Virus record (IMG/VR): IMGVR_UViG_3300037189_013673 | Location: 6,513-70,512 of that record | Direction: 5' to 3' (one strand) | DNA length: 64,000 bases | From: a virus | Shown: piece after piece, positions 1-64,000 of the stretch | Layout of the letters: every line of letters begins with the position of its first letter | Position numbering within the stretch: the first letter of the stretch is position 1 | Position numbers and translations under genes: made by a program | The notes under the pieces: model-generated | What the model saw: the letters and a program-made list of their open reading frames with translations, nothing else | What the model was told of the DNA's origin: nothing | Database searches by the model: none

Positions 1-367
1 GTTTGTCAAAGGTTATATAAGAAAAGAAACTTATGAAAAAGGTTTAGCCTCTAAAGCTAAAGCCATAAGATTAGCTACTTTATCTGTTTTAGGTAGAGAG
101 AAAAAATTTGATACTTATGTTGATGGTATCAAAACAGAATCATTTATCTTTAAAGAATTAAACGAAAAATTTAGAAATGTCTACATAGATATTAGATACT
201 CTTGCTACTATATGATGTATGAAGTAAGCCAATTATTAGGTGATGATTTCGATTGTTGGAAAACAGACTGCATTTATTATAGAGATACTCCTCAAAATAG
301 AAAATTAGTACATGACTATTTTGATAAAAAGAATATTACTTATAAGCAATTGGTTTTTAAACAATAA
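1..367 (+). CDS. 5'-truncated ORF, possible family-B DNA polymerase-like C-terminus
   Basis: Open frame from nt 2 to TAA at 365-367 (absent from ORF track); contains DCWKTDCIYY resembling PolB motif C. Confidence 0.45.
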   Translation, partial: FVKGYIRKETYEKGLASKAKAIRLATLSVLGREKKFDTYVDGIKTESFIFKELNEKFRNVYIDIRYSCYYMMYEVSQLLGDDFDCWKTDCIYYRDTPQNRKLVHDYFDKKNITYKQLVFKQ

Positions 368-429
368 ATTATTATAAGTATATTTTCTTATTTTTTTTAA
401 TAATTATTTTTTTTATAATAATTATTTAT

Positions 430-437
430 TATATTTG
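430..437 (+). promoter_or_regulatory. Bacteroidota sigma-A -7 element TATATTTG
   Basis: Matches TAnnTTTG just upstream of ORF 464. Confidence 0.7.
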
Positions 438-463
438 TACTATCATTTAAACTTAAACCAAGA

Positions 464-760
464 ATGAATTTAAAAACAACAGAATTTTCTGAAGAAGAAA
501 ATAAAAAACAATTTAAACTTACCAACTTTAATGAAATGGGTATAGATATTCATATACTCAATGAATCTAATAATTTTCATAAAATACCATCTGGAAATTT
601 TTACAAGTTCGGTGTTTTCAAAGACGGCAAATATTATTGGTATTGGTATGGAAAACCAGTTGCTGATAGTAGAGAAAAGATGTATGAGATTTACACTGCT
701 TTATTAAAAGTAAGAGGCCTAGGTGATATAGTTTTCATTTACAAAGTTAAAAAAGTATGA
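464..760 (+). CDS. Hypothetical protein
   Basis: ORF after promoter and A-rich leader; ATGA overlap with next ORF. Confidence 0.75.
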   Translation: MNLKTTEFSEEENKKQFKLTNFNEMGIDIHILNESNNFHKIPSGNFYKFGVFKDGKYYWYWYGKPVADSREKMYEIYTALLKVRGLGDIVFIYKVKKV

Positions 761-1191
761 TTAGAATACATAAAGAAGAAGCAGATAGACTAGTTTTGTC
801 TGTACTAACTGAATTATCTAAAGTTGAAGACAAAGATTTTGCAAAACAGTCTTTAGATTTAATGGATGATAGTTTAGATAACGCTTTATTTACCGGTGTT
901 ATTTTAAATAAATCAATACCAAGTCTTTTTAGTAAAGAAGAAGAAGATTTAAGAAACTCTTTAGTTACTATAATAGGTTCTTTTTTTTATAGTGTAAAAG
1001 AAGATGGTACTGATATATCAGGTCATGAACTATCTAAGAATTTAATTAAATTTATGTCTAAAGAAGATGTTTCTAGAAAAGGTTATAAAGAAAGCATTAG
1101 AATGAAGTTTGCTTTATCTCAATTTGCAATTGCTTTTTTAGAATACGAAAAGCTTGAAAAAAAATATCCTGCAGTAATGAAATTCATGTAA
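757..1191 (+). CDS. Hypothetical protein
   Basis: 144-aa ORF coupled to previous gene. Confidence 0.75.
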   Translation: MIRIHKEEADRLVLSVLTELSKVEDKDFAKQSLDLMDDSLDNALFTGVILNKSIPSLFSKEEEDLRNSLVTIIGSFFYSVKEDGTDISGHELSKNLIKFMSKEDVSRKGYKESIRMKFALSQFAIAFLEYEKLEKKYPAVMKFM

Positions 1192-1224
1192 ATAATAAAC
1201 CAATAAACTTTAAACAACAATAAT

Positions 1225-1488
1225 ATGAACATTTTAGAAGAAGCAAATCAAATTGTAAATCAACGTTCTGAAGAAAAAGAACGTACGTATGGTCCATTCA
1301 GTGAAGGAATGAACAGAGCCGCTTTAATTTTATCAGGAATGGTAGGATATGAAGTTGATGCTATTTATATGTATAAAGCCATGATAGCTTTAAAATTATC
1401 TAGAGAATCTTATAACCATAAAGAAGACAATTTACTTGATTGTGTAGCTTATATTGGAGCAATGAATAATCATATTAACGATTTTTAA
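1225..1488 (+). CDS. DUF6378-like helical protein (putative nucleotide pyrophosphohydrolase fold)
   Basis: ILEEA..IV....E..YG ... M..LK..R ... DN..D...Y pattern; lies in nucleotide-modification cluster. Confidence 0.65.
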   Translation: MNILEEANQIVNQRSEEKERTYGPFSEGMNRAALILSGMVGYEVDAIYMYKAMIALKLSRESYNHKEDNLLDCVAYIGAMNNHINDF

Positions 1489-1490
1489 TT

Positions 1491-2411
1491 ATGAAAACAG
1501 GTATAATAGGAATTTTAAATAATCCAGCTACTTCTAAAAACTCACACTCGGCTGGTATGGTTCACATAGTATCTAAACTTTATGATGCTAAAGTATTAAC
1601 TGAAAAAGATAATTGGCTTGAATACGAAAAACTAATTATATATCACGGTGTTAATTTTAAACCTGGGGTTTTTAATGTCATAGGTGGTATAAACGATGGT
1701 GTTTTATTAAGAGCTAAAAAACTAAACGATTACATAAATAGTAAAACAGAACAAGATTGGCTTGAATCTGTATTTTCATTAGATGGTTTTCAATTAAATG
1801 GTTTTTCTATAAAAAGAAAACTAAACTTATATGATGATGCAAAAGATATAAGTATAATACCTCTTGCTAATAGAGAAAATTTAGTAATAGGTGATTCTCA
1901 TTCTTTATCTGTTTGGCCTAACGAAGAATATACTATTTCAAGAAATGATGGTAAAACTCTTCATGGCTTTTTAAAGCAAAATAGAGATTTATCTGATTAC
2001 AAGAAAATTATATTTTATTTTGGAAATATAGATTTAAGATTCCATTTAGCTAGACAAGAAAATCCTATTGAAGCAACTAGAGATTTATTTAAAAGATATG
2101 TTGATTATGCTTCTAAATACGACTGTACTTTAGTTCAATTACTTCCTGTAGAAGATGAATCAAGAATACTTCCAAAATCTGGTCAATATAAAGGTCAAAA
2201 CTTTTATGGTTCTATTGAGCTTAGAAAACAATTAAGACTTGAAGCTAATAAAATTATAGTTGAGTCTGGATTACCTACCATTGATTGGCCTTTAGAATAT
2301 TTAGATAATAATGGTAATTTATCTTTCGAAGTCATGGAGCCAAAGCAATCTGTTCACTTAAAACCTGAATTTTACTTAAGAAACTTTAAGAGACAATTAA
2401 CTTTATTTTAA
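1491..2411 (+). CDS. Hypothetical protein with SGNH-like C-terminal domain, DNA-modification cluster
   Basis: LVIGDSHS, FYFGNIDLRFHL and SVHL motifs. Confidence 0.55.
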   Translation: MKTGIIGILNNPATSKNSHSAGMVHIVSKLYDAKVLTEKDNWLEYEKLIIYHGVNFKPGVFNVIGGINDGVLLRAKKLNDYINSKTEQDWLESVFSLDGFQLNGFSIKRKLNLYDDAKDISIIPLANRENLVIGDSHSLSVWPNEEYTISRNDGKTLHGFLKQNRDLSDYKKIIFYFGNIDLRFHLARQENPIEATRDLFKRYVDYASKYDCTLVQLLPVEDESRILPKSGQYKGQNFYGSIELRKQLRLEANKIIVESGLPTIDWPLEYLDNNGNLSFEVMEPKQSVHLKPEFYLRNFKRQLTLF

Positions 2412-3454
2412 TGGAATATTCATTTGAAATTAAAGGTGATTTATTACAAGCTTTAGATGAATATCATTTTAAAAGCATGTTAATGGAAAAATATGTTATT
2501 GAGAAAAATCATTTTGAAGGTGATATTGAAAAAGCAGTTAATGATGATTTAATTTATCATATACCTATCTATGATATGGGTCAAAGAAAATATGCTGCCT
2601 TTTGTTCTTTTACAGAAGCTGTTTGGAATAAAGATAAAGATGTCAAAGGTAACGGAGTACATTTTGCTAATCATGAAATTAAAAATGAATTTGATTGGTT
2701 GATGTTATTTTACTTATTTAGATTATCTGGCTCAGGTATTAATTATAAACCTAAAACAGATAGTTTATTTACTTCATTTATAGGTACTCATGGTTTTGGT
2801 AATTTTTGGATTGTAGATTCTATTTTAAAAAATAAATTTACTTATCAAGAATGGTTAAATGATTTAAAAAATACTAGTAAACCATTTACAGATAATAAAG
2901 GATATTTATTGCCTCAATTTTCATTTGAAGGTTTAGAATCAAATCATTTAAAAAAATTTATTCTAGAATACTCAGTTGATTTGGTAACTCATTTATATAA
3001 TTTTATGTTAACTGGTCAAAAACAAATTTATCAAATAACAGATGAAGGCAATAAATGGCTAAATGATAAAGGATTTAAAAGACAAAACTTTGTTTTAACT
3101 GCTTTCGCTGCTGATTTAGCAGAGTATTTTCCTAATTACGTAGATAGATTTGGTCTTGTTTACGCAGGCACTAATGCTACTAAATGTATTAAAGCAATAT
3201 TTCCTAAAATAAATAAAAAAACTTCTGAGTTTGAATATATCAATGATGTCTTACAATTTCAATCTAAACGTTATAAATTAACTCCTATTGATTGCGAAGA
3301 CTCAAGAAACTGTGATTTAATTAGATATTTTCAAGAATATCAATCAAGTCACCATATACTTAAAAACAAAGGTATTAAAATGAAAAATAATTCAGTATTA
3401 AAACGAACAATGGGATTAGATAACTATTATCAATTCTCTAACAACTTAAAATAA
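2411..3454 (+). CDS. Amino acid:DNA transferase / aGPT-pyrophosphorylase-like protein
   Basis: AAD.AEYFP, YAGTNA..CI and IDCEDS.NCD.IRY resemble conserved blocks of the HhH-fold aGPT-Pplase family; next to PLP enzyme and TS homolog. Confidence 0.6.
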   Translation: MEYSFEIKGDLLQALDEYHFKSMLMEKYVIEKNHFEGDIEKAVNDDLIYHIPIYDMGQRKYAAFCSFTEAVWNKDKDVKGNGVHFANHEIKNEFDWLMLFYLFRLSGSGINYKPKTDSLFTSFIGTHGFGNFWIVDSILKNKFTYQEWLNDLKNTSKPFTDNKGYLLPQFSFEGLESNHLKKFILEYSVDLVTHLYNFMLTGQKQIYQITDEGNKWLNDKGFKRQNFVLTAFAADLAEYFPNYVDRFGLVYAGTNATKCIKAIFPKINKKTSEFEYINDVLQFQSKRYKLTPIDCEDSRNCDLIRYFQEYQSSHHILKNKGIKMKNNSVLKRTMGLDNYYQFSNNLK

Positions 3455-4347
3455 TGGCACACGATAAACACATTATAGATGGCATCAATAAAGATGTCAA
3501 TATGTTATACCCTGATAAACATGCTTATCTTGAGCTAACTAAAGATTTTAAATCATTACTACCTAATATTATAATAAAAGAGCATGAAGGAGTAAAAGTA
3601 GTTAGAGAAGATTTAACTTTAGTTGGTGGTACAAAAACTAGAGCTGGAGAATTTTTAGTTTCTCAAGTTAAAAAAAATACTTTAGTTTACGTAGTTCCTA
3701 GAGTTGGTCATGCAGGTATTGCTATAATGGAATTGGCTAGACTTTATAATAAAGAAGTTATATTTTTTATGCCTGCTTGTAAAGAGATTTCAGACCATCA
3801 ATCTTTTATTATTAATATGAAACCTAAAGATGTCATATTTGAAAGAATTGCTGCGATGCCTAATTTGAATTTATTAGCTAAAAAATACGCAGAGCAAAAT
3901 GGTTATCAATTCTTACCTTTTGGTTTAAATCATTATAATACTATTGCTGGTTTTGTAAGAATATGTGAGAACTTATTAAAAAACTATGATGAACCAGAAG
4001 AAATGTGGTCTGTAGTATCAACAGGAGTACTTACTAGAGGTTTACAGATAGGTTTTGAAAATACAAAAATGAATGGTATCTGTGTTGCTAGAAATATGAA
4101 ACAAGGAGAATTAGGTAGAACTAAAATAATATCAGAACCATTACCATTTTTACAAGACGAGAAAAAAAGTAATTTACCTGAATTTAATACCGTGCCTAGT
4201 TACGATGGCAAAGGTTGGAAATATGTGCCTAAAAATACTGGTAGAAATGTTTGGTTTTGGAATGTTGCAGGTAATATTTCTGCTCCTGAAAACTTTGATA
4301 AATCTAAAATAAATTCTTATAGAGATTGGAGTAAAAATCAAATTTAA
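3454..4347 (+). CDS. PLP-dependent enzyme (fold type II, cysteine synthase/ACC deaminase-like)
   Basis: VVREDL..GGTKTR (PLP lysine), VSTGVL loop, SYDGKGW, WFWNV. Confidence 0.8.
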   Translation: MAHDKHIIDGINKDVNMLYPDKHAYLELTKDFKSLLPNIIIKEHEGVKVVREDLTLVGGTKTRAGEFLVSQVKKNTLVYVVPRVGHAGIAIMELARLYNKEVIFFMPACKEISDHQSFIINMKPKDVIFERIAAMPNLNLLAKKYAEQNGYQFLPFGLNHYNTIAGFVRICENLLKNYDEPEEMWSVVSTGVLTRGLQIGFENTKMNGICVARNMKQGELGRTKIISEPLPFLQDEKKSNLPEFNTVPSYDGKGWKYVPKNTGRNVWFWNVAGNISAPENFDKSKINSYRDWSKNQI

Positions 4348-4388
4348 AAATTTAACTTTTCTTTAACATGTTGAACCAATATTCTTTC

Positions 4389-4396
4389 TATATTTG
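4389..4396 (+). promoter_or_regulatory. Bacteroidota -7 promoter element TATATTTG
   Basis: TAnnTTTG about 40 nt upstream of ORF 4436. Confidence 0.65.
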
Positions 4397-4435
4397 TACC
4401 AATAAACTTTAACAATAACTTAAAACAAAAAAAAG

Positions 4436-5038
4436 ATGAACATTAAACACAAATTAGCTAGTTCTAAAGACAAAAAATGTACTATTTTAGCATCTGATAT
4501 TGCTAAAAAATTTAAAACTTCTGATGATGTAATAAAATTACATTATTTAGATTACGGTTTTTTTGTAACTTACCATAAATCAAGAAATGGTAAAACTTAC
4601 TACTGTGATTCAATATTCCCTAATGCTGTACCTATGCCAAGTATAGGTCAACCTGTTGCTTTAAATGTTCTTTTAATACAATTAATTGATTTATTTGTAT
4701 TACAGCCTGAAAGCGAAAAAGAAATGGTTTTAGATATGAAATTAACTAATGAGTTTGAGCCTATTAGAATCTGGGCTAACAAGAAAGGTATTTTTGAGAA
4801 AGGCAATCCAACTACTCAATTTGCTAAACTTATTGAAGAAGCAGGCGAATTAGCTAAATCTTTATTAAAACAAGATGAAGAAGAATTTATTGATGCTATA
4901 GGTGATTGTGTAGTAGTTCTTACAAATCTAGCTAAATTAAAAGGTTATAATATAGAGGATTGTATTAACTCTGCATATTCTGTTATAGCAAAAAGAACTG
5001 GTAAAATGGAAAACGGAACTTTTGTAAAAGATATATAA
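4436..5038 (+). CDS. MazG-like NTP pyrophosphohydrolase with about 100-aa N-terminal extension
   Basis: KLIEEAGEL...DAIGDCVVVL...KRTGKM..GTFVKD. Confidence 0.85.
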   Translation: MNIKHKLASSKDKKCTILASDIAKKFKTSDDVIKLHYLDYGFFVTYHKSRNGKTYYCDSIFPNAVPMPSIGQPVALNVLLIQLIDLFVLQPESEKEMVLDMKLTNEFEPIRIWANKKGIFEKGNPTTQFAKLIEEAGELAKSLLKQDEEEFIDAIGDCVVVLTNLAKLKGYNIEDCINSAYSVIAKRTGKMENGTFVKDI

Positions 5039-5706
5039 TGGAATTTATTAATGCACAAGAAGCTTTTGAGTTTTATTATAATCTTATTTTAGAACATGGA
5101 AAACCTCTCAATAATACTAAGTTTATTCAAAACGAAGGGTTTTATATTTTAAACCCTATTGATAATAAAATAAACACTGAATTTAGAAATTGGAAAAATT
5201 CTTATGCTCAATTAGAATGGGATTGGTATTTATCTGCTAATAGAGATGTTTCTGAGATAAAAAAACAAGCTAAAATCTGGGACAAAATGCATAATGGTGA
5301 TAATTTAGTTAACTCTAATTATGGTTACCAATGGTCTAGAAATAATCAATTACAATTTATAATTGATGAATTAACTCAAAACCCTAATTCAAGAAGAGCT
5401 GTAATTACTATTTATGACGGTAAAGACCATGAATTGCATTCTCTTGATACTCCATGCACTTTAAATATAGTTTTTAATATAACAGATGATAAATTAAATA
5501 TGAGCGTTCTAATGCGCTCTAATGATTTATGGTTTGGATTCTGTAATGACCAATATTGTTTTAGTAAATTACAAGAATTAATTGCTTTAAAACTTAACTT
5601 AGAAATAGGCTGGTATTATCATTTTGCTAATAATTTACATTTATATGATAAACATTTTGATAGCTTGATTAATCATAAAAATATGTTTATATTTACTAAA
5701 AAATAA
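5038..5706 (+). CDS. Thymidylate-synthase-family enzyme, dCMP hydroxymethylase type (T4 gp42-like)
   Basis: NSNYG, SRRA, PCT catalytic Cys, MRSNDLWFGFCND with Asp at the position of E. coli ThyA Asn177, HLY. Confidence 0.8.
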   Translation: MEFINAQEAFEFYYNLILEHGKPLNNTKFIQNEGFYILNPIDNKINTEFRNWKNSYAQLEWDWYLSANRDVSEIKKQAKIWDKMHNGDNLVNSNYGYQWSRNNQLQFIIDELTQNPNSRRAVITIYDGKDHELHSLDTPCTLNIVFNITDDKLNMSVLMRSNDLWFGFCNDQYCFSKLQELIALKLNLEIGWYYHFANNLHLYDKHFDSLINHKNMFIFTKK

Positions 5707-5710
5707 ATAA

Positions 5711-6007
5711 ATGGAAGCTTTACTTATCACTACCGATAATAAAAAAAGAAAATTAAACGTAACTACTTTTATAGAAGCTAAGTTATTGGTCTGTAATTAT
5801 AATTCTGATGCTACAGTTCAAGTCGTAGAACTTATAGATGGAAATGTTTTAATGTTTGATGAAGAAGGTAAATTGAAAGATTTATCTTTTAATGAAATAG
5901 CAACTAATTTAGCTCATGTAGGTCTTGGTATATATCCTAGTGATTTTATAGTCGGAGATGTCTTAATGCTAGAACACGACGAATTTATTAATTTGCCTTA
6001 TGAATAA
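5711..6007 (+). CDS. DUF3846-like phage protein
   Basis: DEEGKLK.L..N..AT ... D.IVGDV pattern. Confidence 0.7.
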   Translation: MEALLITTDNKKRKLNVTTFIEAKLLVCNYNSDATVQVVELIDGNVLMFDEEGKLKDLSFNEIATNLAHVGLGIYPSDFIVGDVLMLEHDEFINLPYE

Positions 6008-6039
6008 AAAAAAGGGTTAGGTAACAACTCCTAACCCTT
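6006..6039 (-). terminator. Rho-independent terminator oriented for - strand transcription
   Basis: Stem aagggttagg/cctaaccctt (6012-6039) with A-run 6006-6013 (U-tail on - strand). Confidence 0.75.
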
Positions 6040-6087
6040 AACCAAGAAACTTAAAAACAACATTATGGAATAATGATGTTATATCTA
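6006..6087 (-). ncRNA. Candidate small RNA 1 (about 80 nt)
   Basis: - strand TATATTTG at 6095-6088 pointing to the terminator at 6006-6039; no ORF between. Confidence 0.5.
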
Positions 6088-6169
6088 CAAATATAGAAAT
6101 TAAAATACTTTACTTTTTTACTAATCAAATAAATATCAAAAACTTAAATTTAATTTATAATTTTCAATT

Positions 6170-6457
6170 ATGAAGACTCGTTTTTATAAATACTTTTTTC
6201 AAGGAATAGAAAAACCTGTTGTAATGGAAGCTGAAGATAGATTTATGGCTTACGAGATGTTAAAACAATTAAGTTTCAAATCTCAAACTAAAATAGATAT
6301 GACTAAGTTAGAAGATATGCGTATTGAAACTCCTCTTGTTGGTATAACTACTAAAAAACGTAATGGTATTGATTTTACTTGGGTAACTAAAAAACATACA
6401 AGTGATGGCTGGTTAGAAACTGAAGAGTACCAAAAAATACAAAAACTTAAAAAATAA
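6170..6457 (+). CDS. Hypothetical protein
   Basis: 95-aa ORF in + strand block. Confidence 0.7.
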   Translation: MKTRFYKYFFQGIEKPVVMEAEDRFMAYEMLKQLSFKSQTKIDMTKLEDMRIETPLVGITTKKRNGIDFTWVTKKHTSDGWLETEEYQKIQKLKK

Positions 6458-6461
6458 AAAA

Positions 6462-6635
6462 ATGGAAATTAGATTTGATAAACCTATAGAAGTTTCTGCT
6501 AAACAATATTCTAGAATCATGACTCAACTCAAAGGTGTTTGTGCCGGTAAAGTTGAAAATGGAAAATATTTTATAAAAATTTGGCTAATGTCTTGGTCTA
6601 AAGAAGTAAAAATGATTTTAGAAGCAGAAGCATAA
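6462..6635 (+). CDS. Hypothetical 57-aa protein (not in ORF track)
   Basis: MEIRFDKPIEV...EAEA*; A-rich leader; TAATG coupling to next ORF. Confidence 0.65.
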   Translation: MEIRFDKPIEVSAKQYSRIMTQLKGVCAGKVENGKYFIKIWLMSWSKEVKMILEAEA

Positions 6636-6793
6636 TGGCTAAATTACAAAAAATAGAAGCTTTAAAAATTGAATTAGATAAATTATCGGTTAGATATTGT
6701 ATAGAAAAAGATGAATCTTTAAAGCCATTGATAGATAAATTACAATCTGATTTAGATTATTTTAATTACGGAATTAAAAAAACAAAAAAATGA
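6635..6793 (+). CDS. Hypothetical 52-aa protein (not in ORF track)
   Basis: MAKLQKIEALK...; coupled at both ends (TAATG, ATGA). Confidence 0.65.
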   Translation: MAKLQKIEALKIELDKLSVRYCIEKDESLKPLIDKLQSDLDYFNYGIKKTKK

Positions 6794-7575
6794 TAAATAT
6801 TTCTCAATCTTTTTTAAAAGAATACGCAAAATACAAAATGGGAGAAGTTTGTGGTTTGCAAGTAAAAGCAAAATATATTGATAAAGTAGTATTTCCTTCT
6901 TCCGATGCTATGGAATATGGTAACTTTTTTGAATATAAAGCTACTGGCTCTCTACCTAGAGATGGCCATGAACCTGTTGCTAAAATAGTATATGCAGGTA
7001 CTAAAAAAGAATCTATAGCTGAACAATATAAAAAAGCTATTGAAAGTGCTGAATTATTTAAAAAAATAATTAAACATTATAATATAGATATTGTAGATAC
7101 AGGTAGAGTAGTAACTCAAGACGGTATGACTGGTATTATGGATATAGTTGCTAATTGGAACGATAGAGTAGTTATAATAGATACCAAATATTCTGGTTTA
7201 TTAGATGATAGATGGAATGCTTTAGGTTGGGATTTAGATTCACTTCCTGAGAAACACAATACTATGATTCAATCTGTTCATTATAGAATTTTATTAGCTA
7301 AAGAATTAAATTGTGAACCAGAAGATATTGATTTTTATTTTTTTGTATTTTCTTCTAAAGAAGTAAATGATGTAAAACTTATCAAAGTAACTTCTGATGA
7401 AAATACTTTTTCTAATCATTTAACTACTATTGAATGGATGAAAGAAGAATTAAAAAAGCCAGTAGATAAACTATTTAGAGCAAGACCTGAATTGAATAGA
7501 TGTTTTAAATGTCCTATTAAAGATACTTGTTCTTTTAAAATAGAAATACCTTTAATAAATGAAGTTAGCTATTAA
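6790..7575 (+). CDS. PD-(D/E)XK exonuclease (Cas4/RecB-like), likely RecT partner
   Basis: G.MD...IIDTKY, Q..HY, C-terminal CFKCPIKDTC plus an N-terminal Cys. Confidence 0.75.
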   Translation: MINISQSFLKEYAKYKMGEVCGLQVKAKYIDKVVFPSSDAMEYGNFFEYKATGSLPRDGHEPVAKIVYAGTKKESIAEQYKKAIESAELFKKIIKHYNIDIVDTGRVVTQDGMTGIMDIVANWNDRVVIIDTKYSGLLDDRWNALGWDLDSLPEKHNTMIQSVHYRILLAKELNCEPEDIDFYFFVFSSKEVNDVKLIKVTSDENTFSNHLTTIEWMKEELKKPVDKLFRARPELNRCFKCPIKDTCSFKIEIPLINEVSY

Positions 7576-7581
7576 TTTTAG

Positions 7582-7806
7582 ATGAAAAATTTCAATGAAC
7601 ATATTATTAGTATATATGCTGAAATTAAATTGTTAACTGATTATAAAAACAATTTAAAAAAGTATATTTATTCTCAAAATATCTCTGGAAAGATTAGATT
7701 CATTGACTTTCAAAGAACTATAAGTGAAATAGAAAGAGTTGCTATAGAAATAGTAGAATTAGAAAAAACCAAGAATAAATTAATTAAAATCAACGAAAAA
7801 TTATGA
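7582..7806 (+). CDS. Hypothetical protein
   Basis: 74-aa ORF overlapping recT start. Confidence 0.6.
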   Translation: MKNFNEHIISIYAEIKLLTDYKNNLKKYIYSQNISGKIRFIDFQRTISEIERVAIEIVELEKTKNKLIKINEKL

Positions 7807-8615
7807 CGAATATTTCAACAGATGTAGTTGGTAGCTTTACTACTACAATAGAAAAATATGAAAAGAAAAATTTGCCTGAACTTTTAGAAGGCTCAGGTAT
7901 GACTGCTTCTCAATTTAAACAAATAGTTATTAATGAATTAAAGAGGTCACCTAAATTACAAGAAGTATTTTTAAAAAATCCATCTTCTTTATTTGCTAGT
8001 ATTTTAAGTTGCTGTGAATTACAATTAAACCCTAGCCAAATGCTTGGTGAATTTTATTTTCTTCCATTCAAAGATGTCATTACTCCTATATTAGGTTATA
8101 AAGGTTTAGTAACTCTTTTAATGCGCTCTGATAAAGTAAAAAAGATATGGAGTGAAATAGTATATGAAGATGATGATTTTGAATATGAGCTAGGTTTAAA
8201 CCCTAAACTTGTACATATACCTAATCATGATGGTATAAGAAACTCTAAAACTTTTAAATACGTTTACTCTTGTGCTAAATTAGATGATGAAGTTGTTTTT
8301 AAAGTAATGTCAAAATCAGAAATACAAGCCATTGCTAATATGTCTAAATTTCCAAATGATTTATATTTTAATGATAAAAAAGACCCTGAGAATTGGATGC
8401 AAAAAAAAACATGTTTAAAGCAATTAGCTAAATTAATGCCTAAATCAGATGATAGACTTAAGAAAGCGATAGCATTAGATGATAATGTTGAAGGTGGTGG
8501 CTATTTAGTACTTGATGATACAGATACTGTTAGAGTAGTTCAAGGTACTGTAATTGGTAAAAAAAATACTTTATTTGAAAGGTTAAAAAATAACCAAAAT
8601 GATGTCTTAGAATAA
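7803..8615 (+). CDS. recT: RecT-family ssDNA annealing recombinase
   Basis: L.LNP..GEFY.LPF, ILGYKGLV.L..RS, VYEDD.F.Y..G, M.KKT.LKQL.K..P. Confidence 0.9.
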   Translation: MTNISTDVVGSFTTTIEKYEKKNLPELLEGSGMTASQFKQIVINELKRSPKLQEVFLKNPSSLFASILSCCELQLNPSQMLGEFYFLPFKDVITPILGYKGLVTLLMRSDKVKKIWSEIVYEDDDFEYELGLNPKLVHIPNHDGIRNSKTFKYVYSCAKLDDEVVFKVMSKSEIQAIANMSKFPNDLYFNDKKDPENWMQKKTCLKQLAKLMPKSDDRLKKAIALDDNVEGGGYLVLDDTDTVRVVQGTVIGKKNTLFERLKNNQNDVLE

Positions 8616-8633
8616 AAAAATTACATATATTTG

Positions 8634-8724
8634 TAGTTGTAAAAATTTAATAAGTAATCCATAACTTATTGTTTTAGTTAAAGTGAAAAGAAAAACCCGA
8701 TTCGCCAAGCGTTTCGGGTTTTTT
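8634..8724 (+). ncRNA. Candidate small RNA 2 (about 90 nt)
   Basis: TATATTTG at 8626-8633 followed by ORF-less sequence and terminator 8691-8724. Confidence 0.45.
8691..8724. terminator. Bidirectional intrinsic terminator between convergent gene blocks
   Basis: aaaaacccga...tcgggttttt inverted repeat with A/T runs on both sides. Confidence 0.85.
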
Positions 8725-8726
8725 GA

Positions 8727-10268
8727 TTATATACCACCATCTACTATAATCCAATTATTTGGTGCGCCAGTTAATATGTTTTTACCAGCTTGTCCAGCTA
8801 TTGTGTATTTTATACTTCCAAAGTTTACGTTTGTAAGGTTTGGCTGAACAGGTAATAAACTCCAGCCATTGTATATAGCATTTAAGTTTGTCGTAGAGTA
8901 ATTTAAGTTTGTTTTATTTAACATAAAGTTTAAAAAACTTGAAACATTAGATATATTCCAACTTCCTATGTTTTGATTAAAAGCTGTTGCTGAATTAAAC
9001 ATTGATGTCATATCAATAACATTAATAACATTCCAAGAATTTAATGGTTGATTAAATATAGATGCTCCTCTAAACATAAATCCCATATTTGTAGCACTGC
9101 TAACATTCCATGAATTTAATGGTTGATTGAAAGCAGTGTTAAAATTAAAAACACTTCCAAAATCAGTTACGTTGCTAACATTCCATGAATTTAATGGTTG
9201 ATTAAATGAAGTAGCTGTTGCAAACATTCCAAAAATACTTAAAGCACTAATTAAATTCCAAGAATTTAATGGTTGATTAAAATTAGTAGCGTTAGAAAAC
9301 ATAGAGGCAAAAGTTTGAACATTACTTACATTCCAAGAATTAATATTGTAATTAAATGGTGTACTTTGAAACATACTATTCATATTAATAACTGAAGAAA
9401 CATTCCAGTTACTTAAATTATCATTAAAGTTACTATTTGAAAATAAATCATCCATAAAAGTAACATTACTTACATTCCATTGATTAATATTATTAATAGT
9501 AGTTAATGAATTACAACTGTTAAACATAGATGTTAATATAGTCGTTCCTGTTAAATTTAAAACACCTACAACAGAAGATAAGTTTAAATTTTGACAAAAA
9601 GCAAAATAATTACCAGTATTTCCAAGTTTTAAAGTTCCCCAGTTAGAAATTGAAAGTATTTTATTCCTATCTCCAGTAAAATTAAATACAAAACCTGTTA
9701 TTGTACCTGTTATAGTAATAGTATAAGTACCTGCTACTGCATAAGTATGAAGTGTCTGAGCTTGATTCCAAACTGTGATTGTGTTTTGAGTGCCATCTCC
9801 CCAGTTTACTACAAAGTTATAAGTTCCTGAAGAATCTAAAGGTAATTGTACTTGGTTAGCAGCGCTTGAACCTACTGTTGTATTACTAGTATTCCAAGTA
9901 GAAATGAATGCTGTTGAAACCACTTCTAAAGCTCCATATATATAATAACTACTAGAAACATAAATAGTATCGCCGCTATATTGAAATAAACCTTGATTTA
10001 AGCTATTTAAAGCGCTAACTACTGATTGAATATTATTACTACTCAAAGAAACAGAATAATAGACAGGTGTAGTGTTTGATGTATTAGAAATATAAATAGT
10101 AACTAAATAACTTCCGCTATAATTTTCAGTAGTTAAATTCCAACTATACATTCTATCGGAGTTACTTGCTGAATTTATATTTGGTATAGCTTTTAATATC
10201 TCAATAGATTGTGAAAAGCTTGTGTTATTTTTAATTCTTAAAACTATTTGTGTTTCTACTTTTCTCAT
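8727..10268 (-). CDS. PKD + DUF285/BspA-type repeat protein, putative receptor-binding spike
   Basis: VNWGDG...HTY..AGTYTITI (PKD); tandem 25-aa FNQPLNSWNVSNV..M..MF repeats. Confidence 0.85.
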   Translation of the reverse strand: MRKVETQIVLRIKNNTSFSQSIEILKAIPNINSASNSDRMYSWNLTTENYSGSYLVTIYISNTSNTTPVYYSVSLSSNNIQSVVSALNSLNQGLFQYSGDTIYVSSSYYIYGALEVVSTAFISTWNTSNTTVGSSAANQVQLPLDSSGTYNFVVNWGDGTQNTITVWNQAQTLHTYAVAGTYTITITGTITGFVFNFTGDRNKILSISNWGTLKLGNTGNYFAFCQNLNLSSVVGVLNLTGTTILTSMFNSCNSLTTINNINQWNVSNVTFMDDLFSNSNFNDNLSNWNVSSVINMNSMFQSTPFNYNINSWNVSNVQTFASMFSNATNFNQPLNSWNLISALSIFGMFATATSFNQPLNSWNVSNVTDFGSVFNFNTAFNQPLNSWNVSSATNMGFMFRGASIFNQPLNSWNVINVIDMTSMFNSATAFNQNIGSWNISNVSSFLNFMLNKTNLNYSTTNLNAIYNGWSLLPVQPNLTNVNFGSIKYTIAGQAGKNILTGAPNNWIIVDGGI

Positions 10269-10738
10269 AATTTTTTATTTTTTAAAAGTAAATAAACCGT
10301 GAATCCAATTATTGCTACACTAGTCCATCTTAAAACTTGAGGAGAAATATAACTTTTATTTTTAGCTAAATTTACAAAATGCTCACAATTAAAGTTTATA
10401 AAATCATATTTGTAATCTTTAAGTATTTTAACTAATTCATCAATGTCATTAACGTTTAGATTTGTTTTTTCTACACTTACAATATCTCTACCTTTAATCC
10501 ATTTATCTAATTTTTCTTTAGTTGTATTGCCACCTTTTGAATTAACTTTATCAGGGTGATTATGAATTATATAAATATCATCTTCATCTTTTTGTATAAT
10601 TCCATAATGATAAATAATTGGTAAAATATTAGCTTTAGTTTTTATTAAATCTCCAGTTTCTAATTTACTAATTATATAACTTCTATTATCAATTTTTAAT
10701 TTATTTAGTTTATTATTAAAGTTCCTTGTTGTAATCAT
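10265..10738 (-). CDS. LRAT / H-box-NC (permuted NlpC/P60) protein with C-terminal TM
   Basis: GDLI, HYGI, IIH, Y....NCEHFV motifs. Confidence 0.8.
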   Translation of the reverse strand: MITTRNFNNKLNKLKIDNRSYIISKLETGDLIKTKANILPIIYHYGIIQKDEDDIYIIHNHPDKVNSKGGNTTKEKLDKWIKGRDIVSVEKTNLNVNDIDELVKILKDYKYDFINFNCEHFVNLAKNKSYISPQVLRWTSVAIIGFTVYLLLKNKKL

Positions 10739-11165
10739 CTAAAACGTTAAAAAATTCATCTTGAAAAAAATGTGTTGGTGTTACAAAATCTTTATTAGCT
10801 ATCTGAGTTGTAAAAATAACCATCTGTATAACTTCGTTTGGTAAAATAGAAAAACCTAAACCAGTTCTACCATCTAGTACTACATTATCTTCTAAAGGTT
10901 CATAATATGATGCTGTTATAATTTGATAAGGGTCAATTAAAACGTTTTGAGTAAAAGCTTTAATATTACCATTAACATCATAATGATTATATTGATAAGG
11001 TTGAAATAATTGCTCTAATGAACTAGTATTTATATAAGTTTTATTTATTTTATATGAATATCCAGATTGAGAATTGACAATAGTATTGTACTTAGTGTCA
11101 TCTACACTTATTACAGATACTACTCCGGTAGAATAAATATTTATTGTCGGATTGTAAACTCCCAT
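10716..11165 (-). CDS. Divergent paralog of the 233-aa capsid-like proteins (putative minor capsid/vertex protein)
   Basis: Shares TY, Q, DxNGN, IDPYQ and [IL]DGxTxL in order with ORFs 29405/30130. Confidence 0.6.
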   Translation of the reverse strand: MGVYNPTINIYSTGVVSVISVDDTKYNTIVNSQSGYSYKINKTYINTSSLEQLFQPYQYNHYDVNGNIKAFTQNVLIDPYQIITASYYEPLEDNVVLDGRTGLGFSILPNEVIQMVIFTTQIANKDFVTPTHFFQDEFFNVLDDYNKEL

Positions 11166-11166
11166 T

Positions 11167-11511
11167 TTATACTTTTTGTTCTTCTGCTAAAACTTTACCG
11201 TCTTTAGACATAGCTCTTAATAAACCTGTTTTTTTATTAGGTATTACTTTTATGCCATAATCTTGGAAAATAATAGCACTTAATTTATTTAATTCCGTTT
11301 TACTTTCTTTATTATCTATAGCTGCTCGCATGCCTTCTAAAGCTACAACAGCATTTTCTTTGTCTTTTAATTTTTTATCATCTGCAATTTTTGGTTCAGG
11401 ATATTTTGGCTCTGAAGAAATTGAATTGCTTTTATTTTTAGGCATTAAAAGATAAACAAGAACAAAAGCTCCTGCTAAAGTTATAAGTAATGTTTTTGTC
11501 GTTTTATTCAT
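11167..11511 (-). CDS. Small protein with N-terminal TM helix
   Basis: LLITLAGAFVLVYLLM. Confidence 0.75.
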   Translation of the reverse strand: MNKTTKTLLITLAGAFVLVYLLMPKNKSNSISSEPKYPEPKIADDKKLKDKENAVVALEGMRAAIDNKESKTELNKLSAIIFQDYGIKVIPNKKTGLLRAMSKDGKVLAEEQKV

Positions 11512-11513
11512 GA

Positions 11514-11876
11514 CTATTTTTTAAATTTTGCTAATAATATTACTGAAGCTAATAAAAGTACTGAACCACCTAAAATGATGTATGCAGTATATCTTTTAGA
11601 TTTTATACTTCCTTCTACTTGTTGTAAGTTTTTTTGAGCCAAATAATCATAAACTATTTTTTGCTTTGCAACTTCTCCTTGAACAACTTGTAAATGCTGT
11701 TGTAATTCTTTTTGTTGTGCTAAATCTAATTTAGCTAATTGTTCTTCTAAATCTCTTTGTTTTGAAGCGGTTTCTTTAGCAAAAACACCAGATATAATAG
11801 TTGATACTATCATTCCACCAGCTTGAATTGCTCCCCCTGTTAAACCACTACCTGCATTTGCTACTTCTCCTGCCAT
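11514..11876 (-). CDS. Gly/Ala-rich coiled-coil protein with C-terminal TM
   Basis: Gln-rich coil; YIILGGSVLLLASVILLAKFKK. Confidence 0.75.
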   Translation of the reverse strand: MAGEVANAGSGLTGGAIQAGGMIVSTIISGVFAKETASKQRDLEEQLAKLDLAQQKELQQHLQVVQGEVAKQKIVYDYLAQKNLQQVEGSIKSKRYTAYIILGGSVLLLASVILLAKFKK

Positions 11877-11878
11877 AA

Positions 11879-12214
11879 TTAATCTTTTGAAAACATTAAA
11901 TATAAACCATAAAAAGAACCCATTCCTATTCCAAGTCCAGCTACATAAATACCTGTATCTTTTAATCTAGCAGTGCTTTCTTTTTGTAATGATTCTCTAT
12001 AAGCAAGTAATGAACTTGCTAAAATACCTGTCCTTGCTGTTTCTTGCTCAATACGCAATTTTTCCATTGCTAATTTTTCATTAGAAGCTAATTGAGCCAA
12101 AGCTATTCTTTTTCCTTGTTCTAATTGTTTTTCAGCTTGTTTCTTAGCTGCTTGATTTCCTATAACACTCATTCCAATAGAAATAACTGTACCACCTACT
12201 GCTACCCACGTCAT
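11879..12214 (-). CDS. Small membrane/ejection-like protein
   Basis: MTWVAVGG hydrophobic N-terminus, coil, hydrophobic C-terminus. Confidence 0.7.
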   Translation of the reverse strand: MTWVAVGGTVISIGMSVIGNQAAKKQAEKQLEQGKRIALAQLASNEKLAMEKLRIEQETARTGILASSLLAYRESLQKESTARLKDTGIYVAGLGIGMGSFYGLYLMFSKD

Positions 12215-12216
12215 AA

Positions 12217-12699
12217 TTAATTTTTTAAAAGTTTATAATTTTCATATTCTTCATAAGAGGAAACTACAAACATATCCTCTAATTTATCAAGTTCTTTTAT
12301 ATTATTTGGATTAGGATGAACAGTTACGAAAACAGTATCTTCTAAAATAACAAGTACTCTTTTAGTTCCTGCTTTAGCATTTCCGTAATAAGGAGCTTCT
12401 ATTTCTTTAATCCCATCTTCGGTAAACATTCTTATTTTACCTTTCATTAAAAAGAAAGTGTGATATAGTATATGTATTTTACCTATAACAAACATTCCTT
12501 TAGGCATAAATATTTCTCTTGCATAAATACCTTCTGAAAATGAATGAGTTAAAGGCAACTCGTCTGAATCGCCTTTTATAATATCTGGAGAATCGCTATT
12601 TAATAACAAGCTTTCGATGTATTTAACTTGCTCACGAAAATTTGAACCATCTGGCTCAAATATTATTTGTTGATTATTTGCTAATTCTATATTTGACAT
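12217..12699 (-). CDS. Phage cupin-fold protein
   Basis: H.F..GIYAREI.MPKG...GKIH...H; GTKRV...LEDTVFVTVH. Confidence 0.75.
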   Translation of the reverse strand: MSNIELANNQQIIFEPDGSNFREQVKYIESLLLNSDSPDIIKGDSDELPLTHSFSEGIYAREIFMPKGMFVIGKIHILYHTFFLMKGKIRMFTEDGIKEIEAPYYGNAKAGTKRVLVILEDTVFVTVHPNPNNIKELDKLEDMFVVSSYEEYENYKLLKN

Positions 12700-12755
12700 T
12701 TTATAAAAAAATTAGATAAATATAGCAATATTACAAAAATTATTCTTACTAGTAA

Positions 12756-13631
12756 TTATTTTAAAGCATTAATTATTAGTTTTTTATCAAATATTTCATT
12801 AAGGTCATTATATGGAAGTGTTGCTATATCTTCAAAAAGTAAATGTTTAGCAAAATATGGGTGGTCTCTATCTACTATTTTAGTTGCTGGATTTGCCATT
12901 ATGTTATTATGCATATCATAACCAAATACTTTTGGATTGGTTCCTACCCAAGTAACTACAGAAGGTAAGTTTAAAGCCGCAGCTATGTGCATACTACTAC
13001 TATCAATTAACAATCTTTTAGTTGATAATGTTAATAAAATGGCTATACTTCTAAAATTATCTAATGCTCCTACAGTATCTCCGTAAACTAATTGGTCTTG
13101 TCTTTTTATATGCAATATTGAATAATCATTTTTAAAATATTCTATTATATCTACCATTATAGTTGAAGGAATATCTCTTGTCCAGCTATACATTAATGGT
13201 TGCCCAATTCCTCCTCCATGTGGTTGAATTGCCATAATTGGTTTATCTAACTTATAAAATGGTTCGAAATATTGTTTTTCTGCTTTAGAAATAAATAATT
13301 CAGGCATTTCTCCATCATATTTGACATTATACATATCACACCAAATTTCAAGTAAGTGCTTGCTTTCAGTAATATAATCAGAAGTATGATAAGGGTCAGA
13401 TACAAAAACTTTAGCATCTTTAGATTCAATATGGTTTATGTAAATACCATTTTGTTTACCTGATTCAATTACTCTATTTACGTTTGGATTTGCTATAAAG
13501 ACATCAGGATAACCTGTAATTACAATAATATTTGCTTTTCTATATTGCTTTTTAATTGCTTTAAGAACAGCAGTTGCCATTACGTTTTTTCCAAGTCCAC
13601 CATCTATCGAAAATATTATTGTGTTTGCCAT
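12756..13631 (-). CDS. Glycosyltransferase (GT9/heptosyltransferase-like)
   Basis: GGLGKNV...A.L; IDSS..H.AAALNLPSVV.W..T.P..FGY. Confidence 0.8.
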   Translation of the reverse strand: MANTIIFSIDGGLGKNVMATAVLKAIKKQYRKANIIVITGYPDVFIANPNVNRVIESGKQNGIYINHIESKDAKVFVSDPYHTSDYITESKHLLEIWCDMYNVKYDGEMPELFISKAEKQYFEPFYKLDKPIMAIQPHGGGIGQPLMYSWTRDIPSTIMVDIIEYFKNDYSILHIKRQDQLVYGDTVGALDNFRSIAILLTLSTKRLLIDSSSMHIAAALNLPSVVTWVGTNPKVFGYDMHNNIMANPATKIVDRDHPYFAKHLLFEDIATLPYNDLNEIFDKKLIINALK

Positions 13632-13632
13632 T

Positions 13633-13857
13633 TTAATCTTTTTTATTTTGTTTATTAGTTACTCCATAATCTGAAAAAGTGTACCACATTCTTTCATGTA
13701 AAAAATATATAATTGGTTTTATGCAAATTTCACTTAATCCTATACTACCAGCTACCCAAAAGTTGCCAGTAAAGAAATAAGATATTAAGCAAGTCTGCAT
13801 AGTTCCCAAGCATCTATAACTTATTGCTTTTGCTATATGTCTTTTAAAGTTTACCAT
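13633..13857 (-). CDS. DUF2061 small membrane protein
   Basis: RH.AKAISYR..GT ... YFLHER.W. Confidence 0.8.
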   Translation of the reverse strand: MVNFKRHIAKAISYRCLGTMQTCLISYFFTGNFWVAGSIGLSEICIKPIIYFLHERMWYTFSDYGVTNKQNKKD

Positions 13858-14248
13858 CTTTTCTTAATTGCTCTCTTACTTTTGTTGCTGAAACTTCTGC
13901 TATTTCTTTTGGTGGTATATGCTCAATAATATCATACCCAACTCCTCTACCAAATTCAACAGAGCAAATATCTGGAATTATTATTACTTTAACTTTACCT
14001 GTATTTACTAATAAAGCTAATTGTTCTTCAATATTTTCTTTTATATCCTCTGCTTTAAAAGGATTCTTTTCATTTATTTTTACATCTCTAATTGCTATAC
14101 AAACTTTTTTACCTTCATTTAATGCTCTATTAAATAATGCTTTATGTGATGAATGTAAAGGTTGCCAACGACCAATAAATAAAGCATATTGCTCTTTTTT
14201 TGCTGGTAAAGTTGATTCAACATGAATATTTTTATCCCAATTTTCCAT
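13844..14248 (-). CDS. HxGH-class nucleotidyltransferase (cytidylyltransferase-like)
   Basis: FIGRWQPLHSSH and VSATKVR. Confidence 0.8.
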   Translation of the reverse strand: MENWDKNIHVESTLPAKKEQYALFIGRWQPLHSSHKALFNRALNEGKKVCIAIRDVKINEKNPFKAEDIKENIEEQLALLVNTGKVKVIIIPDICSVEFGRGVGYDIIEHIPPKEIAEVSATKVREQLRKDGKL

Positions 14249-14554
14249 TTAACTTATTGTTGCTATATTATTATAAAATTCAACCTTGTTTGCTTGTAAA
14301 ACTATATGATGCTTATATCCTCCTAAATCTTCGTAAAATTCACTTTCAGTTTTGCATGGTATTTTAATTTGAACTTCGCTTGTTTGATATTCAATGCCAT
14401 CTACAATTACTCTCCATTTTGTAGTTCCATCAAAATCATTAAAGTTAAATCTAATTTGAATATATTGAGTTTGATTTTCTTTTTTAAGAATAATTTTTTT
14501 GCCTTCTAAAATAAAACTTTGTAATATTTCTTTAGTAGTTTGCTTAATCATCAT
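14249..14554 (-). CDS. Hypothetical protein
   Basis: 101-aa ORF within cassette. Confidence 0.65.
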   Translation of the reverse strand: MMIKQTTKEILQSFILEGKKIILKKENQTQYIQIRFNFNDFDGTTKWRVIVDGIEYQTSEVQIKIPCKTESEFYEDLGGYKHHIVLQANKVEFYNNIATIS

Positions 14555-15014
14555 TTTTATTTTTTAAGTTTATTTTATCAAGCAATTCGTTTACAGAAGT
14601 CAATTCATCAACATCAGTTGTATCTATATCAATAAAATTGCTTTCTGGATATTCATAGTTTTCAACATGAAAATTTTCTCTACCTCTAATATTTGTAGTA
14701 TGAACAAATATTTCAGTTACATCAGCTTCAAACTTAAATTTTTCTCTAATATCTAAATATGGAGATACAACTGCGATAATAACATCAAATTCTTCGGTTG
14801 TGTCCAAGTATTTTGCAATATTATAGGCAGTAGTAATATTATATCTTCTACCAGCTTCTGAATAGTCTTTATTTGTAATTATTTTGCGCAAAATATCGCC
14901 ATCAACTACAAATGCTTTTCTTTCAGGTCTTGATATTTCAAGCACTTTTTTTAAGTGATTTGCTAAAGTGGTTTTACCAGAATGAGGTTGACCGATAAAA
15001 TTGTAGATTGCCAT
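14544..15014 (-). CDS. cysC: Adenylylsulfate (APS) kinase
   Basis: GQPHSGKTTLA P-loop, DGD.LR, DYS..GR..N, VSPY..R, YE.P. Confidence 0.8.
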   Translation of the reverse strand: MAIYNFIGQPHSGKTTLANHLKKVLEISRPERKAFVVDGDILRKIITNKDYSEAGRRYNITTAYNIAKYLDTTEEFDVIIAVVSPYLDIREKFKFEADVTEIFVHTTNIRGRENFHVENYEYPESNFIDIDTTDVDELTSVNELLDKINLKNKNDD

Positions 15015-15042
15015 GATGTTTTAGTTTAAGTTTTTGGTTTAA

Positions 15043-15050
15043 CAAATATA
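15043..15050 (-). promoter_or_regulatory. Bacteroidota -7 promoter element
   Basis: caaatata on + = TATATTTG on -, upstream of cysC. Confidence 0.6.
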
Positions 15051-15060
15051 ATAAAAATTA

Positions 15061-15882
15061 TTATACATAACCAAAATAGTCATAAAACCATTTATAAGTA
15101 TTTTTTATATCTCTTGAGTTTTCAAATCCTAAAACATCTTCAAAATCATCTTCTAACTTTTCAAACTTTGGTCTTAATTGGTGGTCGCCATAAATACCAT
15201 GAAAAACATCATTTTCTTGTGTATGTTGTGTTATATTTACAAAATCATGCTTATCATAATAAGGTAAATCAAAATACTCATACAAGCGCTTAATTTCAAT
15301 TTCTGGATTAGCCATTAAATCTTCATATCTAATAAAAAGTATATTTTTGTCAATCTTCTGGTCTATTACATCTTTTAAACCTTCTATAGAAGTTCCGACA
15401 GGTGTTCCATTTGCCCAAATATCAAGTCTTTTTCTTAAAGTAGTTCCTTGAAGTTGCATTGGGTTTTGAACATGATTTTCTTTATGTGGATTTTTTCTAA
15501 AGTTTTTCTCCATAGAAGCATAAATAGAACGTAAATCTCTAACCATACATACCATTTTAGGTGTATTGTAAAACATATTAGTAAAACGATAGTTAGTAAT
15601 CCATGCTCTGCTTTTATCTAAAACATAAGGTTTTTGTGTAATAGCATTAAAGTAACCATCTATTGATGCTCTACAAAAATGCAAAAAAGCAATATCCATT
15701 AATTTGGCATCTTGCGTTTTAAAGTTTGGAGATTGTTGAAAACTTGCTCTTGCCCCAAGTATTAAATCTAAAAATCCACTTGTAGGTGTGCAATAAAATT
15801 GAGGATTTTGTGCTATAATATTACTCAACAAAGTTGAACCAGCACGAGGTAATGATGAATTAAAGAAATAACTTCTTTCCAT
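15061..15882 (-). CDS. Sulfotransferase
   Basis: SLPRAGSTLL PAPS-binding loop, DKSR.W, VRDLRSI.AS, RYEDL..NP. Confidence 0.85.
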   Translation of the reverse strand: MERSYFFNSSLPRAGSTLLSNIIAQNPQFYCTPTSGFLDLILGARASFQQSPNFKTQDAKLMDIAFLHFCRASIDGYFNAITQKPYVLDKSRAWITNYRFTNMFYNTPKMVCMVRDLRSIYASMEKNFRKNPHKENHVQNPMQLQGTTLRKRLDIWANGTPVGTSIEGLKDVIDQKIDKNILFIRYEDLMANPEIEIKRLYEYFDLPYYDKHDFVNITQHTQENDVFHGIYGDHQLRPKFEKLEDDFEDVLGFENSRDIKNTYKWFYDYFGYV

Positions 15883-15910
15883 AGTGTTTATTTTAAGTTA
15901 GTTTTGGTTT

Positions 15911-16273
15911 TTATGATTTTGGCGCATCCGTATTGGATTCTGGTGGAGTTGCTATTTTTTGTTTTGGTATAGGCATATTTTCTTTTGCAGTTTGTAATTC
16001 TGCAATCAAGCTATCTACCAAAGTTTTTAATTCAGCATCATCTATATCTGTAAAAGAATCTTTACATTGCCATCTTACTTCGTTGTAACCAAATATATTG
16101 ATTGCGTGAAAATCAGTAACTAAAGTTAGATTGTCTGCTGGTTTTTTAGAAAATATTTGATTAATAACTGCTTGAACAGTTTTTAATGTATCAGTTCTAA
16201 CCTTTAAAGATAAATCTTTTGAATTGATTTGAGTTTCGCCATATCCAAAGATATGAATTGTAAAATTTTCCAT
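15911..16273 (-). CDS. Hypothetical protein
   Basis: 120-aa ORF downstream of fibre gene. Confidence 0.7.
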   Translation of the reverse strand: MENFTIHIFGYGETQINSKDLSLKVRTDTLKTVQAVINQIFSKKPADNLTLVTDFHAINIFGYNEVRWQCKDSFTDIDDAELKTLVDSLIAELQTAKENMPIPKQKIATPPESNTDAPKS

Positions 16274-16300
16274 TTTATTTTTTTTATTTTAATTTATTTT

Positions 16301-18358
16301 TTAAGGCACAATAGTAAGTATGTTTAAATTACTCCAAACCGAACCTCTTGGTAAACCAGATGAACTTGTAGGTATATCCATAATAGATAAGTTATTTACA
16401 AATGTAGCAAATTCTCTGTTAGCAGTTATGGTAGTTCCAATAATATTGACATTAGAAAAAGAATTAGTATAATTTTGTTTACCTCCTAATATACTACTAT
16501 AATATGAATTATTACAATTTCTATAACCACCAACTATTATGCTATACAAACCACTATAAATTGTATTTTTATATCCTCCTCCTAAAAATGCTTTTCTACT
16601 TCCAGACATTAAATTATTATACCCTCCTCCTAAAAATGAATAATTACTACCATTACATATTCGGTTGTTTTGACCACTTCCAATAAAAGTATTTGTATTA
16701 TCGTTGACAATATGATTGTCATAACCTCCTACAATTACGTTGTGGATACGAATACCAATACCTTCAATTCTATTAGAACAACCTCCACCTATAAAATTAT
16801 TTTGTGAACAAGAACCACAAGAAGTACTCGTAATATAATTATCATTTCCACCTACAATTATATTATAAAAACTATTATATAACGTGCAAATTTTATTATT
16901 ATTTCCACCACCTATAAAAGAACAATTACCATTTATAAAATTAGTATATCCTCCAACAATTACATTTCCAATACCATAATTAATATTATCACTTCCCCCA
17001 CCAATAAAACTTCTACTACCAGTTTTCATTGTATTACCAGCACCTCCAACAATTACATTTGTACAACCACTATAATTTTGACACATTTTATTTAAACTTC
17101 CTCCACCTATAAATGAGTAAGTATTACCATTACCAATGATGCAATTACTTTCTCCACCAACTATTGTAGAAGATTGATTATATCCACAAATTGTATTAAA
17201 ACTACCTCCTACAATTATAGAACCAAAAGATTGTCCAAATTCTTGTATTTTGTTATTTCCACCACCACCTATAAAACCATAACCATTTGAAACAACATTA
17301 TTACTTCCACCACCTATAAAACCATAAAGACCAGAATTTATATTACATATACCACCAACAATTATACTGAAATTATTACTTGTAATATTGTTACAACCTC
17401 CAACAATTATATTGTAAGCGTTATTAATAAGATTACAACAACCACCTCCAATAAAACTAAAATTTCCATCACTTATTATATTGTAATTACCATTAACTAT
17501 ACTTACTCCAGTGCCATTTCTAATACAATTCCTATCACCATTACCTATAAATGCTAAATGAATTTCACCCCCAAGAATTGTAGTTATTTTATTTTGAACG
17601 CCACCAGATATTACACTCTCTGAAACATATCCACAAATTTTATTACTATCACCTCCACCTATTATACTATATCCTACATCGCCAGTAGTACAAATGTAAT
17701 TTGAAAGTCCCCCACCAATTACAGAATTTCTATCAAAAGATTTATTATTAATACCTCCAGAAATTAAACTACCATTTAAAGATGCACAATTATTTTTGCC
17801 ACCACCAACTATTGAATATGCACCAGATGCGATATTACCACCACCTCCTCCAACTGTTGAATAATCGTTAGAAGCCACATTATAATATCCTCCTCCAATT
17901 GTACTCGCAAATGAAGATGAAATATTTCCAGAGCCACCACCAATTACACTAAATGAATAAGTAGAATAATTAAATCTACCTCCAGAAACTACTGAATTAC
18001 AACCATACGCATGATTATTATACCCAGAACCTACAAAGCCATAAAGACCAGTACGATTTTGATGACCTCCACCAATAAATGAGTTATAACCAGAAATATT
18101 ACCTATTCCACCACCTATTGTAGAATAACTACCACAAGCATTATTACAAGCACCTAAAACTGGTTGTATTCCATTACCATTTGCATTAAATTTAAAAGGA
18201 CTTGAACCTCCTCCACCACCTATATATGAAGATAATGGAGTAGTTTGACCTCTTACATCTTTAAGAATAAGTATTCCATCTGAATTTTTAAAAATAGCTA
18301 AGCTATTACCTTCTGGAGTAAATATATTTTGAGCACTTGATACTGTTAAATTTCCCAT
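16301..18358 (-). CDS. Gly/Asn-rich beta-solenoid fibre/spike protein
   Basis: Dozens of S(F/I)IGGGxxN repeats; C-terminal IPTSSSGLP.G.VW motif. Confidence 0.8.
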   Translation of the reverse strand: MGNLTVSSAQNIFTPEGNSLAIFKNSDGILILKDVRGQTTPLSSYIGGGGGSSPFKFNANGNGIQPVLGACNNACGSYSTIGGGIGNISGYNSFIGGGHQNRTGLYGFVGSGYNNHAYGCNSVVSGGRFNYSTYSFSVIGGGSGNISSSFASTIGGGYYNVASNDYSTVGGGGGNIASGAYSIVGGGKNNCASLNGSLISGGINNKSFDRNSVIGGGLSNYICTTGDVGYSIIGGGDSNKICGYVSESVISGGVQNKITTILGGEIHLAFIGNGDRNCIRNGTGVSIVNGNYNIISDGNFSFIGGGCCNLINNAYNIIVGGCNNITSNNFSIIVGGICNINSGLYGFIGGGSNNVVSNGYGFIGGGGNNKIQEFGQSFGSIIVGGSFNTICGYNQSSTIVGGESNCIIGNGNTYSFIGGGSLNKMCQNYSGCTNVIVGGAGNTMKTGSRSFIGGGSDNINYGIGNVIVGGYTNFINGNCSFIGGGNNNKICTLYNSFYNIIVGGNDNYITSTSCGSCSQNNFIGGGCSNRIEGIGIRIHNVIVGGYDNHIVNDNTNTFIGSGQNNRICNGSNYSFLGGGYNNLMSGSRKAFLGGGYKNTIYSGLYSIIVGGYRNCNNSYYSSILGGKQNYTNSFSNVNIIGTTITANREFATFVNNLSIMDIPTSSSGLPRGSVWSNLNILTIVP

Positions 18359-18362
18359 TTTT

Positions 18363-18977
18363 TTATGAAATTTTATTCATTGTTACTATTAAAGAAGGAG
18401 TCGCAGGATGTGGTACTGTTAAATTAGCTGCTTCATAAATTAATTGAACTTGTAAATCAGTTACTGAATATACTAATTCTACATATTCTCCTGCATTTAA
18501 AACTATAAAAAGATTCCAAGAAGCAATAAGTTTTGATTGATTAACACTACCTGATATTGTTACCTTACCATTTGTATTACTAACATCTACGCCTTGTTTT
18601 CTTAACCAAATATCAATTATATCTGTACCTGAACCAACTACTCTATCTATTTGCGCTGAAAATTGTAAATTATAAAGACCAGCTGTGTTTACTGTTATTT
18701 GAGAATTAGAAACTATAGATACTCCATTTGAAATATCTGTATTATTTAACGTCATTACTTTTGGAGTATTTATAACAGTAGCAGCTTGATTAGATGTGCT
18801 ATAAAAACTTCCGTATTTAAAATTAGTACTAAAATTAATATAATCAGATAATGGAGCAAATTGAGCTCTAGCATCTTTTACTTTCATTATATCATCTCTG
18901 CTATCAATGAATAGTGCTAAACCATTTCCTTCTGGAGTATATACCAGTTCAGGTGTTGATACAGTTAAATTTGGCAT
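18363..18977 (-). CDS. Spike-like protein with C1q/BclA-like head
   Basis: YGSFYST..Q, ITV..AGLYNLQFSAQ, LNAGEYVEL; N-terminus shared with ORF 16301. Confidence 0.75.
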   Translation of the reverse strand: MPNLTVSTPELVYTPEGNGLALFIDSRDDIMKVKDARAQFAPLSDYINFSTNFKYGSFYSTSNQAATVINTPKVMTLNNTDISNGVSIVSNSQITVNTAGLYNLQFSAQIDRVVGSGTDIIDIWLRKQGVDVSNTNGKVTISGSVNQSKLIASWNLFIVLNAGEYVELVYSVTDLQVQLIYEAANLTVPHPATPSLIVTMNKIS

Positions 18978-18989
18978 ATTTTAATTTTA

Positions 18990-19268
18990 TTAATTAAATA
19001 ATTTATTCATTATTATAGACCATAAAGCACTAACTACTATTGCTCCACCTATTAGCTTTGCTTTAAATGATTTATGTTCTTCAATAAACTTAGTATGTTC
19101 TTCTACAATTTTAACTAAACCTTTTTGACCATAAGCTTCATTGCCTACTATAGTTTGATTTAATTGATTTAATGTGTTATTCATAGATAACATAGTGTCT
19201 TTAATCCATTGTATATCTTCTGAACTTACTTCAGTAGGTTTTGATTTTGCTCTAGTAATTGGTGGCAT
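18990..19268 (-). CDS. Coiled-coil protein with C-terminal TM
   Basis: G.KGLV coil then LIGGAIVVSALWSII. Confidence 0.65.
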   Translation of the reverse strand: MPPITRAKSKPTEVSSEDIQWIKDTMLSMNNTLNQLNQTIVGNEAYGQKGLVKIVEEHTKFIEEHKSFKAKLIGGAIVVSALWSIIMNKLFN

Positions 19269-19279
19269 ATTTTATTGCT

Positions 19280-19675
19280 TTATAATCCTAATTCTTCTAA
19301 ATGCTTTCCAAGTGATGTGGTTTTACCACATTTATACTTGTTATAGAAAGCTAATCCTATATTTTCTTTAACAATCATAATAAAAGAACAAACGTTATCA
19401 ATTTCATCTTCTGTGTCTCTTGCATAGATTTGAATTGATTTTTTCATAAATGGATTTGCTAACTGTTGATAGCCAAGTAAATCCATTTTAGCATCCATTA
19501 TTTGTAAAAAAGTAACTTTTTCTTTTTCTTGAAAGTTAACACAGATAGTATAAAATACATATCCATTTTCATCATCTGTTACTTTAATTTGAACTTCTTT
19601 TTCAGGAACGTTATATACTTTAGCATATTTTTTAATTCCTTTTAACATGATTTTTTTAACTATCGACTCTACCAT
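19280..19675 (-). CDS. Hypothetical protein
   Basis: 131-aa ORF with A-rich leader. Confidence 0.7.
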   Translation of the reverse strand: MVESIVKKIMLKGIKKYAKVYNVPEKEVQIKVTDDENGYVFYTICVNFQEKEKVTFLQIMDAKMDLLGYQQLANPFMKKSIQIYARDTEDEIDNVCSFIMIVKENIGLAFYNKYKCGKTTSLGKHLEELGL

Positions 19676-19711
19676 TTTGTTGTTTTTTTTAAGTTTCTAT
19701 TTGTAAAATTA

Positions 19712-20278
19712 CTATTTTATTCCTAATAAAGCTGCTAATTTTGGATTTTTTACTTTAAACTTATCAAACGGTTTATCTAAATTATATTCTTTTAAAAAAT
19801 CAGCAGAGTATTGAAATATTTGATTATTAAAATCAATACTACTATTTATACCAATAAATTTAACTTTAACATTACCATTTACTTCTATATTTATTGGGTT
19901 TCTAGCTAATATATCTTTAACTAAAGGTAAAACTGATGTTTTAGCTTTTTGCAAATCAATAGTGCCATTTATTTTTAATGGAAAAGAACTATTAGGCAGT
20001 ATTACAAAAGAATTATTAGATATTGAATTAGCAAATTGAACTCCTTTAAAACCAAATTTTAAATCATAACTTTTAACTATAACTTCAAAAGAAGATTTAT
20101 TAGTTAAATCAATTTGTAATGAAACATCTATTTTGTTATTAGGTATATCTACATTTTCGTATTTAAAACTTTTAATTTTATAATCATAATTTAAAGCTTG
20201 ACTTATTTGATATTTAAAATACCTATATAAACCAAAACCAGCCAATCCTATACCACCAAATAATAATACTTTTTTCAT
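19712..20278 (-). CDS. Membrane-anchored LEA_2/WHy-like beta-sandwich protein
   Basis: N-terminal TM; L.I.LTNKSSF.V.VKSY...F.G..FA...F.I.PNS pattern. Confidence 0.65.
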   Translation of the reverse strand: MKKVLLFGGIGLAGFGLYRYFKYQISQALNYDYKIKSFKYENVDIPNNKIDVSLQIDLTNKSSFEVIVKSYDLKFGFKGVQFANSISNNSFVILPNSSFPLKINGTIDLQKAKTSVLPLVKDILARNPINIEVNGNVKVKFIGINSSIDFNNQIFQYSADFLKEYNLDKPFDKFKVKNPKLAALLGIK

Positions 20279-20279
20279 T

Positions 20280-20477
20280 TTATTTTTTCTTATATGAAAT
20301 TCCTACTTTTAAAAGTACTAATAATAAAACAGCACTAGCAACTAATATAGTATATCTTAAAATAGTTTTATTACCAGTTTCTTTTTCTTTATCAATAAGT
20401 TTCATTTGTGTCTCTTCTTTGTTCAACAAATCTTGTATTCTGCTCATTTCTGAACTATCATATATTAATCCAGCCAT
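20280..20477 (-). CDS. Small C-terminal TM protein
   Basis: YTILVASAVLLLVLLK. Confidence 0.7.
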   Translation of the reverse strand: MAGLIYDSSEMSRIQDLLNKEETQMKLIDKEKETGNKTILRYTILVASAVLLLVLLKVGISYKKK

Positions 20478-20480
20478 CTT

Positions 20481-20837
20481 TTAATTTTTTTGTGTTGCTA
20501 TTAATAAAACTCCAAATGCTAAAACAAGTATTCCACCACCTACTATAATTCTTTTTCTTGCTTGTGCTTTGCTATCTGGCTCAATCCTATCTTTATCTAC
20601 TGCACTATATTTATTTACATAATAATCAACCATTAAACCTTTAGTGCCTATATTTTTCTCATCACATTTTAAAACTACCATTAATGCTTTTTTACTTGCT
20701 AAAAATGGTGTTATTTCATTTAATTGTGATTCATTAAATTCTCTTGCATAAAAGTCTTTTTTAACTAATAGCTTTTCAACTTGGTTTTGCAATTCCATGC
20801 AATCGGTTGTTTTTGGAAAATCTGTTGCTAATGACAT
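20481..20837 (-). CDS. C-terminal TM protein with one Cys-pair helical unit
   Basis: DCMEL...LKC; IIVGGGILVLAFGVLL. Confidence 0.75.
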   Translation of the reverse strand: MSLATDFPKTTDCMELQNQVEKLLVKKDFYAREFNESQLNEITPFLASKKALMVVLKCDEKNIGTKGLMVDYYVNKYSAVDKDRIEPDSKAQARKRIIVGGGILVLAFGVLLIATQKN

Positions 20838-20840
20838 AAT

Positions 20841-22037
20841 TTATTTTTTTAAAACCATATAAAAACCAGTAAGTAATACTAATGCACCAATTCCAATGTA
20901 AGCATATTGCTCTGTTACATTTTTCTTTAACACATTACTTTCTTGCTGACTTGCCATATCGGTAAGCACGATTGCATTATCTTTTAACTTTTCACTTTCT
21001 AATCTACCTTTGCAACCTTTATTAATAAAATCATTTTCTAAATTTGCAGTTTGAGCTTTAAATTTATTAAGTATAGTTTCGCTTGAACTTGTCCATTGTT
21101 CACCTAATTCAAGTTTCTTTTTTAATCTATAAAGTATTTCTTCTTTATAAGATTTTATATTTTCATCTAATTTAACGCAATCTCTAACATCTTTGTAATT
21201 AACTCCAGTTCTAACTATTTGTTTTGAAGCACAAGTAGTTTTATCAAAAATTTGTTGCTTAAACTCTAAATCTCTTTTAGCGCCAAACATATCACTTCTT
21301 GCCGGAGAACCTAATCTATTTGAATCTGGGTCTGCTTTATATCTATCGTATTGCTCTTTTAAAGTAGAAATATCTTCTTTTAAAGTTTCACAATCTACAT
21401 TTGCTACATCACAACTATCGTATGCTTTTTTTAAAATTGCTACTTTTTCTTTTTTTGATGGTAATGTTTTAGTAACTAAATCTTTAGTTCCTCCCCATTT
21501 GAATTTAAAATCTTTATCATTTAAAGCAGTAAGGTCTGCTTCAACATCTATTACTACTTTATTTTCTGTTAAATAAGCTATACCATTATTAACACAATCA
21601 GATTTAAACTCTTGTGTTTTAAGACAATTGCCACCACCAACACATTCCATCGCGTCCATTTCTTGACCACAAATAGAATTTCTATATTCTTCTAAAGCAT
21701 CTAAATATATTTTTTGAACTTTATCTTTTTGAGCTTGTAATTCAGCAACTCTTTTTTTACTTGCTTCATTTAATTGGTAGCCACCACTATAAATAATACC
21801 TTGTTCTGGATTAGTTATAGCGTTTATTTGTCTTTGAATTTCAAATGTTGCATAGTAATTTGTAGCTATTTTTAAAAACAAAACTTCGCAATGAAAATCT
21901 TGTTGTACTTTAGATACAATTTTAGGTTTTGTAATACCTAATCTAATCAATGGGTCATATTTGGTATCTTTAAGTAAAGCTAAAGCAATACCACCGGTAC
22001 CTAATGCTATAAAAGATGCTCCAAGTAATTTACTCAT
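20841..22037 (-). CDS. Membrane protein with N- and C-terminal TM and repeated Cys-bounded helical units
   Basis: DC..L...I ... C units; YIGIGALVLLTGFYMVLKK. Confidence 0.75.
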   Translation of the reverse strand: MSKLLGASFIALGTGGIALALLKDTKYDPLIRLGITKPKIVSKVQQDFHCEVLFLKIATNYYATFEIQRQINAITNPEQGIIYSGGYQLNEASKKRVAELQAQKDKVQKIYLDALEEYRNSICGQEMDAMECVGGGNCLKTQEFKSDCVNNGIAYLTENKVVIDVEADLTALNDKDFKFKWGGTKDLVTKTLPSKKEKVAILKKAYDSCDVANVDCETLKEDISTLKEQYDRYKADPDSNRLGSPARSDMFGAKRDLEFKQQIFDKTTCASKQIVRTGVNYKDVRDCVKLDENIKSYKEEILYRLKKKLELGEQWTSSSETILNKFKAQTANLENDFINKGCKGRLESEKLKDNAIVLTDMASQQESNVLKKNVTEQYAYIGIGALVLLTGFYMVLKK

Positions 22038-22040
22038 TTT

Positions 22041-22478
22041 TTATTTTTCTTTAAAAATTCCCATAAAAATAATTAATGCTCCAACTCCTACTAAAGCATA
22101 TAAAACATAATTTGTTTTTGGTTTTGGTGTTGTAGTTTTTGCTGATTCAATATTTTTTAAATCTTTAATTAAATTATCAACTGGTTTTTGGGTTGTATTT
22201 TTAGGTGGTTTAGGAGTAACAATGTCTTTAACTACATCTTTTACATTATTTTGTGAATCTTTTATATCTTGCGCAAGTTGTTGAGCCAATTCTCTTGGAG
22301 TTGGTTGATTAATTGGCACTGGTATATCTTGATTAACCATAGTTTGTCCATACTCATTTACAATCAAATTTGGATTTGTTCCATAAACAATTGGTGTACC
22401 CATAGGTACATCTACTATATTGCTATTGCCTTGAAATACTGGGTCAACGTAAATTGTTTCTTTTGTTGGTGCTTTCAT
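22041..22478 (-). CDS. Pro/Thr-rich protein with C-terminal TM
   Basis: YVLYALVGVGALIIFMGIFKEK. Confidence 0.75.
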   Translation of the reverse strand: MKAPTKETIYVDPVFQGNSNIVDVPMGTPIVYGTNPNLIVNEYGQTMVNQDIPVPINQPTPRELAQQLAQDIKDSQNNVKDVVKDIVTPKPPKNTTQKPVDNLIKDLKNIESAKTTTPKPKTNYVLYALVGVGALIIFMGIFKEK

Positions 22479-22502
22479 ATTTTTTTTATTTTAAAATTTT
22501 AA

Positions 22503-23039
22503 TTATGACATTACAAAACCAGCACCTTCAATAATTGGTTTTATTTTATTTTTTGTAACAAAATCAGCAATTCCTAATTCTTCTTGTAACCAGCCAACTA
22601 AATCTAAATCTGGGTTTTTACCAAAAATAACTGGGTTATCTAATCCAATAGGGCTTTGAGATGGAGTACCACCGTTAATCGAAGAATAAGTTCTTTGACC
22701 AAAAGCATTATAAATCATTTTAAAATCTTCTGAATTTATTTTGCTAAATATTGATTTTATGACAGATAAATCAGTTCCCCAGTAATAATTAAATGCTTTA
22801 AATAATTGCTCTGCGTAATTTTGTGCAGTTGCTTGTGAAATTTTAGTTTTAGTAATATCAACTTGTTGTTCATGATAGTTAGCACCAATTACTTTTTGAC
22901 CAGATACTAAGTTTTTTAATCTTTTAACAACTGCTAATCCAACTACTATAATAACAATTGCACCACCTACATATAGTAATGGTTTTCTATTATTTCCTAT
23001 GAATGTGCCAGTTTTACTTAAAGTGTTTTTTAAATCCAT
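22503..23039 (-). CDS. Membrane protein with annexin-repeat-like domain
   Basis: TM then AEQLFKAFNYYWGTDLSVIKSIF...IYNAFG...DLVGWLQEEL. Confidence 0.55.
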   Translation of the reverse strand: MDLKNTLSKTGTFIGNNRKPLLYVGGAIVIIVVGLAVVKRLKNLVSGQKVIGANYHEQQVDITKTKISQATAQNYAEQLFKAFNYYWGTDLSVIKSIFSKINSEDFKMIYNAFGQRTYSSINGGTPSQSPIGLDNPVIFGKNPDLDLVGWLQEELGIADFVTKNKIKPIIEGAGFVMS

Positions 23040-23045
23040 TTTTTT

Positions 23046-23366
23046 TTATTTTTTAATTACTTTACCTCCACCTTGAACATTATATTTAATGTTTTTATGT
23101 GTAAATTGATATTGATTATTTAAAACTGCTCTTGCCCAATCTCTTAAATAAGCTGCTTCAAAAGTTTGCAATGCACTTCTTAATCCACTATATTTACCAG
23201 CATTTATAATAGTATCTATGTCACTTTCTTTTTGATTAGCAACATCTGGAGAAATATTTTGTTTAGAGTTTGCCAAATCTTTAGCTTCTTGTACTTTTTT
23301 AAAAATAATATATCCTCCAATTAATAATATGGAAAAACCTAATAATTCAAATTTATATTTTTTCAT
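23046..23366 (-). CDS. Small N-terminal TM protein
   Basis: LLGFSILLIGGYIIFKK. Confidence 0.75.
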   Translation of the reverse strand: MKKYKFELLGFSILLIGGYIIFKKVQEAKDLANSKQNISPDVANQKESDIDTIINAGKYSGLRSALQTFEAAYLRDWARAVLNNQYQFTHKNIKYNVQGGGKVIKK

Positions 23367-23370
23367 GATT

Positions 23371-23832
23371 TTATAATTTTACTGCTATACCATTATTTTC
23401 TTTATAACCTAATAATGTAATTTGTTTTCTTTTTTCCAAAATCATTCTTTGGTTTCTATCACAATTTTTATAATTTTCCATTTCTCCTTTATCAGCACCA
23501 GTAGTAGGTTTAGACGCAAAACTACATGATTCATAAGGATGAGTAGGCGTTTCTTGTAAAGTATCAAATTGACTTTTTAATGTAGTAATTTGAGTTGCTA
23601 AACCTTGTGCTTGAATTTGCTTATTAGTTTCTTCTTGTGTTGATGCTGTCTTAATTTGCGCAGTATCTAAAACTTTATCTGGAGTTGCTCCAGTTACAGT
23701 TCCAGTATTTGAAAGACTACTTGCTAATGTATCAGATAAAGGAATTTTCTTTTTGCTTTTAAAGTAAAAATATGCACCACCACCAACTATTGCTAATGCT
23801 AAAGTACCGAATATTATATTTTTCGCATTCAT
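23371..23832 (-). CDS. N-terminal TM protein, paralog of ORF 23844
   Basis: Near-identical MNAKNIIFGTLALAIVGG..YFYFK and TGATPDKVLDTA. Confidence 0.8.
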   Translation of the reverse strand: MNAKNIIFGTLALAIVGGGAYFYFKSKKKIPLSDTLASSLSNTGTVTGATPDKVLDTAQIKTASTQEETNKQIQAQGLATQITTLKSQFDTLQETPTHPYESCSFASKPTTGADKGEMENYKNCDRNQRMILEKRKQITLLGYKENNGIAVKL

Positions 23833-23843
23833 TTTATTTATTT

Positions 23844-24437
23844 TTAAATAGTAATTTTTGAAATTTCACAATTTGATTCCATATATCCTAATAAAGCTAA
23901 TTCTTTATTTAAAGACGTAATTAATTTTTCTATATTACTGATTTTTCCACTCTTTTGTGATTCTACATCTGCTATATTCCAACAAAAAGTACTTGTATAA
24001 GCATACTTACTACAAAAATCTGAATTACTCATATTCTTAAAAAGATTCTTTTGCGTTTTTGCTTCACAAATTTTATTTGCCAATTCTTTTGCTTTAGTAA
24101 TTTGCTTTGCTTTAGCTTCTAATTCTGCTTGTGTTGGCTCATTTGACAATGGTTTGTTATATACTGGCGCAGTATCTAAAACTTTATCTGGAGTTGCTCC
24201 AGTTCCAGTTCCACTACCAGTTCCAGTTCCACTACCAGTTCCAGTTCCACTACCAGTTCCAGTTCCACTACCAGTTCCAGTTCCAGTTCCACTACCAGTT
24301 CCACTACCAGTGTTTGTTAAACTACTTACTAATTTATCAGCTAAAGGACTTTTCTTTTTATTTTTAAAATAGAAATATGCACTACCACCAACTATTGCTA
24401 ATGCTAAAGTACCAAATATTATATTTTTTGCGTTCAT
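23844..24437 (-). CDS. N-terminal TM protein with (GT/GS)n linker, paralog of ORF 23371
   Basis: Same N-terminus; Gly-Thr/Ser repeat; Cys-containing C-terminal domain. Confidence 0.8.
   Translation of the reverse strand: MNAKNIIFGTLALAIVGGSAYFYFKNKKKSPLADKLVSSLTNTGSGTGSGTGTGTGSGTGTGSGTGTGSGTGTGSGTGTGATPDKVLDTAPVYNKPLSNEPTQAELEAKAKQITKAKELANKICEAKTQKNLFKNMSNSDFCSKYAYTSTFCWNIADVESQKSGKISNIEKLITSLNKELALLGYMESNCEISKITI
24199..24311. repeat. 6-bp-unit tandem repeat (ccagtt/ccacta) encoding a Gly-Thr/Gly-Ser linker
   Basis: Directly visible. Confidence 0.9.
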
Positions 24438-24438
24438 T

Positions 24439-24849
24439 TTATACTTTTTTAATTATTTGACTTCCAGAAGCACCTCTTGGATTTGAATCAATTCTATAAC
24501 CTAATTTATTTACCGCGTCTTCAATATCTTTAATTTGAATTTTAAGTGAAATTAAATTTTTATTAGAAGCAAGAACATTACCCATATTAAATATTCGTTT
24601 CCAAATACTATCATATAAAGGCATTAATGCTTTAGCTTTTTTCTCATTAATTAAATCAATATTCATAGCTTCTGCTTGAGCTGCTCCAGATTCTTGTACT
24701 GCTGTTTCAAAATTTTTCTTTAAAATTTCTTCCGCTTTAGCACTTTCTTCCGCTTTAGCTTTATCATCAGCAACTTTCTTTTTTCTTAAAAATAAAAAAG
24801 CACCAATAATAATTGCTGAACCTAATATTAAATATAAATTTTTCTTCAT
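24439..24849 (-). CDS. N-terminal TM protein, distant paralog of ORFs 23371/23844
   Basis: TM; KA..L helix; C-terminal LGY motif. Confidence 0.7.
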   Translation of the reverse strand: MKKNLYLILGSAIIIGAFLFLRKKKVADDKAKAEESAKAEEILKKNFETAVQESGAAQAEAMNIDLINEKKAKALMPLYDSIWKRIFNMGNVLASNKNLISLKIQIKDIEDAVNKLGYRIDSNPRGASGSQIIKKV

Positions 24850-24854
24850 CAGAT

Positions 24855-25121
24855 TTATAAAACAGTAGGTGTAATTGTTTTAACTGCGTTTTGACTTTTA
24901 TTTTTAATTTCTGCTAATAATCCTTTTAAAGAATCAATAACTTGTGATGCTCCAGATAATGTATTTCCAGTATTTGCTGGAGCTGGCGATTGAGTATTAT
25001 CTTCTACTACCATCGGTGGAGTAGTATTCATCTTATTAGACTTGTTTTTAGACATATACATATATCCTCCAATTAATAATAATGCTCCTCCTAAAACGTA
25101 AAGTGTTGTGTGTTTTTTCAT
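24855..25121 (-). CDS. Small N-terminal TM protein
   Basis: LYVLGGALLLIGGYMYM. Confidence 0.75.
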   Translation of the reverse strand: MKKHTTLYVLGGALLLIGGYMYMSKNKSNKMNTTPPMVVEDNTQSPAPANTGNTLSGASQVIDSLKGLLAEIKNKSQNAVKTITPTVL

Positions 25122-25122
25122 T

Positions 25123-25461
25123 TTATAAATCTTTTAATGTGATTGTTTTAACTCCTTTTGCTTTAAATAAAGCATTTTCTGTAACAGTACCAAATATTCC
25201 ATCAATACCATCTTTATTATCACCAAAAGCGCCTAGGTTTGCTTTATACTTAGTTTTAAGTATTCTTTGCAACTCACTTACTTCTGGTTCTTGCATACCT
25301 TTTTTAAGTTCTAATGAATAATCAAGAAAACTTTCGCCACCTTGACTATCTAAAACTGGTTTATTCAAACTTTTTAACCATTTGCTTGTTCCATATACTA
25401 AAGCAAAAAGCAATATTGCTCCTATAAAGTATGTGCTTGTGTGTTTTGGGTTTAATTTCAT
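25123..25461 (-). CDS. Membrane-anchored peptidoglycan-binding (PG_binding_1-like) protein
   Basis: LKKG....V..LQ..L ... IDGIFG..TE.AL. Confidence 0.8.
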   Translation of the reverse strand: MKLNPKHTSTYFIGAILLFALVYGTSKWLKSLNKPVLDSQGGESFLDYSLELKKGMQEPEVSELQRILKTKYKANLGAFGDNKDGIDGIFGTVTENALFKAKGVKTITLKDL

Positions 25462-25539
25462 AATTATCTAATTTTTTCAAGATAGGCAATACACTTCTTT
25501 TGTGTTCCAAAGTCCTTATGTAATTGACTTAAATTCAAT

Positions 25540-25650
25540 TTACTTGCTGTTTTTATAAATCATATAAAAACTTGCTAAAACACCTACAATACCAAGTGTC
25601 ATTACAATTTTATGTTTTTCCCAAGCGTTTTTAATCTTTTCTTTTGTCAT
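25540..25650 (-). CDS. 36-aa TM microprotein (not in ORF track)
   Basis: MTKEKIKNAWEKHKIVMTLGIVGVLASFYMIYKNSK*. Confidence 0.6.
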   Translation of the reverse strand: MTKEKIKNAWEKHKIVMTLGIVGVLASFYMIYKNSK

Positions 25651-25720
25651 TTTTTAAATTTTTAAATTAATCCCAATATTCTATTTTTTTAAATATTCCA
25701 TTTTCTTTTTTGCCATAATT

Positions 25721-26506
25721 TTATCGTATTACCATTTTATTTTTCTCAAAATTTCTTATAAAATTGTCTATTCTTTGGAATCTTTTTCCATTTGCTTCAC
25801 TTGGAGCATCCATAAAAACTTTATAGAATGCTTCATATCCTTCAATTCTAGGATAGCCTAATCCTAAATAGATTAGTAAACCATTAATATCTGCTTCAGA
25901 TTCATCATGAATATCATCATTTACATAATAATGACTAAATTCATGACATAAAATAGCAAATCTCATTGGTATAGTATATTCATCAATGTATTTTTTAGCA
26001 ACTTGTATTCTACCTGTGCTTTGATTAATTCTAGCAGGAGTAGTCAATGCTCTACCATCTTTATTTGTAATGACATCTAGATACTCAATTATAAACTCTC
26101 CATTATCGGATTGATATGATTTACCTGTTTCTAAATACGACGCGTTAAAACAAAACCTTTGAGCAAAATCAACAAATTCAGAAATACTTTTATTAGAAAT
26201 ATCTACAACATCCATTCTTTTTTCTAATGGTTGTTTTTGACAAGATATAACTGTAATATTTTTTTCTTGTTCTTTAGGTAAATTACCTATTCTATCATCA
26301 TAAACTGAAAGAATTATAGAATCAGAAGTTAGAGGCATTCTTATATAAAAAATCTCTTCATTTCTAACTGCTTTAGTTCTATTAGTAAATATGATTTTAT
26401 TTTTAGTTTCATCACAAATCTTAATCCTTACAGTTGTAGGTGTTTTTACTACTATTTTTAAGCACAAACACATTTCATCATATCTAGTTTGTATTCTAAA
26501 ATTCAT
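25721..26506 (-). CDS. Zincin-like metallopeptidase
   Basis: AILCHEFSHYY (HExxH) followed by E.EAD. Confidence 0.7.
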   Translation of the reverse strand: MNFRIQTRYDEMCLCLKIVVKTPTTVRIKICDETKNKIIFTNRTKAVRNEEIFYIRMPLTSDSIILSVYDDRIGNLPKEQEKNITVISCQKQPLEKRMDVVDISNKSISEFVDFAQRFCFNASYLETGKSYQSDNGEFIIEYLDVITNKDGRALTTPARINQSTGRIQVAKKYIDEYTIPMRFAILCHEFSHYYVNDDIHDESEADINGLLIYLGLGYPRIEGYEAFYKVFMDAPSEANGKRFQRIDNFIRNFEKNKMVIR

Positions 26507-26507
26507 G

Positions 26508-26855
26508 TTATTTCTTTTTAGTGTAAAACTTATATGCTATAACTCCTGATATTAATAAGACACTTGATACTAAAATCCATTTATTTAGTCCAAGAAAATT
26601 ATTTTTATTTATAGGATTATCATTTGCATTTTTATTAATACCTAATATTTTCTCGAACTTACCAGTATTTTTTATGCCTAAAGAATCTTCTAAACGAGTA
26701 GTATCTAATATATCATTTTCTCCAGTAACGTTAAGTAAATGTTCTTTAGGTGGAATAGTACCTTTCATCGTTTCTCTTTCCAACCAATCTTTAAAAGTTA
26801 ATGTAGTTCCACTTTCTTTCCAAAGTTGATTTTTACTTTTAGCAAAATTACTCAT
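26508..26855 (-). CDS. C-terminal TM protein
   Basis: FLGLNKWILVSSVLLISGVIAYKF. Confidence 0.75.
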   Translation of the reverse strand: MSNFAKSKNQLWKESGTTLTFKDWLERETMKGTIPPKEHLLNVTGENDILDTTRLEDSLGIKNTGKFEKILGINKNANDNPINKNNFLGLNKWILVSSVLLISGVIAYKFYTKKK

Positions 26856-26858
26856 AAG

Positions 26859-27020
26859 TTATATTTTAATTTCTGGTAGTTTTTTTGAATCAATTTTTAA
26901 ATCTTCTTTCGTCATTGATTCAACATGTTTTTTAGGTAAATAATACCCTTTGTATAAATATACCAATGCTCCAACTCCGATTGAAAAAATTGCAATACCT
27001 AATATTTTTTTTGGTTTCAT
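26859..27020 (-). CDS. Small N-terminal TM protein (start probably 27020 rather than 27050)
   Basis: MKPKKILGIAIFSIGVGALVYLY; upstream ORF ends at 27026. Confidence 0.65.
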   Translation of the reverse strand: MKPKKILGIAIFSIGVGALVYLYKGYYLPKKHVESMTKEDLKIDSKKLPEIKI

Positions 27021-27025
27021 GATAA

Positions 27026-27178
27026 TTATTTTTCTTGACTTTCTTTCCAAGCTTTACCAGCAATCCAAACAGTAGCAAAAAGAATAAATGACCAAGCACC
27101 TACCTCTAATAAATAATTTTTGGTTGCACTCTTATATTTAGTAGGTTGGTCACCTTCATTATAAATAAAATTTTCCAT
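27026..27178 (-). CDS. 50-aa TM microprotein (not in ORF track)
   Basis: MENFIYNEGD...WSFILFATVWIAGKAWKESQEK*. Confidence 0.65.
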   Translation of the reverse strand: MENFIYNEGDQPTKYKSATKNYLLEVGAWSFILFATVWIAGKAWKESQEK

Positions 27179-27210
27179 TTTTAATTTTTTATAAAATTAA
27201 GAATAATTTT

Positions 27211-27318
27211 TTAATTACTTTGACTTTTTTTCCAGCCTTTTCCAGCTACATAAACAACTCCGTAAAGAACAGCTAATGATACAACTACTCCTAGTATTTT
27301 TCCTAAATTATTTTTCAT
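27211..27318 (-). CDS. 35-aa TM microprotein, paralog of ORF 27026 (not in ORF track)
   Basis: MKNNLGKILGVVVSLAVLYGVVYVAGKGWKKSQSN*. Confidence 0.65.
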   Translation of the reverse strand: MKNNLGKILGVVVSLAVLYGVVYVAGKGWKKSQSN

Positions 27319-27353
27319 TTTGATTTATTTTTAAAAGTTAAACGTTTGTTTAA

Positions 27354-27482
27354 TTACGAAGCGTCAGCAGGTAAAAGTCCAGCTTTTTCTTTGTTTTCAT
27401 GTTTCATATTAAATAAGTAATAAGCAATACCTGCTAATACTAAAACTCCTAAAACCATTTTTGTTTTTTTCGTCAACATCAT
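27354..27482 (-). CDS. 42-aa TM microprotein (not in ORF track)
   Basis: MMLTKKTKMVLGVLVLAGIAYYLFNMKHENKKKAGLLPADAS*. Confidence 0.65.
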   Translation of the reverse strand: MMLTKKTKMVLGVLVLAGIAYYLFNMKHENKEKAGLLPADAS

Positions 27483-27497
27483 TTTTTCTATTTTTTT

Positions 27498-27722
27498 TTA
27501 TGTTTTTCTTACTATAATACCAGTACCTACGCCTACTACTATAGCTCCTATTAATCCACTAATGTAGATATTTTGTTTTTTATAATAACCAATCATAAGA
27601 CCTAAAACAAGACCAGTTACTGCTCCGTTTATAGATGCTTTTGTAGTAAGCATCAAAATATCTCTTTTATCTTTGCTTACTATATCTTTAACTTCTTGTA
27701 AGTAATCTGTATTCTTGTCCAT
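27498..27722 (-). CDS. Small 2-TM glycine-zipper protein
   Basis: GAVTGLVLGLMIG and GLIGAIVVGVGTG. Confidence 0.75.
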   Translation of the reverse strand: MDKNTDYLQEVKDIVSKDKRDILMLTTKASINGAVTGLVLGLMIGYYKKQNIYISGLIGAIVVGVGTGIIVRKT

Positions 27723-27723
27723 A

Positions 27724-28272
27724 TTATTTTCTATTTCTTGTTACTAAAAATATAGTTAATCCTAAAATTAAAACACCACCAATTCCTAAAGCAATATATA
27801 AAGTTTTACTTCCACCTGGCTTTGCTTGTGCATTATTATAACCAGCTTGTGCATTTATAATTGCTTGTTTAGTTTTTTCTTGTTCAATAGCTAATGCGCT
27901 TGCATTGCCATCTCTTATAGCATCTGCTTGTGCTTGTGCTGCTTTTAACGCGTTTTGACTGCCGATAATTCCAGTTATACCACCAAATAAAGTAGTTCCT
28001 ATATTTGTATAGTCTCCACCAGTTAAATTAGAATAACCATCCATATTTAAGTTACCACCTAATTTAGAATTATTTTTTAAGTAAAAGTCAATAAAACTTC
28101 TTCTAAATGATTCTGAAGTATTTATACCTTGAAAAACTCCTTTTGTTAACTCTTCGCTATTTGATGGATTAGCATTTATTAAAACGCCATTATTATTAAG
28201 CATATCTGCAATTTCTTTTGGAAATAAACCAACAGAATATGCTACTAAACTAATTAGTTTTTGCTCGTTCAT
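27724..28272 (-). CDS. Putative virion membrane protein with C-terminal TM
   Basis: LNMDGYSNLTGG motif; LYIALGIGGVLILGLTIFL; related to ORF 28272. Confidence 0.75.
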   Translation of the reverse strand: MNEQKLISLVAYSVGLFPKEIADMLNNNGVLINANPSNSEELTKGVFQGINTSESFRRSFIDFYLKNNSKLGGNLNMDGYSNLTGGDYTNIGTTLFGGITGIIGSQNALKAAQAQADAIRDGNASALAIEQEKTKQAIINAQAGYNNAQAKPGGSKTLYIALGIGGVLILGLTIFLVTRNRK

Positions 28273-28895
28273 TACGCTTTCTTTTTATTTGCTTTATTAA
28301 CTAAATAAACTATCAATCCAATTACAGAAACTCCAACAATACCTAATATAACATATAAAGTAGTGTTAGAACCCGATGCTGGTACTTGTGGTGTGTTATT
28401 CATAGGATTACCACCTGCTTCAACTACTTTTACACTTGCAGCGGCTAATTCTCTTTTAGTTTTATTATCATCTAATTGTAAATATCCATTAAATCCTGTT
28501 TGCAATAGATTTAAACCTGTAGTTAACCATTGTCCACTACCTTTAGTTTTTGTATCTTTACTAGGAGTTGTAGGTGGAGTAGTTGTAGGTGGAGTAGTTG
28601 TTGAAGAAGCCCAATCTATTTTCATTGGGTCATAAAAAATTCCTCCAGCATTTGAATAACCATCCATACTTGCATAAAGACTTGTAACAACATCTTTATC
28701 TAATAACAACTTCATGAAAGCATTATAAAATGATTTTGAAGTTTTAGCTAGATTTGTAACCTGTACAGCTATACTCATATCTGAATCAGTAGAGTTTACA
28801 ACGATACCATGCTTTAATAATAAAGCAACTATTTCATTTCTTTTTAAACTTATGACTTGCAATAAACCTTGCGCACCAAATGTTGTATTTGCCAT
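28272..28895 (-). CDS. Putative virion membrane protein with C-terminal TM
   Basis: ASMDGYSNAGG motif; LYVILGIVGVSVIGLIVYL. Confidence 0.75.
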   Translation of the reverse strand: MANTTFGAQGLLQVISLKRNEIVALLLKHGIVVNSTDSDMSIAVQVTNLAKTSKSFYNAFMKLLLDKDVVTSLYASMDGYSNAGGIFYDPMKIDWASSTTTPPTTTPPTTPSKDTKTKGSGQWLTTGLNLLQTGFNGYLQLDDNKTKRELAAASVKVVEAGGNPMNNTPQVPASGSNTTLYVILGIVGVSVIGLIVYLVNKANKKKA

Positions 28896-28901
28896 TTTTT
28901 T

Positions 28902-29312
28902 TTATTTTTTTAAAATTAATGCACTAACTATAAACAACGTAGCAACTACTAATATGACATTAGTTTGATTTGCTATTAAATGCGTATTGTTTTGTGGTTG
29001 ATTAGTTGAATTACTTGCTAAATTATCTTCACCACTTGCATTCATATAATTATTGTGTTGTTCTTTAGCTTTACAGCTACTACATCCACAAGTACTTGAG
29101 CTAGGTGATAAACTTACATTGTACTCTACTATAATATCTTTATCTGGATGAATATCCATTACTTTTTTTAAAGCTGGTTCTCCTATAGTACTTACTAATT
29201 CTGATAAGCTTCGACCTAAATCTCTTCTATCTGTAATTTCATATCCGAAAGACTCTATTAATTGTTGAGTACCTCTAGGATTATTATCTGCAACGTATTG
29301 ATATACTGACAT
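28902..29312 (-). CDS. Putative virion protein with CGCxxC motif and C-terminal TM
   Basis: HPDKD, CGCSSC, YMNASG. Confidence 0.75.
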   Translation of the reverse strand: MSVYQYVADNNPRGTQQLIESFGYEITDRRDLGRSLSELVSTIGEPALKKVMDIHPDKDIIVEYNVSLSPSSSTCGCSSCKAKEQHNNYMNASGEDNLASNSTNQPQNNTHLIANQTNVILVVATLFIVSALILKK

Positions 29313-29326
29313 AATTGTTTTTTTAT

Positions 29327-29360
29327 AAAAAAAGGCAAGATGAAAAATTCATACTTGCCT
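29327..29360 (-). terminator. Intrinsic terminator directly downstream of the capsid-like gene pair
   Basis: aggcaag...cttgcct stem with A-run at 29327-29333. Confidence 0.75.
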
Positions 29361-29404
29361 CTTTCAAATTATACAAAATTTGGTTTTACCTTATAAAGAT
29401 AAAA

Positions 29405-30106
29405 TTACGCTTTGATTTGGATTGTTTGTCCATTAGTAACATTTGGTGAACCAAATTGTTTACTTACAGCTGAACCTCCTAATGCACGAGCAAGATTTAC
29501 GTTATCTGCTGGGTAGAAGTAGAATTTAGTTGTAGAAGTAGCACTTACGTTTTGTATTACTAATTTAGTGAAACCATCAATTCTAAACGGAGTCTTCAAA
29601 GCAACTACGTTAGTTTGTTGCTGATAAGGGTCAATGATTGGAATTAACGATTTTTGTGCTGTGTTACCATTAGCATCTCTAGTGTTAACAGCTACAGAAG
29701 ATAAAATCTGAGCAGCAACAGTAGATTGCATATATGTTAAACCAACTGAGAAAACGTTGTTTTGGAATTGCCAAAGCATTTCTCTATATGTTACACCTGC
29801 TATACCAGATGAAATAGTAATTGAACCAATTACTAAGTTTCCTGAAGTATTAAAGTTAGTGTTGTTGATATATTGGTATGAACCTAATATATCAAAGTTT
29901 GATACATCTGCTCCTGAAGTAGAAGTCACTACTACGATGTATGGTTGTGATTGTTGAACTGATTGCATTCCGCCCATGTTACCATCAGCACCAAAGAAAT
30001 CATCTCCTGTGAATGATAAATCTTGGTCAATAAATCCGTCTGCATTTGAGAAAGATTCATTTGCACGATTCTGTGCGTCCGCTAAATATTTTCTTACGTT
30101 TGACAT
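29405..30106 (-). CDS. Putative major capsid protein, copy B (beta-rich, single jelly-roll candidate)
   Basis: No TM, alternating beta pattern, high-expression codons (TTC, AAC, TAC, CGT), own terminator, near packaging ATPase; fold is inference. Confidence 0.6.
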   Translation of the reverse strand: MSNVRKYLADAQNRANESFSNADGFIDQDLSFTGDDFFGADGNMGGMQSVQQSQPYIVVVTSTSGADVSNFDILGSYQYINNTNFNTSGNLVIGSITISSGIAGVTYREMLWQFQNNVFSVGLTYMQSTVAAQILSSVAVNTRDANGNTAQKSLIPIIDPYQQQTNVVALKTPFRIDGFTKLVIQNVSATSTTKFYFYPADNVNLARALGGSAVSKQFGSPNVTNGQTIQIKA

Positions 30107-30129
30107 TATATTAATTTTTTATTTTAAAC

Positions 30130-30831
30130 TTACGCTTTAATTTTTATTGTTTGACCATTGGTCACATTTGGAGAACCAAATTGTTTACTAACCGCAGAAC
30201 CACCTAATGCGCGAGCAAGATTGATATTATCAGCAGGGTAGAAATAGAATTTACTTGTTGAACTTGCAGTAACAGTTTGGATTATTAATTTTGTAAAACC
30301 ATCTATTCTGTAAGGTGTTTTCAAAGCAACTACGTTAGTTTGTTGCTGATAAGGGTCGATAATTGGAATTAAAGCTTTAGTTGCAATATTACCATTAGCA
30401 TCTCTAGTATTAACCGAAACGGTTGATAAGATTTGAGCTGCAGCTGTAGATTGTAAATACGTTAAACCAACTGAGAACACATTGTTTTGGAATTGCCATA
30501 ACATTTCAGAATAAGAAACGTTTGAAATACCAGAACTAATTGTTATTGAACCAATTACTAAACTACCTGCGGCATTAAAACCTGAATTGTTTAAGTATTG
30601 GTAAGAACCTAAAATATCGAAATTAGAAACGTCTGCTCCTGAAGTAGATGTAACTGTAACAATATAAGGTTGTGATTGCTGAATTGACTGACCGCCCATG
30701 CCATTTCCATTTGCTCCAAAGAAGTCATCTCCGGTGAATGAGAAATTTTGGTCTATAAAACCATCTGCATTCGAAAATGAATTTTTTACACGGCTTTTAG
30801 CGTCAGATAAATATCTTCTTACATTTGACAT
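30130..30831 (-). CDS. Putative major capsid protein, copy A
   Basis: Same length as, and highly similar end to end to, ORF 29405. Confidence 0.6.
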   Translation of the reverse strand: MSNVRRYLSDAKSRVKNSFSNADGFIDQNFSFTGDDFFGANGNGMGGQSIQQSQPYIVTVTSTSGADVSNFDILGSYQYLNNSGFNAAGSLVIGSITISSGISNVSYSEMLWQFQNNVFSVGLTYLQSTAAAQILSTVSVNTRDANGNIATKALIPIIDPYQQQTNVVALKTPYRIDGFTKLIIQTVTASSTSKFYFYPADNINLARALGGSAVSKQFGSPNVTNGQTIKIKA

Positions 30832-30865
30832 TTTTTCTTGTTATTAATTTTTAAATAATTTTTTT

Positions 30866-30994
30866 CTATTTAACTAAATCCAAAGGTACCTCTGTTTTTG
30901 ACTTCAAATACTTTCTTTCAATTGCATTTACCAAAAACATTGCTACCATTACATAAGCTACTGTTTTTCCAAAAGTGATTAATTCGTTTTTCAT
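30866..30994 (-). CDS. 42-aa TM microprotein upstream of capsid genes (not in ORF track)
   Basis: MKNELITFGKTVAYVMVAMFLVNAIERKYLKSKTEVPLDLVK*. Confidence 0.6.
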   Translation of the reverse strand: MKNELITFGKTVAYVMVAMFLVNAIERKYLKSKTEVPLDLVK

Positions 30995-31080
30995 TACACA
31001 ATGATATTTTTAATGACATTATATGTTTAAAATAAAACATATTATTATAGATAATTATATACACATATAATAATCTTTTT

Positions 31081-31088
31081 CAAAAGTA
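31081..31088 (-). promoter_or_regulatory. Candidate -7 promoter (TACTTTTG) for the capsid operon
   Basis: TAnnTTTG in AT-rich intergenic gap. Confidence 0.45.
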
Positions 31089-31160
31089 ATTCAAAAAAAT
31101 ATTAATTAAATTTATTTTTAAAAAAATAAACAGAACTAAGATTTGTAATTATATTTCTTT

Positions 31161-31580
31161 TTATTTATTTAATACTAAATAAGTTGTAGAACATATTCCT
31201 AATATAGATAAAACTTTATAAATAAAAGAAGTTGCTTTTTGACCTTTTAATTCTTTTTGTAAAGATTTTGATATTTCTTCTTGTGATTTAAACATTTCAT
31301 CTTTTTTAGATATAATTAAATTTAGGTCATATTCTTTTTCTTCAAGCTTATTAATTATGCTATCTTTTAGCTTTACTTTATATTCTGTAAGCATAAGATT
31401 GCTTTTAACTAAAACCAACTCTGATTTGCACTCATCTCCTGATACTAAATCAATAGCTATCCTTCTTGCAATAGTTGTATCTATACAAACTAAATTACTT
31501 TTTTGAATATCTGTCTGTGAAATACTTCTCCCACATACCAGAATCATAATGCTTAAAATTATCAATCTGACTTTTTTCAT
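31161..31580 (-). CDS. Exported coiled-coil protein, spanin-like lysis accessory
   Basis: Signal peptide, coil, C-terminal hydrophobic segment; overlaps ORF 31495; follows endolysin. Confidence 0.5.
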   Translation of the reverse strand: MKKVRLIILSIMILVCGRSISQTDIQKSNLVCIDTTIARRIAIDLVSGDECKSELVLVKSNLMLTEYKVKLKDSIINKLEEKEYDLNLIISKKDEMFKSQEEISKSLQKELKGQKATSFIYKVLSILGICSTTYLVLNK

Positions 31581-31854
31581 TTTTTTTTAATTTATCAATT
31601 TTATCATTATTAGCACTTATGCTATTATCTAATCCATCTATTTTAGAATTAAGCTGGTCTATTTTTTTATCCAATCCCTTATTCTTTTTGTAAAGTGAAT
31701 CTACTACAGATTTACTTTTAGCTATCTCTTTTTTTATGTAATTTATTTTATCAATTTGATTTCCAGAACTCATTAATGAAAATATTTGAGTTAAAAAAAC
31801 TAAAATTAATAAAATAAAAATTAAACTTAATCTATTGTGAAATACCCTATCCAT
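31495..31854 (-). CDS. N-terminal TM coiled-coil protein, i-spanin-like
   Basis: TM plus heptad coil directly after endolysin. Confidence 0.5.
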   Translation of the reverse strand: MDRVFHNRLSLIFILLILVFLTQIFSLMSSGNQIDKINYIKKEIAKSKSVVDSLYKKNKGLDKKIDQLNSKIDGLDNSISANNDKIDKLKKNEKSQIDNFKHYDSGMWEKYFTDRYSKK

Positions 31855-31864
31855 TTTTTAATTA

Positions 31865-32326
31865 TTAAATTATTACATATCCATTAGCATCTTTTGGCTT
31901 ATTAATAAGCACTCTCCAATTGTTAAAACCAATCTTATCAAAATGTGGCATATCTTTAAAACTTGTCCAACTTCCACCCCAAGTCCAACCATGTTTTGCA
32001 AATATCTTAACGCACTCATCCCAATCTGCTATTCCATCATTATCCCAATCTTTGTGCGTATCCCAAGTTGCAGTTTTACCATCTATAATCAAAACTATAT
32101 CAACTGCCATTCCATAATTGTGTATAGATTGACCACCTCTTGCATTTGTCACTTTAGGTCTTTGATTATATAATGCGTCTTGCTCTGCAAATGTTCTTAA
32201 ACCTTGTGAAACTCTAACTTGTGAACGACCAGATAATACTTGGTTACATTCATCAATTATAGTTTTCATTTCTTCTCTTACTTTTGGATGTAATTTTGCA
32301 ATCCTATCTAATGTACTTTTATCCAT
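31865..32326 (-). CDS. Endolysin, M15C L-Ala-D-Glu peptidase
   Basis: GLRT..EQ..LY, VTNARGGQS.HNYG.AVD, WGG.W..F.D.PHF. Confidence 0.92.
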   Translation of the reverse strand: MDKSTLDRIAKLHPKVREEMKTIIDECNQVLSGRSQVRVSQGLRTFAEQDALYNQRPKVTNARGGQSIHNYGMAVDIVLIIDGKTATWDTHKDWDNDGIADWDECVKIFAKHGWTWGGSWTSFKDMPHFDKIGFNNWRVLINKPKDANGYVII

Positions 32327-32555
32327 TTGATTCTGATTTTAATAATTCATCATTACTATTTGTAAAATAGTTTTTTATTAAATAAACTCCACCTGAAAGT
32401 AAACCTACTTTACCCATATTTAAAAAATCTGTTATTGCTGGAAATACTCCACTAACAACACTTGTACTTAATAAACCTACAATAGTAGTTCCAATAGTCA
32501 TAAAAGCGCCTTTTGATAAGTCTTTTATATTTAATTTTTTGTATTTGCTTTTCAT
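32319..32555 (-). CDS. Putative holin
   Basis: 78 aa with two hydrophobic segments, overlapping endolysin start. Confidence 0.6.
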   Translation of the reverse strand: MKSKYKKLNIKDLSKGAFMTIGTTIVGLLSTSVVSGVFPAITDFLNMGKVGLLSGGVYLIKNYFTNSNDELLKSESNG

Positions 32556-33376
32556 TAATCTAAATAGTATTTAATAATTCTCTCTTTATGTTGCTTAACA
32601 GCAGTTTCTGGCGTATGAACTTTTGTACCTTTACCTAAATCTCTTTTTTGCAACATTGGAGAAATTAATTTTTTATAATTTTCAGAAATATATTGTTCAA
32701 CAATACCTTCGAATTTTTTTCTATCTACTCCTTTAATTTTTTCGTCTTCAATATCTACATAACAGAAAAACCTTGGATTATCATAATTATGATATTCATT
32801 ATTCACATAATTTTCTACTAATTTTAGCAACTCGTATTTGTCTTCAAACTTATTTCTATGCTTATCTACTGAATCTGTATTTTTATGAAACCTAATCCAA
32901 CTTAAGTTTTGCCATATCTTAGGTGAAACTCTACCTACTGACTGAAAATGCAAAATAATATCAGTATCGGTATGTCTATTAGTGCAAATAGCACCAACAA
33001 GGTCATTAGGCAAATAATCAGAAATATATCTATTAATATCTTCGATAAGTAATAAACCGCCTCTATAATCATTTAAAATTTTAAATAAAGTTTCTTGAAT
33101 TTCACTAATTGTCATTCTAACTCCATTTTCATGGAATGGTCTAATTCTTCTAGCTTCAATCCTTGGATGCGATGAAAATCTCATAATATCAGATAGTTTT
33201 AATGCTTTTATATCTTCAAACTCATCATTGACATCTAATATTAATGCTCTACGTGCTGGTATTCCTTTAGCTGGATTACCAAGTATGTATTGTTTTATCA
33301 TTTTATTAGTAGTATAAGTCTTTCCGCATCCTTTCCTTCCTACTGCTACTCCTAATTTTGGTTCTCTTTCTTCCAT
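32555..33376 (-). CDS. FtsK/HerA-superfamily (A32/P9-like) genome packaging ATPase
   Basis: N-terminal Walker A GRKGCGKT, Walker B LLLIED, NRH Arg finger, hhhFQS sensor; 273 aa with no nuclease domain. Confidence 0.75.
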   Translation of the reverse strand: MEEREPKLGVAVGRKGCGKTYTTNKMIKQYILGNPAKGIPARRALILDVNDEFEDIKALKLSDIMRFSSHPRIEARRIRPFHENGVRMTISEIQETLFKILNDYRGGLLLIEDINRYISDYLPNDLVGAICTNRHTDTDIILHFQSVGRVSPKIWQNLSWIRFHKNTDSVDKHRNKFEDKYELLKLVENYVNNEYHNYDNPRFFCYVDIEDEKIKGVDRKKFEGIVEQYISENYKKLISPMLQKRDLGKGTKVHTPETAVKQHKERIIKYYLD

Positions 33377-33379
33377 TTT

Positions 33380-33490
33380 TTATAAGTTGTTAAAAAGTTT
33401 ATGTGCAAAATAAATCATATACGCTACAAGTAAAGATATAATGATAAAAATATCATTGTTGTTATTTTTATTATTTGTAGTCTTAATCAT
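33380..33490 (-). CDS. 36-aa TM microprotein (not in ORF track)
   Basis: Fills the gap between ORFs; IFIIISLLVAYMIYF. Confidence 0.45.
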   Translation of the reverse strand: MIKTTNNKNNNNDIFIIISLLVAYMIYFAHKLFNNL

Positions 33491-33493
33491 AAT

Positions 33494-34540
33494 CTATTTT
33501 GTACCTCTTGGTTTTCTCGGTGTTTTTGCTTTTGAAACCCCTAATGTTGTTCTTTTTCTTTTTACAGAAGTACTTGGTGAATCTGAATTTTCATTTGCTA
33601 TTTTTTCAATTTCATTTAAAATAGAAGCTTCTCCAAATGTAGGCATCCCTGCTATATCTTCAGATTGATGTTTAAATCCACCTTCTTCTTTTAAGTTTTG
33701 AAATACTCCACCTTCTTCTGGTTCAAAAAATTCTATTTGTTGTTCTAGATTACTTTTAGGTGTAGATTTTTTCTCTCTAACAACTTTCATAACCGGTTGT
33801 GGTTCTTCTTCATAATAAGAAACTTGCTCTTCTTTAACAGGAGCACTAGGTGCTGGTGTTGGTCTTGATATTTGACCTGCTCTTATAGCGGCAGTATTTT
33901 CTTTTAAAGAATCTAAAATACTATTAGCAGTCTTTTTTAACATAAATGCTTGAGCTCCACGTGTAAATATATCTGTACCAAAGTAATACAATAATAATTG
34001 CTCATCGGTCATTCCTACTCCACGCTTCTTAAATACTCTTATTAAAGGTGGTCTTACTTTATCTCTAAATTCATCATCAACTTCAAAAGCACCTTTGATA
34101 CTTGAATTAAATTCTTCAGCAAAATCTTTAACTCCTACTACTCCATTTTCTACCGGAATATTAATATTAGGGTCAATTTCACCTTCTGCAATTAATCTAT
34201 CTAGTTTTGATTCACTAATTTGTGGTACTTTACCTAAATATTCACAACCTTTTGAATATAAGTCTAATGTCATTTCTGCCATCATCTCAGCTCCCATGGT
34301 TTTTTCTTTACCATCTAGTTCGCTATAAGACTCATTAAAAACTCTAGGTTCTTCTTTTTCTACTTCTTGTTTGTCATCAAAATCATTAAAATTAGGTGCT
34401 TGAAAAGTAGGTTCTTCTAATTCAGCAACTACTTCTGCATCAGAATAAATTTTATGATTAGTATAACTCCTTTTTTTTACTGGTGCATCTAATGGAGAAA
34501 AATCATCCATAATTTCTGGTGTTTCAAATTCTTGGCTCAT
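33494..34540 (-). CDS. Acidic hypothetical protein with basic C-terminal tail
   Basis: 348-aa ORF immediately upstream of the ATPase region. Confidence 0.8.
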   Translation of the reverse strand: MSQEFETPEIMDDFSPLDAPVKKRSYTNHKIYSDAEVVAELEEPTFQAPNFNDFDDKQEVEKEEPRVFNESYSELDGKEKTMGAEMMAEMTLDLYSKGCEYLGKVPQISESKLDRLIAEGEIDPNINIPVENGVVGVKDFAEEFNSSIKGAFEVDDEFRDKVRPPLIRVFKKRGVGMTDEQLLLYYFGTDIFTRGAQAFMLKKTANSILDSLKENTAAIRAGQISRPTPAPSAPVKEEQVSYYEEEPQPVMKVVREKKSTPKSNLEQQIEFFEPEEGGVFQNLKEEGGFKHQSEDIAGMPTFGEASILNEIEKIANENSDSPSTSVKRKRTTLGVSKAKTPRKPRGTK

Positions 34541-34541
34541 G

Positions 34542-34982
34542 TTATTTTAAATTTATTAGTTCTTTGTTAATTCCGTTTATTTTTTCAATTATTTTTATAT
34601 CTGATTTATGATTAGGGTTTAATTCTTTAACTTCTTTTCTATAAGAAGAAACTAGATTTACTGGTTTTTTCAAAAGAAAAGAAACATCTGAAATATCTAT
34701 TAATAAATTATCTGTAAAAATCATTGCTGTTATTCCAATTGCATATCTACGATTATTTTTTCTAGTACGAGAATAAAAATCTGATATTGTAATGTCAAAA
34801 ATATCACATACTATTTTAATAATAGAATTGCATATTTCTTTTTGTTCATTTGATATTACATTAAATTTTTGTCTTGAAATTTTTAGAATATCTATAGTTT
34901 CATCAACCCCTAGATAATCTATAGTTTTACTCATTTCTAAAAAAACGTTGGAGATATTGTTGTTTGTTTTTTCTTGGTTCAT
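34542..34982 (-). CDS. HTH protein resembling DnaA C-terminal domain
   Basis: IIKIVCDIFDITISDFYSRTRK...R pattern. Confidence 0.5.
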   Translation of the reverse strand: MNQEKTNNNISNVFLEMSKTIDYLGVDETIDILKISRQKFNVISNEQKEICNSIIKIVCDIFDITISDFYSRTRKNNRRYAIGITAMIFTDNLLIDISDVSFLLKKPVNLVSSYRKEVKELNPNHKSDIKIIEKINGINKELINLK

Positions 34983-34996
34983 TTTTTTTAGTTTTT

Positions 34997-35004
34997 CAAA
35001 TATA
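34997..35004 (-). promoter_or_regulatory. Bacteroidota -7 promoter element
   Basis: TATATTTG on - strand upstream of ORF 34542-34982. Confidence 0.55.
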
Positions 35005-35013
35005 CATATTTTT

Positions 35014-35460
35014 TTATAATCCCCAAACTAACATTAAAGCATCTCTTTGCTCTTGATTAGTTCTTTTATCAAATCCAGTTATCTGTTGAAAAAATTCAGA
35101 ATTAGTTTTAGACCTTGTTGGTTTTATTTGCTTATAATCTAATCCTAGATATTCACACATTTCACAAATCTTTTTTGCTGTTTCATGATTAGCACCTATT
35201 CTTTCACCTATTTTTGAATTATAAGCATTAGATAAAGAATTATTTTGATGTCTATTACCTCCGTTTAAAAATCCACATTCTATATAGACTTCAGTAGGTA
35301 TATTGTCTTCTTTAGAGTTTTCTCTAATGTTTTTTAATTTTTCATATAATTCAAAAAAAGTTAAATTATATAAATTAAATACTTTACCACATCTAATAGC
35401 ACAACCTGATTTAATAGTATCTGGGTCAATACCTACAAATACTTTTTTCTTAGATTCCAT
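35014..35460 (-). CDS. RuvC-like (RNase H fold) resolvase
   Basis: FVGIDPD...SG, VYIE, C-terminal EQRDA. Confidence 0.7.
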   Translation of the reverse strand: MESKKKVFVGIDPDTIKSGCAIRCGKVFNLYNLTFFELYEKLKNIRENSKEDNIPTEVYIECGFLNGGNRHQNNSLSNAYNSKIGERIGANHETAKKICEMCEYLGLDYKQIKPTRSKTNSEFFQQITGFDKRTNQEQRDALMLVWGL

Positions 35461-36094
35461 ATTTATTTGTAAAAGCTTTATGTTTTAATATCTCTTTCCC
35501 GATTTGTTTTGCAAAATCATTATCTGTAGTATAATGTAATCCTAAATGGATTCTACTTATAGCTACATCTTCGGCCATGGATTTACAGAATTGAAATTCG
35601 TTTGGAAATTTATTAGCAATTACATTTAACACGACATAAGCTTCTAATGCATGTCCTGAAGGATATGATGGAGTATCTGCTGAAAAACTATTAAAAGGAA
35701 ACATTGCTAATTTGTAATATTGAGCAATCTGTTTAGGTCTTGGTCTTTGATAAAAGTATTTTAATTTTATCAATAATGGTTTGATGTCATCAATAATATC
35801 CAAAGTAAGATGCTCAACATCAATGCCTTTCTGTTTAAAAGCAGATATTATTGCTTGACTTAAAGACCTATCATAAGATTTGAATCTGGTTAAATACAAA
35901 GAGTTTTCTTGTTCTAATAACATTTCTGTCATATCAACCAATTCATTTAATTCGTCTTTAACCAGTTCAGAATCATTTTCAGGAAATACTTCTCCTTTAA
36001 GTTTTATAAATAAATCATCTACAATAGAAACTTGTTCAAGAAATTTCTTTTGTTCGATTGTAGGGTTTCCGTATGTTATGTTGTTTAAGTCCAA
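35450..36094 (-). CDS. PAP2/haloperoxidase-superfamily phosphatase
   Basis: K....RPRP, PSYPSGH, SR..LGLHY..D. Confidence 0.85.
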   Translation of the reverse strand: MDLNNITYGNPTIEQKKFLEQVSIVDDLFIKLKGEVFPENDSELVKDELNELVDMTEMLLEQENSLYLTRFKSYDRSLSQAIISAFKQKGIDVEHLTLDIIDDIKPLLIKLKYFYQRPRPKQIAQYYKLAMFPFNSFSADTPSYPSGHALEAYVVLNVIANKFPNEFQFCKSMAEDVAISRIHLGLHYTTDNDFAKQIGKEILKHKAFTNKYGI

Positions 36095-36100
36095 TGGTTT

Positions 36101-36406
36101 TTATTTTGTTGCTGTTCCTAAAGCTTTACTTTCAGCAGCTTTATTTGCTTCATCTTGTATACAAGTAGTCATAAAATTTGTTTTAGCTGTTGCAGCGGCT
36201 TCTGCTGAAGCAAATTTTGCAGTTGCAGATTTACTTGACCAAGCACCTTCGCAAAGTGTAGTAGCTAATTTAGTTTGAGCATCTGAAGCCGCGATTAAGT
36301 TAGCTTTTTCTTCTGCAATTTTTGTTTTGTTTTGGTTATATCTTTTGTATAATAAATAACCACCGGCTATTGCTACGCCTAATAATAATAGATTTTTAGT
36401 TTTCAT
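36101..36406 (-). CDS. N-terminal TM, Ala-rich protein
   Basis: LLLLGVAIAGGYLLYKR. Confidence 0.75.
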   Translation of the reverse strand: MKTKNLLLLGVAIAGGYLLYKRYNQNKTKIAEEKANLIAASDAQTKLATTLCEGAWSSKSATAKFASAEAAATAKTNFMTTCIQDEANKAAESKALGTATK

Positions 36407-36426
36407 TTTTTTTAATTTAATTAATT

Positions 36427-36636
36427 TTATTTTGGTAATATTATGTTAATATCTGGTGGTTGTGGTAAAGAATCTAATGGTTCAACTTTATTTTGAGTTG
36501 TATCACTAAAAATTATTTTTCCACTTACTGGCTTTTCATAAGGATTTTCTTTTCTAGGTCTACCATTTTTACTTGTAAAATATAAATATGCTAATCCAAT
36601 TCCAGCTAATGTCAATATGATAGTTCCTGTTTTCAT
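36427..36636 (-). CDS. Small N-terminal TM protein
   Basis: IILTLAGIGLAYLYF. Confidence 0.7.
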   Translation of the reverse strand: MKTGTIILTLAGIGLAYLYFTSKNGRPRKENPYEKPVSGKIIFSDTTQNKVEPLDSLPQPPDINIILPK

Positions 36637-36637
36637 A

Positions 36638-36880
36638 TTAAATTACTTCTTTTTGCATATTGACTAACGAACTTGAAATTTCACGTTTAGGACTAACAAT
36701 TGGTGTTGGTTTTGGTGCCGTTGTAACTTCTGGAGTGGTTGTTGTAGCTGGTGTACTTGCAAGTGCTTCTGCTCTTGCTTTTATCATAGCTTTTCTATTT
36801 TGGTCATAAAAATAATAACCTAATGCTCCTACGATTAATATACCTACTAATACTCTTTTGTCTTTTAAATAATTTTTCAT
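36638..36880 (-). CDS. Small N-terminal TM, Pro/Thr-rich protein
   Basis: VLVGILIVGALGYYFY. Confidence 0.7.
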   Translation of the reverse strand: MKNYLKDKRVLVGILIVGALGYYFYDQNRKAMIKARAEALASTPATTTTPEVTTAPKPTPIVSPKREISSSLVNMQKEVI

Positions 36881-36890
36881 TTTATATTTT

Positions 36891-37043
36891 TTAAATATTA
36901 TTAATTTGATTTTGTGCTTCTTCTGAACTTACTGTTTTTGCATCTATTACTGATAAATGTAATTTACTATATATTAAATAAGTTACATAACCTAAAGCTA
37001 ATACGCTAGCTCCTATTATTGTATATCTTAATGGTTTATTCAT
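36891..37043 (-). CDS. 50-aa TM microprotein (not in ORF track)
   Basis: MNKPLRYTIIGASVLALGYVTYLIYSK... Confidence 0.6.
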   Translation of the reverse strand: MNKPLRYTIIGASVLALGYVTYLIYSKLHLSVIDAKTVSSEEAQNQINNI

Positions 37044-37047
37044 AATT

Positions 37048-37602
37048 TTATTTTTTAATTCTACCAAAAGGCAATAATTTACGAACTCTATTTATATTTC
37101 CTTGAATGTTGCTTAAATATTTTGTAGGAGTTGATAAAGGGTCATAACCTGCTTTTATAATACCTTTGATTTGTTGTTCAGGAGAAGTTGTTGTATCTCT
37201 AGCGGTTTTATATCTATCTCCTAATAAGACATCAATATGTCCTTTAATACCAGCATCTGCTGTAGGCCATTTTGCCCATTTAACTCCATTTCCTCCTGTC
37301 CAAGAATCAGGATGAACATTAGGATTATATTTCACTCCAGCAAAGTTATTTCCATTAACTGCTTGATTACTTCTACCATATCCACTTTCATACATGGATT
37401 GAGCAATTACTCCATTATAGAATAAATTAGTTCCTTTAATATACTTTTCAAATATTAATCCGTATTTACCAATAAAATATCTAACTTTAGTATCTGCATC
37501 AACATAAGCATCAAATGTTGCTTTTGGTAAACCATCCAAATAAGTTACCAAATCTGGAGTTTTCATTGCTTTAAATTCTGCTTGTGTTTTTACTGTTGCC
37601 AT
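37048..37602 (-). CDS. GH73-like glucosaminidase/muramidase
   Basis: IAQS..ESGYG.S ... NNFAGVK ... AGY...Y. Confidence 0.8.
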   Translation of the reverse strand: MATVKTQAEFKAMKTPDLVTYLDGLPKATFDAYVDADTKVRYFIGKYGLIFEKYIKGTNLFYNGVIAQSMYESGYGRSNQAVNGNNFAGVKYNPNVHPDSWTGGNGVKWAKWPTADAGIKGHIDVLLGDRYKTARDTTTSPEQQIKGIIKAGYDPLSTPTKYLSNIQGNINRVRKLLPFGRIKK

Positions 37603-37604
37603 AA

Positions 37605-37937
37605 TTACATTTTTTTGTATTTGTTACCTAATGCTTTTTTCAAGTTAGCATCATGTTCATCTACTTTTCCAGCTAAATTATCAAACTCTTCTCCAGTTAC
37701 TTGGTCATCTAATTTTTTGATAGCTTTTCTATAATAGTATATTCCATAAAAACCTACTCCAATTATAATAACGCTTATTAAAATGTCTTTCCAGTTCATT
37801 TTACCACTAGTCATACTATCTATTGCTCCACCTTCAGCCATTTGCGGTGCAGGTGCTGGAGTTGGCGCTGCTACTGGTGCAACTACTGGTGCTGCCGCAA
37901 CTTCTGGTGTTGCTGTTCCTGGTGCATTCGTATCCAT
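37605..37937 (-). CDS. TM protein with Pro/Ala-rich N-terminus ending in MAEGG
   Basis: Low-complexity leader, MAEGG, TM helix. Confidence 0.75.
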   Translation of the reverse strand: MDTNAPGTATPEVAAAPVVAPVAAPTPAPAPQMAEGGAIDSMTSGKMNWKDILISVIIIGVGFYGIYYYRKAIKKLDDQVTGEEFDNLAGKVDEHDANLKKALGNKYKKM

Positions 37938-38351
37938 TTATTTCTTTTTTAAATTAATTAATAATAGTGCTAATCCTAAAACACCAGCTAAACCAGCATA
38001 AACGATTTTATGTTGATTAAAATTTTCCTTTACATTGTTAATAGTTGTCTTGGCTTTATTAGAAACTGGCCTTGTAAAAGATAATAAAATATCTTCTAAT
38101 GGTTGAGCTGTATCTAATAATTTTATTTTTTTATCTTGTAAATCTTTAGCTTCAAAAATTTGTGTTTGAAAACCTTGATAGCTTATTTTAAATTTAGAAT
38201 TTGGTTCAATTGAATCATTTTCTAATTCAAAATCACCTTTAGCATTTGCTATGGTTCCCATTTTATTAGCTAATTTACCAGTTGTTATAGTGATATTAGC
38301 TAATTGTAATGGTTCATTATTTGAATCTACTATGTTTCCATTTATTTTCAT
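37938..38351 (-). CDS. Carboxypeptidase-regulatory-like domain protein with C-terminal TM
   Basis: G.IVDSNNEPL..ANI ... G.F.L ... ISY.GF. Confidence 0.75.
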   Translation of the reverse strand: MKINGNIVDSNNEPLQLANITITTGKLANKMGTIANAKGDFELENDSIEPNSKFKISYQGFQTQIFEAKDLQDKKIKLLDTAQPLEDILLSFTRPVSNKAKTTINNVKENFNQHKIVYAGLAGVLGLALLLINLKKK

Positions 38352-38539
38352 ACAGAACCACCTTTAATTCTTTGAATAGTATACCAGTTTACAATAGCTC
38401 CTAAAGTAAATGAAATAATTCCAACTACTACAAAAACTGTTGATAAATGTTGATGTATCTGAGAATTTACTTCTTGTTTTACTTTAGCGTCTTCTTTACT
38501 AATTTCTTCTTGCATAATAATATTTATATATAAAAGCAC
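38348..38539 (-). CDS. Small TM protein
   Basis: VFVVVGIISFTLGAIVNWY; start uncertain. Confidence 0.65.
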   Translation of the reverse strand: MLLYINIIMQEEISKEDAKVKQEVNSQIHQHLSTVFVVVGIISFTLGAIVNWYTIQRIKGGSV

Positions 38540-39185
38540 CTATTACAATAATTGTTACTGCAGTAATGCCTATTTTTGCTTGTTTTGATATTGCATAAGG
38601 TTTATTTAAAATATAAAATTGATTTAATCTATTTAACCAACCTTTTAAATTTCTAGGCTGGTTTAAATCTTTATATTTAGTTGCTCTAAAATTATTTAAT
38701 TTCTCAAATAAATCTGGAGTTTTACCTTCATCATCTAATTTATTTACAAAATTAACCATATCGGTCATACTTGTAAGGTCTTTATTATAATTGGTTTTAA
38801 AAAACTTTCTTAAAAATGGTAATGTTCCACTATAACCATCAATATTTCCTAAACCACTTCCCCAAGTCATTTCTACAAATGTATTGGCTATTGCTTGATT
38901 ATTAATTCTATCACCTTGAATAGAATCCCAAAATCCAACTTTATAAACTTTATTCCAAATGCTATCCGGCATATTTAAAAATCCACTGCAATTAGCAACA
39001 TAACCGCCTTTTGAAGCTAAGTTTTTAAATGTAATCCATTGAATACCTTTATTAGTATGATATGGGTTTCCATCTTTGCCGTTTCCACAATTAGAAGGGT
39101 TTTTACTAGCAGTATCTGTTTTAGCGCTTGATAATCCACCTTCTGATTTTTTTATGAACGGAATTAAATTCTTATAATCTGCCAT
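38499..39185 (-). CDS. GH108-like lysozyme with C-terminal TM anchor
   Basis: EGG, TNKGI, Y...FWD, KGWLNRL; IGITAVTIIVIGAFIY. Confidence 0.8.
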   Translation of the reverse strand: MADYKNLIPFIKKSEGGLSSAKTDTASKNPSNCGNGKDGNPYHTNKGIQWITFKNLASKGGYVANCSGFLNMPDSIWNKVYKVGFWDSIQGDRINNQAIANTFVEMTWGSGLGNIDGYSGTLPFLRKFFKTNYNKDLTSMTDMVNFVNKLDDEGKTPDLFEKLNNFRATKYKDLNQPRNLKGWLNRLNQFYILNKPYAISKQAKIGITAVTIIVIGAFIYKYYYARRN

Positions 39186-39479
39186 TTACCAAAGTATTTT
39201 ATCTGCATAATATCCAGGGCTTGATAAAACATGCCTATCTTTTTTATGTCTTTCTTTATATAGCTTTCTTCTTTTATTAGCATATCCTTTATCATAATAA
39301 CCTTTCTTTTCTTTTTCAAGATAAGTAGGGTAATCATTCATTCCTCTTGCACCGATTGAAGCTACTTTTTTACCATTTTTAAAAACATCAATTTTTTTAA
39401 GGATATTAGAGGATGGTTTTATAACCACCCCTAATTCCTTTGCCTTTCTAAAGCTATATGGTAAAATCTTATAAGCCAT
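39186..39479 (-). CDS. Small basic protein (DUF5754-like)
   Basis: S...KK.DV, GA.GM.DY, R..Y..RH, SPG.Y...ILW. Confidence 0.65.
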   Translation of the reverse strand: MAYKILPYSFRKAKELGVVIKPSSNILKKIDVFKNGKKVASIGARGMNDYPTYLEKEKKGYYDKGYANKRRKLYKERHKKDRHVLSSPGYYADKILW

Positions 39480-39488
39480 AAAATTTAA

Positions 39489-39734
39489 TTATCTAGAAAG
39501 CTTACCACCATAAGGACAAGGATTATCTCCATATCCACCGGTATATATTGTTGTACTACCGTCAGAGTTTTTTCTTTTACATACAGAAGTATTTCCAGAT
39601 AAATTAGAATAACCACTCATATTTGAAGAATCACTTGATGAGCTTTTCTTTTTATTAGCTGCGATTAATGATAAAGTTATCGGTATTGCCAAAACAACTA
39701 ATGCTCCGTAAATTAAAAAATTTTTGTTTTTCAT
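39489..39734 (-). CDS. Small N-terminal TM protein with NMSGYSNLSG motif and Cys pair
   Basis: Motif shared with ORFs 27724/28272. Confidence 0.7.
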   Translation of the reverse strand: MKNKNFLIYGALVVLAIPITLSLIAANKKKSSSSDSSNMSGYSNLSGNTSVCKRKNSDGSTTIYTGGYGDNPCPYGGKLSR

Positions 39735-39758
39735 TTTGATTTTTTTTAAATGTCATTA

Positions 39759-40166
39759 CTACCTATTATTTTTAAAGTAGTTGATAGCCCCTAAACTTCC
39801 TACAAGAAGAACACCTCCTATTATTAATCCTAAAACGCCAAAACTTTCTTTTTCTTCAGGTTTTACAATTTCAACTTTAGGTTCTTCTGCTAGTTTTTTC
39901 GCAGCTTCAGCTTCTTTAGCTTTAGCATCATTTTCTTTTTTATTAACAAGAGTTTCTAGTTGTTCAATAATACTTGATTCAAGCCCATCGATGTAATCTT
40001 TAGATTCTTTTAAAGTACTTTGAGATTCTTCTGTTGGATTTTCTTCATGTTCAACAAAAGCATCGTCGTAACTATCTTTTAAAGTATCTAGTTTATCAAT
40101 CTTGTTACCTAAACTAGCTGGTATTTTTCCTTCTAATTTCTCTAATAATAAATCTATTTTTTCCAT
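39759..40166 (-). CDS. Acidic helical protein with C-terminal TM
   Basis: FGVLGLIIGGVLLVGSLG; TACATTTG promoter-like element at 40199-40206. Confidence 0.75.
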   Translation of the reverse strand: MEKIDLLLEKLEGKIPASLGNKIDKLDTLKDSYDDAFVEHEENPTEESQSTLKESKDYIDGLESSIIEQLETLVNKKENDAKAKEAEAAKKLAEEPKVEIVKPEEKESFGVLGLIIGGVLLVGSLGAINYFKNNR

Positions 40167-40249
40167 AATGTTTATATTTTTAAGTTTAATTAATTTTACA
40201 AATGTAATTAATTATTATTTACAATAACTATTTAATTATTTGATTTTTT

Positions 40250-42391
40250 TTATACTAATTTGTTTTTAGTAAATTTTGTAATATTATTATTTTTAATCCA
40301 TTCTTCAAAAAGTTCTTTATTCATAGTAGGTTCATCATATACTAAAATATATCCTTCAGATTTCCAAAAATTTAAAAAATCTACTATTTTATTCTTAAGT
40401 CCACAAGTAAGAGAATATGAATCACTAGGTGGTAAAACTCCTAAATCTAATCCTAATTGTGTTCTAACATATCTATTATTTTCTAGTTTAAATAACTTCG
40501 GATGGTGTTGTTCCATTGAATTTGCAATCTGTGCATGATATTCAATTTTATTAATAAATTCAAAAGAACAACTTTCAATATTTTTATTGTCTCTAGAATA
40601 AAGACTCCATAACACATATTTTACAGGTTTATCTAAATGTCCTCCATTGACCATTTTTTGATTTGTTTTTTTTATTTCAGCTGTTGCTCTTCTTAAAGCG
40701 TCATGCCAACTTTCACCTGGTTTACGTATTTTTTTAGCTAATTGCATTGCTCCACCTCTTTTATCATCGGTTTTATTTTTAGTAGTTTTAGTAGTTTTCT
40801 TTTCAACTTTACCACCTGGCATAAACGAAGTCATATCTACTTCTGATATATTAATTCTTTTTGGTACTGCTCCACTTCCTAATTTGTTTAAATTCATTAC
40901 CATTAAAGTATCTCCTGAATGGTCTAAAACTTGAACTATTTCTCCATTTTTAAGAGTTACTTGTTTATCATCTAAATCTGAAACTTTATTATTTGAAACG
41001 ATTGATTTTTTACCAAATAATCCACCAAATGCTTTTTTATCATAAGTAGCTTTCATTTTTCCAGCTATCTTATTTCCAACTTCTTTAGCTTCTTTTTTAT
41101 CATAACGTTTACCATAAGTTCTCTGGTACTTTGGTTCAACTTGCTTTCCTTCAAAATTTTTAGCTATAGCTTTTGATTTTCTAGCAAAGGTTATGTGTTC
41201 ACCACCTAAATTCATTTTATTTCTTAACATCTTAAAATCTTCAGTATCTAATTTACCATTTTTATTCATGTCAATTTTAGATTGATTACCTTTTAAAGCT
41301 CCGCCTCTTTTATAAACTGAATCCATAAAACCACCGTTATGATAACTTAACTTTTCTTCTTTCATTTTAATTTGATTTTGTAATTTTTCAATTTTTTCTT
41401 CAACTTCATTCATTTCACCACCATATCTATTAGCATCAGCATCAGACCAATCTTTACCTTTTTGGCCTGCTTCATAGTCCATTTCTTGAAATAAGTTTCT
41501 TAAGTCTCTTTGATAGCCTTTAAGTTCATATTTTAATTCACTTAAATCACTTTCCATATCTTCTCTTCTTTGACCTCTTATTCCTCTAGGTAAATTTGAT
41601 TTTATTCTATCTTTAATGAACATTACTCCATTTGATTGTAAAGTTTTTAAACCAAACATTCTTTTATCTGTAGTATAAATTATACCATCTTCTACTTTTG
41701 AAATATAATAATCTTTATTTCTATAATTAAAAGTAGCTCCTTTTACAGCTCCACCTCTTTCGTAAACATTATTCATAAAGCCACCATTTTCGTATTCAAA
41801 ATAAGTTTTATTTGCTATTTTAATTTCATTTCTTTTAATAAAATCAAAAACTTCATTTTTAGTATTATCAAAAAACATAGTAACTAAATTACCTTTTATT
41901 GAACCTAAAGGTTGACGATAAGACCAATATACAAAGTTTAAATTATTTGCTTTACTATCATTTCTAAGTAAATTTTTAACATCATCAAAATCTTGGTCTT
42001 TTGATAAAATCATTTCAACTTCATCATTATTTCTTAATCCACCACCATCTTCATATTTATCATTTACTTTAATACCAAATTTTTTCATTACTTGTTTTAA
42101 TTCTTGATAGTTATAATTTCTATCACCATAATTCCACCAAGTAGCATTATCACTTTTTGATGGATTTTGAATAGTACCTGAAGTTATATTAACATAAAAT
42201 TTATCATTTGTTTTTTCACTATCATAACCTTCTCCAATAGTTAAAAATCTTTTTGGATTATTTTTTGATTGTATTTTTAAAACATCAACTTCTTTAAACT
42301 TATCAACACCTATTAGTTTTTTAGTTTTATCTAGTTTAATGTCATTATCTTCTAAATCTTTTGATTTTGATAATTCTATTATGTTTTTCAT
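40250..42391 (-). CDS. Multi-domain protein punctuated by [YFM]xxGG motifs (candidate polyprotein)
   Basis: YEDGG, YENGG, YERGG, YHNGG, YKRGG, MNLGG, FMPGG, MVNGG; EF-hand-like DMNKNGKLDTED. Confidence 0.75.
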   Translation of the reverse strand: MKNIIELSKSKDLEDNDIKLDKTKKLIGVDKFKEVDVLKIQSKNNPKRFLTIGEGYDSEKTNDKFYVNITSGTIQNPSKSDNATWWNYGDRNYNYQELKQVMKKFGIKVNDKYEDGGGLRNNDEVEMILSKDQDFDDVKNLLRNDSKANNLNFVYWSYRQPLGSIKGNLVTMFFDNTKNEVFDFIKRNEIKIANKTYFEYENGGFMNNVYERGGAVKGATFNYRNKDYYISKVEDGIIYTTDKRMFGLKTLQSNGVMFIKDRIKSNLPRGIRGQRREDMESDLSELKYELKGYQRDLRNLFQEMDYEAGQKGKDWSDADANRYGGEMNEVEEKIEKLQNQIKMKEEKLSYHNGGFMDSVYKRGGALKGNQSKIDMNKNGKLDTEDFKMLRNKMNLGGEHITFARKSKAIAKNFEGKQVEPKYQRTYGKRYDKKEAKEVGNKIAGKMKATYDKKAFGGLFGKKSIVSNNKVSDLDDKQVTLKNGEIVQVLDHSGDTLMVMNLNKLGSGAVPKRINISEVDMTSFMPGGKVEKKTTKTTKNKTDDKRGGAMQLAKKIRKPGESWHDALRRATAEIKKTNQKMVNGGHLDKPVKYVLWSLYSRDNKNIESCSFEFINKIEYHAQIANSMEQHHPKLFKLENNRYVRTQLGLDLGVLPPSDSYSLTCGLKNKIVDFLNFWKSEGYILVYDEPTMNKELFEEWIKNNNITKFTKNKLV

Positions 42392-42397
42392 TTTATT

Positions 42398-43885
42398 TTA
42401 TTTAGGTTCCATTTTAGTTCTCATTCCTGTAGCTAAGTTAACAAATACTATTTTACCATTAGCATCTTTTACTTTTTGGTATTTTCCAAAAGATTTTACA
42501 ATAGTATCTCCTTCATCTAAACCATGTTGATATAAATTACCACCTTCATGGTATTTCATCATCCCACCTCTTTTGTAAACAGGTACATAAGCAGGAATAC
42601 CTTCATTAGCAAACATTTTAGCTGGATTCATTGTAGCATCTTTAATCAATTGTTGATTTGCAATCATTGCTCCAGATTCAGCGTAAACGCCATCCATTAA
42701 ACCACCATTATGATATTTAATAATATATTTATAAAGAGGTTCTTTTGAATTTACATTAATATAAACATCATTTTTATAATTTTTAATTTGATTTAAAACT
42801 TTTATTACTTCTTGTTTATTTTTTGGAAACCCAGGTACTTTATATTTACCAGCTTTTAAAAGCCATGAAGGTAAATTATCAGCAGATATATACATATCAA
42901 TATCATCAAGCATTTCTTGAATATCTTTGTTATTATATTCTATTTTTCCATTATAAGTTTCTACAATTATTTTTTTATTGCCAATTGTTGCACCTCTTTC
43001 GTAAACACCATCCATAAAGCCACCGTTTTCAAACAATTCTCCACTTGATAAAGCGTTAGTTTCTCCAACTAATCCAGTATAGTGTGTTCCTGTTTCTCCT
43101 GTGAAATTATTTGAAAAAACTCCACCTAAAGCAAATCTTTTTTCATCTTCATTCATATATTCAAAAGCGGCTGCATTATGCTTTTCAGCTATTTCTCTTG
43201 CGCTTTTTCTATTATATTTATAATCCATATCTTTAATTCTCATTTTATTATCATCAGATAAATCAATATCTTCTTCCATTCCATTAGAGTTACCTAGCAT
43301 CATACCATCTTCTGCATAAGCACCACTCATAAAATCTCCACCATTTTCTAGTTTTGGAAAACCTTTTGGGTAATTAGGTGCTAATCTATCTGTTCTATTA
43401 TCTCTATACTCGTAATAAACATTACCATTTTTAGAAACTCTTCTTCCTTTAGGTTTTGCTCTTCTTACAGAATCTCTAGGTAAATCAGTTCCACGTAAAC
43501 CTTCAAGTTCTTTATGGTTTTTAATAAAAGTTTTTAATTTTTCAATTTCACTTTTCATTATTTTAGTAGCGCTTTCACCATCTGCTTTCATTTGTTTTCT
43601 AGCTCTTACTAAAGCATCGTTCCAGCTTTCATCTGCTTTACGAATATCTTTAGCTAATCCCATTGCAGTTCTTTTAGGTGCTTTAGAAGTGGTTTTTAAA
43701 GCCTCTGGTGTTTTTTCTTTTAACTTAGAAATAATAGTATCTAGAGAAGTACTTATTTTAGCATTTAAGTCTTTATCTTTACTAGTAAAATTGTTTGTTT
43801 TATCTTTTATTTGAGATAAAATTCCTTTTTGAGCATCACTTAATTTAGTTTGGTCAATTTGATTAAATTTTTGTTTATTAGTCAT
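42398..43885 (-). CDS. Multi-domain protein punctuated by [YFL]xxGG motifs (candidate polyprotein)
   Basis: LENGG, FALGG, FENGG, YHNGG, YKRGG, YHEGG; shares AMxLAKxIRKxxESWxDALxRA with ORF 40250. Confidence 0.75.
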   Translation of the reverse strand: MTNKQKFNQIDQTKLSDAQKGILSQIKDKTNNFTSKDKDLNAKISTSLDTIISKLKEKTPEALKTTSKAPKRTAMGLAKDIRKADESWNDALVRARKQMKADGESATKIMKSEIEKLKTFIKNHKELEGLRGTDLPRDSVRRAKPKGRRVSKNGNVYYEYRDNRTDRLAPNYPKGFPKLENGGDFMSGAYAEDGMMLGNSNGMEEDIDLSDDNKMRIKDMDYKYNRKSAREIAEKHNAAAFEYMNEDEKRFALGGVFSNNFTGETGTHYTGLVGETNALSSGELFENGGFMDGVYERGATIGNKKIIVETYNGKIEYNNKDIQEMLDDIDMYISADNLPSWLLKAGKYKVPGFPKNKQEVIKVLNQIKNYKNDVYINVNSKEPLYKYIIKYHNGGLMDGVYAESGAMIANQQLIKDATMNPAKMFANEGIPAYVPVYKRGGMMKYHEGGNLYQHGLDEGDTIVKSFGKYQKVKDANGKIVFVNLATGMRTKMEPK

Positions 43886-43904
43886 AATTATAATTTTTTA
43901 GTTT

Positions 43905-44558
43905 TTAAAATGCATCATCTATATTATCTAAAAATGAAAATGCATCTTCTTCTTTTTTAGGTTCAGGTTTTACTATTGTTTTTCTTTCTACTTTTGGTTT
44001 TTCTATTATTATTTCTTCATTAATTATTTCTGGTTCATTATTTGATAATAAATTTACTTCTCTATTTTCTGAAGTACTAAATTCAGAATCTCCGCTTTTA
44101 TAATAAAAAGTAGTTTTTGATTTACTATCGAATACATAAATCAAATCAGAAAGTCCCATATCTTTATCTTCTTGAGATAATGGAAAAGTAAATCTATCGC
44201 CTCTTCTAAGATTTGATAACCTTGTAATTCTTTGTTTTCCATTAATAACAACAGTATTTGGTTCAACTACATTTATATCTTCAATTACTGGTTTTAAAAT
44301 TTCAACTTCTTTTTGTTTTTTAGTTCTTGTTTTAACCGCTTTGTTTGAGTCTAAATCATTTATATCAATTCCTATTAAAGATTCTTTTTCTAATTCATTT
44401 AGTATGCTTGCAATAAGAATCTGTTGTTCTTTTGGTATCTCGATAACTGGCAAAGCATCAAACGAATTTTCTAAATCTTTAATCATAAAAGGTCTCTCGT
44501 TTTTATCTGAATATGCTATTTTTATAAGCATATTTGATATTTCTTTTAAACTGCTCAT
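43905..44558 (-). CDS. Hypothetical protein
   Basis: 217-aa ORF. Confidence 0.75.
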   Translation of the reverse strand: MSSLKEISNMLIKIAYSDKNERPFMIKDLENSFDALPVIEIPKEQQILIASILNELEKESLIGIDINDLDSNKAVKTRTKKQKEVEILKPVIEDINVVEPNTVVINGKQRITRLSNLRRGDRFTFPLSQEDKDMGLSDLIYVFDSKSKTTFYYKSGDSEFSTSENREVNLLSNNEPEIINEEIIIEKPKVERKTIVKPEPKKEEDAFSFLDNIDDAF

Positions 44559-44884
44559 ACTAATATTATTTTACCATTAGCGTCTAAATCTATTTCTATT
44601 AAATTAGATTCAAATTCCAATCTTTGTTTTAAATTATCAAACTGCTCTACGCAATTCATTTTTGACCCATTTGGCTTTATACATTTAATATTAACTTCTG
44701 AGCTTATTCCATTATCTGGCTCTAAAGCATAAGAAGTATATTTTACATAAATATCGTTAGGAGTTAATAAATTATATAATAATTTTAAATCCTTTTTTTG
44801 TCTTTTATCATAAAAAGCATAACCACTTATGTAATCATGCATAGTCTGAATTTGTTCTTTAGTAATTTTTACATTATTTTTCAT
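44555..44884 (-). CDS. Hypothetical protein
   Basis: 109-aa ORF coupled to neighbours. Confidence 0.75.
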   Translation of the reverse strand: MKNNVKITKEQIQTMHDYISGYAFYDKRQKKDLKLLYNLLTPNDIYVKYTSYALEPDNGISSEVNIKCIKPNGSKMNCVEQFDNLKQRLEFESNLIEIDLDANGKIILV

Positions 44885-44885
44885 A

Positions 44886-46568
44886 TTATATACTATCTAA
44901 TGAATCATTTAATAAATTAACTTTTTGTTGAAAACTTTCTTCTTTTTTATTTTTTTGCTCCTTTGTATCTGAGTATTTACCTGAACCTACTAATTTATAT
45001 TTTTCAACTAGCATAGAAATTACATAAGTTCTAATTAAATCTTTAATTTTTTTAGTAGTATTAGGTATTTCAAATAATTTTTTAAAAGTAACATCATCAA
45101 TAAATCTTTTATAAATGCTTTTTATAAATTCTTGCATTGGTAGCATTTCAATAGCTAAAAAATCCATATAATAATAAAAAGTAAAAAATATTTCATGAAT
45201 ATTTTTAAAAATATCAGCATAGTCCATATCGCTATCTGCTTTACTTCTACTAGCAGTAGGTAAAGCAAATTGAAAATTATTATTAATTACTTTAGTATTA
45301 ATAAAGTCTTTTTCTTTATTTACTTCAGACCAGTTTTTATAACGTTGCATTATTTCATTCATATAATCTCTATGTTCATAATTTACATCAGTAAATGAAC
45401 TACTAGTATCACCTGTAGCATTTGCTTGAATACCTTCATTTTCTACAATAATTTTATGAAAAGCAAAAAACGAACTTGCCGTGTTTGATTTCGACAATAA
45501 AGCAAATATTCTATTAAAAGATAATTTTGTAGACTCTTCATAATCTTTAACAGGTATTGACACTGTAATTTGAGTATTTTTATCAGTACCTAGACGTAAA
45601 GCACTTAATCTTGATTGAATACCAAATTCTTCTAACGCAGCACAGATTAAATACGGAGGCCATAACATTATAGCTCTTGTAGAATCATTTACTGAAAGAA
45701 AATTAATAGGCATAAAAATATCTACATTTTTTACAGAATCATCTTTTTTATTGTAAATTAAATATGATTTTTTGTTACTAGAAGCATATTTTAATCTAAT
45801 ATCACCTTTGCCATTAAATACTTTATTTTGATTGTTTAAATAATAAGTTAATATTATGCCGTCTTCATTTGGTTTTAATAAACATTCATTTGAAAAATAA
45901 TTAAAAACTTTAGTTGCTCCTCTTTGTCTTTTTTGACAATCATAATCTTTTCCATTAATAGAATATTTAAAAAAAGTAAAATCTCCAATAATTCTTTTAT
46001 TGACATTATCAGGATTTATAACTCCAGGTTCTAATTTTACAAATTCAAATGGGTTTTTTAAAACTCCTTTTTTAATATCTTCTTTTAAAGCTTCTGAATA
46101 AAATTCAATAGGTCTATATAAACCTAAACTAGCTAATCCAAAATCAAAAACTCCTCTTTCATCTTCTGTAATTATTATTTTATCATTAGTGAATAAACCA
46201 CCTAAGTTAATAAGCGTTTTAATATTTTCTACTAAAACTTTACTTATTTCTTTTATTTTAGTAAAAGTAGAATCGTCTTGATTAATAAAATCTACATAAC
46301 TTTTAAAATTTCTAAATTCAACACCACTAACATTAGATAAAGCTGAAGATTCAACACTTGATTTAGTAGATTTTTTTCTGGTTATTTCTATTAAATCAAA
46401 AGCATCTTCTAAATTTTTATATTGTTTAAACACAAAACCATTTGTACTCATAGAATCATAGTTTCTCGTAGTGTTTTTTATAGTTGATAATGACCATTTT
46501 TGGACAAAATCAATAAATGGTAATTGTCCAGACTGTTTAATAACTTCAAATAAGTTGCTTAAATCCAT
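44886..46568 (-). CDS. Hypothetical protein, probable MoxR partner (VWA-like by position)
   Basis: Directly downstream of the AAA ATPase; no canonical DxSxS MIDAS motif seen. Confidence 0.5.
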   Translation of the reverse strand: MDLSNLFEVIKQSGQLPFIDFVQKWSLSTIKNTTRNYDSMSTNGFVFKQYKNLEDAFDLIEITRKKSTKSSVESSALSNVSGVEFRNFKSYVDFINQDDSTFTKIKEISKVLVENIKTLINLGGLFTNDKIIITEDERGVFDFGLASLGLYRPIEFYSEALKEDIKKGVLKNPFEFVKLEPGVINPDNVNKRIIGDFTFFKYSINGKDYDCQKRQRGATKVFNYFSNECLLKPNEDGIILTYYLNNQNKVFNGKGDIRLKYASSNKKSYLIYNKKDDSVKNVDIFMPINFLSVNDSTRAIMLWPPYLICAALEEFGIQSRLSALRLGTDKNTQITVSIPVKDYEESTKLSFNRIFALLSKSNTASSFFAFHKIIVENEGIQANATGDTSSSFTDVNYEHRDYMNEIMQRYKNWSEVNKEKDFINTKVINNNFQFALPTASRSKADSDMDYADIFKNIHEIFFTFYYYMDFLAIEMLPMQEFIKSIYKRFIDDVTFKKLFEIPNTTKKIKDLIRTYVISMLVEKYKLVGSGKYSDTKEQKNKKEESFQQKVNLLNDSLDSI

Positions 46569-46570
46569 GT

Positions 46571-47914
46571 TTAAAACATTTTATTGATTTCGTCTAATTC
46601 TAAATCAGTATTTATTTTATCTAAAGGTAATTTATTTTTTTCTTTAACTATTTGTAACCATGATTTATAATCTGTTTTTGTTTTTAAAATATCTGCTTGT
46701 TCATTAGTAAATAATGTAAAAAATTCATCTAAAGAGTTTTCTACTGTTTTAACTGTTGAGCTTTGAACTGCATTTAAAACTGAATCAATAGGAGCTGGAG
46801 TAAATGAAATATCAGCAACAGTTTCAATAGTTTTACTATTTCCACCTGCTTGTTTAATACTTCTAAAGACATTATAAGTTTTTTGAACAGATAACATTAA
46901 ACGAACAGAAACGAATGCTTTAGCTGTAAAACCTTCTTCTTGAATTGTTTTTCTTAGTTTACTTAAATATATAAATATAAAAGCCCATTTTTTATTAAGA
47001 ATAGTTTCCCACTCAAATTTCTCATCTACAAATACTTTATATGTAGAGCCAGCAAATCTATCTTGTAAAGATAAATCCTGCTTAAAGTTAGCTTCATATT
47101 CAGCGTCTTTAGTATTTAGTAAACTATTACCTGTTGCCATGATAAAACAATCACCTCTTTCTATAATATCTCCTTTAGCATTTTGAATAGTAGCAGGTTC
47201 TCCATTGCTATTGTATTCACCAACTTTAGCTAAAGCGGCATTTAAAATACCTGCAGTATTAGGGTCTATTTTAGGTAACTCATCTAATAATAAAATACAA
47301 CCTTTTCCCATAGGACTTCCATCTGGGTTTAAATTTCCAAATGCTCTAACTACTTTTCCTTCTTGATAACCATCAATTGTTTGACCGCCTATTAATTCTA
47401 AAGCAGAAGTAAATTGATTACAGTTTACGGTGATAATATTCCAGCCTAATAAATCTTTTAAATCTCCAGCTAAAAATGTTTTTCCTGTTCCTGCACCACC
47501 ATATAAATAAACATTATTTCTTGCTAAAATATCACTTAATATTTTTTGAACAAGAGGTCTTTGAACAGAAGGCGTAAGAGTTGTTGTAACTACTTTAGTT
47601 AAAGTTCCTTGTTTAATTGTTAAAGTTACTTTAGTAGGTTGATTATTTAATAAACTTTTAATGGTATCATCTAAATCATCAAATTTAATTTTATCTGTTT
47701 CAATTTCTTCTCTAACTATTCTTTTAACTTCATCTTCATCTAAATTAGATGCTTTTTGATTTCCAGATAATAAAGCAGATAGTTGAATCATTTTTTGAGC
47801 AACTACGTCGCCTTCAAATTCATCTTCCATTTTCTTTTTAGCAAGTTGTTGTAACATTGGATTATCTGTCTCAGATGCAATATCCATTAATTCTTTTTTA
47901 GTTATATTTTCCAT
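46571..47914 (-). CDS. MoxR/CbbQ/CobS-like AAA+ ATPase
   Basis: YLYGGAGTGKT, ILLLDE, ATGN, QD.SLQDRF. Confidence 0.85.
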   Translation of the reverse strand: MENITKKELMDIASETDNPMLQQLAKKKMEDEFEGDVVAQKMIQLSALLSGNQKASNLDEDEVKRIVREEIETDKIKFDDLDDTIKSLLNNQPTKVTLTIKQGTLTKVVTTTLTPSVQRPLVQKILSDILARNNVYLYGGAGTGKTFLAGDLKDLLGWNIITVNCNQFTSALELIGGQTIDGYQEGKVVRAFGNLNPDGSPMGKGCILLLDELPKIDPNTAGILNAALAKVGEYNSNGEPATIQNAKGDIIERGDCFIMATGNSLLNTKDAEYEANFKQDLSLQDRFAGSTYKVFVDEKFEWETILNKKWAFIFIYLSKLRKTIQEEGFTAKAFVSVRLMLSVQKTYNVFRSIKQAGGNSKTIETVADISFTPAPIDSVLNAVQSSTVKTVENSLDEFFTLFTNEQADILKTKTDYKSWLQIVKEKNKLPLDKINTDLELDEINKMF

Positions 47915-48585
47915 TATTTAAAAATTTCGTTTAATAAATCATTTATTTTTTGTTCGTTATCTGTTCCGAATAGATTTCTATTACCTATTGCGGCTTTTGC
48001 TAATTGTTTATTTTTGAATACACTTTTTATACTATCTTTAGGCGTTGATAAAGCTTCTTCTATGACATTAAATCCCATATCATTTTGTATCTGCTGAGAA
48101 GATTTTCCTTTTGAAAATTCATCTTTTATTTTTTTTAATAATTCATCTAAATCAAGTCCTTCATCATCAGCTTTATTACCAAAATCTCCTTTTTCTCCAT
48201 CTTTACCTTCTCCATCTTCTCCATCTTTACCTTCACCATCTTTACCATTTTGGTCTTTACCATCTTGGTCTTTACCATCTTGGTCTTTACCATCTTTGTC
48301 TTTACCATCTTTGTCTTTACCATCTTGGTCTTTACCATCTTGGTCTTTACCGTCTTGGTCTTTATTATCTTGGTCTTTATTATCCTTATCTTGTTCTTCT
48401 TCAAAAGGATTTTCTACATTTTCAGGTACTTCTTGAGGCTCTTGAGGTTCTTCTGGCTCGTCTTTCGGCGGCGGCGGATTTTCACCTTGAGGCGGAGTTG
48501 GAGGTGGTACTCTTAAGATTGTAATATTATCTTCTTCAGTGTCATACTCTATAAATGAACTTGGTAGATTTTTTTTATTTTCCAT
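47914..48585 (-). CDS. Low-complexity Pro/acidic protein with (DQDGK)n repeat
   Basis: 223-aa ORF. Confidence 0.75.
   Translation of the reverse strand: MENKKNLPSSFIEYDTEEDNITILRVPPPTPPQGENPPPPKDEPEEPQEPQEVPENVENPFEEEQDKDNKDQDNKDQDGKDQDGKDQDGKDKDGKDKDGKDQDGKDQDGKDQNGKDGEGKDGEDGEGKDGEKGDFGNKADDEGLDLDELLKKIKDEFSKGKSSQQIQNDMGFNVIEEALSTPKDSIKSVFKNKQLAKAAIGNRNLFGTDNEQKINDLLNEIFK
48190..48392. repeat. 15-bp tandem repeat (tggtctttaccatct and variants) encoding DQDGK/DKDGK
   Basis: Directly visible. Confidence 0.9.
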
Positions 48586-48596
48586 TTTTATATTTT

Positions 48597-49106
48597 TTAT
48601 TCTTGAGTACTTAATGAAATATCTGCGTTTTGTTTATTTTTCAAAACACGTAAAGCTTCTTCTTTTGTTAATTTTTTGACAATAACTTTAGTACCTGCTA
48701 CTTCAGTAACAATACCATAATCATCTTTAACTCTAATAATATCGCCTACAACAGGTGGTATTTTTACCTTTTTTGGAGGTGGTTGATTAGGTTGTGGATT
48801 ATTAACTTGAGGAGGCGTTTCTTTAAGTTCTTTATAAATCATATCTTCAAAAAATAAAATAGCATCTTCAAAGTTTTCTTTGATTGTTTTATTTTTTGTA
48901 AAAAATTCTTCATAAATAGTATAAACTCCATTTACTTCTTTAAATACTTTGTAAGGATTAGTGTTTACTTGACCTACGTAAGCATTTGGGTTGAACTTTA
49001 CCTCTATGTTCATACCTGTAGTTGTATTAGTTAACCTATAAATTACTTCATCAGGGCTAATTACTTCTGTGCTTTCTGTTAATTTACCTTCTTTATATAC
49101 GAACAT
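48597..49106 (-). CDS. Hypothetical protein with Pro-rich linker and possible KOW/SH3-like end
   Basis: VGDIIRV...YGIVTEV. Confidence 0.7.
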   Translation of the reverse strand: MFVYKEGKLTESTEVISPDEVIYRLTNTTTGMNIEVKFNPNAYVGQVNTNPYKVFKEVNGVYTIYEEFFTKNKTIKENFEDAILFFEDMIYKELKETPPQVNNPQPNQPPPKKVKIPPVVGDIIRVKDDYGIVTEVAGTKVIVKKLTKEEALRVLKNKQNADISLSTQE

Positions 49107-52100
49107 ATCCTCCTTTATTAAATCTTATATCATTGAAAAAATTAAAATAGAAACTTCTTCTAACTGTAGCACTTTTTATTTGCGTAGGACTAAAAGTTAA
49201 ATATTCTATATCTTTTATAAATTTACTTCTATCACTTATGACTTGACCATTTGTATCAAATACAGGTATATCTCCATATTGAATTAAAGCATCGTAACCA
49301 AAATCTTTTATAGTTTCTAATAATGACACATCATTACGGACATAAACCCATATAGGATGTTTAGCTTTCATATCGTTTTGAATTAAACTTAAAACATTAT
49401 TACTTGGTTGTATTTTAATACCATAAGCTATAGTCATATAGTCAATAAGGTCTTTATAAGTTACTTCTAAGTCCAAAGGTAATAAATCTATTGGATTTTT
49501 TATATTTAAAAACACTTTATAAATAAATGGTTCATAATCTGCTGATGGTTTTGGCATATTTGGAGCATCGCCAGCATAAAACTTAGCATAATCTTCATTA
49601 TTAGCAAAATAAGATGCAGGAAATGCTGTAGGTGGCTCAAATGAACCATAAGGTCTCACGACTCCTTGACCCATATTAGAAAATTGACCAAAATTAGGTA
49701 TATATTTTCTAACTCCATGGTAAAATATTTTAGGTTCTTTAGTTTCTTCATCAATCATCTTAGAACAATCAAGATAATTATTAGTTTCATAAGCTTTTTC
49801 CCAGTCACCAAACCATTTTTTAAATTGAGGTGTTCTGACATTAAGATAAGCATTCATAGGTAATTTACTTTTCTCTCCATTAGGAGTTGGTAATTCACAA
49901 GCTGGTTCTAATGGTGCAACTGGGCTTTGAGTACTCTGAGACCAATAATACTTTAATAAACCTTGAGGCGTAAAAGTTTCAAATTTAAGAGATGATTTTT
50001 CATTTGGTTTTATAAATGTTTCATAAGTTATTTTTTTATTTAACCTATTGATTTCTTTTAAAATAGTTGCTTTTTCAACAGCAAATTTACTTTCTTGAAA
50101 AGAAGGCAATAATTTTTTAAAGTTTTCTAAATCTTTTCTGTCTTTTATTAAATTATCATCATCATATATATTAGTACTATCTTTAAATACTAATTTATCT
50201 AAATCAGCTGTAAATTCATTTTTAGGTTGATTTGATTTTTTTTCTGGTATTTTAGTTGATGCAGTTGACTGAGAAGTGGTTCCAAACAAATCAGCTTCTG
50301 TTATTTCTCTACCAGTTCTATTATCCCAACCAACATATTTATTTTTTGTAAACCATATATTATCAATATTATCTTTATCTCTTATTTTTCCTTTTATACC
50401 TATATTATCTTTCCAACCAAGTTCTTCTGCTTTTTCAACTACTCTTTTAGCTAATTGTATATCACCATTAATATTTATATAAGTACTAGTTAAATCTGTA
50501 ATTAAATTATTAGAAATGGCTGAACTAGAACCATACATATCTTTATATGGTTTAAAGTTTCCTGAATTAATTTCTGCCCAAAAATCATCACCTTCTTTAG
50601 TTCTGCTCCAACTAAAAGCTAAATCAATCTCATCACTATCTCTACTAAAATTACGTTCTTTTTTTCTTAATAAAGCTAATTCTTTAATTGGTTCAGGCAA
50701 ATCAGATATTTTACCGCTAAAATTAGGTATTGAATCTGGTATTAAATCAGAAGTAGTTGGTTGCGTTTTTATTACAGGTTGATTTATATTTATAAATGAA
50801 GCTTTATTTTTCTTCATATCTTCAACTAATAACATCATATCAACTTCTGTTATTTCTACAGCAGGGCTATCATTAAAAGTATTTCTTGAAGTTTTACGTA
50901 ATATTGAATTATATTGAAACGTTATCCAATCTGTAACAGCGTAACCATCTGTATTTATTATTTGAGAACCATTAGTATCTGTTAAACCTAATTCAAAAGC
51001 TAATTCTTGTACTTTTATAAATAAATCTTTTTTTCCACCTATCCAAATTTTAGTGTTATCTAAACTATCTACAATGCTTCCAGAAACAGTTGGTTGCGTT
51101 TTAATTGAAGTAGTTCCAAAAACATCTGCTTCAAAAATTTCTTTTTCTGGTTCGTTTTCAAAATATGATATAGCATTAAAACCATAAATTCTTTTACCTA
51201 TATTTTTAATAGAAACTGTAAAAGTTAATCCATTTGCATTAACATAATTATTAGTACCATCTTCATTTTTAAAACCTTGAGCAAAAGCTAAATCTTGTAT
51301 TCTTCTTGATAAATCAGGATTGTTTTCTACCCATATTTTAGTATTATCTAAATTAAATGGTTGATTAGAAACTACTGGTTTTGAAACTGTTTTGCTTAAA
51401 TTAGGAGTGCTTGTTCCAAATATATCTTCAATGAATATTTCTTTAAGATTTGGTCTACTATCAAAAGTAGTTCTTAATTCTCCGTAATTTATAGATTTAT
51501 CTTTATAAAAATATAATGCTGTGGCTTTATCAACAGATGTTGTTTTAACACCAGATGATGGGTATTTCCAACCTAATTCAAATGCTCTTTCTTGAACTGC
51601 TTTAGATAATTTAGGGTCATCTCCAATCCAAATTTTAGTATCACTTAAATCTGTTAATATGTTATTAGAAGCGCTTTTAATAGTTGCTTTAGGAGCATTA
51701 CCAAATATTTCAGCTTCTGTTATTTCTCTTTTAGGACTATTATCAAAAGTAGAAGTAGAATTACCGTAAGAAATACTTTTCTTTGTAAAATATAAATAAT
51801 TAAAAGAACTATAATCTAAGTTTTTACCATGATTATTTTGCCATTCCCAACCATCATCAAAAGCTTTTTGTTGTACTCTTATTGATAAATCTTTATCCAT
51901 AAGAACTTTTAATTTAGTATTTGTAAAATCAAAAGCTTTAGCAAAACTACTAGTTACATTTACACTAGTATTAGGATTAACTACTACTGTTCTATTTCCA
52001 CTAAAAAAATCAGACCAATCATAATTTATTGCTTGATAATGATTTTCTTTATCTATTTGTTTATATAAATCAGTTGGTTTACCAGTAATTGGATTAAAAT

Positions 52101-53490
52101 AAGTATTTGTATTTCTAGCATCTTTAAATTTTAATTTAGTAACACTACCTTTGTTATTTATTCTAAAATAAAGCCAACAAGGTTCTTTTTTATCAATAAA
52201 TATTTCTCTAACATCTCTTAAAAAATCTTTATAGTTTGTATATACTTTTCTTTCTAAACTAGTTAAATCATAAGAAGTATCAGTGATAATTATACTTTCA
52301 ACTTTAGGCAAACCTGGATTACCACCTAAATCAAAATGTTTAGTTACATTTATAGAATCGCCTTCTAAATTAGCATCATAAGGAGTTAAACCACCTTTAG
52401 CATAAATACCTGTATCTCCACCAACTCTTCCATCTGCTTCAACATCTAACATATCATTATAGTTGTTTAAATCTCTTGCAGGTGTGTTTCCATTTTTGGC
52501 ATCTCTAACTAAACTTTCTTTATGAACTTTACCACCATGACTCATTTTTAATTCATGAGAATCAATTTTAGCGGCTTTTCCACCCATTACTGCAGAGTAA
52601 ACTCTAGCCATTGCCCATTGTTCTTTAGAAGTAACATTTTCTCTAACACTTTCATGGTTAGTTTTAAAAGCTCCAATTCCTTTATTATATATTTCTTGTA
52701 AACCTTTTATAGAAATACCTGTATCTTTAGAAATATCTTCTAAATCATGTGATTTATCAACTGGATATTTATATTTTTTATTATATTTATCTTTATATGA
52801 TACATAACCACCATCGTGAAACTTTTCACTTTCATCAGTATAAAAAGTAGGGCTTTCAACTAAATGGTCTTTTACAATATTAAAATGGTCTAAATAAGTT
52901 CCTGCATGAATGCTTTCGTCTTTCATGCCTAATTCAACTTGTTTATCTAATTCTTCTAATGTAACATTATGCATTTTAGCAATATCTTCTAATGACATTC
53001 CTTTTGATAAATGACCACTTAGTTCAAATTTATTATCATCTTCATCATATTCACAGCCGCATTTATTTATTTCTTCAGCAATTTCTTTATCAGACATCAT
53101 TTTGCCACCGTAATTGTAAGTTCCACCATTACAAAGCATTTTACTTGAAACTTCTGCTCCATCTTCTGCAAAAGCAACTCCACCTGCATCATGATTAATT
53201 TTAGATAAAATTTCTCTATTAGTCATCATTTTACCTTGAAATTGTCTTTTTGATTGGTCTGCTAAAGCCGGTGCGGTAATAATAACTTCTCCTGTTTGTA
53301 CTTCTATTGGTTGTCCTGAAGTTTTATCAACTCCTTTTATTCCACCTTCTTTATGTGTTTTACCTACAAACCAACCACCTACTTTGCCATCATCATATAT
53401 AATTGTTTGACCATTTCTTTTACCTACTAATACTCCACCTTGTGGTGAATTTTTAGCTTGTTTTTCTGTTAAGTCTATTTTTTTTGCCAT
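49093..53490 (-). CDS. 1465-aa polyvalent protein: N-terminal small domains, five internal repeats, C-terminal ADP-ribosyltransferase-like (ART-PolyVal) domain
   Basis: VRTPQFKKWFGDWE...SK..DE...EP...YHG, YFA....A..YA, FLNIKNP, GYDA, EY..FSPTQIKSA. Confidence 0.8.
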   Translation of the reverse strand: MAKKIDLTEKQAKNSPQGGVLVGKRNGQTIIYDDGKVGGWFVGKTHKEGGIKGVDKTSGQPIEVQTGEVIITAPALADQSKRQFQGKMMTNREILSKINHDAGGVAFAEDGAEVSSKMLCNGGTYNYGGKMMSDKEIAEEINKCGCEYDEDDNKFELSGHLSKGMSLEDIAKMHNVTLEELDKQVELGMKDESIHAGTYLDHFNIVKDHLVESPTFYTDESEKFHDGGYVSYKDKYNKKYKYPVDKSHDLEDISKDTGISIKGLQEIYNKGIGAFKTNHESVRENVTSKEQWAMARVYSAVMGGKAAKIDSHELKMSHGGKVHKESLVRDAKNGNTPARDLNNYNDMLDVEADGRVGGDTGIYAKGGLTPYDANLEGDSINVTKHFDLGGNPGLPKVESIIITDTSYDLTSLERKVYTNYKDFLRDVREIFIDKKEPCWLYFRINNKGSVTKLKFKDARNTNTYFNPITGKPTDLYKQIDKENHYQAINYDWSDFFSGNRTVVVNPNTSVNVTSSFAKAFDFTNTKLKVLMDKDLSIRVQQKAFDDGWEWQNNHGKNLDYSSFNYLYFTKKSISYGNSTSTFDNSPKREITEAEIFGNAPKATIKSASNNILTDLSDTKIWIGDDPKLSKAVQERAFELGWKYPSSGVKTTSVDKATALYFYKDKSINYGELRTTFDSRPNLKEIFIEDIFGTSTPNLSKTVSKPVVSNQPFNLDNTKIWVENNPDLSRRIQDLAFAQGFKNEDGTNNYVNANGLTFTVSIKNIGKRIYGFNAISYFENEPEKEIFEADVFGTTSIKTQPTVSGSIVDSLDNTKIWIGGKKDLFIKVQELAFELGLTDTNGSQIINTDGYAVTDWITFQYNSILRKTSRNTFNDSPAVEITEVDMMLLVEDMKKNKASFININQPVIKTQPTTSDLIPDSIPNFSGKISDLPEPIKELALLRKKERNFSRDSDEIDLAFSWSRTKEGDDFWAEINSGNFKPYKDMYGSSSAISNNLITDLTSTYININGDIQLAKRVVEKAEELGWKDNIGIKGKIRDKDNIDNIWFTKNKYVGWDNRTGREITEADLFGTTSQSTASTKIPEKKSNQPKNEFTADLDKLVFKDSTNIYDDDNLIKDRKDLENFKKLLPSFQESKFAVEKATILKEINRLNKKITYETFIKPNEKSSLKFETFTPQGLLKYYWSQSTQSPVAPLEPACELPTPNGEKSKLPMNAYLNVRTPQFKKWFGDWEKAYETNNYLDCSKMIDEETKEPKIFYHGVRKYIPNFGQFSNMGQGVVRPYGSFEPPTAFPASYFANNEDYAKFYAGDAPNMPKPSADYEPFIYKVFLNIKNPIDLLPLDLEVTYKDLIDYMTIAYGIKIQPSNNVLSLIQNDMKAKHPIWVYVRNDVSLLETIKDFGYDALIQYGDIPVFDTNGQVISDRSKFIKDIEYLTFSPTQIKSATVRRSFYFNFFNDIRFNKGGYVRI

Positions 53491-53510
53491 TTTCTGTGTA
53501 GTATAAAAAG

Positions 53511-53518
53511 CAAATATA
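53511..53518 (-). promoter_or_regulatory. Bacteroidota -7 promoter element at head of the late block
   Basis: TATATTTG on - strand about 20 nt upstream of ATG 53490. Confidence 0.65.
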
Positions 53519-53652
53519 TGTATTTTTTAAATATGATTATCAATATATTATAAATAATAACAATTTAAAAGTTGTTTTAATTAAAAATTATTTAGATAAA
53601 ATTGTGTTTCTATTATTTTTTGTATTATATATAATAATAATTATAAAATAAA

Positions 53653-53660
53653 TATATTTG
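53653..53660 (+). promoter_or_regulatory. Bacteroidota -7 promoter element
   Basis: TATATTTG upstream of ORF 53692. Confidence 0.65.
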
Positions 53661-53691
53661 TACGTTAATATATTAATTTAAAACAAAAAAC

Positions 53692-53811
53692 ATGTCAGAT
53701 TATTTAAACATCAAAAGTCCAAATTGGCTAGGTGGAGTTAATGTTCATAACACAATTACAATTGCGTTATTAGTATTAGTAGCTTACAAAGTTGGAGCGT
53801 TCAAAAAGTAA
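53692..53811 (+). CDS. 39-aa TM microprotein in its own transcription unit (not in ORF track)
   Basis: MSDYLNIKSPNWLGGVNVHNTITIALLVLVAYKVGAFKK*; promoter, A-rich leader and terminator. Confidence 0.7.
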   Translation: MSDYLNIKSPNWLGGVNVHNTITIALLVLVAYKVGAFKK

Positions 53812-53833
53812 TAGTTTACTTTTTAGAAAAGAC

Positions 53834-53860
53834 AAAGCCACCTAATTGGTGGCTTTTTTT
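53834..53860. terminator. Intrinsic terminator, probably bidirectional
   Basis: aaagccacc-taatt-ggtggcttttttt. Confidence 0.85.
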
Positions 53861-53879
53861 ATACTTTGTTATCAAATTT

Positions 53880-54356
53880 TTATTTTTCTAATAATTCAAT
53901 TCTAATAATTAGAATATTTAGATAAGCGTTCATTACTTCTAATTGTTGTTTTAAAAGTAAATGGTTTCCATCTGACAAGGTTTCTACTTTATCTGAATTT
54001 AAAAACATAGCTAACTTTGTTACTTTGTCAAGCAGTTCTTGTTGTTCTGCTTTTAATCTGTCTAAAAATGTAGTTTCTTTAATTAAAGAGTTTCCTTCTT
54101 CAAATGCTTCCGAAGGCGAAAAAGATTTGTAGCCATCTTTGTAAATTACATAATATCCACCTACTTGTGGTTTATGTTTATGCAAATAATCTCCTTCAAC
54201 TTTAAAAGGTGCATAACCTTCTTCTTCTGGAGTAATAATTGCACTACCATCGCTTTCTCGATTTTCTCCTTCTCCATCTCTAACAATTGATTTAATTTTT
54301 AAAGCCCAAACTTCTTTATGACTTTTGTACTTTGGCATTTCTATTGATACTGACAT
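53880..54356 (-). CDS. Conserved phage protein (crAss001_48-related C-terminus)
   Basis: GYYV.Y.DGYKSFSP..AFEEG; FLDRL..E..EL..K..KL..F ... LL..Q...M..Y..IL..RI. Confidence 0.7.
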   Translation of the reverse strand: MSVSIEMPKYKSHKEVWALKIKSIVRDGEGENRESDGSAIITPEEEGYAPFKVEGDYLHKHKPQVGGYYVIYKDGYKSFSPSEAFEEGNSLIKETTFLDRLKAEQQELLDKVTKLAMFLNSDKVETLSDGNHLLLKQQLEVMNAYLNILIIRIELLEK

Positions 54357-54399
54357 AATATTTGTAGCACTTATCCTTGCAATCGGGTTCTTAGTTGTT

Positions 54400-55686
54400 T
54401 TATTTTGCTAATTTATCTATGATAGTTTTAAATTGTCTTGCTATGTCTTTCCATTTTAATTTTGAAACTTTATTGTAGGCATTTTCTATTTTTACTTTAA
54501 CCATATCTTGAAGTTCTTGTTCATCATTTTTTAAATTATAAGCAATTTCCATTAAAGTTTTTACTTCTCCACCTGAACAAACATATCTAACTTTTTCATA
54601 ATCTTTAACGAATACCATTGGTGTAGAGTAAAGAAAGTTTAATGTATTTTCACCGTTATTAGTTATTTCTGTTATAGAAGTGTGTTTAGGGCAAATTACA
54701 AGAGTTTTAGTTGCCATTGCTTCAGTTATTGTTAAACCCCAGCCTTCGGCTGTAGTAGTAGTTATAAAGCAATCAAAAGAATTATAAATTTTATTTAATC
54801 TACTAATATCAAATCCTTTATTTTCATTATAGTCTTTTGGTGTAAGTACATCTATTCCAAATCTAAGTCCAAGTCTTTCGCATAGTCTTTGAATATTAAT
54901 ACCTGCAGTATCTAAAGGATTACAATGTAAATATAAAATAGAATGTACAGGTTCTTTAGCGGTATTTTTAAAATACGCAAATCCTAAAATAAGAGTTGCT
55001 AAATCTTTTCTAGCTGAATTTCTGTTTACTGTACCAAAAATATAAGCATCTTTATTTTCTTCTCCATAAATACTAGCTTTTATTTTGGTTTTTTCATCTT
55101 CTTCAAGAGGAAAAAAATCAGAAGTGTTACAACCATGAGGTATTACTTTTACTTTTTTAAATATTGTAGGAGAAACCATTCTTTTAATGACATCTTTAGC
55201 ATATTCAGTGTAAGTTATAACTTCATCAAATAAATTTAAAACTTGTAAATCACTAACTCTAGGTTCAGAATCAATAGGAAAATAAACCATTGATTTAAAA
55301 GAAGGCTTGTTATTTTTTTTCTTTTCTACTTTTACATTTTTAAAATGTTCTGCAAAATCATTAAATACTTCAATATCATTTAAACAGAAAACTACATCCC
55401 AATCATTATTATATAATAATCTTAAAAATTGTAATCTACAATAAAAATCTCCTTTAGGGTCTTTTTCTTCTACTGTTGTAGCCGCAGGTATAACTAAAAC
55501 GTTTTCTTTATAATGATAAGGTTTTTCAGCTGTATCATTAATTGCAAATATTACTGTTTTAAGTTTTGAATCATTTGACCATTCATCTACTAATTCTTTT
55601 GATACTTTAGCAAATCCAGTATCACAGCCAAAATCAGCATACATTAATAAGTTTTTTTCTTTAATCTCGTTTTTTATAACTTTCAT
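54400..55686 (-). CDS. GT-B glycosyltransferase (GT4-like)
   Basis: TGFAKV, IPHG, NRN..RKD, EGWGLT.TEAMA. Confidence 0.88.
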   Translation of the reverse strand: MKVIKNEIKEKNLLMYADFGCDTGFAKVSKELVDEWSNDSKLKTVIFAINDTAEKPYHYKENVLVIPAATTVEEKDPKGDFYCRLQFLRLLYNNDWDVVFCLNDIEVFNDFAEHFKNVKVEKKKNNKPSFKSMVYFPIDSEPRVSDLQVLNLFDEVITYTEYAKDVIKRMVSPTIFKKVKVIPHGCNTSDFFPLEEDEKTKIKASIYGEENKDAYIFGTVNRNSARKDLATLILGFAYFKNTAKEPVHSILYLHCNPLDTAGINIQRLCERLGLRFGIDVLTPKDYNENKGFDISRLNKIYNSFDCFITTTTAEGWGLTITEAMATKTLVICPKHTSITEITNNGENTLNFLYSTPMVFVKDYEKVRYVCSGGEVKTLMEIAYNLKNDEQELQDMVKVKIENAYNKVSKLKWKDIARQFKTIIDKLAK

Positions 55687-55724
55687 TATTTTTTGTTTTA
55701 AGTTTCTGGTGTAAATATAATAAA

Positions 55725-56390
55725 TTAATCAATTCCTTCTTCTCTTTTATCTGATAAACTCATTACGTGATAAGTTGGTTGATTTTCAGATTTTAAATTT
55801 TTTCCATGTATTGACATTTGCTCTATTAAAGACCAATCATGACCATAATGTTCATTGTGTTTAGGCATTTGCTTTAAAAAGTCAGTTTTTATAATTAATT
55901 CTGAATGACCAATATGACCATATTGCAATTGTGCGTTTCTAATTTGGTTGTTTGGTACAACTAAACTATTAAAATATACAAAGTCTAATTCTGTATTTTC
56001 TATTGCTGATAAATAGTTTTCAAAATGATTTGGTAATATTACATCATCATTAGCAAAAAATATAAAATATTTACCTTCTGCATTTTCAATGTTGTTATTT
56101 GTAATTACATAACCATGTCCACCTTTATTTTTTGGGTTGTTAGCTATATATAAATCATTTCCTCTATTACTGCAATCTGCTCTTAAATCGTTGAAATATC
56201 CACTTTTCAAAAAATCTTCCATAATAGGACAACCATCTCCAATAACTAATGCTTCCCAATCATTTGCAGTTTGATTAGCAATACACTCAATTGCTCTTAT
56301 AGTACCTTTTCTTCTACCAAAACAAGGCATTGATAATGTTAGTCTTTTCATTCTTTTATAATTTTTAAACAATATTCCCAATCTTGACAA
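55725..56390 (-). CDS. GT2-like glycosyltransferase
   Basis: MPCFGR, VIGDGC, FFANDD.ILPNH, HDW; true start probably the internal MKRL. Confidence 0.8.
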   Translation of the reverse strand: MSRLGILFKNYKRMKRLTLSMPCFGRRKGTIRAIECIANQTANDWEALVIGDGCPIMEDFLKSGYFNDLRADCSNRGNDLYIANNPKNKGGHGYVITNNNIENAEGKYFIFFANDDVILPNHFENYLSAIENTELDFVYFNSLVVPNNQIRNAQLQYGHIGHSELIIKTDFLKQMPKHNEHYGHDWSLIEQMSIHGKNLKSENQPTYHVMSLSDKREEGID

Positions 56391-57043
56391 ATGCTATTTA
56401 CTTCTTTACCATCAAATTTTAATTTCTGATAATCGTTTTCTTTAATATATTTAGCTGGATTGCCAACATAAGTTCCAAAGCATTGAATGTTTGATTTCTT
56501 TGTTACAATAGTTCCCATACCAAGCATTGCAAATCTGCCAATTTCAGAAAACTGATGCAATATTGCTCCAAGGCCTAAATTTGCAAATTGTCCAATTATA
56601 GAATGTCCTCCTACTAATACATTACAACTTATGGTTACATTACTTTCAACCATTACATCATGTCCTAAATGTGAACCTCTTAACATTATACAATTATTAG
56701 TTAATTGTGTTTTTCTTTCGCATCCAGCATTAATTGTTACATATTCTCTTATGATATTATCATCTCCTATGCAAACACCTTTATTTGGCTTTCCAAAATA
56801 TGCTTTATGCTCTGGCTCACTTCCTATAACTGCAAAAGATTCAATAGTGTTATTGTTGCCAATAATTGTTTTTCCAGTTATTACGCAATAAGCACCAATC
56901 TTATTTCCTTTGCCTAAAATAACATCTTTGCCAATTATTGCAGTTGGATGAATGTTGTTATCTTTATAAATAGTATAAATATCTAAACTTCCGTTAATTA
57001 TATTGTTTTGATTTTTGTTTTGTTCTGGCGTTGTGTCTTTCAT
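56348..57043 (-). CDS. LpxA-like hexapeptide-repeat acyltransferase
   Basis: IHPTAII, IG..N.IREYVTI..G, H.GHD, GNPAK. Confidence 0.85.
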   Translation of the reverse strand: MKDTTPEQNKNQNNIINGSLDIYTIYKDNNIHPTAIIGKDVILGKGNKIGAYCVITGKTIIGNNNTIESFAVIGSEPEHKAYFGKPNKGVCIGDDNIIREYVTINAGCERKTQLTNNCIMLRGSHLGHDVMVESNVTISCNVLVGGHSIIGQFANLGLGAILHQFSEIGRFAMLGMGTIVTKKSNIQCFGTYVGNPAKYIKENDYQKLKFDGKEVNSICQDWEYCLKIIKE

Positions 57044-57045
57044 GA

Positions 57046-57144
57046 TTAAAATAAGTTTTTAAATAATTTGTAAATTGAAAATATAATAAAAAAAACGCAT
57101 AGCCACGCTAACACTTCAATAAGTGCTTTATCAAATTTTTTCAT
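57046..57144 (-). CDS. 32-aa TM microprotein (not in ORF track)
   Basis: MKKFDKALIEVLAWLCVFFIIFSIYKLFKNLF*. Confidence 0.45.
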   Translation of the reverse strand: MKKFDKALIEVLAWLCVFFIIFSIYKLFKNLF

Positions 57145-57226
57145 AATTTTATTCTTTTATATATCCGACTAAAATAAATTTTCCATAACACCATTTGTAA
57201 TATGGTACTTGATTTTCTTTCATAAC

Positions 57227-57961
57227 TTATTTTTTTAATAGTTGATTGATTTTAAATTTAGTTTCTTTTGGAAAATCATTTGATAATACCCAATCTAAAT
57301 ATTTTTTATCTTCTAAAATAGGTTTATTAATTAATTTACCAAATGACCAACATACAACTCCATTTTCATCTATATAAGTTTTACCTGAAACATCATATCT
57401 TTTTTTACTTCCTTGGCAAAAATCATCTATTTCTTTTGCGGTGATTTCATCTTTACCATCTATTTGATGAAATAATATTTGTAAAGTAGCTCTAGTATCA
57501 TTTAAAGCATCATGAGAACCTTCTAAATCTTTTCCGGTATATCTTTTATAAACATCAGCAAGTTTATTCGGTCTTAATAATCTTTCGTATTTTAATACAT
57601 CTATTAAATTATATTCCCAATCTAAAAAAATAACAGATAATCTAGCATATTCTTCACATAGTAAAGGAATATCAAAGTTATTAGAATTATAACCTGCAAT
57701 ATCACAGTTTTTAAAAACCTCGTATATTGTTTTAGCTATATCACTAAAAAATGGAGCTTTTTTTACCATATTATCAGTAATACCATGAACATCACTTGCT
57801 TCTTTTGGTATAGGTATTATAGGATTTACTAAAAACTTATTTTCTTCAGTAGTTCCATCCATATTTAATTTGACGTATGCTAATTGAACTATTCTTGAGT
57901 TTATTATATCTGTTCCTGTTGTTTCTAAATCGAAAAATACGATTGGTCTTATTAGTTTCAT
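57227..57961 (-). CDS. DEDDh 3'-5' exonuclease (DnaQ-like)
   Basis: FFDLETTG, HGI, GYNS..FD, HDALND. Confidence 0.9.
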   Translation of the reverse strand: MKLIRPIVFFDLETTGTDIINSRIVQLAYVKLNMDGTTEENKFLVNPIIPIPKEASDVHGITDNMVKKAPFFSDIAKTIYEVFKNCDIAGYNSNNFDIPLLCEEYARLSVIFLDWEYNLIDVLKYERLLRPNKLADVYKRYTGKDLEGSHDALNDTRATLQILFHQIDGKDEITAKEIDDFCQGSKKRYDVSGKTYIDENGVVCWSFGKLINKPILEDKKYLDWVLSNDFPKETKFKINQLLKK

Positions 57962-57974
57962 GGTTTTTGTTTTT

Positions 57975-58601
57975 TTATTGATTAAATGCTGTAAAATAAG
58001 TTTCTTGATGAGGTTCTCCGCCCCATTTATTTATATAGTTCTGTCTATATTCCATAAATCTACTATTTAAACTAGGGTCTTTTGCAATAGTCATAGAGTT
58101 TCTATAGATTTCTGGATTAAGTATTTCTGAGTAATACATTTTTATATTTAATAAAGTCATTCTTCTCATATAATCATTATCATTATAATAATTAGGAAAA
58201 TTATCTTGGTCAAATAATCCTACTTTATTAAAAGTTTCTAGTTTTAATATAAAGCTTGACCAATTGCAAAATGAATTATAAAATCCATAACCTTGATTGG
58301 TTTCTAAAAATAATTTTATTGTTTGTTCTGTTTTACCTAAATAAACATCATCATTTAAAATTAATACATCTGTAGCTTTAACTCTACTAGCATAATCCAT
58401 TATTACATTCCAGCTTCCACTTACATTTAAGTTTGATTCTGGTCTATAAATAGCAAATTTATTTTCTCTAGTTAATATTTCTTGACCTCCATTGTCAATT
58501 ATAAAAATTTCTGTATTTTGAAAATCTTCAAAATATCTCATTAGTGCATCATTAAGTAAATCTGCACGGTTAATTGTTGGTATTCCAATTAAAAGTTTCA
58601 T
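57975..58601 (-). CDS. GT2-like glycosyltransferase
   Basis: IPT.NR.DLL, IIDNG, ILNDD, VG.FD..F..YY.D.DY. Confidence 0.85.
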   Translation of the reverse strand: MKLLIGIPTINRADLLNDALMRYFEDFQNTEIFIIDNGGQEILTRENKFAIYRPESNLNVSGSWNVIMDYASRVKATDVLILNDDVYLGKTEQTIKLFLETNQGYGFYNSFCNWSSFILKLETFNKVGLFDQDNFPNYYNDNDYMRRMTLLNIKMYYSEILNPEIYRNSMTIAKDPSLNSRFMEYRQNYINKWGGEPHQETYFTAFNQ

Positions 58602-58607
58602 TGTTTT

Positions 58608-58739
58608 TTAGTTTTCTTGTTCGTATGCTTTTTTACATTCTTTAGAGCAATAAGTATTACTACATTCTTCTCCACAAAATTGACATTCATTTTCTAGTCT
58701 TTCAGGTGGGCTTTCTGTTTTCCAATCGTCGTAATTCAT
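58608..58739 (-). CDS. 43-aa Cys-rich (zinc-finger-like) microprotein (not in ORF track)
   Basis: CQFCGEEC...YCSKEC. Confidence 0.6.
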   Translation of the reverse strand: MNYDDWKTESPPERLENECQFCGEECSNTYCSKECKKAYEQEN

Positions 58740-58741
58740 TT

Positions 58742-58933
58742 TTAAATTCTATTTAGTGATATGTTTTTACAAAATCTAATATCTTGATTGCTTAAAGTCC
58801 AAATTTCACCATTATTCATAGCACATACAAAAAGTAAGTTATGTTCTTGAGAATAATCTATAATACAAAAAGCGTAACCTTCCATATCATCAGATATTCT
58901 ATAAATAGGTAACATTGGATTTAACTGTAACAT
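58742..58933 (-). CDS. Conserved small phage protein
   Basis: LQLNP..P ... G.A...IDYSQEH.L ... GEIW...N..IR. Confidence 0.7.
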   Translation of the reverse strand: MLQLNPMLPIYRISDDMEGYAFCIIDYSQEHNLLFVCAMNNGEIWTLSNQDIRFCKNISLNRI

Positions 58934-58936
58934 TTT

Positions 58937-59239
58937 TTAATAAATTTCTCCAGTCTCCATATCAACAGTAAGTTGAATAGATTTTTTTTGTGTTATTTGT
59001 AATTTTTCTATAATTGCAGAAGTATAATATTTATCTTGATGTTTTTTTGATTTTATAAAATAATCAATTTTAACTATATCTCCTTTTTCTAAATTTATTT
59101 GTCTACAAAGAACAATAATAGATTGATAAGCAATAAAAGAAATAGGAAAATAAGATTCTTCTTTTTTATGCATAATGACTATTTGAGCAACATTATCTGC
59201 TACATCAATTATATCCATTATTTTCCCTTTTGCTACCAT
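58937..59239 (-). CDS. Putative OB-fold ssDNA-binding protein
   Basis: G.I..I, GD.VKI.Y.I.S....KYYTS pattern; acidic tail. Confidence 0.5.
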   Translation of the reverse strand: MVAKGKIMDIIDVADNVAQIVIMHKKEESYFPISFIAYQSIIVLCRQINLEKGDIVKIDYFIKSKKHQDKYYTSAIIEKLQITQKKSIQLTVDMETGEIY

Positions 59240-59273
59240 AAATTATTATTATAAACAAAAATAATTATTATTC

Positions 59274-60098
59274 TTAATACTTTAACATTTCTATATTAAT
59301 TTTTTGTAATAAAGTTATTAAATCTACTTTTGTTAACCATCTATTAACTACAAACTCTCTAGCATTCTTTTTAATGACATCTTCTTTTTCAAATTTAAAA
59401 TCTGCAACAGTTTTAAAAGAATGATGCTTAATTACGCTTTCTAAAGCTTTTTGTTTTTTTTGCCTTTCATATTCTTTTTTTCCAAATTCCATAGCTTCGG
59501 CTATTAGTTCTTTAGATAACTCTACTAGCTTATTATGTTTTATAAAATTGTATATGCTATCTCCTGCATCTTTATAATACAATCCTTTTCCACAATCTTC
59601 GTAAGCAATAGATAATAACTTTTTAAAATTTACTATTCTCTCTTCATTAGATATTGGTATAACTTCTGTTTCTTGTACTTTTTCTATTTGTGTTTTTACT
59701 TTAAAGACAACTTCCATTTTATGCTCTTGATAAGCTTTAAGTACTTTACTAATATAAATTGGAGATAGTTTACCGTAAGGTTCTGCATCTGTTTTAAGAT
59801 TACCTAAAGTTATAAGATTAATACATTCTTTTAAATCATAAGCGTTAAAAGAAGGAAAATGTTCTTTAATAAAATTAGCTAATGTGTTTAATTCTACAGC
59901 TTGCGGAGTTTCTACACCTACATAATTTGACCATCTTACTATTAAAGAATTAATAAGCATTAAATCTTCTTTAGTAGAATAGTCTTTTAATCTTTTACTA
60001 GTCGTATGTGCATTATATAAATTTATTTCCTTAGAAGTAGTGTTTGGTAATACTTTAGTTATTGAAACCGAGTTCTGTTGCTTTGATAACTTGTTCAT
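59274..60098 (-). CDS. Hypothetical replication-associated protein
   Basis: Overlaps the replication initiator gene. Confidence 0.6.
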   Translation of the reverse strand: MNKLSKQQNSVSITKVLPNTTSKEINLYNAHTTSKRLKDYSTKEDLMLINSLIVRWSNYVGVETPQAVELNTLANFIKEHFPSFNAYDLKECINLITLGNLKTDAEPYGKLSPIYISKVLKAYQEHKMEVVFKVKTQIEKVQETEVIPISNEERIVNFKKLLSIAYEDCGKGLYYKDAGDSIYNFIKHNKLVELSKELIAEAMEFGKKEYERQKKQKALESVIKHHSFKTVADFKFEKEDVIKKNAREFVVNRWLTKVDLITLLQKINIEMLKY

Positions 60099-60699
60099 AA
60101 TTGTCTTCTTGTTTTGTTTTTTCTACTACTAGTTTTTCGTTAAGATATGATTCGAATTTATTACCAAATAATGTATTAGGGGTTAAATAATCTTCCATTT
60201 TAGTTCCTTTCCATTTTATAGTTTTTACTTCAATAACTTTAATAAAATCATCAAATTCGTAACCATCTTTTAATCTAGCATTAATATTTGATATTGCTAT
60301 TTTAGAATTTGCTTTGTAACTTTTACCTGTGCATTTATTTAAGTGGTCAATTACTAATTCTATTATCTCTGTGTTATCTATAGGTTTTGGTTTTTCTTTT
60401 TTAATCTGTTTTGGCTTTTCAATTATTATTTCATTTTCTAAAATTTCTTCTTGTAATAATTTAACAAGTATTAAACTATTTCTTTTTCTAATAAAATAAT
60501 GTGTTTTTACAAAACTTGGAAATATTTTTAAACCATAATCTACTATTCTATAATAACTGCTTTTAGGAATTTTTGGTGGAAGAAGTAATTTAATTTCTTG
60601 AGTTTGTTCTCCTGAAAATTCAATTAAAATTCTCATCCAAGATTGATAATGATTTGAACTTTTGCTTCGCAAATGTTTTATGAATAGCAAAATTTCCAT
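60055..60699 (-). CDS. Phage replication initiator-like protein (conserved phage C-terminal domain)
   Basis: ID.LN..TGKSY, I.ARL..GY..DDF..VI, YL.P.TLFG.KFESYLN. Confidence 0.8.
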   Translation of the reverse strand: MEILLFIKHLRSKSSNHYQSWMRILIEFSGEQTQEIKLLLPPKIPKSSYYRIVDYGLKIFPSFVKTHYFIRKRNSLILVKLLQEEILENEIIIEKPKQIKKEKPKPIDNTEIIELVIDHLNKCTGKSYKANSKIAISNINARLKDGYEFDDFIKVIEVKTIKWKGTKMEDYLTPNTLFGNKFESYLNEKLVVEKTKQEDNYEQVIKATELGFNN

Positions 60700-60704
60700 A
60701 ATTA

Positions 60705-60935
60705 TTAATCTTCAATAAGTTCATCATAAGATACATTAAGTGCATTTTTAATTTGACGTATCGTGTCTACATTGTAATTAAGTCTTTTGCCATTTATTAA
60801 CTCATTTAAAATATAAATACTAGGCGCTTTACCATTATTGGTTTTTATTATTAATTCTCTAAAATCTTTTTGAGTCATTCCTCTTTGAATTAAAATCTTA
60901 TGTAACTTAGTTACTTGTATTTCTATCTTTTCCAT
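60705..60935 (-). CDS. XRE-family HTH regulator
   Basis: L..IL..RGMTQ ... L..LING ... I..AL.VS..ELI. Confidence 0.75.
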   Translation of the reverse strand: MEKIEIQVTKLHKILIQRGMTQKDFRELIIKTNNGKAPSIYILNELINGKRLNYNVDTIRQIKNALNVSYDELIED

Positions 60936-61145
60936 TTATATTTTTAAAATTTGAACTGCTTTATCAAAATTTTTTGTTGTAGCAAGTTCGTTATAAGTTT
61001 CAATAAAATTTTTATTGCCATCTGTAAATAAATAATTATTAATCTTTACTACAATAGCATCATAGTTTATTGATTTGTTTTTTACAGAAATTTCATTAGC
61101 TAGATTATGTACTGCTTCAAAAGTTACTGATTTAATTGTTTTCAT
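60936..61145 (-). CDS. Hypothetical protein
   Basis: 69-aa ORF. Confidence 0.6.
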   Translation of the reverse strand: MKTIKSVTFEAVHNLANEISVKNKSINYDAIVVKINNYLFTDGNKNFIETYNELATTKNFDKAVQILKI

Positions 61146-61599
61146 AAGGATTGTTTTTTAAAATGTAAGTTGTATAATCTAAAGAGCCCCATAATTCTTT
61201 ATTTTTAATAGACTTTATTTCCATGCCTCTTTTTTTTAATTGATAAATTATAGCACCTAATCTATCTATTCCATAAACCATTATTGCTGTACAATAAGTT
61301 ATTTTGCCTTCAGAAATTAAATGAGCTCTTACTAAATCAGTATCATTTGTATAAAATTCTAAATTAAAAACTTCATTTTCAATTTTTTCTCTTTTTTTCC
61401 TACGTGTCCTTTTTATAAAATTAAATTTATTTTTAATTTCAGAAAAATACTTTCCTATTTTTTCATGCTTTTCTAAAGACGGAGTTTTAGTACTTAAGTC
61501 TGTTAGATTTTGAACTGTTTCAAATTTTTGTTTTTTGATAATTTGCTTTTCTGGTTTACTTCCAAAAATAGCTTTAAAAAATTTCTTGATTAGTGACAT
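61132..61599 (-). CDS. Protein with C-terminal winged-HTH
   Basis: HL...G.IT...A...YGI.RL.A.IY.L...G..I. Confidence 0.65.
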   Translation of the reverse strand: MSLIKKFFKAIFGSKPEKQIIKKQKFETVQNLTDLSTKTPSLEKHEKIGKYFSEIKNKFNFIKRTRRKKREKIENEVFNLEFYTNDTDLVRAHLISEGKITYCTAIMVYGIDRLGAIIYQLKKRGMEIKSIKNKELWGSLDYTTYILKNNPYENN

Positions 61600-61676
61600 T
61601 GTTTTTAAGTTTTAAGGTTAAGTTATACAAATCTATTAAATTATTTTTATAATACAAATATATCTTTTAAAATATT

Positions 61677-61841
61677 TTATATTTTTTTTATTTTGGTTTC
61701 ATTTAAAGCTTCTTCTACCATTTTTCTACAATTATCAGGGACTATAAATACAAGTACAGCCTCTAATGTTAATCTACAAGTTAAATACTTTTCTTTAAGC
61801 ATTTGGTTTTCTTCTTTTAGTTTTTCTAATTCTTCGTACAT
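61677..61841 (-). CDS. 54-aa hypothetical protein (not in ORF track)
   Basis: MYEELEKLKEENQMLK...; fits strand and gap. Confidence 0.55.
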   Translation of the reverse strand: MYEELEKLKEENQMLKEKYLTCRLTLEAVLVFIVPDNCRKMVEEALNETKIKKI

Positions 61842-61849
61842 AGCTTTTA

Positions 61850-62218
61850 TTATTTATCGTATTCAATATAATCTAGACCCATAAAAATTCTACATGCATC
61901 ATCAAATAATTGTATTTGAACTTCTTTTCCTGTTTCACTATCAATACAGTTTACTAATTGATATTCATAACCGCTAGTTGATTTACCTTTTGTTATTTTA
62001 CCTGTACGGTAAAAACGTTTAGGTTCATCTGTTGCGTATACTATAATATCAGTTGTATCTCCGTCATTAAATATAACAGTTACAGTTGCATACTTAGCTT
62101 CGCTAATTTTATTATTTACATTTATTACATAAGAAGTATATTTTTCTACAAATGTTTTTTGTGCACTACAAAGTATACTTATTAATGCAATAGAAATAAT
62201 GAATAATTTTTTTTTCAT
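61850..62218 (-). CDS. Exported protein with signal peptide
   Basis: MKKKLFIISIALISILCSAQ. Confidence 0.75.
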   Translation of the reverse strand: MKKKLFIISIALISILCSAQKTFVEKYTSYVINVNNKISEAKYATVTVIFNDGDTTDIIVYATDEPKRFYRTGKITKGKSTSGYEYQLVNCIDSETGKEVQIQLFDDACRIFMGLDYIEYDK

Positions 62219-62246
62219 TTTTATTTTTTTTAAGTTATTAAATAAA

Positions 62247-62290
62247 AATGCTCCTAAACAAATAAATCATTTAGGAGCATTCTTTTTTTT
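62247..62290. terminator. Intrinsic terminator hairpin
   Basis: aatgctcctaaa...tttaggagcatt flanked by A- and T-runs. Confidence 0.75.
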
Positions 62291-62291
62291 A

Positions 62292-63158
62292 TTAGTATAC
62301 TTTAGGAATAGATTCTAAAATGATTTTGTATGCGTTTAAGTTCTTTCTATAACCTGAACCAACCATAATGTTTTCTAAAGATTTTACAGCTTTAACATCA
62401 TCATGATTTGTTTTAAAAGTAACTGCGTTGAATAAACCCCAAAGAGTGTTTCCATGAGATTGTAATTCAGAATCTAATATGTTATTAAATCTAGTTAGCT
62501 CATTTATTTTTCTTGTAGAAAATTCATCTGTCTTTTTTTGAAAATCTTCTTCTTGAAAACCAAATAAATCAGCTATTACTTTTTTAGTAACTTTATTATC
62601 TAATTTTACATCAGCCATTCTTTTGTAATTTTCCATTAAATGGCTTTCTGATTGTAACATTGTTTTTATTTGTTCTCTAGCCACTCTAACTCTTTCATTA
62701 GCTGATGCACTATGTCTAAACTTATTTACGTCTTTTAACGCAACGTGGAATGTGTTTTTACATACAACAACAGTATTAGTTAATCCATATCCAATAGAAG
62801 AAGAACCGTCATGAGAATTTAAACTAGTTAAATATCTTTTAATAGTATCATTCGCAACTACTTCATCTTTTAATTGTGCTTGATAGTATATTTTTTTACC
62901 ACCAGATAATTCACCACCTGTAAATTTTTCAGTAACATCAATAGATGCTTCGATAAGATGCTCTGCTAAAGTAGAGTTTTGCATTAACTCATATTGCTTA
63001 CCTACTGTACCTAACCATTTATTGTTGTCATTTCTAAAAAGACCGAAAGACTCTGTTAAGTAACCATCACCACAAACTAAAGGTTTTTTGTTTACACTCC
63101 AATTAGTGTTAGTTTGTTCTAATAAATCAAAAGTTTGATTAAAAATTTTTGTTTCCAT
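62292..63158 (-). CDS. DUF932-family protein
   Basis: LG.VG..Y...QN, G.L.GG, NSHDGS, VVC.NT, TLWGLFNAVT. Confidence 0.85.
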   Translation of the reverse strand: METKIFNQTFDLLEQTNTNWSVNKKPLVCGDGYLTESFGLFRNDNNKWLGTVGKQYELMQNSTLAEHLIEASIDVTEKFTGGELSGGKKIYYQAQLKDEVVANDTIKRYLTSLNSHDGSSSIGYGLTNTVVVCKNTFHVALKDVNKFRHSASANERVRVAREQIKTMLQSESHLMENYKRMADVKLDNKVTKKVIADLFGFQEEDFQKKTDEFSTRKINELTRFNNILDSELQSHGNTLWGLFNAVTFKTNHDDVKAVKSLENIMVGSGYRKNLNAYKIILESIPKVY

Positions 63159-63192
63159 AATTGTTTTTTGTTTATTGTTAAAGTTTCTTGAG

Positions 63193-63200
63193 CAAATATA
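63193..63200 (-). promoter_or_regulatory. Bacteroidota -7 promoter element
   Basis: TATATTTG on - strand upstream of ORF 63158. Confidence 0.6.
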
Positions 63201-63364
63201 ATAAATATTATTTAAGATATAAAATATTATTTAAAATATTTTATATTTTTAATATTAAATTAACTATTAAAGCAATTATAAATATTAAAGCTAATGCAGA
63301 TAATACAATGTTTGCTTTTTTCAAAAGTGCTATTAATTCTTCTTTATCTTTTGGTTTCATAATC

Positions 63365-63952
63365 TTATTTGTTTTTAAATTGTTCAAACCATTTATTAAA
63401 TACCCCTATAAGAATATTGTTTCTACCCATAGTATAAGCATCTTTAACTATTACTTCAACTTCTTCCTCACTATAACTTCTTTCTTGTTGCCATTTAGCA
63501 CTTACTTTCATTGCAGTAATAATAGAAGATGGGTTATATGTTTTTTCATCTTCAAAATGTTTTTTCACAAATTCTATACAAAAATCTTCAAGTGTTTCTT
63601 GTTTAAGTTTAGAATTATGCCATCTTAAATTTGATGGTATATCAAGTTGTTGTTCTAACTCAAACATTTCTTTTTCTAAATCTTGTTTAGGTTCATAATA
63701 AGTTGGAAGTCTAACAATAGTTGGTTCTTCTTTTGGAATGATGATTTTGTATTCCATATAAGTAAACCATTTGGCTTCAATCTCAACCTCCTCACAACTT
63801 GGATTCTTCACAAACCATTCTAAAAACTCATCATCAATAGCTTGTACACCATCTTTAATTAAGTCTTGGTCTGTTGTCATTATTACTAATTTACATTCAG
63901 ACAAATCAGTTAAATAATTAGGAAATTTATTTAAAATAAGTCCACTTTCCAA
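63365..63952 (-). CDS. Bacteroidota-phage-type hypothetical protein (start may lie beyond window)
   Basis: TTDQDLIKDGVQAIDDEFLEWFVKNPSCE, YKIIIPKEE, AKWQQERSYSEEEV blocks. Confidence 0.7.
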   Translation of the reverse strand: MESGLILNKFPNYLTDLSECKLVIMTTDQDLIKDGVQAIDDEFLEWFVKNPSCEEVEIEAKWFTYMEYKIIIPKEEPTIVRLPTYYEPKQDLEKEMFELEQQLDIPSNLRWHNSKLKQETLEDFCIEFVKKHFEDEKTYNPSSIITAMKVSAKWQQERSYSEEEVEVIVKDAYTMGRNNILIGVFNKWFEQFKNK

Positions 63953-64000
63953 CTGCCATTTACCATCGTGTGGTCTTACATCTTTAATTTCTTCATTAGA

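Follow-up and report, generated by a model that had tools for sequence, protein, structure and literature searches.

A phage gene cassette that may place an amino-acid-derived group on 5-hydroxymethylcytosine

The cassette and its conservation

The window analyzed here is a stretch of 64,000 nucleotides from a phage with a 70.5-kb genome of 26% GC, known from a metagenomic record alone. The computed results concern which genes are present, how their products are predicted to fold, which signature residues and families these have, and how the genes are linked or naturally fused in relatives. The six open reading frames (ORFs) of the cassette that an earlier note had described are all present (Table 1), and TAATG stop/start overlaps at three junctions (p306/ORF2411, ORF2411/PLP, and MazG/TS) indicate that the genes are coupled.

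Table 1. Genes of the cassette, with positions in the window
Gene product	Position	Strand	Basis
DUF6378 protein, 87 aa	1225..1488	+	Pfam PF19905
p306, 306 aa, N-terminal alpha/beta and C-terminal SGNH-fold domain	1491..2411	+	AlphaFold model, Foldseek, VIA-align
ORF2411, 347 aa, divergent amino acid:DNA transferase-like, HhH-glycosylase-like all-helical fold	2411..3454	+	Predicted structure
PLP fold-type II enzyme, 297 aa, M6 gp52 family	3454..4347	+	phrog_7093
MazG-type all-alpha NTP pyrophosphohydrolase domain protein, 200 aa	4436..5038	+	PF03819
Thymidylate-synthase-family (TS) enzyme, 222 aa	5038..5706	+	PF00303

The grouping of these genes is not due to chance. In a first set of 80 related viral loci, each holding an ORF2411-type gene and sitting on contigs of ~38 kb to 185 kb, the PLP gene is found in 78, DUF6378 in 74, p306 in 73, the TS gene in 64, and MazG in 31, all on the same strand, and the p306 gene adjoins the transferase gene in 73 of the 80. 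A second set of 80 loci was fetched with a profile of p306–transferase fusions. The DUF6378 cluster is present in 73 of these, starting a median of 283 bases ahead of the 306-aa gene, and is thus a constant upstream neighbor of p306.

The family label of the DUF6378 protein is sound (PF19905, E 1.1e-11, 45.2 bits, cut-off 27.1). The suggestion that it depletes dCTP found no support, since hhalign detects no relation to MazG (probability 0.14%) and the protein has no match among PDB sequences. The MazG label is borne out by PF03819 (27.4 bits, cut-off 22, in the C-terminal half only, residues ~100–200, the N-terminal half being unassigned) and by phrog_1992 and phrog_715, both “MazG-like pyrophosphatase” (E 1e-28 to 1e-29); judging from these families, the domain possibly converts dCTP to dCMP.

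Signature residues of the TS homolog

The sole TS-family gene of the genome (PF00303, E 5.6e-26, in keeping with its earlier label) contains the string RSNDLWFGFCND. Its best PDB sequence matches are the CMP 5-hydroxymethylase MilA (2e-18) and T4 dCMP hydroxymethylase (2.4e-17), and its key residues are Asp137-x-Pro-Cys140, Arg160-Ser-Asn-Asp163, and Asp171. The earlier note had taken an Asp at the ThyA Asn177 position as a dCMP signature, and the alignment agrees: Asp171 falls on Asp179 of T4 gp42, whereas four dUMP hydroxymethylases (SP10, PhiW-14, a ViI-like phage, and M6 gp58) have Asn. Lee et al. 2026, in the portion available, add ThyA L143 and D169 as diagnostic positions, an Asn at the latter marking 5-hydroxy-dCMP synthases such as RB69 gp48 (PMC13326640). 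In the cassette enzyme the first position is acidic (Asp137) and the second is retained as Asp163, where RB69 gp48 has RSQN. All three T4-type residues are present and the dUMP and 5-hydroxy-dCMP signatures are absent; judged by its residues, the protein carries the signature of a 5-hydroxymethyl-dCMP synthase.

The relatives follow the same pattern. Both Asp residues occur in 64/64 TS genes of the first set (D-x-P-C in 59/64), and wherever a TS-like gene was read close to a p306 or transferase gene, the 177 position is Asp (64/64, 10/10, and 3/3) and never Asn. These counts bear on the idea that the real target is the thymine position, either through use of dUMP by the TS homolog or through deamination of hydroxymethyl-dCMP to hydroxymethyl-dUMP before incorporation. 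The idea draws on precedent: all the characterized pathways combining an amino acid:DNA transferase (AADT) with a PLP enzyme in the accessible text of PMC8989533 act on 5-hmdU, and all 10 listed papers mentioning aGPT-Pplase deal with thymine or with unrelated topics. Further, among phage proteins the TS homolog is most similar to a gene product of Bacteroides phage BF486P2 (54% identity) and, after that, to ViI-like enzymes (~33% identity). Related loci also have dCMP deaminase and dUTPase genes beside the cassette (dCMP deaminase in L021 and L062), which would allow those phages a route through deamination to uracil. A thymine target is nevertheless improbable given the invariant Asp, the cytosine-specific hydroxymethylases at the top of the PDB matches, and the lack of any deaminase detected by Pfam in the cassette phage genome. 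In addition, L021, G006, and G010 carry a canonical ThyA as well, which is consistent with thymine being left unmodified, as it is in T4. In one 64%-complete cassette-bearing record, canonical ThyA is the sole TS type seen.

The transferase-like protein and the PLP enzyme

The aGPT/AADT-like label given earlier to ORF2411 stands for its predicted fold and fails at the level of sequence profiles. The protein has no match in Pfam, PHROG, or NCBIfam, profile comparisons with M6 gp51 give none, none of its 374 homologs is named, and PF18723 matches weakly in 2 of 32 family members (best E 0.0023). The predicted structure (pLDDT 90.5) has matches in BFVD that include an “Amino acid:DNA transferase domain” protein (E 2.2e-11, TM 0.76), the SP10 5-hmdU DNA kinase (E 4.9e-3), and Pplase1 proteins. 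In the PDB, the match to the PaMx11 gp46 5-PmdU glycinyltransferase (8z2m; rmsd 4.4 Å over 208 residues) has a Z of 8.7, within the range where the tool warns of a common helical arrangement. It ties with DUF2419 queuine salvage enzymes, the nominal top matches (Z 8.8 and 8.5), and HhH glycosylases come next (Z 5–7.8). On this model, ORF2411 is assigned to the HhH/amino acid:DNA transferase fold as a divergent member.

The PLP enzyme label is well founded, since the protein belongs to the same family as a validated decarboxylase of DNA-linked amino acids, M6 gp52. It matches phrog_7093 at E 3.1e-34 over profile positions 15–278 of 279, M6 gp52 matches the same profile at E 2.2e-159, and BLASTP between the two gives a colinear C-terminal match (E 0.001). 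The Pfam PALP score (E 4.9e-6, 26.5 bits) falls short of the cut-off, 35 bits. As the available part of PMC8989533 has it, decarboxylase activity was shown for M6 gp52 and ViI gp226, and by family membership the cassette protein is predicted to be a decarboxylase of a DNA-linked amino acid. A homologous PLP domain occurs within ParB–DNA methyltransferase proteins of Erythrobacter phages.

The DUF2419 matches, and the failure of ORF2411 to match any sequence model of a DNA-modifying family, are what could be expected if no DNA were modified by these genes. They would then belong to small-molecule metabolism or to the salvage of nucleotides or nucleosides, with, for instance, a nucleoside hydrolase of the DUF2419/Qng1 kind working beside an esterase and a PLP enzyme, and 5-hmC would come from the TS homolog alone. 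This is very unlikely: far stronger matches in BFVD are to AADT-domain, Pplase1, and 5-hmdU DNA kinase helical-domain proteins, the PLP protein has the DNA-linked relatives just described, and the genes recur together with a cytosine-type TS homolog in phages whose genome sizes differ widely.

The SGNH-fold protein and its fusions

The 306-aa protein has no Pfam match even at E 10, and the SGNH-like label comes from structure, on which the AlphaFold model (pLDDT 91.7), Foldseek, and VIA-align agree. Foldseek gives 74 PDB matches at E <= 1e-3; those listed are nearly all SGNH/GDSL esterases, thioesterases, and O-acetyltransferases, with a few designed scaffolds. VIA-align Z values reach 13.2 over residues ~124–306, and the structural neighbors include the acyl-CoA thioesterase TesA and the O-acetyltransferases PatB and OatA. 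The SGNH-fold domain spans these C-terminal residues (~124–306), and the N-terminal alpha/beta domain (~1–123) is weakly flavodoxin-like (TM below 0.5). G134-D-S136-H137, N179-I-D181, and S287-V-H289 are invariant in 28 diverse sequences, and Gln286 replaces the Asp of the usual D-x-x-H block. The protein has 1061 homologs of near its own length.

Natural fusions tie p306 to the transferase. Thirteen proteins of 560–796 aa start with a p306-like half, and a profile of 12 such fusions matches the ORF2411 family by hhalign at 100% probability (E 1.4e-87; A1 columns 3–344 against A5 columns 397–729). One such fusion, 790 aa long, is encoded in a record of 224,954 bp that is complete and has terminal repeats. 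In other cassettes, p306-like domains accompany HMUDK_hel helical domains, either within one protein or as neighbors, and P0254 and P0255 each represent a triple fusion. These observations strengthen the activating or partner role that had been suggested for the 306-aa protein, which is proposed as the partner of the transferase in place of a 5-hmdU DNA kinase. The earlier remark that no obvious kinase lies in the cluster also holds, as a phmmer search for M6 gp54-like kinases through the window, the first 6.6 kb of the genome, and the ORFs from 160 related loci gives no match.

The p306 family is also found elsewhere. In 48 of the 80 second-set loci it occurs without an ORF2411-type transferase or PLP gene, so its role is not tied to amino-acid chemistry as such. 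Its neighbors there include myo-inositol-1-phosphate synthase (45 loci), an FkbM methyltransferase cluster (32 of 80), and a cluster of a 394-aa HMUDK_hel protein (37 of 80; 37.6 bits, cut-off 25), and the PLP gene is absent from all second-set p306 loci with any of these neighbors, which suggests a generic role for p306.

Such contexts leave room for a different chemistry on 5-hydroxymethylcytosine, which is possible, if well behind the reading developed below. The SGNH protein might trim an intermediate or a donor by esterase or deacylase activity, or it might bind DNA as a partner without catalytic function; the HhH protein might act without prior activation or with something other than an amino acid, and the PLP enzyme might catalyze a beta-replacement or elimination. 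It is in favor of this that the SGNH proteins matched by p306 are mostly hydrolases and include, at Z 11.4, Oskar's inactive SGNH-like OSK domain, and that fold-type II PLP enzymes catalyze many reactions, with the PALP score under its threshold. However, a protein without catalytic function would be unlikely to keep its catalytic Ser, Asn, and His invariant, and the PLP protein covers nearly the whole gp52 family profile. Known transferases of the ORF2411-type fold displace a leaving group (PMC8989533, in the part available; PMC11472151), so some activation step is expected, and there is no other conserved candidate for the activator.

Proposed pathway

At roughly 55% probability, the cassette encodes a pathway that replaces or decorates the cytosine of the phage with 5-hydroxymethylcytosine and then an amino-acid-derived group, using an esterase-like protein instead of a kinase. 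The core of the earlier interpretation is thereby kept, and its dCTP-depleting role for DUF6378 is dropped; any role of that protein would have to be inferred. Before replication, the TS homolog would turn dCMP, which the MazG domain may supply from dCTP, into 5-hydroxymethyl-dCMP. Host kinases, or some phage kinase, would raise this to the triphosphate for building into DNA; Pfam detects no dNMP kinase or DNA polymerase in the cassette phage genome, so entry into DNA probably relies on host activities.

From 5-hydroxymethyl-dCMP onward, we infer the chemical steps, among them the acyl nature of the activation and the identity of the amino acid. After replication, p306 and the 347-aa transferase would act as one two-part enzyme on flipped-out 5-hydroxymethylcytosine. 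The SGNH part would do what a P-loop 5-hmdU DNA kinase does in the thymine pathways and turn the hydroxymethyl oxygen into a leaving group; acylation via Ser136/His289 is the most plausible way. The transferase part would then displace this group with an amino acid, and the PLP enzyme would strip the carboxylate, giving an amine-bearing side chain on cytosine C5 (an aminoethoxymethyl group if the amino acid were serine, as in ViI). Known transferases need a phosphorylated substrate, and to our knowledge SGNH enzymes do not activate DNA bases. The p306 protein could equally be a later-acting esterase or a non-catalytic partner.

Comparison with known systems

T4 hydroxymethylcytosine synthesis, which includes the gp56 dCTPase and gp1 dNMP kinase along with the gp42 dCMP hydroxymethylase and glucosyltransferases, resembles the proposed pathway in its first steps: the TS homolog matches T2 and T4 gp42 at the three signature positions, and a MazG-type pyrophosphatase gene adjoins the TS gene. 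In contrast, the cassette has no glycosyltransferase and no dNMP kinase by Pfam, and its follow-up genes are of the amino-acid type.

These follow-up genes recall thymidine hypermodification in ViI, M6, PaMx11, SP10, and PhiW-14 (Lee et al. 2018, 2021), where the available text describes a dUMP hydroxymethylase, a 5-hmdU DNA kinase, an amino acid:DNA transferase, and a tailoring enzyme (PMC8989533). Common to both are clustered genes, a TS-family hydroxymethylase acting before replication, an HhH-fold transferase acting after it, and a PLP enzyme of the M6 gp52 family. The cassette differs in the Asp171 cytosine signature, where the thymidine enzymes have Asn; in the lack of a P-loop 5-hmdU DNA kinase, instead of which there is an SGNH-fold protein linked to the transferase or, in other phages, fused with it; and in a transferase that matches neither AADT nor HMUDK_hel of Pfam above threshold.

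Activation of 5-hmC in phage DNA followed by a glycosylase-like transferase was already proposed by Burke et al. 2021, for metavirome contigs that encode, in the accessible part of that paper, a C5-methyltransferase, TET, a P-loop kinase, and aG/PT-PPlase (PMC8256090). As presented there, 5-hmC arises after replication through the methyltransferase and TET, with the kinase as activator, whereas the cassette has a TS homolog that would act before replication and an SGNH-fold partner.

A parallel to the fusions in a named phage is ORF233c of Aeromonas phage 44RR2.8t, also found in phage 31 and relatives, a 795-aa hypothetical protein (phrog_17781) for which a limited literature search found no study of function. 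No PLP gene adjoins it, and its C-terminal half has no detectable sequence similarity to ORF2411; that part matches HMUDK_hel weakly (E 0.0036). By contrast, homology to p306 extends over its first 335 residues, as seen with tblastn (E 9e-26) and in an hhalign comparison with the fusion profile (100% probability, 38% identity). Like the cassette phage, 44RR2.8t, a T4-like phage, bears the hmC signature, here in its gene 42 product (gp42).

Genome context and gene content

The cassette consists of six open reading frames (ORFs), which encode a DUF6378 protein, a 306-aa protein with an SGNH fold (p306), a 347-aa transferase-like protein (ORF2411), a PLP protein, a MazG protein, and a TS homolog. 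All six lie exactly where an earlier note, made from the sequence alone, had placed them; TAATG overlaps are found at three of the gene junctions. They sit within a rightward early-gene block in which Pfam also recognizes a PD-(D/E)XK nuclease and RecT, and the leftward remainder of the window holds structural, lysis, and accessory genes. The record itself is linear, 70,512 bp long, and 98% complete according to CheckV, with a GC content of about 26%; the window covers its bases 6513-70512. The best match of the TS homolog is in a Bacteroides phage, p306 matches a Tenacibaculum phage, and a crAss001_48 domain is also encoded, affinities that point to a phage of Bacteroidota.

The DUF6378, MazG, and TS labels are borne out by Pfam scores that all exceed the cut-offs. 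A Pfam scan of ORFs of at least 60 aa detected neither a DNA polymerase nor a dNMP kinase nor a deaminase in this genome, an uncommon profile where base replacement is expected, so that the scan offers no enzyme for the steps leading from hydroxymethyl-dCMP to DNA. Among the leftward genes, the protein of DUF285 repeats is a candidate tail fibre or receptor-binding protein, and the run of glycosyltransferase genes could act on host glycans, with DNA the less likely target.

Features of the window, with strand and supporting matches
Feature	Position in window	Strand	Match
Six-gene cassette	1225-5706	+	
p306	1491-2411	+	
ORF2411	2411-3454	+	
PLP protein	3454-4347	+	
MazG protein	4436-5038	+	PF03819, 27.4 bits vs cut-off 22, residues 126-184
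TS homolog	5038-5706	+	PF00303, E 5.6e-26, 91.7 bits vs cut-off 24.3
513-aa protein of DUF285 repeats, first gene of the leftward late block	8727-10268	-	DUF285, E 7.6e-71
Possible sulfation module	13844-15882	-	
134-aa protein	within 13844-15882	-	PHROG kinase C-terminus and cytidylyltransferase family
APS-kinase-like P-loop protein	14544-15014	-	PF01583, E 2.1e-11; PDB APS kinases, about 1e-5
Sulfotransferase	15061-15882	-	PF13469, E 9e-18
273-aa Walker-A protein	32555-33376		
Polyvalent protein, 1465 aa	49093-53490	-	DUF5824; ADP-ribosyltransferase domain (ART-PolyVal, E 6.5e-10)
Run of group 1 glycosyltransferase, family 2 glycosyltransferase, hexapeptide-repeat transferase, and galactosyltransferase-like genes	54400-57043 and 57975-58601	-	

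A predicted 5-hydroxymethyl-dCMP synthase

The genome has a single TS-family gene, the TS homolog, whose top PDB sequences by phmmer are two cytosine-specific hydroxymethylases, MilA (2e-18) and T4 gp42 (2.4e-17). The catalytic residue, Cys140 in a D-T-P-C motif (C146 of E. coli ThyA), is aligned to the cysteine found in the enzymes of T2, 44RR, and RB69 and in dUMP hydroxymethylases. Three aspartates bear on the choice of substrate and product. Asp171, at the position of ThyA N177, falls on Asp179 of T4 gp42 in the phmmer alignment; Asp137, three residues before Cys140, occupies the position of ThyA L143; and Asp163 is kept at ThyA D169, where the homolog reads R-S-N-D163 versus R-S-Q-N in RB69 gp48. 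Lee et al. 2026 (PMC13326640) associate N177D (E. coli ThyA numbering) with dCMP as the substrate, an acidic residue at L143 with a non-methyl product, and D169N with 5-hydroxy-dCMP synthases. The three aspartates together form the T4 pattern, common to T2 and 44RR gp42, whereas M6 gp58, SP10, PhiW-14, and a ViI-like enzyme have an asparagine in place of Asp171. We conclude, subject to assay, that the TS homolog is a predicted 5-hydroxymethyl-dCMP synthase.

In the Bacteroides phage BF486P2 (locus L084, record bases 19770-23283), two TS-family genes flank a dUTPase. Both carry the annotation dCMP hydroxymethyltransferase; the TS homolog shares 54% identity with one of them. No homolog of the transferase or of p306 was found in cultured Bacteroides phages.

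The transferase-like protein

ORF2411 and p306 are without a Pfam match even at E 10, so their labels were tested via structure. The 374 homologs of ORF2411 in the protein collection are all unnamed, and it drew no match in PHROG, in NCBIfam, in a tblastn search of 50,697 phage records, or in a PDB sequence profile search at E 10. Its family aligned with M6 gp51 at an hhalign probability of 0.06% and with 44RR ORF233c not at all; a weak match to PF18723 was seen in only two of 32 family members. Foldseek returned nothing from the PDB at E <= 0.001, the best entry being the AGOG glycosylase at a probability of 0.13.

The structural model, built from an alignment of 32 homologs (pLDDT 90.5), is entirely helical. 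In BFVD it matches a protein annotated "Amino acid:DNA transferase domain" at E 2.2e-11 (TM 0.76) and a second such protein at 2.3e-3, followed by the SP10 5-hmdU DNA kinase (4.9e-3), two Pplase1 proteins, and several HMUDK-helical-domain proteins. A VIA-align comparison with 48,161 chains gave PaMx11 gp46 (PDB 8z2m) a Z of 8.7 (rmsd 4.4 A, 208 residues aligned), tied with DUF2419 (Z 8.8 and 8.5) and followed by HhH glycosylases. Helical proteins can reach Z values of this size by chance, as the tool warns, and the transferase assignment therefore leans on the BFVD matches and the gene context. The HhH/ADDT fold, whose absence the earlier note had named as a refutation, does appear in the model, as a two-bundle, all-helical structure. 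Cys259, Cys301, Asp235, Asp297, and Asp302 are invariant in the family. In PaMx11 gp46, Asp175 and Cys247 contact the flipped base (PMC11472151).

An SGNH-fold protein, fused to the transferase-like protein in other phages

The protein collection holds 1061 near-length homologs of p306. Its model has a pLDDT of 91.7 and was made from 28 sequences picked for spread (12 rows from the homolog search and 16 from loci). Residues ~124-306 adopt an SGNH fold, with 74 Foldseek matches in the PDB at E <= 1e-3 and VIA-align Z values of 13.2 to 8.5 over 50 entries; a profile search against PDB sequences gave chance-level rows only. The N-terminal domain has a vague likeness to flavodoxin and no more. Across the 28 sequences, with identity down to 38%, G134-D135-S136-H, N179, and H289 are invariant, and we read G-D-S136 as block I, N179 as block III, and H289 as block V. 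The D-x-x-H position is taken by a nearly invariant Gln286, with an invariant Glu283 nearby.

When the search was limited to longer proteins, a p306-like part turned up in 16 of them. An alignment was made from 12 of the 13 proteins of 560-796 aa, leaving out P0244, P0254, P0255, and P0256, and the ORF2411 family profile matches its C-terminal half at a probability of 100% (E 1.4e-87, 322 columns); a single-sequence BLASTP reaches 1e-17. The adjacent p306 and ORF2411 genes of this genome are therefore a single polypeptide in other phages, which is the strongest computational sign that the two act jointly. The arrangement mirrors that of 5-hmdU DNA kinases, in which a catalytic domain is joined to the same kind of helical domain.

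Known amino acid:DNA transferases have a P-loop 5-hmdU DNA kinase as their partner. The earlier note saw no obvious kinase in the cluster, and in phmmer searches of this genome, inside and outside the window, and of 160 related loci, no relative of M6 gp54 turned up. Two other sources of activation were considered and rejected. The sulfotransferase, which with the APS-kinase-like gene might have supplied a sulfate leaving group, is absent from all four of the related records searched, one of them 100% complete. The 273-aa Walker-A protein, a candidate hidden kinase with no match in Pfam or the PDB, occurs in two of five related records and is absent from both complete ones. These P-loop genes, which lack conservation alongside the cassette, were dismissed as core parts of it.

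The PLP, MazG, and DUF6378 proteins

The PLP protein matches phrog_7093 at E 3.1e-34 over profile positions 15-278 of 279, and M6 gp52 is at the core of that family (E 2.2e-159). BLASTP against gp52 itself gives a small colinear match (E 0.001). Lee et al. 2021 (PMC8989533) showed that gp52 and ViI gp226 are decarboxylases whose substrates are amino acids previously linked to DNA. The PALP score of the PLP protein, 26.5 bits, is under the 35-bit cut-off, and no PDB sequence matched it. A decarboxylase of the gp52 type requires a free alpha-amine. As the cassette has no radical-SAM isomerase, the simplest expectation is an amino acid that would be linked through its side chain, like serine in ViI.

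An 812-aa ParB-DNA methyltransferase protein of Erythrobacter phage ZS04 (L003:2326-4764) likewise contains an embedded gp52-family PLP domain (phrog_7093, E 1.1e-37), as do phage vB_EliS_R6L and Microcystis phage Mae-JY30, and this hints that PLP enzymes also act on DNA in a very different context.

The idea that DUF6378 is a MazG-like enzyme was rejected (hhalign probability 0.14%). Its matches in the ESM Atlas are DUF6378 clusters only, and the open-access literature found on it consists of genome reports.

Conservation of the cassette

Of the 80 viral loci that carry the 347-aa family, 78 also encode the PLP protein, 74 DUF6378, 73 p306, 64 TS, and 31 MazG. The genes share a strand throughout, and some of the absences may reflect contig ends. 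Both aspartates are kept in all 64 of the TS genes, and 59 of the 64 have D-x-P-C. The cassette thus passes among quite dissimilar phages, on contigs of up to ~185 kb.

In one related locus, L021, an HNH/NUMOD3 homing-endonuclease-like gene (L021:5285-5965) lies directly before the transferase gene, within a 2-kb stretch that parts the transferase from p306. A dUTPase, a dCMP deaminase, and a canonical ThyA adjoin the cassette there.

A proposed route to modified cytosine

The reading we prefer, with a probability of roughly 0.55, is that 5-hmC would be made before replication, that p306 and the transferase would then install an amino acid on it, and that the PLP enzyme would decarboxylate the installed amino acid. 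In such a route, p306 would stand in place of the kinase and create the leaving group. From its intact Ser-His site and from structural neighbours that form acyl-enzyme intermediates, such as TesA, PatB, and OatA, we propose tentatively that the activation would be by an acyl group. The main rival also takes cytosine as the target and gives p306 and the PLP enzyme other roles; we regard it as rather unlikely. The amino acid route, which was in essence the interpretation of the earlier note, withstands every computational test applied, and the gene fusion and the wider p306 family extend it.

To our knowledge, all characterised amino-acid-derived DNA hypermodifications are on thymine, and all begin with a DNA kinase. 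Cytosine hypermodifications in the literature covered are glycosylations. The cassette would place amino acid chemistry on cytosine and would indicate that a hydroxymethyl pyrimidine in DNA can be activated in a second way, with no kinase involved; should p306 turn out to activate DNA bases in a novel manner, the system could be more than a variant of known pathways. The idea of non-sugar chemistry on 5-hmC is already in print, since Burke et al. 2021 (PMC8256090) proposed a kinase-plus-transferase route on TET-made 5-hmC from metavirome contigs. In open-access text, no paper was found that links a TS-type dCMP hydroxymethylase with an SGNH-fold protein and an AADT-like protein (the supplementary contig maps of Burke 2021 and Lee 2021 could hold such cassettes), that has an aGPT-Pplase together with a dCMP hydroxymethylase, or that treats 44RR with hydroxymethylcytosine and a glucosyltransferase. 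Titles and abstracts of the open-access literature gave nothing relevant on SGNH in phage hypermodification. New base adducts would bear on how phages resist restriction and CRISPR and on artefacts in virome sequencing, and would provide enzymes for 5-hmC labelling.

The wider p306 family

Matching stretches were confirmed in viral contigs 217 times for the transferase and 585 times for the p306/fusion profile, and 80 loci were kept from the latter. Both halves are in one ORF in two of these loci and in separate genes in 30, and the other 48 have p306 without a gene of the ORF2411 type. A DUF6378 cluster is present in 73 of these loci, its median start being 283 bases upstream of the p306 gene. 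Conserved neighbours on the downstream side include clusters of a myo-inositol-1-phosphate synthase (45 loci), a 394-aa protein in which HMUDK_hel scores significantly (37 loci), an FkbM methyltransferase (32 loci), and a family B DNA polymerase.

The TS-like genes in the flanks of these loci are of the cytosine type in 10 cases out of 10. In 10 larger records, the three low-scoring TS-like genes are also of that type, as is 44RR gp42; six of the 10, all fragments, showed no TS-family gene, and one showed canonical ThyA only. Every readable TS-like gene near p306 or transferase genes is thus of the cytosine type by its residues.

The p306 and transferase families reach cultured phages, namely T4-like Aeromonas phages and Tenacibaculum phage PTm1, and being abundant as well, they leave the question open to direct testing. 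In the Aeromonas phages, the p306 domain spans residues 1-335 of a 795-aa protein whose remainder weakly matches HMUDK_hel. Two further proteins, P0254 and P0255, combine a methyltransferase, HMUDK_hel, and a p306-like part in a single chain.

A bolder proposal, which we offer tentatively and with the odds against it, is that p306 would be the founder of a new class of DNA-base activators that acylate, rather than phosphorylate, the hydroxymethyl group of a 5-hmC which an HhH-fold partner holds out of the helix. Together, p306 and DUF6378 would be the shared core of many cytosine hypermodification cassettes not yet described, among them the amino-acid/PLP type of this window, another type that has inositol-phosphate synthase, FkbM methyltransferase, and HMUDK_hel, and the fusion proteins found in T4-like Aeromonas phages. 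In that case several cytosine adducts never yet seen would be present in phage DNA.

A second cassette type recurs in loci L104-L140 and others (e.g., L109:1714-2934, L114:3823-4533, and L168:4826-6007), in the order DUF6378, p306, myo-inositol-1-phosphate synthase, a small ORF, FkbM methyltransferase, and HMUDK_hel protein. It often adjoins a family B DNA polymerase and may specify a different, undescribed cytosine modification.

What the first reader, a model, noticed from the sequence alone, without database searches (positions are those of the whole stretch)
6006..6095. Candidate sRNA 1: antisense mimic of a translation-initiation region
Seen: a - strand TATATTTG promoter (6095-6088) points into about 80 nt ending in a strong hairpin plus U-tail, inside a + strand operon. 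The RNA core UUCCAUAAUGUUGUUUUUAAGUUUCUUGGUU is the reverse complement of a typical phage leader+ATG, but on the + strand that ATG opens only Met-Glu-stop. Its 5' part can fold into a stem with a UCC loop beside the anti-AUG. It matches the start of ORF 39759-40166 over 12 nt exactly (ttccataatgtt, 40161-40172) and resembles the leaders at 15011-15039 (cysC) and 15879-15909. Inference: a trans-acting sRNA that blocks SD-less Bacteroidota initiation regions of phage or host mRNAs. Caveat: all leaders here are A-rich and similar.
Basis: partly seen in the sequence, partly recalled or inferred. Interest (0 to 1): 0.75.

Follow-up and report, generated by a model that had tools for sequence, protein, structure and literature searches.

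The report
Conserved phage small RNA gene
An uncultured phage and its relatives carry a small backward-pointing RNA gene inside an early operon, and its one unchanging, unpaired stretch is the mirror image of the start of many of the phage's own messenger RNAs, so it probably switches those genes down.

Summary
At 6004-6095 on the - strand lie a Bacteroidota-type -7 box (TATATTTG), about 80 nt of transcript and the best intrinsic terminator of the first 20 kb.

The unit is a conserved RNA gene. It occurs at the same place in all 28 of 28 loci found through the neighbouring protein alone, and once per genome. Terminator stem pairs covary: 7 of 9 pairs show double changes and none is broken. G.U wobbles fit only the - strand, in 6 of 19 sequences against 0 for the + strand. 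The -7 box is kept while its two free positions vary.

In four distant loci both stem-loops are replaced, yet the unpaired stretch AGUUUCUUG is kept.

That seed is the antisense of the start of the phages' common 5' leader. In six genomes, complementarity to start regions beat 100 of 100 dinucleotide shuffles.

Not shown:
- No RNA run was listed, so expression is untested.
- No sRNA-target co-variation was found.
- There is no target enrichment in the distant clade.

Verdict: a real, new phage sRNA family (about 0.85-0.9). The trans-acting anti-leader repressor role is likely but inferred (about 0.5). It has no Rfam match.

The parts
6088..6095 (-). -7 promoter box TATATTTG (Bacteroidota sigma-A type TAnnTTTG); no good -33 TTTG at the usual spacing
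   Evidence: A TAnnTTTG box stands at the matching place in 20 of 21 protein-anchored relatives, with the nn positions varying (TATA, TAAT, TACT, TATT, TAGT); L089 has TAAATTCG. It is also present in the 4 distant loci (read). In Flavobacterium psychrophilum the box lies at -12 to -5 (PMC9723704, passages read).
6082..6084 (-). Inferred transcription start (5th nt after the G of the box, +-1)
   Evidence: Inference from box position -12..-5; not mapped.
6056..6080 (-). Stem-loop 1: AACA-U-CAUUAU / AUAAUG-U-UGUU with loop UCC. The 3' arm and loop hold the anti-start-codon stretch UCCAUA
   Evidence: Minimum-energy fold. A 5' stem-loop is predicted in all relatives folded, with U.G wobbles that exist only on the - strand (L012, L014, L031). 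UCCA and UA are invariant in A3 but absent from the 4 distant loci.
6042..6052 (-). Single-stranded seed AAGUUUCUUGG (+ strand CCAAGAAACTT)
   Evidence: UUUCUUGG is invariant in 21 of 21 protein-anchored sequences. AGUUUCUUG is kept in the 4 distant loci, where both stem-loops differ. Mean unpaired probability is 0.81 against 0.41 for the rest of the RNA, and the seed is higher in 24 of 24.
6012..6039 (-). Stem-loop 2 = intrinsic terminator hairpin (AAGGGUUAGG / CCUAACCCUU, loop AGUUGUUA)
   Evidence: Top terminator-like site. 9 pairs, 7 with changes on both sides, 0 broken in A1; 8 of 9 with double changes in A3. - strand-only wobbles in 6 of 19 sequences, + strand-only in 0 of 19.
6004..6011 (-). 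U-tail (T8); on the + strand it is the A-run that overlaps the stop codon of ORF 5711-6007
   Evidence: An A-run before the hairpin is kept in nearly all relatives (L090 has only AAA), also where an HNH gene is inserted upstream. On the + strand mostly 0-3 T follow the stem, and 4-5 T in L085 and L087.
6065..6073 (+). + strand ATG GAA TAA (Met-Glu-stop): the sense image of the anti-AUG part, not a gene
   Evidence: In relatives the + frame from this ATG runs about 2 to 30 codons, with no conserved peptide (read from the sequences).
6124..6143 (.). Second conserved block CAAATAAATATC(N)AAAACT, 30 nt upstream of the -7 box in both clades; role unknown
   Evidence: It is unique in the genome, so it is not a repeated promoter motif.
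5711..6007 (+). Upstream neighbour, DUF3846-like gene
   Evidence: Pfam PF12957 E 7.9e-5, below the cut-off; PHROG 18340. 54-65% nt identity to relatives, against 75-82% for the RNA unit.
6170..6457 (+). Downstream neighbour, conserved 95-aa protein of unknown family; used as anchor to find relatives without using the RNA sequence
   Evidence: (no family).
15883..15927 (-). Candidate target: start region of the sulfotransferase gene 15061-15882
   Evidence: Best of 116 in the window's genome. The orthologue is rank 1 in G003 (-40.7 kcal/mol) and G004, and rank 2 in G005. Its antisense strand is the next-best match to the RNA model in the window and in G003. Pfam Sulfotransfer_3.
15015..15059 (-). 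Candidate target: promoter-proximal leader of the APS-kinase-like gene 14544-15014
   Evidence: Rank 8 here; rank 1 in G002 and G005. Pfam APS_kinase.
40161..40190 (-). Candidate target: leader and start of ORF 39759-40166 (11 + 12 nt of complementarity around a 3-nt bulge)
   Evidence: rank 2, -24.5 kcal/mol.
19676..19720 (-). Candidate target: start region of the 131-aa gene 19280-19675
   Evidence: With windows -40..+30, rank 2 in G000, G002 and G004 and rank 3 in G003; rank 7 in G000 with -45..+12.
4398..4409 (+). Leader ACCAATAAACTT right after a TATATTTG promoter (MazG-like gene 4436-5038): one of four such leaders in the genome. The best one (21 of 22 identical to the + strand of the sRNA locus) lies outside the window at G000:C1:2778-2799

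Best explanation
The locus is a small RNA gene of about 80 nt on the - strand. It sits in the spacer between two + strand early genes of an uncultured phage that uses Bacteroidota-type promoters.

Anatomy, 5' to 3':
- a host sigma-A type -7 box;
- a 5' stem-loop whose loop and 3' arm carry UCCAUA (anti-AUG);
- an unpaired linker with the invariant seed AGUUUCUUG(G);
- a terminator hairpin and U-tail.

Proposed action: the seed pairs with (C)CAAGAAACU. That motif starts the common 5' leader directly after the phages' TAnnTTTG promoters, and it also lies in internal start regions. In most relatives pairing can extend through AACAAC to the start codon. This would cover the ribosome-loading region of SD-less mRNAs and lower their translation or stability.

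Likely targets are a subset of phage genes, roughly 7% of start regions. The sulfotransferase/APS-kinase pair and a 131-aa gene recur among the top hits.

Shown here: conservation, structure, strand, seed accessibility (predicted) and excess complementarity.

Inferred: that the RNA is made, that it acts in trans, the sign of the effect, and which genes respond.
For: (1) Gene-like anatomy on the - strand: box, about 80 nt, and the top-ranked terminator.

(2) Conservation not selected by RNA sequence. Loci were found through the downstream protein (alignment A2): 28 loci, 24 distinct upstream regions. 20 of the distinct regions carry the unit within 260 nt. The other 4 (L107, L111, L108, L109) carry a divergent one 210-310 nt upstream.

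(3) The RNA unit is 75-82% identical to that of relatives, against 54-66% for the flanking genes.

(4) Covariation in the terminator stem: 7 of 9 pairs with double changes and 0 broken in A1; 8 of 9 in A3.

(5) Strand:
- wobbles possible only on the - strand in 6 of 19 stems, against 0 of 19 for the + strand;
- the - strand folds better than the + strand in 17 of 19 and 19 of 21;
- the T-run is on the - strand side, while other terminators of these phages carry normal T-runs.

(6) -7 box kept in 20 of 21, with variable nn.

(7) Seed: UUUCUUGG invariant in 21 of 21. AGUUUCUUG is kept although both stem-loops are replaced in the distant clade. Unpaired probability 0.81 against 0.41, higher in 24 of 24.

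(8) Targets:
- The + strand of the locus is 21 of 22 identical to the leader of the first + strand gene.
- Start regions at or below the shuffles' 1st percentile: 13/116, 6/97, 10/112, 10/91, 3/78 and 3/36 in six genomes, against shuffle means of 0.36-1.23.
- 0 of 100 shuffles reach the real top-5 mean in any genome.
- Internal coding windows: 1/95, 4/79, 4/95, 3/74, 1/66 and 1/32.
- Motif AAGAAACTT (up to 1 mismatch): 40/530 start regions, 7/530 on their antisense strand, 11/441 internal windows.

(9) One strong model hit per genome.

(10) Precedent: GibS of Bacteroides represses mRNAs by pairing a single-stranded conserved seed with SD-less start regions (PMC7366714, passages read).
Against: - No transcript evidence: no RNA run was listed.
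- No -33 TTTG at the usual spacing.
- The window's own best leaders read ACCAATAAACTT, which puts a C.U mismatch in the middle of the seed.
- sRNAs bind their own genome's orthologous start regions no better than those of other genomes (sulfotransferase -27.0 against -26.6 +- 6.0; five further families alike), so there is no co-evolution signal.
- The bare motif is not enriched in the window as a whole.
- In the distant clade the exact 9-mer occurs 10 times against 5 for the reversed control, and only 1 of the 7 sites outside the sRNA loci lies at a start codon.
- In G001 the excess in start regions (6/97) is close to that of internal windows (4/79).
- Duplex energies ignore target accessibility and allow large internal loops.
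- The excess would also arise if the locus were merely a copy of a leader.
- The sRNA promoter is of the same class as its proposed targets' promoters, so no temporal logic is evident.
Confidence: 0.55

Rival explanations
1. The RNA is real but acts only in cis. The + strand early operon reads through the spacer. The fully complementary roughly 80-bp duplex, or the convergent transcription itself, would cut or attenuate the polycistronic mRNA between the nucleotide-metabolism genes and the downstream recombination genes (PD-(D/E)XK nuclease, RecT), in the manner of lambda OOP.
For: - The hairpin has no T-run on the + strand (0-3 T in most relatives), so + transcripts should pass through it.
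- No TAnnTTTG box on the + strand between 6096 and 6169, so ORF 6170 probably depends on read-through.
- The unit always sits at the same gene boundary.
- No sRNA-target co-variation was found.
Against: A purely cis-acting antisense RNA is complementary whatever its sequence. That does not explain an invariant, unpaired 9-nt seed that survives replacement of both stem-loops. Nor does it explain the seed's identity with a leader motif found elsewhere. The unit overlaps no gene or real start region on the + strand, only Met-Glu-stop.
Confidence: 0.2
2. The sRNA is real, but its conserved seed is aimed at a host RNA or a host RNA-binding protein, for example to reprogramme host translation or to sponge a host regulator. 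Under this view the resemblance to phage leaders is secondary.
For: - The seed is invariant across phages whose own leaders differ, and the distant clade shows no enrichment of the seed complement in its own start regions.
- No co-variation with phage targets.
- Most relatives also keep an invariant terminator loop AGUUGUUA, which could be a protein or kissing site.
- Phage sRNAs that act on host mRNAs are known, such as PreS and VpdS (PMC12197685, section 2 read).
Against: No host genome is known, so nothing was tested. The one bacterial-bin hit is itself a phage contig. Enrichment in phage start regions is real in six genomes.
Confidence: 0.1
3. The functional strand is the + strand: a hairpin plus a leader-like stretch within the operon mRNA, or in DNA. 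It could be a processing or stabilising 5' hairpin with a ribosome-loading site, a mini-ORF for coupling, or a hairpin-type promoter. The - strand box and T-run would then be incidental.
For: - The + strand reads like a complete consensus leader with ATG.
- In the window itself the + strand fold is slightly better: -22.1 (z -5.70) against -20.0 (z -3.42).
- TATGGA is invariant in the main clade.
Against: - Wobbles fit only the - strand, 6 of 19 against 0 of 19.
- The - strand folds better in 17 of 19 and 19 of 21.
- The A-run, which is the - strand U-tail, is kept, while the + strand tail is not.
- The -7 box is kept on the - strand with variable nn.
- The mini-ORF varies from about 2 to 30 codons, and the ATG context is lost in the distant clade.
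- There is one such hairpin per genome, so it is not a promoter class.
Confidence: 0.07
4. There is no discrete RNA product. The hairpin and T-run merely stop antisense read-through from the large - strand module (8727-64000) into the + strand operon, and the leader-like stretch is a decayed duplicate of a start region.
For: The - strand module converges on the + strand module at about 8700, so antisense read-through is plausible. The - strand terminator is strong.
Against: - The site lies 2.7 kb inside the + module, not at the convergence point.
- A decayed duplicate would not stay more conserved than its flanking genes.
- It would not keep an invariant unpaired seed.
- It would not keep a promoter box at a fixed distance upstream.
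Confidence: 0.05
5. The - strand encodes a tiny hydrophobic peptide (MLFLSFLVKG in the window).
For: An AUG or GUG lies in the conserved CCAUARUG, followed by Leu/Phe-rich codons.
Against: The frame is not kept. Indels in the variable linker shift it, and the stop falls after 3 to more than 20 codons in different relatives (read from A3). Conservation covers all three codon positions. The distant clade lacks the start.
Confidence: 0.02

Closest known systems
GibS and other intergenic base-pairing sRNAs of Bacteroides thetaiotaomicron (PMC7366714; passages read)
   Same: Own start site plus intrinsic terminator. [quoted passage not shown] AT-rich. A phylum without Hfq or ProQ.
   Different: GibS is chromosomal, about 145 nt, with its seed at the 5' end and two specific metabolic targets. 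This unit is phage-borne, about 80 nt, with the seed between two stem-loops. Its seed is antisense to a leader motif shared by many genes of the same phage. No sequence relation: no Rfam family matched.
P22 Sar and lambda OOP antisense RNAs (PMC12197685, section 2 read)
   Same: Short phage RNAs of about 70-80 nt, transcribed against the flow of an operon from their own promoter to an intrinsic terminator. Sar blocks initiation of ant by pairing; OOP triggers RNase III decay of cII mRNA.
   Different: Both overlap the gene they control and need no conserved seed. This unit overlaps only a spacer (Met-Glu-stop), and its conserved part matches sites elsewhere in the genome.
P1/P7 C4 and P4 CI immunity RNAs (recalled from memory; no call)
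   Same: Phage RNAs whose short conserved stretches pair with repeated complementary sites in leaders of the phage's own transcripts, at a distance from the RNA gene.
   Different: As I recall, those RNAs are processed out of the leader of the very operon they control and serve lysogenic immunity. This one has its own promoter on the opposite strand. Nothing here points to lysogeny; no search for integrase or repressor genes in the window's genome was made.
Trans-acting phage sRNAs of enterobacterial and vibrio phages (PreS, VpdS, 24B_1; PMC12197685, section 2 read)
   Same: Phage-encoded, act by base pairing beyond their own locus.
   Different: Those are Hfq-dependent and act largely on host mRNAs. 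No phage sRNA of Bacteroidota phages turned up in my searches: searches returned lists in which I saw none, one search returned a single unrelated paper, and the review PMC12197685 has 0 occurrences of 'Bacteroid' or 'Flavobacter'.

Membership tests
Independently transcribed base-pairing sRNA (GibS-like architecture) | Own promoter upstream of the RNA | tested here: met
   TAnnTTTG on the - strand in the window, in 20 of 21 protein-anchored relatives and in 4 distant loci. This is a motif only; the start site is not mapped.
Independently transcribed base-pairing sRNA (GibS-like architecture) | Intrinsic terminator on the same strand | tested here: met
   (top site); covariation; U-tail kept.
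Independently transcribed base-pairing sRNA (GibS-like architecture) | Conserved, single-stranded seed | tested here: met
   UUUCUUGG invariant in 21 of 21. Kept in the distant clade. Unpaired probability 0.81 against 0.41, higher in 24 of 24. Prediction only.
Independently transcribed base-pairing sRNA (GibS-like architecture) | Complementarity to target start regions beyond chance | tested here: met
   0 of 100 shuffles reach the real top-5 mean in each of six genomes; motif 40/530 start regions against 11/441 internal windows. Not met in the distant clade; no co-variation.
Independently transcribed base-pairing sRNA (GibS-like architecture) | A stable transcript of the predicted size exists | not testable with these tools
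   No RNA holder was listed; the phage is uncultured.
Any curated RNA family (Rfam 15) | Match at the family's gathering score | tested here: not met
   0 matches in the whole window, both strands.
Cis-antisense phage RNAs (OOP, Sar type) | Overlaps the coding or start region of the gene it controls | tested here: not met
   It overlaps only the 6008-6169 spacer. The + frame there is Met-Glu-stop and varies in relatives.
Cis-antisense phage RNAs (OOP, Sar type) | The opposite strand is transcribed across the RNA gene | tested here: inconclusive
   There is no + strand T-run after the hairpin and no + strand promoter box before ORF 6170. That makes read-through likely, but there are no RNA data.
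P1 C4 / P4 CI type immunity RNAs (features recalled from memory) | Processed from the leader of the operon it controls | tested here: not met
   Own promoter box, on the strand opposite to the operon.
P1 C4 / P4 CI type immunity RNAs (features recalled from memory) | Several complementary target sites within the phage genome | tested here: met
   (in silico only).

The most novel reading that the evidence does not exclude
This would be a phage-encoded 'anti-leader' RNA. The phages of this group put one common 5' leader, (A)CCAAGAAACUU...AACAAC...AUG, on the first genes of their host-polymerase transcription units. They also carry a single small RNA whose unpaired seed is the exact antisense of that leader. 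As it accumulates, one RNA could throttle a whole class of SD-less phage mRNAs at once. That would be a global post-transcriptional timer, not a gene-specific antisense switch.
Probability: 0.3. Interest if true: 0.8.

Novelty: new member of a known kind. Interest (0 to 1): 0.62.

Why it matters
Regulatory RNAs of phages are known almost only from enterobacterial, vibrio and pseudomonad phages. My literature searches found none for phages of Bacteroidota, a phylum that lacks Shine-Dalgarno-led initiation and Hfq.

This is a well-delimited candidate of about 80 nt with unusually good comparative support. It occurs in 28 of 28 syntenic loci, and its seed outlives both of its stem-loops. The partner motif is clear, so it can be tested directly with gel shifts and reporters, even though the phages are uncultured.

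If the anti-leader reading holds, it would show how a phage coordinates a class of its own mRNAs after transcription. It would also give a natural handle on how SD-less start regions are recognised and blocked. The motif pair (leader and anti-leader) could serve as a small regulatory part for Flavobacterium or Bacteroides genetics.

Tried and rejected
- Expression: no RNA holder was listed for window:5400-6900.
- Rfam: no match.
- Cultured relatives: blastn of 5000-7500 found only 65% identity over the thymidylate-synthase-like gene in 3 Bacteroides phage records. tblastn of two large proteins found nothing.
- Host through bacterial genomes: 2 pattern hits. L074 is a chance match inside a coding region, with no A-run and no box. 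L075 lies on a 132-kb contig binned with a Sediminibacterium MAG. That contig is itself a related phage genome: about 32% GC throughout, and 71 of 116 proteins of the window's genome match it in order. It therefore gives only a weak hint of host.
- Single-protein search with ORF 6170 found nothing; the alignment-based search did.
- My first reading of L107, L108, L109 and L111 as lacking the element was wrong. My 260-nt window was too short, and the model search and inspection found divergent units further upstream.
- Co-evolution test, cognate against non-cognate sRNA and start-region energies in six gene families: no difference.
- Distant-clade target enrichment: none.
- Bare motif count in the window: not above chance.
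- The 98-aa gene 464-760, whose start region holds ACCAAGA-ATG-AATTTAAAAACAAC, ranks 5, 30, 5, 42, 17, 3 and 42 in seven genomes. It is not a consistent top target.
- A sigma-70 type promoter scan is uninformative here: 148 sites against 140.6 in shuffles.
- Rejected readings: a - strand micro-peptide, a + strand mini-ORF, a + strand terminator, and a hairpin-type promoter class. Reasons are given under the rival explanations.
- Of 42 metagenome pattern hits, 16 carry the whole unit and 1 (L050) is cut at the hairpin. The other 25 are ordinary leaders or unrelated matches and were left out of the alignments.
- Supplementary files of the papers were not opened. The SI of PMC9723704 (promoter motifs) and Table S1 of PMC12197685 (list of phage sRNAs) may bear on the promoter spacing and on the claim that no Bacteroidota phage sRNA is in print.
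Full report
**Setting**

The window is bases 6513-70512 of a 70.5-kb virus record, 98% complete by the collection's estimate. It has 23-31% G+C and no tRNA genes.

Genes at 1-8700 run on the + strand:
- PALP-like enzyme
- MazG-like pyrophosphatase
- thymidylate-synthase-like enzyme
- DUF3846-like protein
- small unknown proteins
- PD-(D/E)XK nuclease
- RecT

All genes from 8727 onward run on the - strand.

The finding lies in the 162-nt spacer between the + strand genes 5711-6007 and 6170-6457.

No cultured phage is close:
- blastn found only a 65% match over the thymidylate-synthase-like gene in three Bacteroides phage records.
- tblastn with two large proteins found nothing.

**The observation**

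- The - strand carries TATATTTG at 6095-6088.
- About 45 nt further on lies a 10-pair hairpin (6039-6012) followed by T8.
- That hairpin ranks first among the 9 terminator-like sites of the first 20 kb; shuffles gave 5.5 +- 2.4 sites.
- The + strand ATG at 6065 opens Met-Glu-stop.
- The 79-nt RNA folds into a 5' stem-loop with a UCC loop, an open linker and the terminator hairpin: -20.0 kcal/mol, z -3.42.
- The 12-nt identity with the start of ORF 39759-40166 is exact.

**Is it a gene? Comparative evidence**

A relative found through the upstream protein (52% amino-acid identity) carries the same unit after an inserted NUMOD4/HNH endonuclease gene. Its stem sequence differs but the loop is the same.

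Pattern scans then gave 5 and 10 viral loci and 42 metagenome loci.
- Of the 42 metagenome loci, 16 hold the whole unit and 1 is cut off.
- The other 25 are ordinary leaders or unrelated matches.

Twenty-one distinct versions were aligned as A1.
- RNAalifold finds the terminator stem with 9 pairs.
- 7 of the 9 pairs show changes on both sides, and none is broken.

Those loci were selected by patterns that contain the seed. I therefore made a second sample that does not depend on the RNA sequence, using an alignment of the downstream 95-aa protein (A2). It found 28 viral loci with 24 distinct upstream regions.
- Twenty of the distinct regions carry the unit within 260 nt of the protein start.
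- I first scored the remaining four (L107, L111, L108, L109; 42-45% protein identity) as lacking it.
- A covariance model built from A1 gave weak hits at the same relative place in them.
- Reading the sequence showed complete units 210-310 nt upstream: a TAnnTTTG box, a 5' stem-loop, the stretch AGUUUCUUG, and a hairpin with a U-tail.
- In those four, both stem-loops have entirely different sequences, and an extra gene is inserted before the anchor protein.

So all 28 of 28 protein-anchored loci have the unit.

Further results from this sample:
- In the alignment of 21 protein-anchored sequences (A3), UUUCUUGG, UCCA and UA are invariant.
- 8 of 9 terminator pairs show double changes.
- The model finds exactly one strong hit per genome in seven genomes.
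- The unit is 75-82% identical to that of relatives, against 54-66% for the flanking genes and 55-71% for the rest of the spacer.

**Which strand**

Four observations point to the - strand.

1. G.U wobbles in the terminator stem are possible only on the - strand in 6 of 19 distinct sequences, and only on the + strand in 0 of 19. The 5' stem-loop of L012, L014 and L031 also needs U.G pairs.
2. The - strand RNA folds better than its complement in 17 of 19 and 19 of 21. The window itself and L103/L013 are the exceptions.
3. The run of A before the hairpin, which is the - strand U-tail, is kept nearly everywhere, also after the HNH insertion. Mostly 0-3 T follow the stem on the + strand. Other terminators in these genomes have normal T-runs.
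4. A TAnnTTTG box stands upstream on the - strand in 20 of 21. The TA and TTTG are kept while the two free positions vary.

In Flavobacterium psychrophilum this box lies at -12 to -5 of sigma-A promoters (PMC9723704, passages read). That places the start at about 6083 and gives RNAs of 70-87 nt.

There is no -33 TTTG at the usual spacing. A second conserved block (6124-6143) lies 30 nt upstream of the box in both clades, and its role is unknown.

**What the conserved part matches**

The + strand of the locus is 21 of 22 identical to a site outside the window, at C1:2778-2799. There it is the leader of the first gene of the + strand module, directly after a TATATTTG promoter.

Listing all TAnnTTTG boxes before genes shows a common leader in these phages. 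It runs TAnnTTTG, then (T/A)ACCAA(G/T)AAACTT(A/T)AA, then AACAAC, then ATG.

The sRNA seed AAGUUUCUUGG is its antisense, and it is predicted to be unpaired: 0.81 against 0.41 for the rest of the RNA, higher in 24 of 24.

I tested complementarity to start regions with composition-preserving shuffles, using RNAduplex energies.
- The sRNA part scored was the RNA without its terminator.
- The targets were windows from -45 to +12 around each start codon.
- The control was 100 dinucleotide shuffles of the sRNA part per genome.

| Genome | Start regions at or below the shuffles' 1st percentile | Shuffle mean | Internal coding windows |
|---|---|---|---|
| G000 (window's genome) | 13 of 116 | 1.23 +- 1.16 | 1/95 |
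| G001 | 6 of 97 | 0.99 | 4/79 |
| G002 | 10 of 112 | 1.23 | 4/95 |
| G003 | 10 of 91 | 0.94 | 3/74 |
| G004 | 3 of 78 | 0.80 | 1/66 |
| G005 | 3 of 36 | 0.36 | 1/32 |

No shuffle reached the real mean of the five best energies in any genome (0 of 100 each).

The seed complement AAGAAACTT (up to 1 mismatch) occurs in 40 of 530 start regions. It occurs in 7 of 530 on their antisense strand and in 11 of 441 internal windows. A reversed control gives 9 of 530 and 13 of 441.

Recurrent top partners:
- Sulfotransferase gene (window 15061-15882): rank 1 in G000, G003 and G004, rank 2 in G005.
- Adjacent APS-kinase-like gene: rank 1 in G002 and G005.

The antisense strand of the sulfotransferase start region is the next-best hit of the RNA model in the window (E 0.72) and in G003 (E 0.025).

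**Results that do not support the trans reading**

- The bare motif is not enriched in the window as a whole.
- The window's own promoter-proximal leaders read ACCAATAAACTT, a mismatch in the middle of the seed.
- sRNAs bind the orthologous start regions of their own genome no better than those of other genomes, in six gene families.
- In the distant clade the exact 9-mer occurs 10 times against 5 for the control. Only 1 of the 7 sites outside the sRNA loci lies at a start codon, that of a gene whose product begins like an XRE-type regulator (my reading, no family search).
- The anti-AUG part UCCAUA is absent from the distant clade.
- Duplex energies ignore accessibility of the target.
- No RNA run was listed, so transcription itself is inferred.

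**Mechanism and rivals**

The reading I hold most likely (about 0.55 as a whole; about 0.85-0.9 that the RNA gene is real) is a base-pairing sRNA. Its open seed would nucleate on (C)CAAGAAACU at or near the 5' end of phage mRNAs. In the main clade, pairing could extend across AACAAC to the start codon and cover the ribosome-loading region of SD-less messages.

GibS of Bacteroides is the direct precedent for repression at SD-less start regions by a conserved single-stranded seed (PMC7366714, passages read).

The main rival (0.2) is a purely cis-antisense role.
- The + strand operon probably reads through the unit. There is no + strand T-run after the hairpin and no + strand box before ORF 6170.
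- A roughly 80-bp duplex, or convergent transcription, could separate expression of the nucleotide-metabolism genes from the recombination genes.
- That rival does not explain an invariant seed that outlives both stem-loops.

Other rivals:
- A host target (0.1) could not be tested. The only bacterial-bin hit is itself a 132-kb related phage contig.
- A + strand function, a bare insulator terminator and a micro-peptide are each disfavoured by the strand and frame evidence.

**Comparison with known systems and novelty**

The unit works like known base-pairing sRNAs, and in size and orientation it resembles Sar and OOP (PMC12197685, section 2 read). It fails the defining feature of cis-antisense RNAs, which is overlap with the controlled gene. 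It also matches no Rfam family.

C4 and CI of P1 and P4 share the idea of repeated target sites in the phage's own leaders. As I recall, they are processed from the controlled operon; that is memory, not a call.

I found no report of an sRNA of a phage of Bacteroidota:
- Searches returned lists in which I saw none.
- One search returned a single unrelated paper.
- One search listed the known enterobacterial cases and other phage cases.
- The 2025 review has no occurrence of 'Bacteroid' or 'Flavobacter'.
- Supplements were not seen.

I rate it a new member of a known kind. The bolder reading is a single anti-leader RNA that throttles a whole class of phage mRNAs. The evidence does not exclude it, and I put it at about 0.3.

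Noticed in passing
L001:3307-3849 (same contig as L008); also L013/L103 and L030: A NUMOD4/HNH (plus weak AP2) homing-endonuclease gene is inserted between the DUF3846-like gene and the sRNA terminator in some relatives. The A-run and hairpin follow it unchanged (Pfam).
   Followed up: partly
window 14544-15882 (-): An adjacent sulfotransferase (Sulfotransfer_3, E 9e-18) and APS-kinase-like gene (E 2e-11) form a possible phage sulfation module. It is conserved in all seven related genomes compared.
   Followed up: partly
window 3454-5706 (+): A PALP-like enzyme, a MazG-like pyrophosphatase and a thymidylate-synthase-like protein sit together. The nearest phage hits of the last are annotated as deoxycytidylate 5-hydroxymethyltransferase, so this may be a DNA base-modification module.
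   Followed up: no
G000:C1:2692-2805 (outside the window, L011): A divergent promoter region has back-to-back TATATTTG boxes. They drive the first + strand gene (234 aa, coiled-coil-like) and a - strand cluster of small membrane-like proteins.
   Followed up: no
window 6124-6143: The conserved block CAAATAAATATC(N)AAAACT lies exactly 30 nt upstream of the sRNA -7 box in both clades and is unique in the genome. It may be a regulator site or UP-like element.
   Followed up: partly
G006:C9 (L078-L084), 132,486 bases: A contig binned with a Sediminibacterium MAG is a related, larger phage genome. It has about 32% GC, 71 of 116 proteins of the window's genome match it in order, and three tRNA genes (Pro, Gln, Leu) sit in the last 500 bases, where GC rises to 46%.
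   Followed up: partly
window 29405-30106 and 30130-30831 (-): Two adjacent 233-aa genes both match the same single gene of the 132-kb relative at 69% identity, so they are a tandem duplication. No Pfam family matches.
   Followed up: no
G002 and G008 (relatives): These records are classed as having inverted terminal repeats. In G002 both ends carry the same TATATTTG promoter and leader, pointing inward.
   Followed up: no
window 6012-6039 loop; leaders: The terminator loop AGUUGUUA is invariant in most of the main clade; variants are AGUAGUUA and AGUUGUUG. It is complementary to the UAACAAC stretch of many leaders, and the same GUUGUU also occurs in the 3' arm of stem-loop 1. A possible kissing contact was not tested.
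   Followed up: no

What the first reader, a model, noticed from the sequence alone, without database searches (positions are those of the whole stretch)
8727..53490. Unusually large tailless, membrane-containing phage of Bacteroidota
Seen: about 45 kb of co-oriented late genes with no recognisable terminase, portal, HK97 capsid, tape measure or baseplate. Present instead are a 273-aa FtsK/HerA-type ATPase, duplicated beta-rich capsid candidates, more than 30 small single-TM proteins, spikes and membrane-anchored peptidoglycan enzymes. Known: an A32/P9-type ATPase with jelly-roll capsid and many small TM proteins typifies internal-membrane viruses (PRD1, PM2, P23-77, SH1), whose genomes are about 10-31 kb. 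Inference: a genome over 64 kb with this virion module plus Caudoviricetes-like accessory genes may be an undescribed lineage.
Basis: partly seen in the sequence, partly recalled or inferred. Interest (0 to 1): 0.92.

Follow-up and report, generated by a model that had tools for sequence, protein, structure and literature searches.

The report
Large tailless-type freshwater phage genome
This is the nearly complete 70-kb genome of an uncultured freshwater bacterial virus that has none of the hallmark genes of tailed phages but carries the DNA-packaging motor, a jelly-roll coat-type protein and the many small membrane proteins typical of tailless, membrane-lined viruses, at several times their usual genome size.

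Summary
The window is 64 kb of a 70,512-bp virus contig (CheckV 98%). No terminase, portal, HK97 capsid, tail tube, tape measure or baseplate family was found in any ORF, in four ~72-102-kb relatives or in the extra large ORFs of a syntenic 132-kb relative.

What is present:
- A 273-aa P-loop ATPase. Its profile aligns with the P23-77 packaging ATPase (hhalign 85%) and STIV2 B204 (49%), but not with lambda terminase.
- A conserved unit of a 42-aa membrane peptide plus a 233-aa protein, tandemly duplicated here, which AlphaFold2 folds as a single jelly roll.
- A short jelly-roll paralog beside spike genes.
- About 28 membrane proteins among 62 late ORFs.
- A membrane-anchored GH108 enzyme.

This scan found the same lineage before on other DNA. 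Three literature searches found no description. Most likely reading: a very large tailless-type, membrane-containing phage (confidence 0.6).

The parts
32555..33376 (-). 273-aa P-loop ATPase, candidate genome-packaging motor (Walker A GRKGCGKT, LLLIED, NRH...Q)
   Evidence: Sequence. 864 homologs; 9 of the 120 listed carry precomputed PF01935/DUF87. hhalign of profile A3: P23-77 packaging ATPase prob 85%, E 5.9e-6, 150 columns; STIV2 B204 49%, 131 columns. Controls: lambda gpA 0.06% and own AAA_5 3.7%.
32319..32555 (-). 78-aa single-TM protein; its start overlaps the stop codon of the ATPase gene by one base; candidate packaging-vertex membrane protein
   Evidence: ORF; TM segment 23-41. The role is inferred by analogy with PRD1 P20/P22 (gene order).
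33494..34540 (-). 348-aa acidic protein with a basic C-terminus, directly upstream of the ATPase; no family
   Evidence: 56% identical homolog at the same position in the 132-kb relative.
30866..30994 (-). 42-aa single-TM peptide directly upstream of the jelly-roll gene
   Evidence: Translation. A hydrophobic ORF of 25-69 aa lies within 330 nt upstream of the jelly-roll gene in 57 of 59 related loci.
30130..30831 (-). 233-aa single jelly-roll protein, copy A; best major-capsid-protein candidate
   Evidence: 1424 homologs. 488 representative clusters at 50% identity. AF2 pLDDT 87.1, pTM 0.78: N-terminal helix, disordered linker, beta-sandwich at 51-217. Lies downstream of the ATPase in 58 of 58 loci.
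29405..30106 (-). 233-aa jelly-roll protein, copy B (tandem paralog, 83% identical to A)
10716..11165 (-). 149-aa divergent jelly-roll paralog beside spike genes; vertex/penton candidate
   Evidence: hhalign against profile A2: prob 95.9%, E 5.6e-9. A short paralog is present in 5 of 5 genomes and in G006:C9.
8727..10268 (-). 513-aa DUF285 (leucine-rich-repeat type) protein; spike or receptor-binding candidate
   Evidence: PF03382, E 7.6e-71, is in the all-ORF Pfam list, which does not name the matching ORF; I assign it to this ORF. PHROG hits of unknown function on this ORF.
16301..18977 (-). Two fibre-like proteins (685 aa Gly-rich, 204 aa) sharing a 47-aa N-terminal module
   Evidence: BLASTP 55% identity over residues 1-47, E 8e-14. 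No family for the 685-aa protein.
19712..29312 (-). Run of small, mostly single-TM late proteins, plus a 261-aa HExxH protein at 25721-26506
   Evidence: TM scan. Nearly no family hits. The HEFSH motif is read from the sequence.
35450..36094 (-). PAP2-type lipid phosphatase
   Evidence: PF01569, E 8.2e-12.
35014..35460 (-). RuvC-like Holliday-junction resolvase
   Evidence: phrog_1770, E 1.3e-17. No homolog found in the 132-kb relative.
37048..39185 (-). Cell-wall enzymes: glucosaminidase (37048-37602), CarboxypepD_reg protein with TM (37938-38351), GH108 with C-terminal TM (38499-39185)
31865..32326 (-). Peptidase_M15_4 cell-wall peptidase
   Evidence: PF13539, E 7.3e-19.
40250..53490 (-). 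Large charged proteins, probably virion cargo: 713 aa, 495 aa, AAA_5 ATPase of 447 aa, CobT/DUF7192-like 560 aa, and a 1465-aa polyvalent protein (DUF5824 + ART-PolyVal)
   Evidence: ESM Atlas lead for the 560-aa protein. The cargo role is inferred.

Best explanation
The window is most of the genome of an uncultured freshwater phage. It belongs to an abundant aquatic lineage with genomes of about 60-132 kb. Its virion is probably built like tailless, internal-membrane viruses and not like tailed phages.

Shown:
- Tailed-phage hallmark genes are absent.
- A small ATPase is most similar to the packaging ATPases of P23-77 and STIV2.
- A strictly conserved order: ATPase, then a small membrane peptide, then a jelly-roll protein.
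- A second, short jelly-roll paralog lies next to spike genes.
- About 28 membrane proteins among 62 late ORFs.
- A membrane-anchored cell-wall hydrolase.

Inferred mechanism:
- The late - strand genes insert many small proteins into the host membrane.
- The 233-aa jelly-roll protein uses its N-terminal amphipathic helix and linker to assemble a shell around a membrane vesicle.
- The short paralog forms vertices that carry the DUF285 spike and two fibres sharing one N-terminal adaptor.
- The ATPase, docked through small membrane proteins at one vertex, pumps DNA into the preformed particle without a terminase nuclease.
- The polyvalent and other large charged proteins are co-packaged cargo.
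- The membrane-anchored GH108 enzyme opens the wall at entry, and the soluble M15 peptidase and glucosaminidase act in lysis.
For: 1. No Caudoviricetes hallmarks.
- Pfam and PHROG scans of all 118 ORFs and individual scans found none.
- Terminase_6N gave 0 of 5 relatives. TerL_ATPase, Phage_portal and Phage_capsid each gave 0 of 5 genomes including this one. The positive controls rang in these searches.
- 10 extra large ORFs of the 132-kb relative gave none.
- The contig is 98% complete and the relatives 100% complete by CheckV.

2. ATPase.
- hhalign: 85% to the P23-77 packaging ATPase and 49% to B204, including the NRH...Q region.
- Controls: 0.06% to lambda terminase and 3.7% to an unrelated AAA protein.
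- DUF87 or Zot labels occur on some homolog clusters.

3. Synteny.
- The jelly-roll gene lies 273-3083 bp downstream of the ATPase on the same strand in 58 of 58 loci with enough sequence.
- A small TM ORF lies upstream of it in 57 of 59 loci.
- PRD1, PM2, STIV2 and P23-77 show the same order.

5. A full-length plus a short paralog are present in 5 of 5 genomes.

6. TM-protein share: 28% genome-wide and 28 of 62 in the late block. Comparison values are 30-33% for PRD1, PM2 and STIV2, and 18% for a tailed Flavobacterium phage.
Against: - There is no profile similarity to P23-77 VP16 or VP17 (0.1% and 0.9%) or to anything in SSIP-1.
- The ATPase itself passes no Pfam threshold. A PDB sequence search gave only ClpB P-loop hits. 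PRD1 P9 aligned over the Walker A motif only. I did not model the ATPase structure.
- P23-77, a genuine membrane virus, scored only 7% in my TM scan, and the tailed control scored 18%, so that measure is crude.
- The contig ends cut two divergent ORFs, so a small piece is missing.
- No particle, lipid or proteome data exist.
Confidence: 0.6

Rival explanations
1. It is a real virus of this lineage, but the virion is of another, undescribed architecture, for example enveloped, pleomorphic or non-icosahedral. In this reading the 233-aa jelly-roll protein is an abundant accessory, vertex or fibre-head protein and not the shell-forming protein.
For: Jelly-roll matches to C1q/collagen heads, CBMs, cement and tail proteins are as good as those to capsid proteins. 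The best viral neighbours are vertex or spike domains, not major capsid proteins. No similarity to VP16 or VP17. The fused two-domain paralog does not superpose on double-jelly-roll capsid proteins.
Against: The protein is the most conserved partner of the packaging ATPase (58 of 58 loci) and sits in the slot where PRD1, PM2, STIV2 and P23-77 encode their capsid proteins. No other beta-rich, conserved, unannotated protein of capsid size was seen among the ORFs. A packaging ATPase of this type implies a preformed shell.
Confidence: 0.2
2. It is a tailed phage (Caudoviricetes) whose terminase, portal, HK97 capsid and tail proteins have diverged beyond HMM detection.
For: IMG/VR-derived labels and ESM Atlas clusters list 'Uroviricota'. 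Accessory genes are typical of tailed phages: RecT, exonuclease, thymidylate-synthase family, MazG, a crAss001_48 domain and a polyvalent protein. There is a weak phrog_2666 'terminase large subunit' hit on the ATPase (E 4e-4).
Against: TerL is the best-conserved tailed-phage gene, yet it is absent from this contig, five related virus records (G001-G005) and the extra large ORFs of the 132-kb relative. The only unannotated ORFs of 400 aa or more are low-complexity charged proteins (713 and 495 aa) and a CobT-like lead (560 aa). The ATPase has 273 aa, no nuclease domain, and 0.06% hhalign probability to lambda gpA.
Confidence: 0.1
3. It is not a virus but a plasmid-like or other mobile element that viral classifiers mislabel.
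For: DUF932, a polyvalent ART protein, cell-wall hydrolases and many small membrane proteins also occur on conjugative elements. Relatives are binned into MAGs of several phyla.
Against: No conjugation, relaxase or partition family appears in the lists shown. There are fibre and spike proteins with a shared adaptor, three cell-wall enzymes, a strict early/late strand organisation and 75 related IMG/VR virus contigs of up to 102 kb. The 132-kb relative shares gene order with this genome from 4.6 to 123.6 kb of its contig, and I saw no bacterial flank.
Confidence: 0.05

Closest known systems
Thermus phage P23-77 and relatives (Helvetiavirae, Matshushitaviridae / former Sphaerolipoviridae)
   Same: Best profile match of the ATPase: hhalign 85%, E 5.9e-6, 150 columns. 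Same gene order: ATPase, small ORFs, single-jelly-roll capsid genes. Tailless with an internal membrane, as stated in the passages read of review PMC6356626.
   Different: 17 kb against 70.5 kb (up to 132 kb in relatives). P23-77 has two distinct capsid proteins, VP16 and VP17. Here one 233-aa protein is conserved, and its duplication is seen in only 2 of 75 related loci. No profile similarity to VP16 or VP17.
STIV2 (B204 packaging NTPase), PRD1 (P9) and PM2 (P9): Tectiliviricetes with double-jelly-roll capsid proteins
   Same: The ATPase aligns with B204 over 131 columns, including the NRH...Q region, at 49%. The order ATPase, small membrane peptide, capsid gene is shared. The nearest viral structural neighbours of the jelly roll are the vertex domains PR772 P5/P31-type and PM2 P1.
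   Different: Genomes of 10-17 kb. Their capsid protein is a double jelly roll in one chain; here it is a single jelly roll. PRD1 P9 aligned over the Walker A motif only. No protein-primed DNA polymerase: PF03175 gave 0 of 5 genomes.
[quoted passage not shown]
   Same: A cultured, unclassified, membrane-containing phage with PRD1-type architecture (passages of PMC6356626). Its genome is a 43,788-bp circle and its recorded host is Salisaeta. That the host belongs to the Bacteroidota-related phyla is recalled, not checked. It is the largest cultured analogue that I know of (recalled).
   Different: No detectable similarity. Profiles A2 and A3 and tblastn with all 120 ORFs of this genome gave nothing below E 0.3. 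This genome is 1.6 times larger, and its relatives up to 3 times larger.
Tailed phages of Bacteroidota (e.g. Flavobacterium phage 11b, crAss-like phages)
   Same: Early and accessory genes: RecT, exonuclease, thymidylate-synthase family, MazG, a crAss001_48 domain and a polyvalent protein. Low G+C. TAnnTTTG boxes are enriched between genes.
   Different: Phage 11b encodes annotated terminase, portal, prohead protease and capsid genes. None is detectable here.

Membership tests
Genome-packaging ATPases of membrane-containing viruses (FtsK-HerA superfamily; A32 / PRD1 P9 / STIV2 B204 / P23-77 ORF13 type) | N-terminal Walker A, Walker B and a downstream conserved Arg/Gln region; about 200-270 aa; no nuclease domain | tested here: met
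   GRKGCGKT at residues 13-20, LLLIED and NRH...HFQS are read and are invariant in alignment A3. The protein has 273 aa. The names given to these motifs are from recall.
Genome-packaging ATPases of membrane-containing viruses (FtsK-HerA superfamily; A32 / PRD1 P9 / STIV2 B204 / P23-77 ORF13 type) | Detectable profile similarity to known members, above unrelated P-loop proteins | tested here: met
   P23-77 85%. B204 49%. PM2 P9 48%, but only 37 columns. PRD1 P9 6.6%. Controls: lambda gpA 0.06% and own AAA_5 3.7%. Single sequences were used as targets, so the probabilities are modest.
Genome-packaging ATPases of membrane-containing viruses (FtsK-HerA superfamily; A32 / PRD1 P9 / STIV2 B204 / P23-77 ORF13 type) | Curated family hit (Pfam) or a solved-structure match of the protein itself | tested here: inconclusive
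   Only AAA_22 at E 1.4e-3, below the cut-off. PDB profile search: ClpB P-loop only. 9 of 120 listed homologs carry precomputed PF01935. ESM Atlas clusters carry Zot or DUF87 on 13-20% of members. I made no structure model of the ATPase.
Genome-packaging ATPases of membrane-containing viruses (FtsK-HerA superfamily; A32 / PRD1 P9 / STIV2 B204 / P23-77 ORF13 type) | Encoded next to the capsid gene | tested here: met
   58 of 58 loci.
Helvetiavirae (two vertical single-jelly-roll capsid proteins) | Single-jelly-roll capsid protein fold | tested here: inconclusive
   The fold is a jelly-roll-type beta-sandwich. The orientation in a shell cannot be told, and the matches are generic.
Helvetiavirae (two vertical single-jelly-roll capsid proteins) | Two different major capsid proteins encoded side by side | tested here: not met
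   One full-length copy in 4 of 5 genomes. Only 2 of 75 loci show a second hit within 10 kb. The two copies here are 83% identical.
Helvetiavirae (two vertical single-jelly-roll capsid proteins) | Sequence or profile similarity to VP16/VP17-type capsid proteins | tested here: not met
   hhalign 0.1% and 0.9%.
Bamfordvirae prokaryotic members (PRD1, PM2, STIV: double-jelly-roll capsid protein) | Capsid protein with two jelly rolls in one chain in the double-jelly-roll arrangement | tested here: inconclusive
   This genome has single-domain proteins only. A fused two-domain paralog exists in relatives: 41 clusters of 381-410 aa. In record G004 it is an extra gene beside the normal one. Its model (pLDDT 78.8) matched no double-jelly-roll capsid protein over both domains.
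Tectiviridae | Linear genome with inverted terminal repeats and a protein-primed family-B DNA polymerase | tested here: not met
   PF03175 gave 0 of 5 genomes. One relative has a 123-bp inverted terminal repeat. That repeat corresponds to an internal divergent promoter region in this genome.
Caudoviricetes | Large terminase, portal and HK97-fold capsid protein | tested here: not met
   This holds at the HMM level only; folds of the unannotated proteins were not all modelled.

The most novel reading that the evidence does not exclude
The lineage builds a large, membrane-lined icosahedral shell from one vertical single-jelly-roll protein, plus a short paralog at the vertices. That is the long-postulated state before the two-capsid-protein viruses (P23-77 type) and the fused double-jelly-roll viruses (PRD1 type). 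The next steps would then be visible within the same lineage: a tandem duplication in this genome and a fused two-domain paralog in the 100-kb relatives. It would be a new high-rank group of Varidnaviria-like bacterial viruses, abundant in fresh and sea water, with genomes up to 132 kb.
Probability: 0.2. Interest if true: 0.95.

Novelty: new variant of a known kind. Interest (0 to 1): 0.8.

Why it matters
The cultured tailless, membrane-containing viruses of bacteria and archaea checked here have 10-44 kb genomes. This lineage has the same packaging and capsid gene logic at 60-132 kb. It is very common in aquatic metagenomes: 1424 clusters of the jelly-roll protein at 90% identity, 488 representative clusters at 50% identity, and 75 IMG/VR loci. 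Automatic pipelines nevertheless label it as a tailed phage.

If the reading holds:
- Surveys that count tailed against non-tailed phages by sequence misassign a common group.
- The size limit assumed for this virion type in prokaryotes is wrong.
- The origin of the double-jelly-roll capsid becomes testable in one family.

Tried and rejected
Searches in cultured phages. blastn of 29000-34600 and tblastn of the jelly-roll protein and the ATPase against 50,697 phage records found only a 75-nt endolysin match, or nothing. Records near this genome may have been left out of that collection.

Structure and sequence searches of the jelly-roll protein.
- The PDB sequence search with profile A2 gave nothing meaningful.
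- Foldseek/PDB, VIA-wide and BFVD searches of the model gave only generic beta-sandwich rows.
- P23-77 VP16/VP17, other sphaerolipovirus capsid proteins and PRD1 P3 were not among the 50 rows shown. This is inconclusive, not an exclusion.

Fused two-domain relative (P0247). I modelled it to test for a double-jelly-roll arrangement. No double-jelly-roll capsid protein matched both domains, and the Foldseek TM-scores were 0.19 or lower. The gene also turned out to be an extra paralog, not a replacement. I dropped the idea that it is a ready-made double-jelly-roll capsid protein.

560-aa ORF as a hidden portal or capsid protein. Rejected as a lead: the ESM Atlas points to DUF7192/CobT-like proteins next to the AAA_5 ATPase. 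The scores are about 0.9 and the structure TM is below 0.5, so this is weak.

'Tail fiber' PHROGs. Both map to the 160-aa ORF at 12217-12699. From its sequence it looks cupin-like to me; no tool tested that.

Split terminase (ATPase plus the RuvC-like resolvase at 35014-35460). The resolvase has no homolog in the 132-kb relative, so it is not a core part.

Inverted terminal repeat of relative G001 (123 bp).
- It contains a promoter-like box and the start codons of two inward-pointing genes.
- It matches an internal divergent intergenic region of this genome.
- I read it as a palindrome at which an assembly of a circular or permuted genome broke.
- A true linear genome is not excluded.

Host clues.
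- RecT tblastn was uninformative, and there are no tRNA genes.
- The genome-contig scan gave 10 MAG contigs of mixed phyla. Two are Bacteroidota, including a 132-kb contig in a Sediminibacterium bin.
- Binning is weak evidence.

Sequencing runs and contig ends.
- No RNA holder was listed.
- Laying contigs of three runs on 60000-64000 did not close the contig end. The last ORF lies in a stretch with many joints and depth spikes. Relatives of that ORF occur in 314 IMG/VR stretches.

Other points.
- The simple terminator scan found no - strand terminator after the jelly-roll genes.
- SSIP-1 showed no similarity.
- Complex prediction was not used, because a trimer or dimer pass would not separate a capsid from a fibre-head reading.
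- Supplementary files of papers were closed and not consulted.
- Aalto et al. 2012 on SSIP-1 was not read. I saw only its citation and the review's passages.

Full report
WHAT THE WINDOW IS. The window is bases 6513-70512 of a single 70,512-bp virus contig. G+C is 23-31%, and CheckV rates the contig 98% complete. Genes at 1-8615 run on the + strand. They are early and replication genes: RecT, an RNase_T exonuclease, a thymidylate-synthase family protein, MazG, DUF932 and Phg_2220_C. Everything from 8727 to the window end runs on the - strand. The contig has no terminal repeat. Both of its ends cut divergent ORFs, so a small piece is missing. The last ORF belongs to a family found in 314 IMG/VR stretches and sits in a stretch with many contig joints and depth spikes. 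That probably explains why the assembly broke there.

CHECK OF THE OBSERVATION.
- I called 120 ORFs and scanned 118 of them against Pfam and PHROGs at E <= 1e-5. Pfam matched 31 families and PHROGs 67; only the first 25 of each list were shown.
- I scanned the 20 largest late proteins one by one against PHROGs, and the first 10 of them also against Pfam.
- I scanned 42 small late ORFs at 1e-3, with all 18 PHROG and 6 Pfam families shown.
- No terminase, portal, capsid, tail-tube, tape-measure or baseplate family appeared.
- The weak exceptions were phrog_2666 'terminase large subunit' on the ATPase (E 4e-4), phrog_773 'major head protein' on copy B of the 233-aa protein (E 4e-3), and Phage_scaffold (E 9e-4).
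- Two PHROGs named as tail fibres map to a 160-aa ORF at 12217-12699.
- Six-frame searches were also negative. Terminase_6N gave 0 of 5 relatives. TerL_ATPase, Phage_portal and Phage_capsid each gave 0 of 5 genomes including this one. The control genomes did ring.
My crude hydrophobicity scan finds 28 membrane proteins among 62 ORFs in 8727-40166.

THE LINEAGE.
- The 233-aa protein has 1424 homologs at E <= 1e-3 among 2039 candidates, and 488 representative clusters at 50% identity.
- The ATPase has 864 homologs among 1688 candidates. All source names are 'hypothetical protein' or blank, apart from two automatic 'GTPase SAR1 family protein' labels.
- IMG/VR holds 75 related loci on contigs of up to 102 kb. 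Four such records of 72-102 kb and a fifth of 70 kb are rated 100% complete.
- A 132,486-bp contig binned in a Sediminibacterium MAG shares gene order with this genome from 4.6 to 123.6 kb. 69 of my 120 ORFs have tblastn hits on it.
- Ten of its large ORFs without a homolog here gave an HNH endonuclease, a DNA methyltransferase and unknowns, with no head or tail genes.
- Genome size in the lineage therefore ranges from about 60 to 132 kb.
- Runs that hold this DNA or near relatives are labelled riverine, lake and freshwater metagenomes. Two non-source runs, one of them from another study, carried contigs 90-99% identical on the laid stretch.
- Some homolog clusters include Tara Oceans genes.

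THE ATPASE. The 273-aa protein has a Walker A motif at residues 13-20, LLLIED, and an invariant NRH...HFQS region. On its own it passes no Pfam cut-off, and its profile finds only ClpB P-loops in the PDB. Results of profile-against-sequence hhalign:

| Target | Probability | Aligned columns |
|---|---|---|
| P23-77 packaging ATPase | 85% (E 5.9e-6) | 150 |
| STIV2 B204 | 49% | 131, including the NRH...Q region |
| PM2 P9 | 48% | 37 |
| PRD1 P9 | 6.6% | 19 (Walker A only) |
| Lambda terminase gpA (control) | 0.06% | 27 |
| This genome's own AAA_5 ATPase (control) | 3.7% | 14 |

Some homolog clusters carry DUF87 or Zot labels. I did not model its structure. Earlier follow-ups of this scan on relatives named B204 as the closest structure; that is a lead, not my evidence.

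THE JELLY-ROLL PROTEINS.
- With a 108-sequence alignment, AlphaFold2 gives pLDDT 87.1 and pTM 0.78. The model has an N-terminal helix at 2-17, a disordered linker, and a beta-sandwich at 51-217.
- Foldseek on the PDB has no hit at E <= 1e-3. The weak rows are picornavirus and comovirus coat proteins and C1q.
- BFVD adds collagen/C1q heads and minor tail proteins at TM 0.31 or lower.
- The fold is therefore a jelly roll, and it does not by itself say 'capsid'.

Context supports a capsid role more strongly:
- In 58 of 58 related loci with at least 2.6 kb downstream of the ATPase, the jelly-roll gene follows on the same strand at 273-3083 bp. In 31 of them the distance is under 600 bp.
- In 57 of 59 loci a hydrophobic ORF of 25-69 aa lies just upstream of it. 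Here that ORF is at 30866-30994.
- PRD1 (P9, gpi, P20, P3), PM2 (P9, P7, P2), STIV2 (B204, A345) and P23-77 (ORF13-17) have the same order.
- A short paralog lies beside the DUF285 and fibre genes (149 aa here; hhalign 95.9%). It is present in 5 of 5 genomes, as expected for a vertex protein.
- The two 233-aa copies here are 83% identical, and a second copy is rare in relatives (2 of 75 loci). The duplication is local, not a two-capsid-protein design.

MEMBRANE AND ENTRY/EXIT GENES.
- The membrane-protein share is 28% of all ORFs and 45% in the late block. Comparison values are 30-33% for PRD1, PM2 and STIV2, 7% for P23-77, and 18% for the tailed Flavobacterium phage 11b. The measure is crude.
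- The genome also encodes a PAP2 lipid phosphatase, a GH108 enzyme with a C-terminal anchor, a CarboxypepD_reg protein with an anchor, an M15 peptidase and a glucosaminidase.
- Two fibre-like proteins share a 47-aa N-terminus.
- The 40-53 kb stretch encodes large charged proteins: a polyvalent protein with DUF5824 and ART-PolyVal, and a pair formed by an AAA_5 ATPase and a CobT-like lead. I read these as probable virion cargo.

HOST. The support for Bacteroidota is weak.
- TAnnTTTG boxes are 2.6-fold enriched between genes: 19 of 130 boxes lie in 5.7% of the sequence. They sit upstream of 17 genes, including the jelly-roll unit.
- There are a CarboxypepD_reg domain and a crAss001_48 domain.
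- 2 of 10 MAG contigs that carry the ATPase are Bacteroidota bins; the rest come from mixed phyla.

COMPARISON AND NOVELTY.
- The closest functional models are P23-77-type and PRD1/PM2/STIV-type viruses. Membership fails on capsid-protein similarity, on the two-capsid-protein or double-jelly-roll criterion, and on the protein-primed polymerase.
It shows no similarity to this genome.
- Three full-text searches gave no paper describing such a lineage. I saw only listings and abstracts for these, plus passages of PMC6356626.
- This scan had already flagged relatives on other genomes with the same reading.
- I rate it a new variant of a known kind. Confidence that the virion is tailless and membrane-lined is 0.6.

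Noticed in passing
L077 1-123 and L078 5878-6000 (record G001); L001 2694-2806 in this genome: A 72.5-kb relative ends in an exact 123-bp inverted repeat. The repeat holds a TATATTTG-type box and the ATG of the first inward-pointing gene at each end. The matching sequence in this genome is one internal divergent intergenic region. It is either a palindrome at which an assembly broke or a true linear genome end.
   Followed up: partly
L184 10001-11191 (record G004); proteins P0247 and P0419-P0458: A subfamily of 381-410-aa proteins is a tandem fusion of two jelly-roll domains. It lies upstream of the polyvalent-protein gene in 100-110-kb relatives, in addition to the normal 233-aa gene. G004 carries two further paralogs.
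   Followed up: partly
L172-L178 (G006:C9, 132,486 bp): A contig binned in a Sediminibacterium MAG is a relative almost twice as large and in the same gene order, with G+C about 32%. It has extra genes, including a DNA methyltransferase and an HNH endonuclease.
   Followed up: partly
window 12217-15882: A sulfation-type cassette lies behind the fibre genes: sulfotransferase, APS kinase, a cytidylyltransferase-like protein, a 291-aa protein with no family, and a 160-aa ORF that PHROGs label 'tail fiber'. All are 45-80% identical in the 132-kb relative.
   Followed up: no
window 40250-43885: The 713-aa and 495-aa proteins repeat a short NGGFM..VY.RGG-like motif several times and share a basic 'AMxLAKxIRK..ESWxDALxRA' block. 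No family was found.
   Followed up: no
window 63365-64000: The last ORF has relatives in 314 IMG/VR stretches, on contigs from 3 to 319 kb among the 79 loci kept. It shows depth spikes and many contig joints in three metagenome runs. It looks like a mosaic exchange hot spot, and the contig ends inside it.
   Followed up: partly
window 35450-36094: A PAP2-type lipid phosphatase lies about 2 kb upstream of the packaging ATPase gene and is 57% identical in the 132-kb relative. It could be a lipid-remodelling function for a membrane-containing particle.
   Followed up: no
window 46571-46568 region (44886-47914): An AAA_5 (MoxR/CobS-like) ATPase is followed by a 560-aa protein that the ESM Atlas places near DUF7192/CobT-like proteins. 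This pair is known from other phages.
   Followed up: partly
window 25721-26506: A 261-aa protein with an HEFSH motif and no family hit is 68% identical in the 132-kb relative. It is among the best-conserved late genes and could be a metalloprotease.
   Followed up: no
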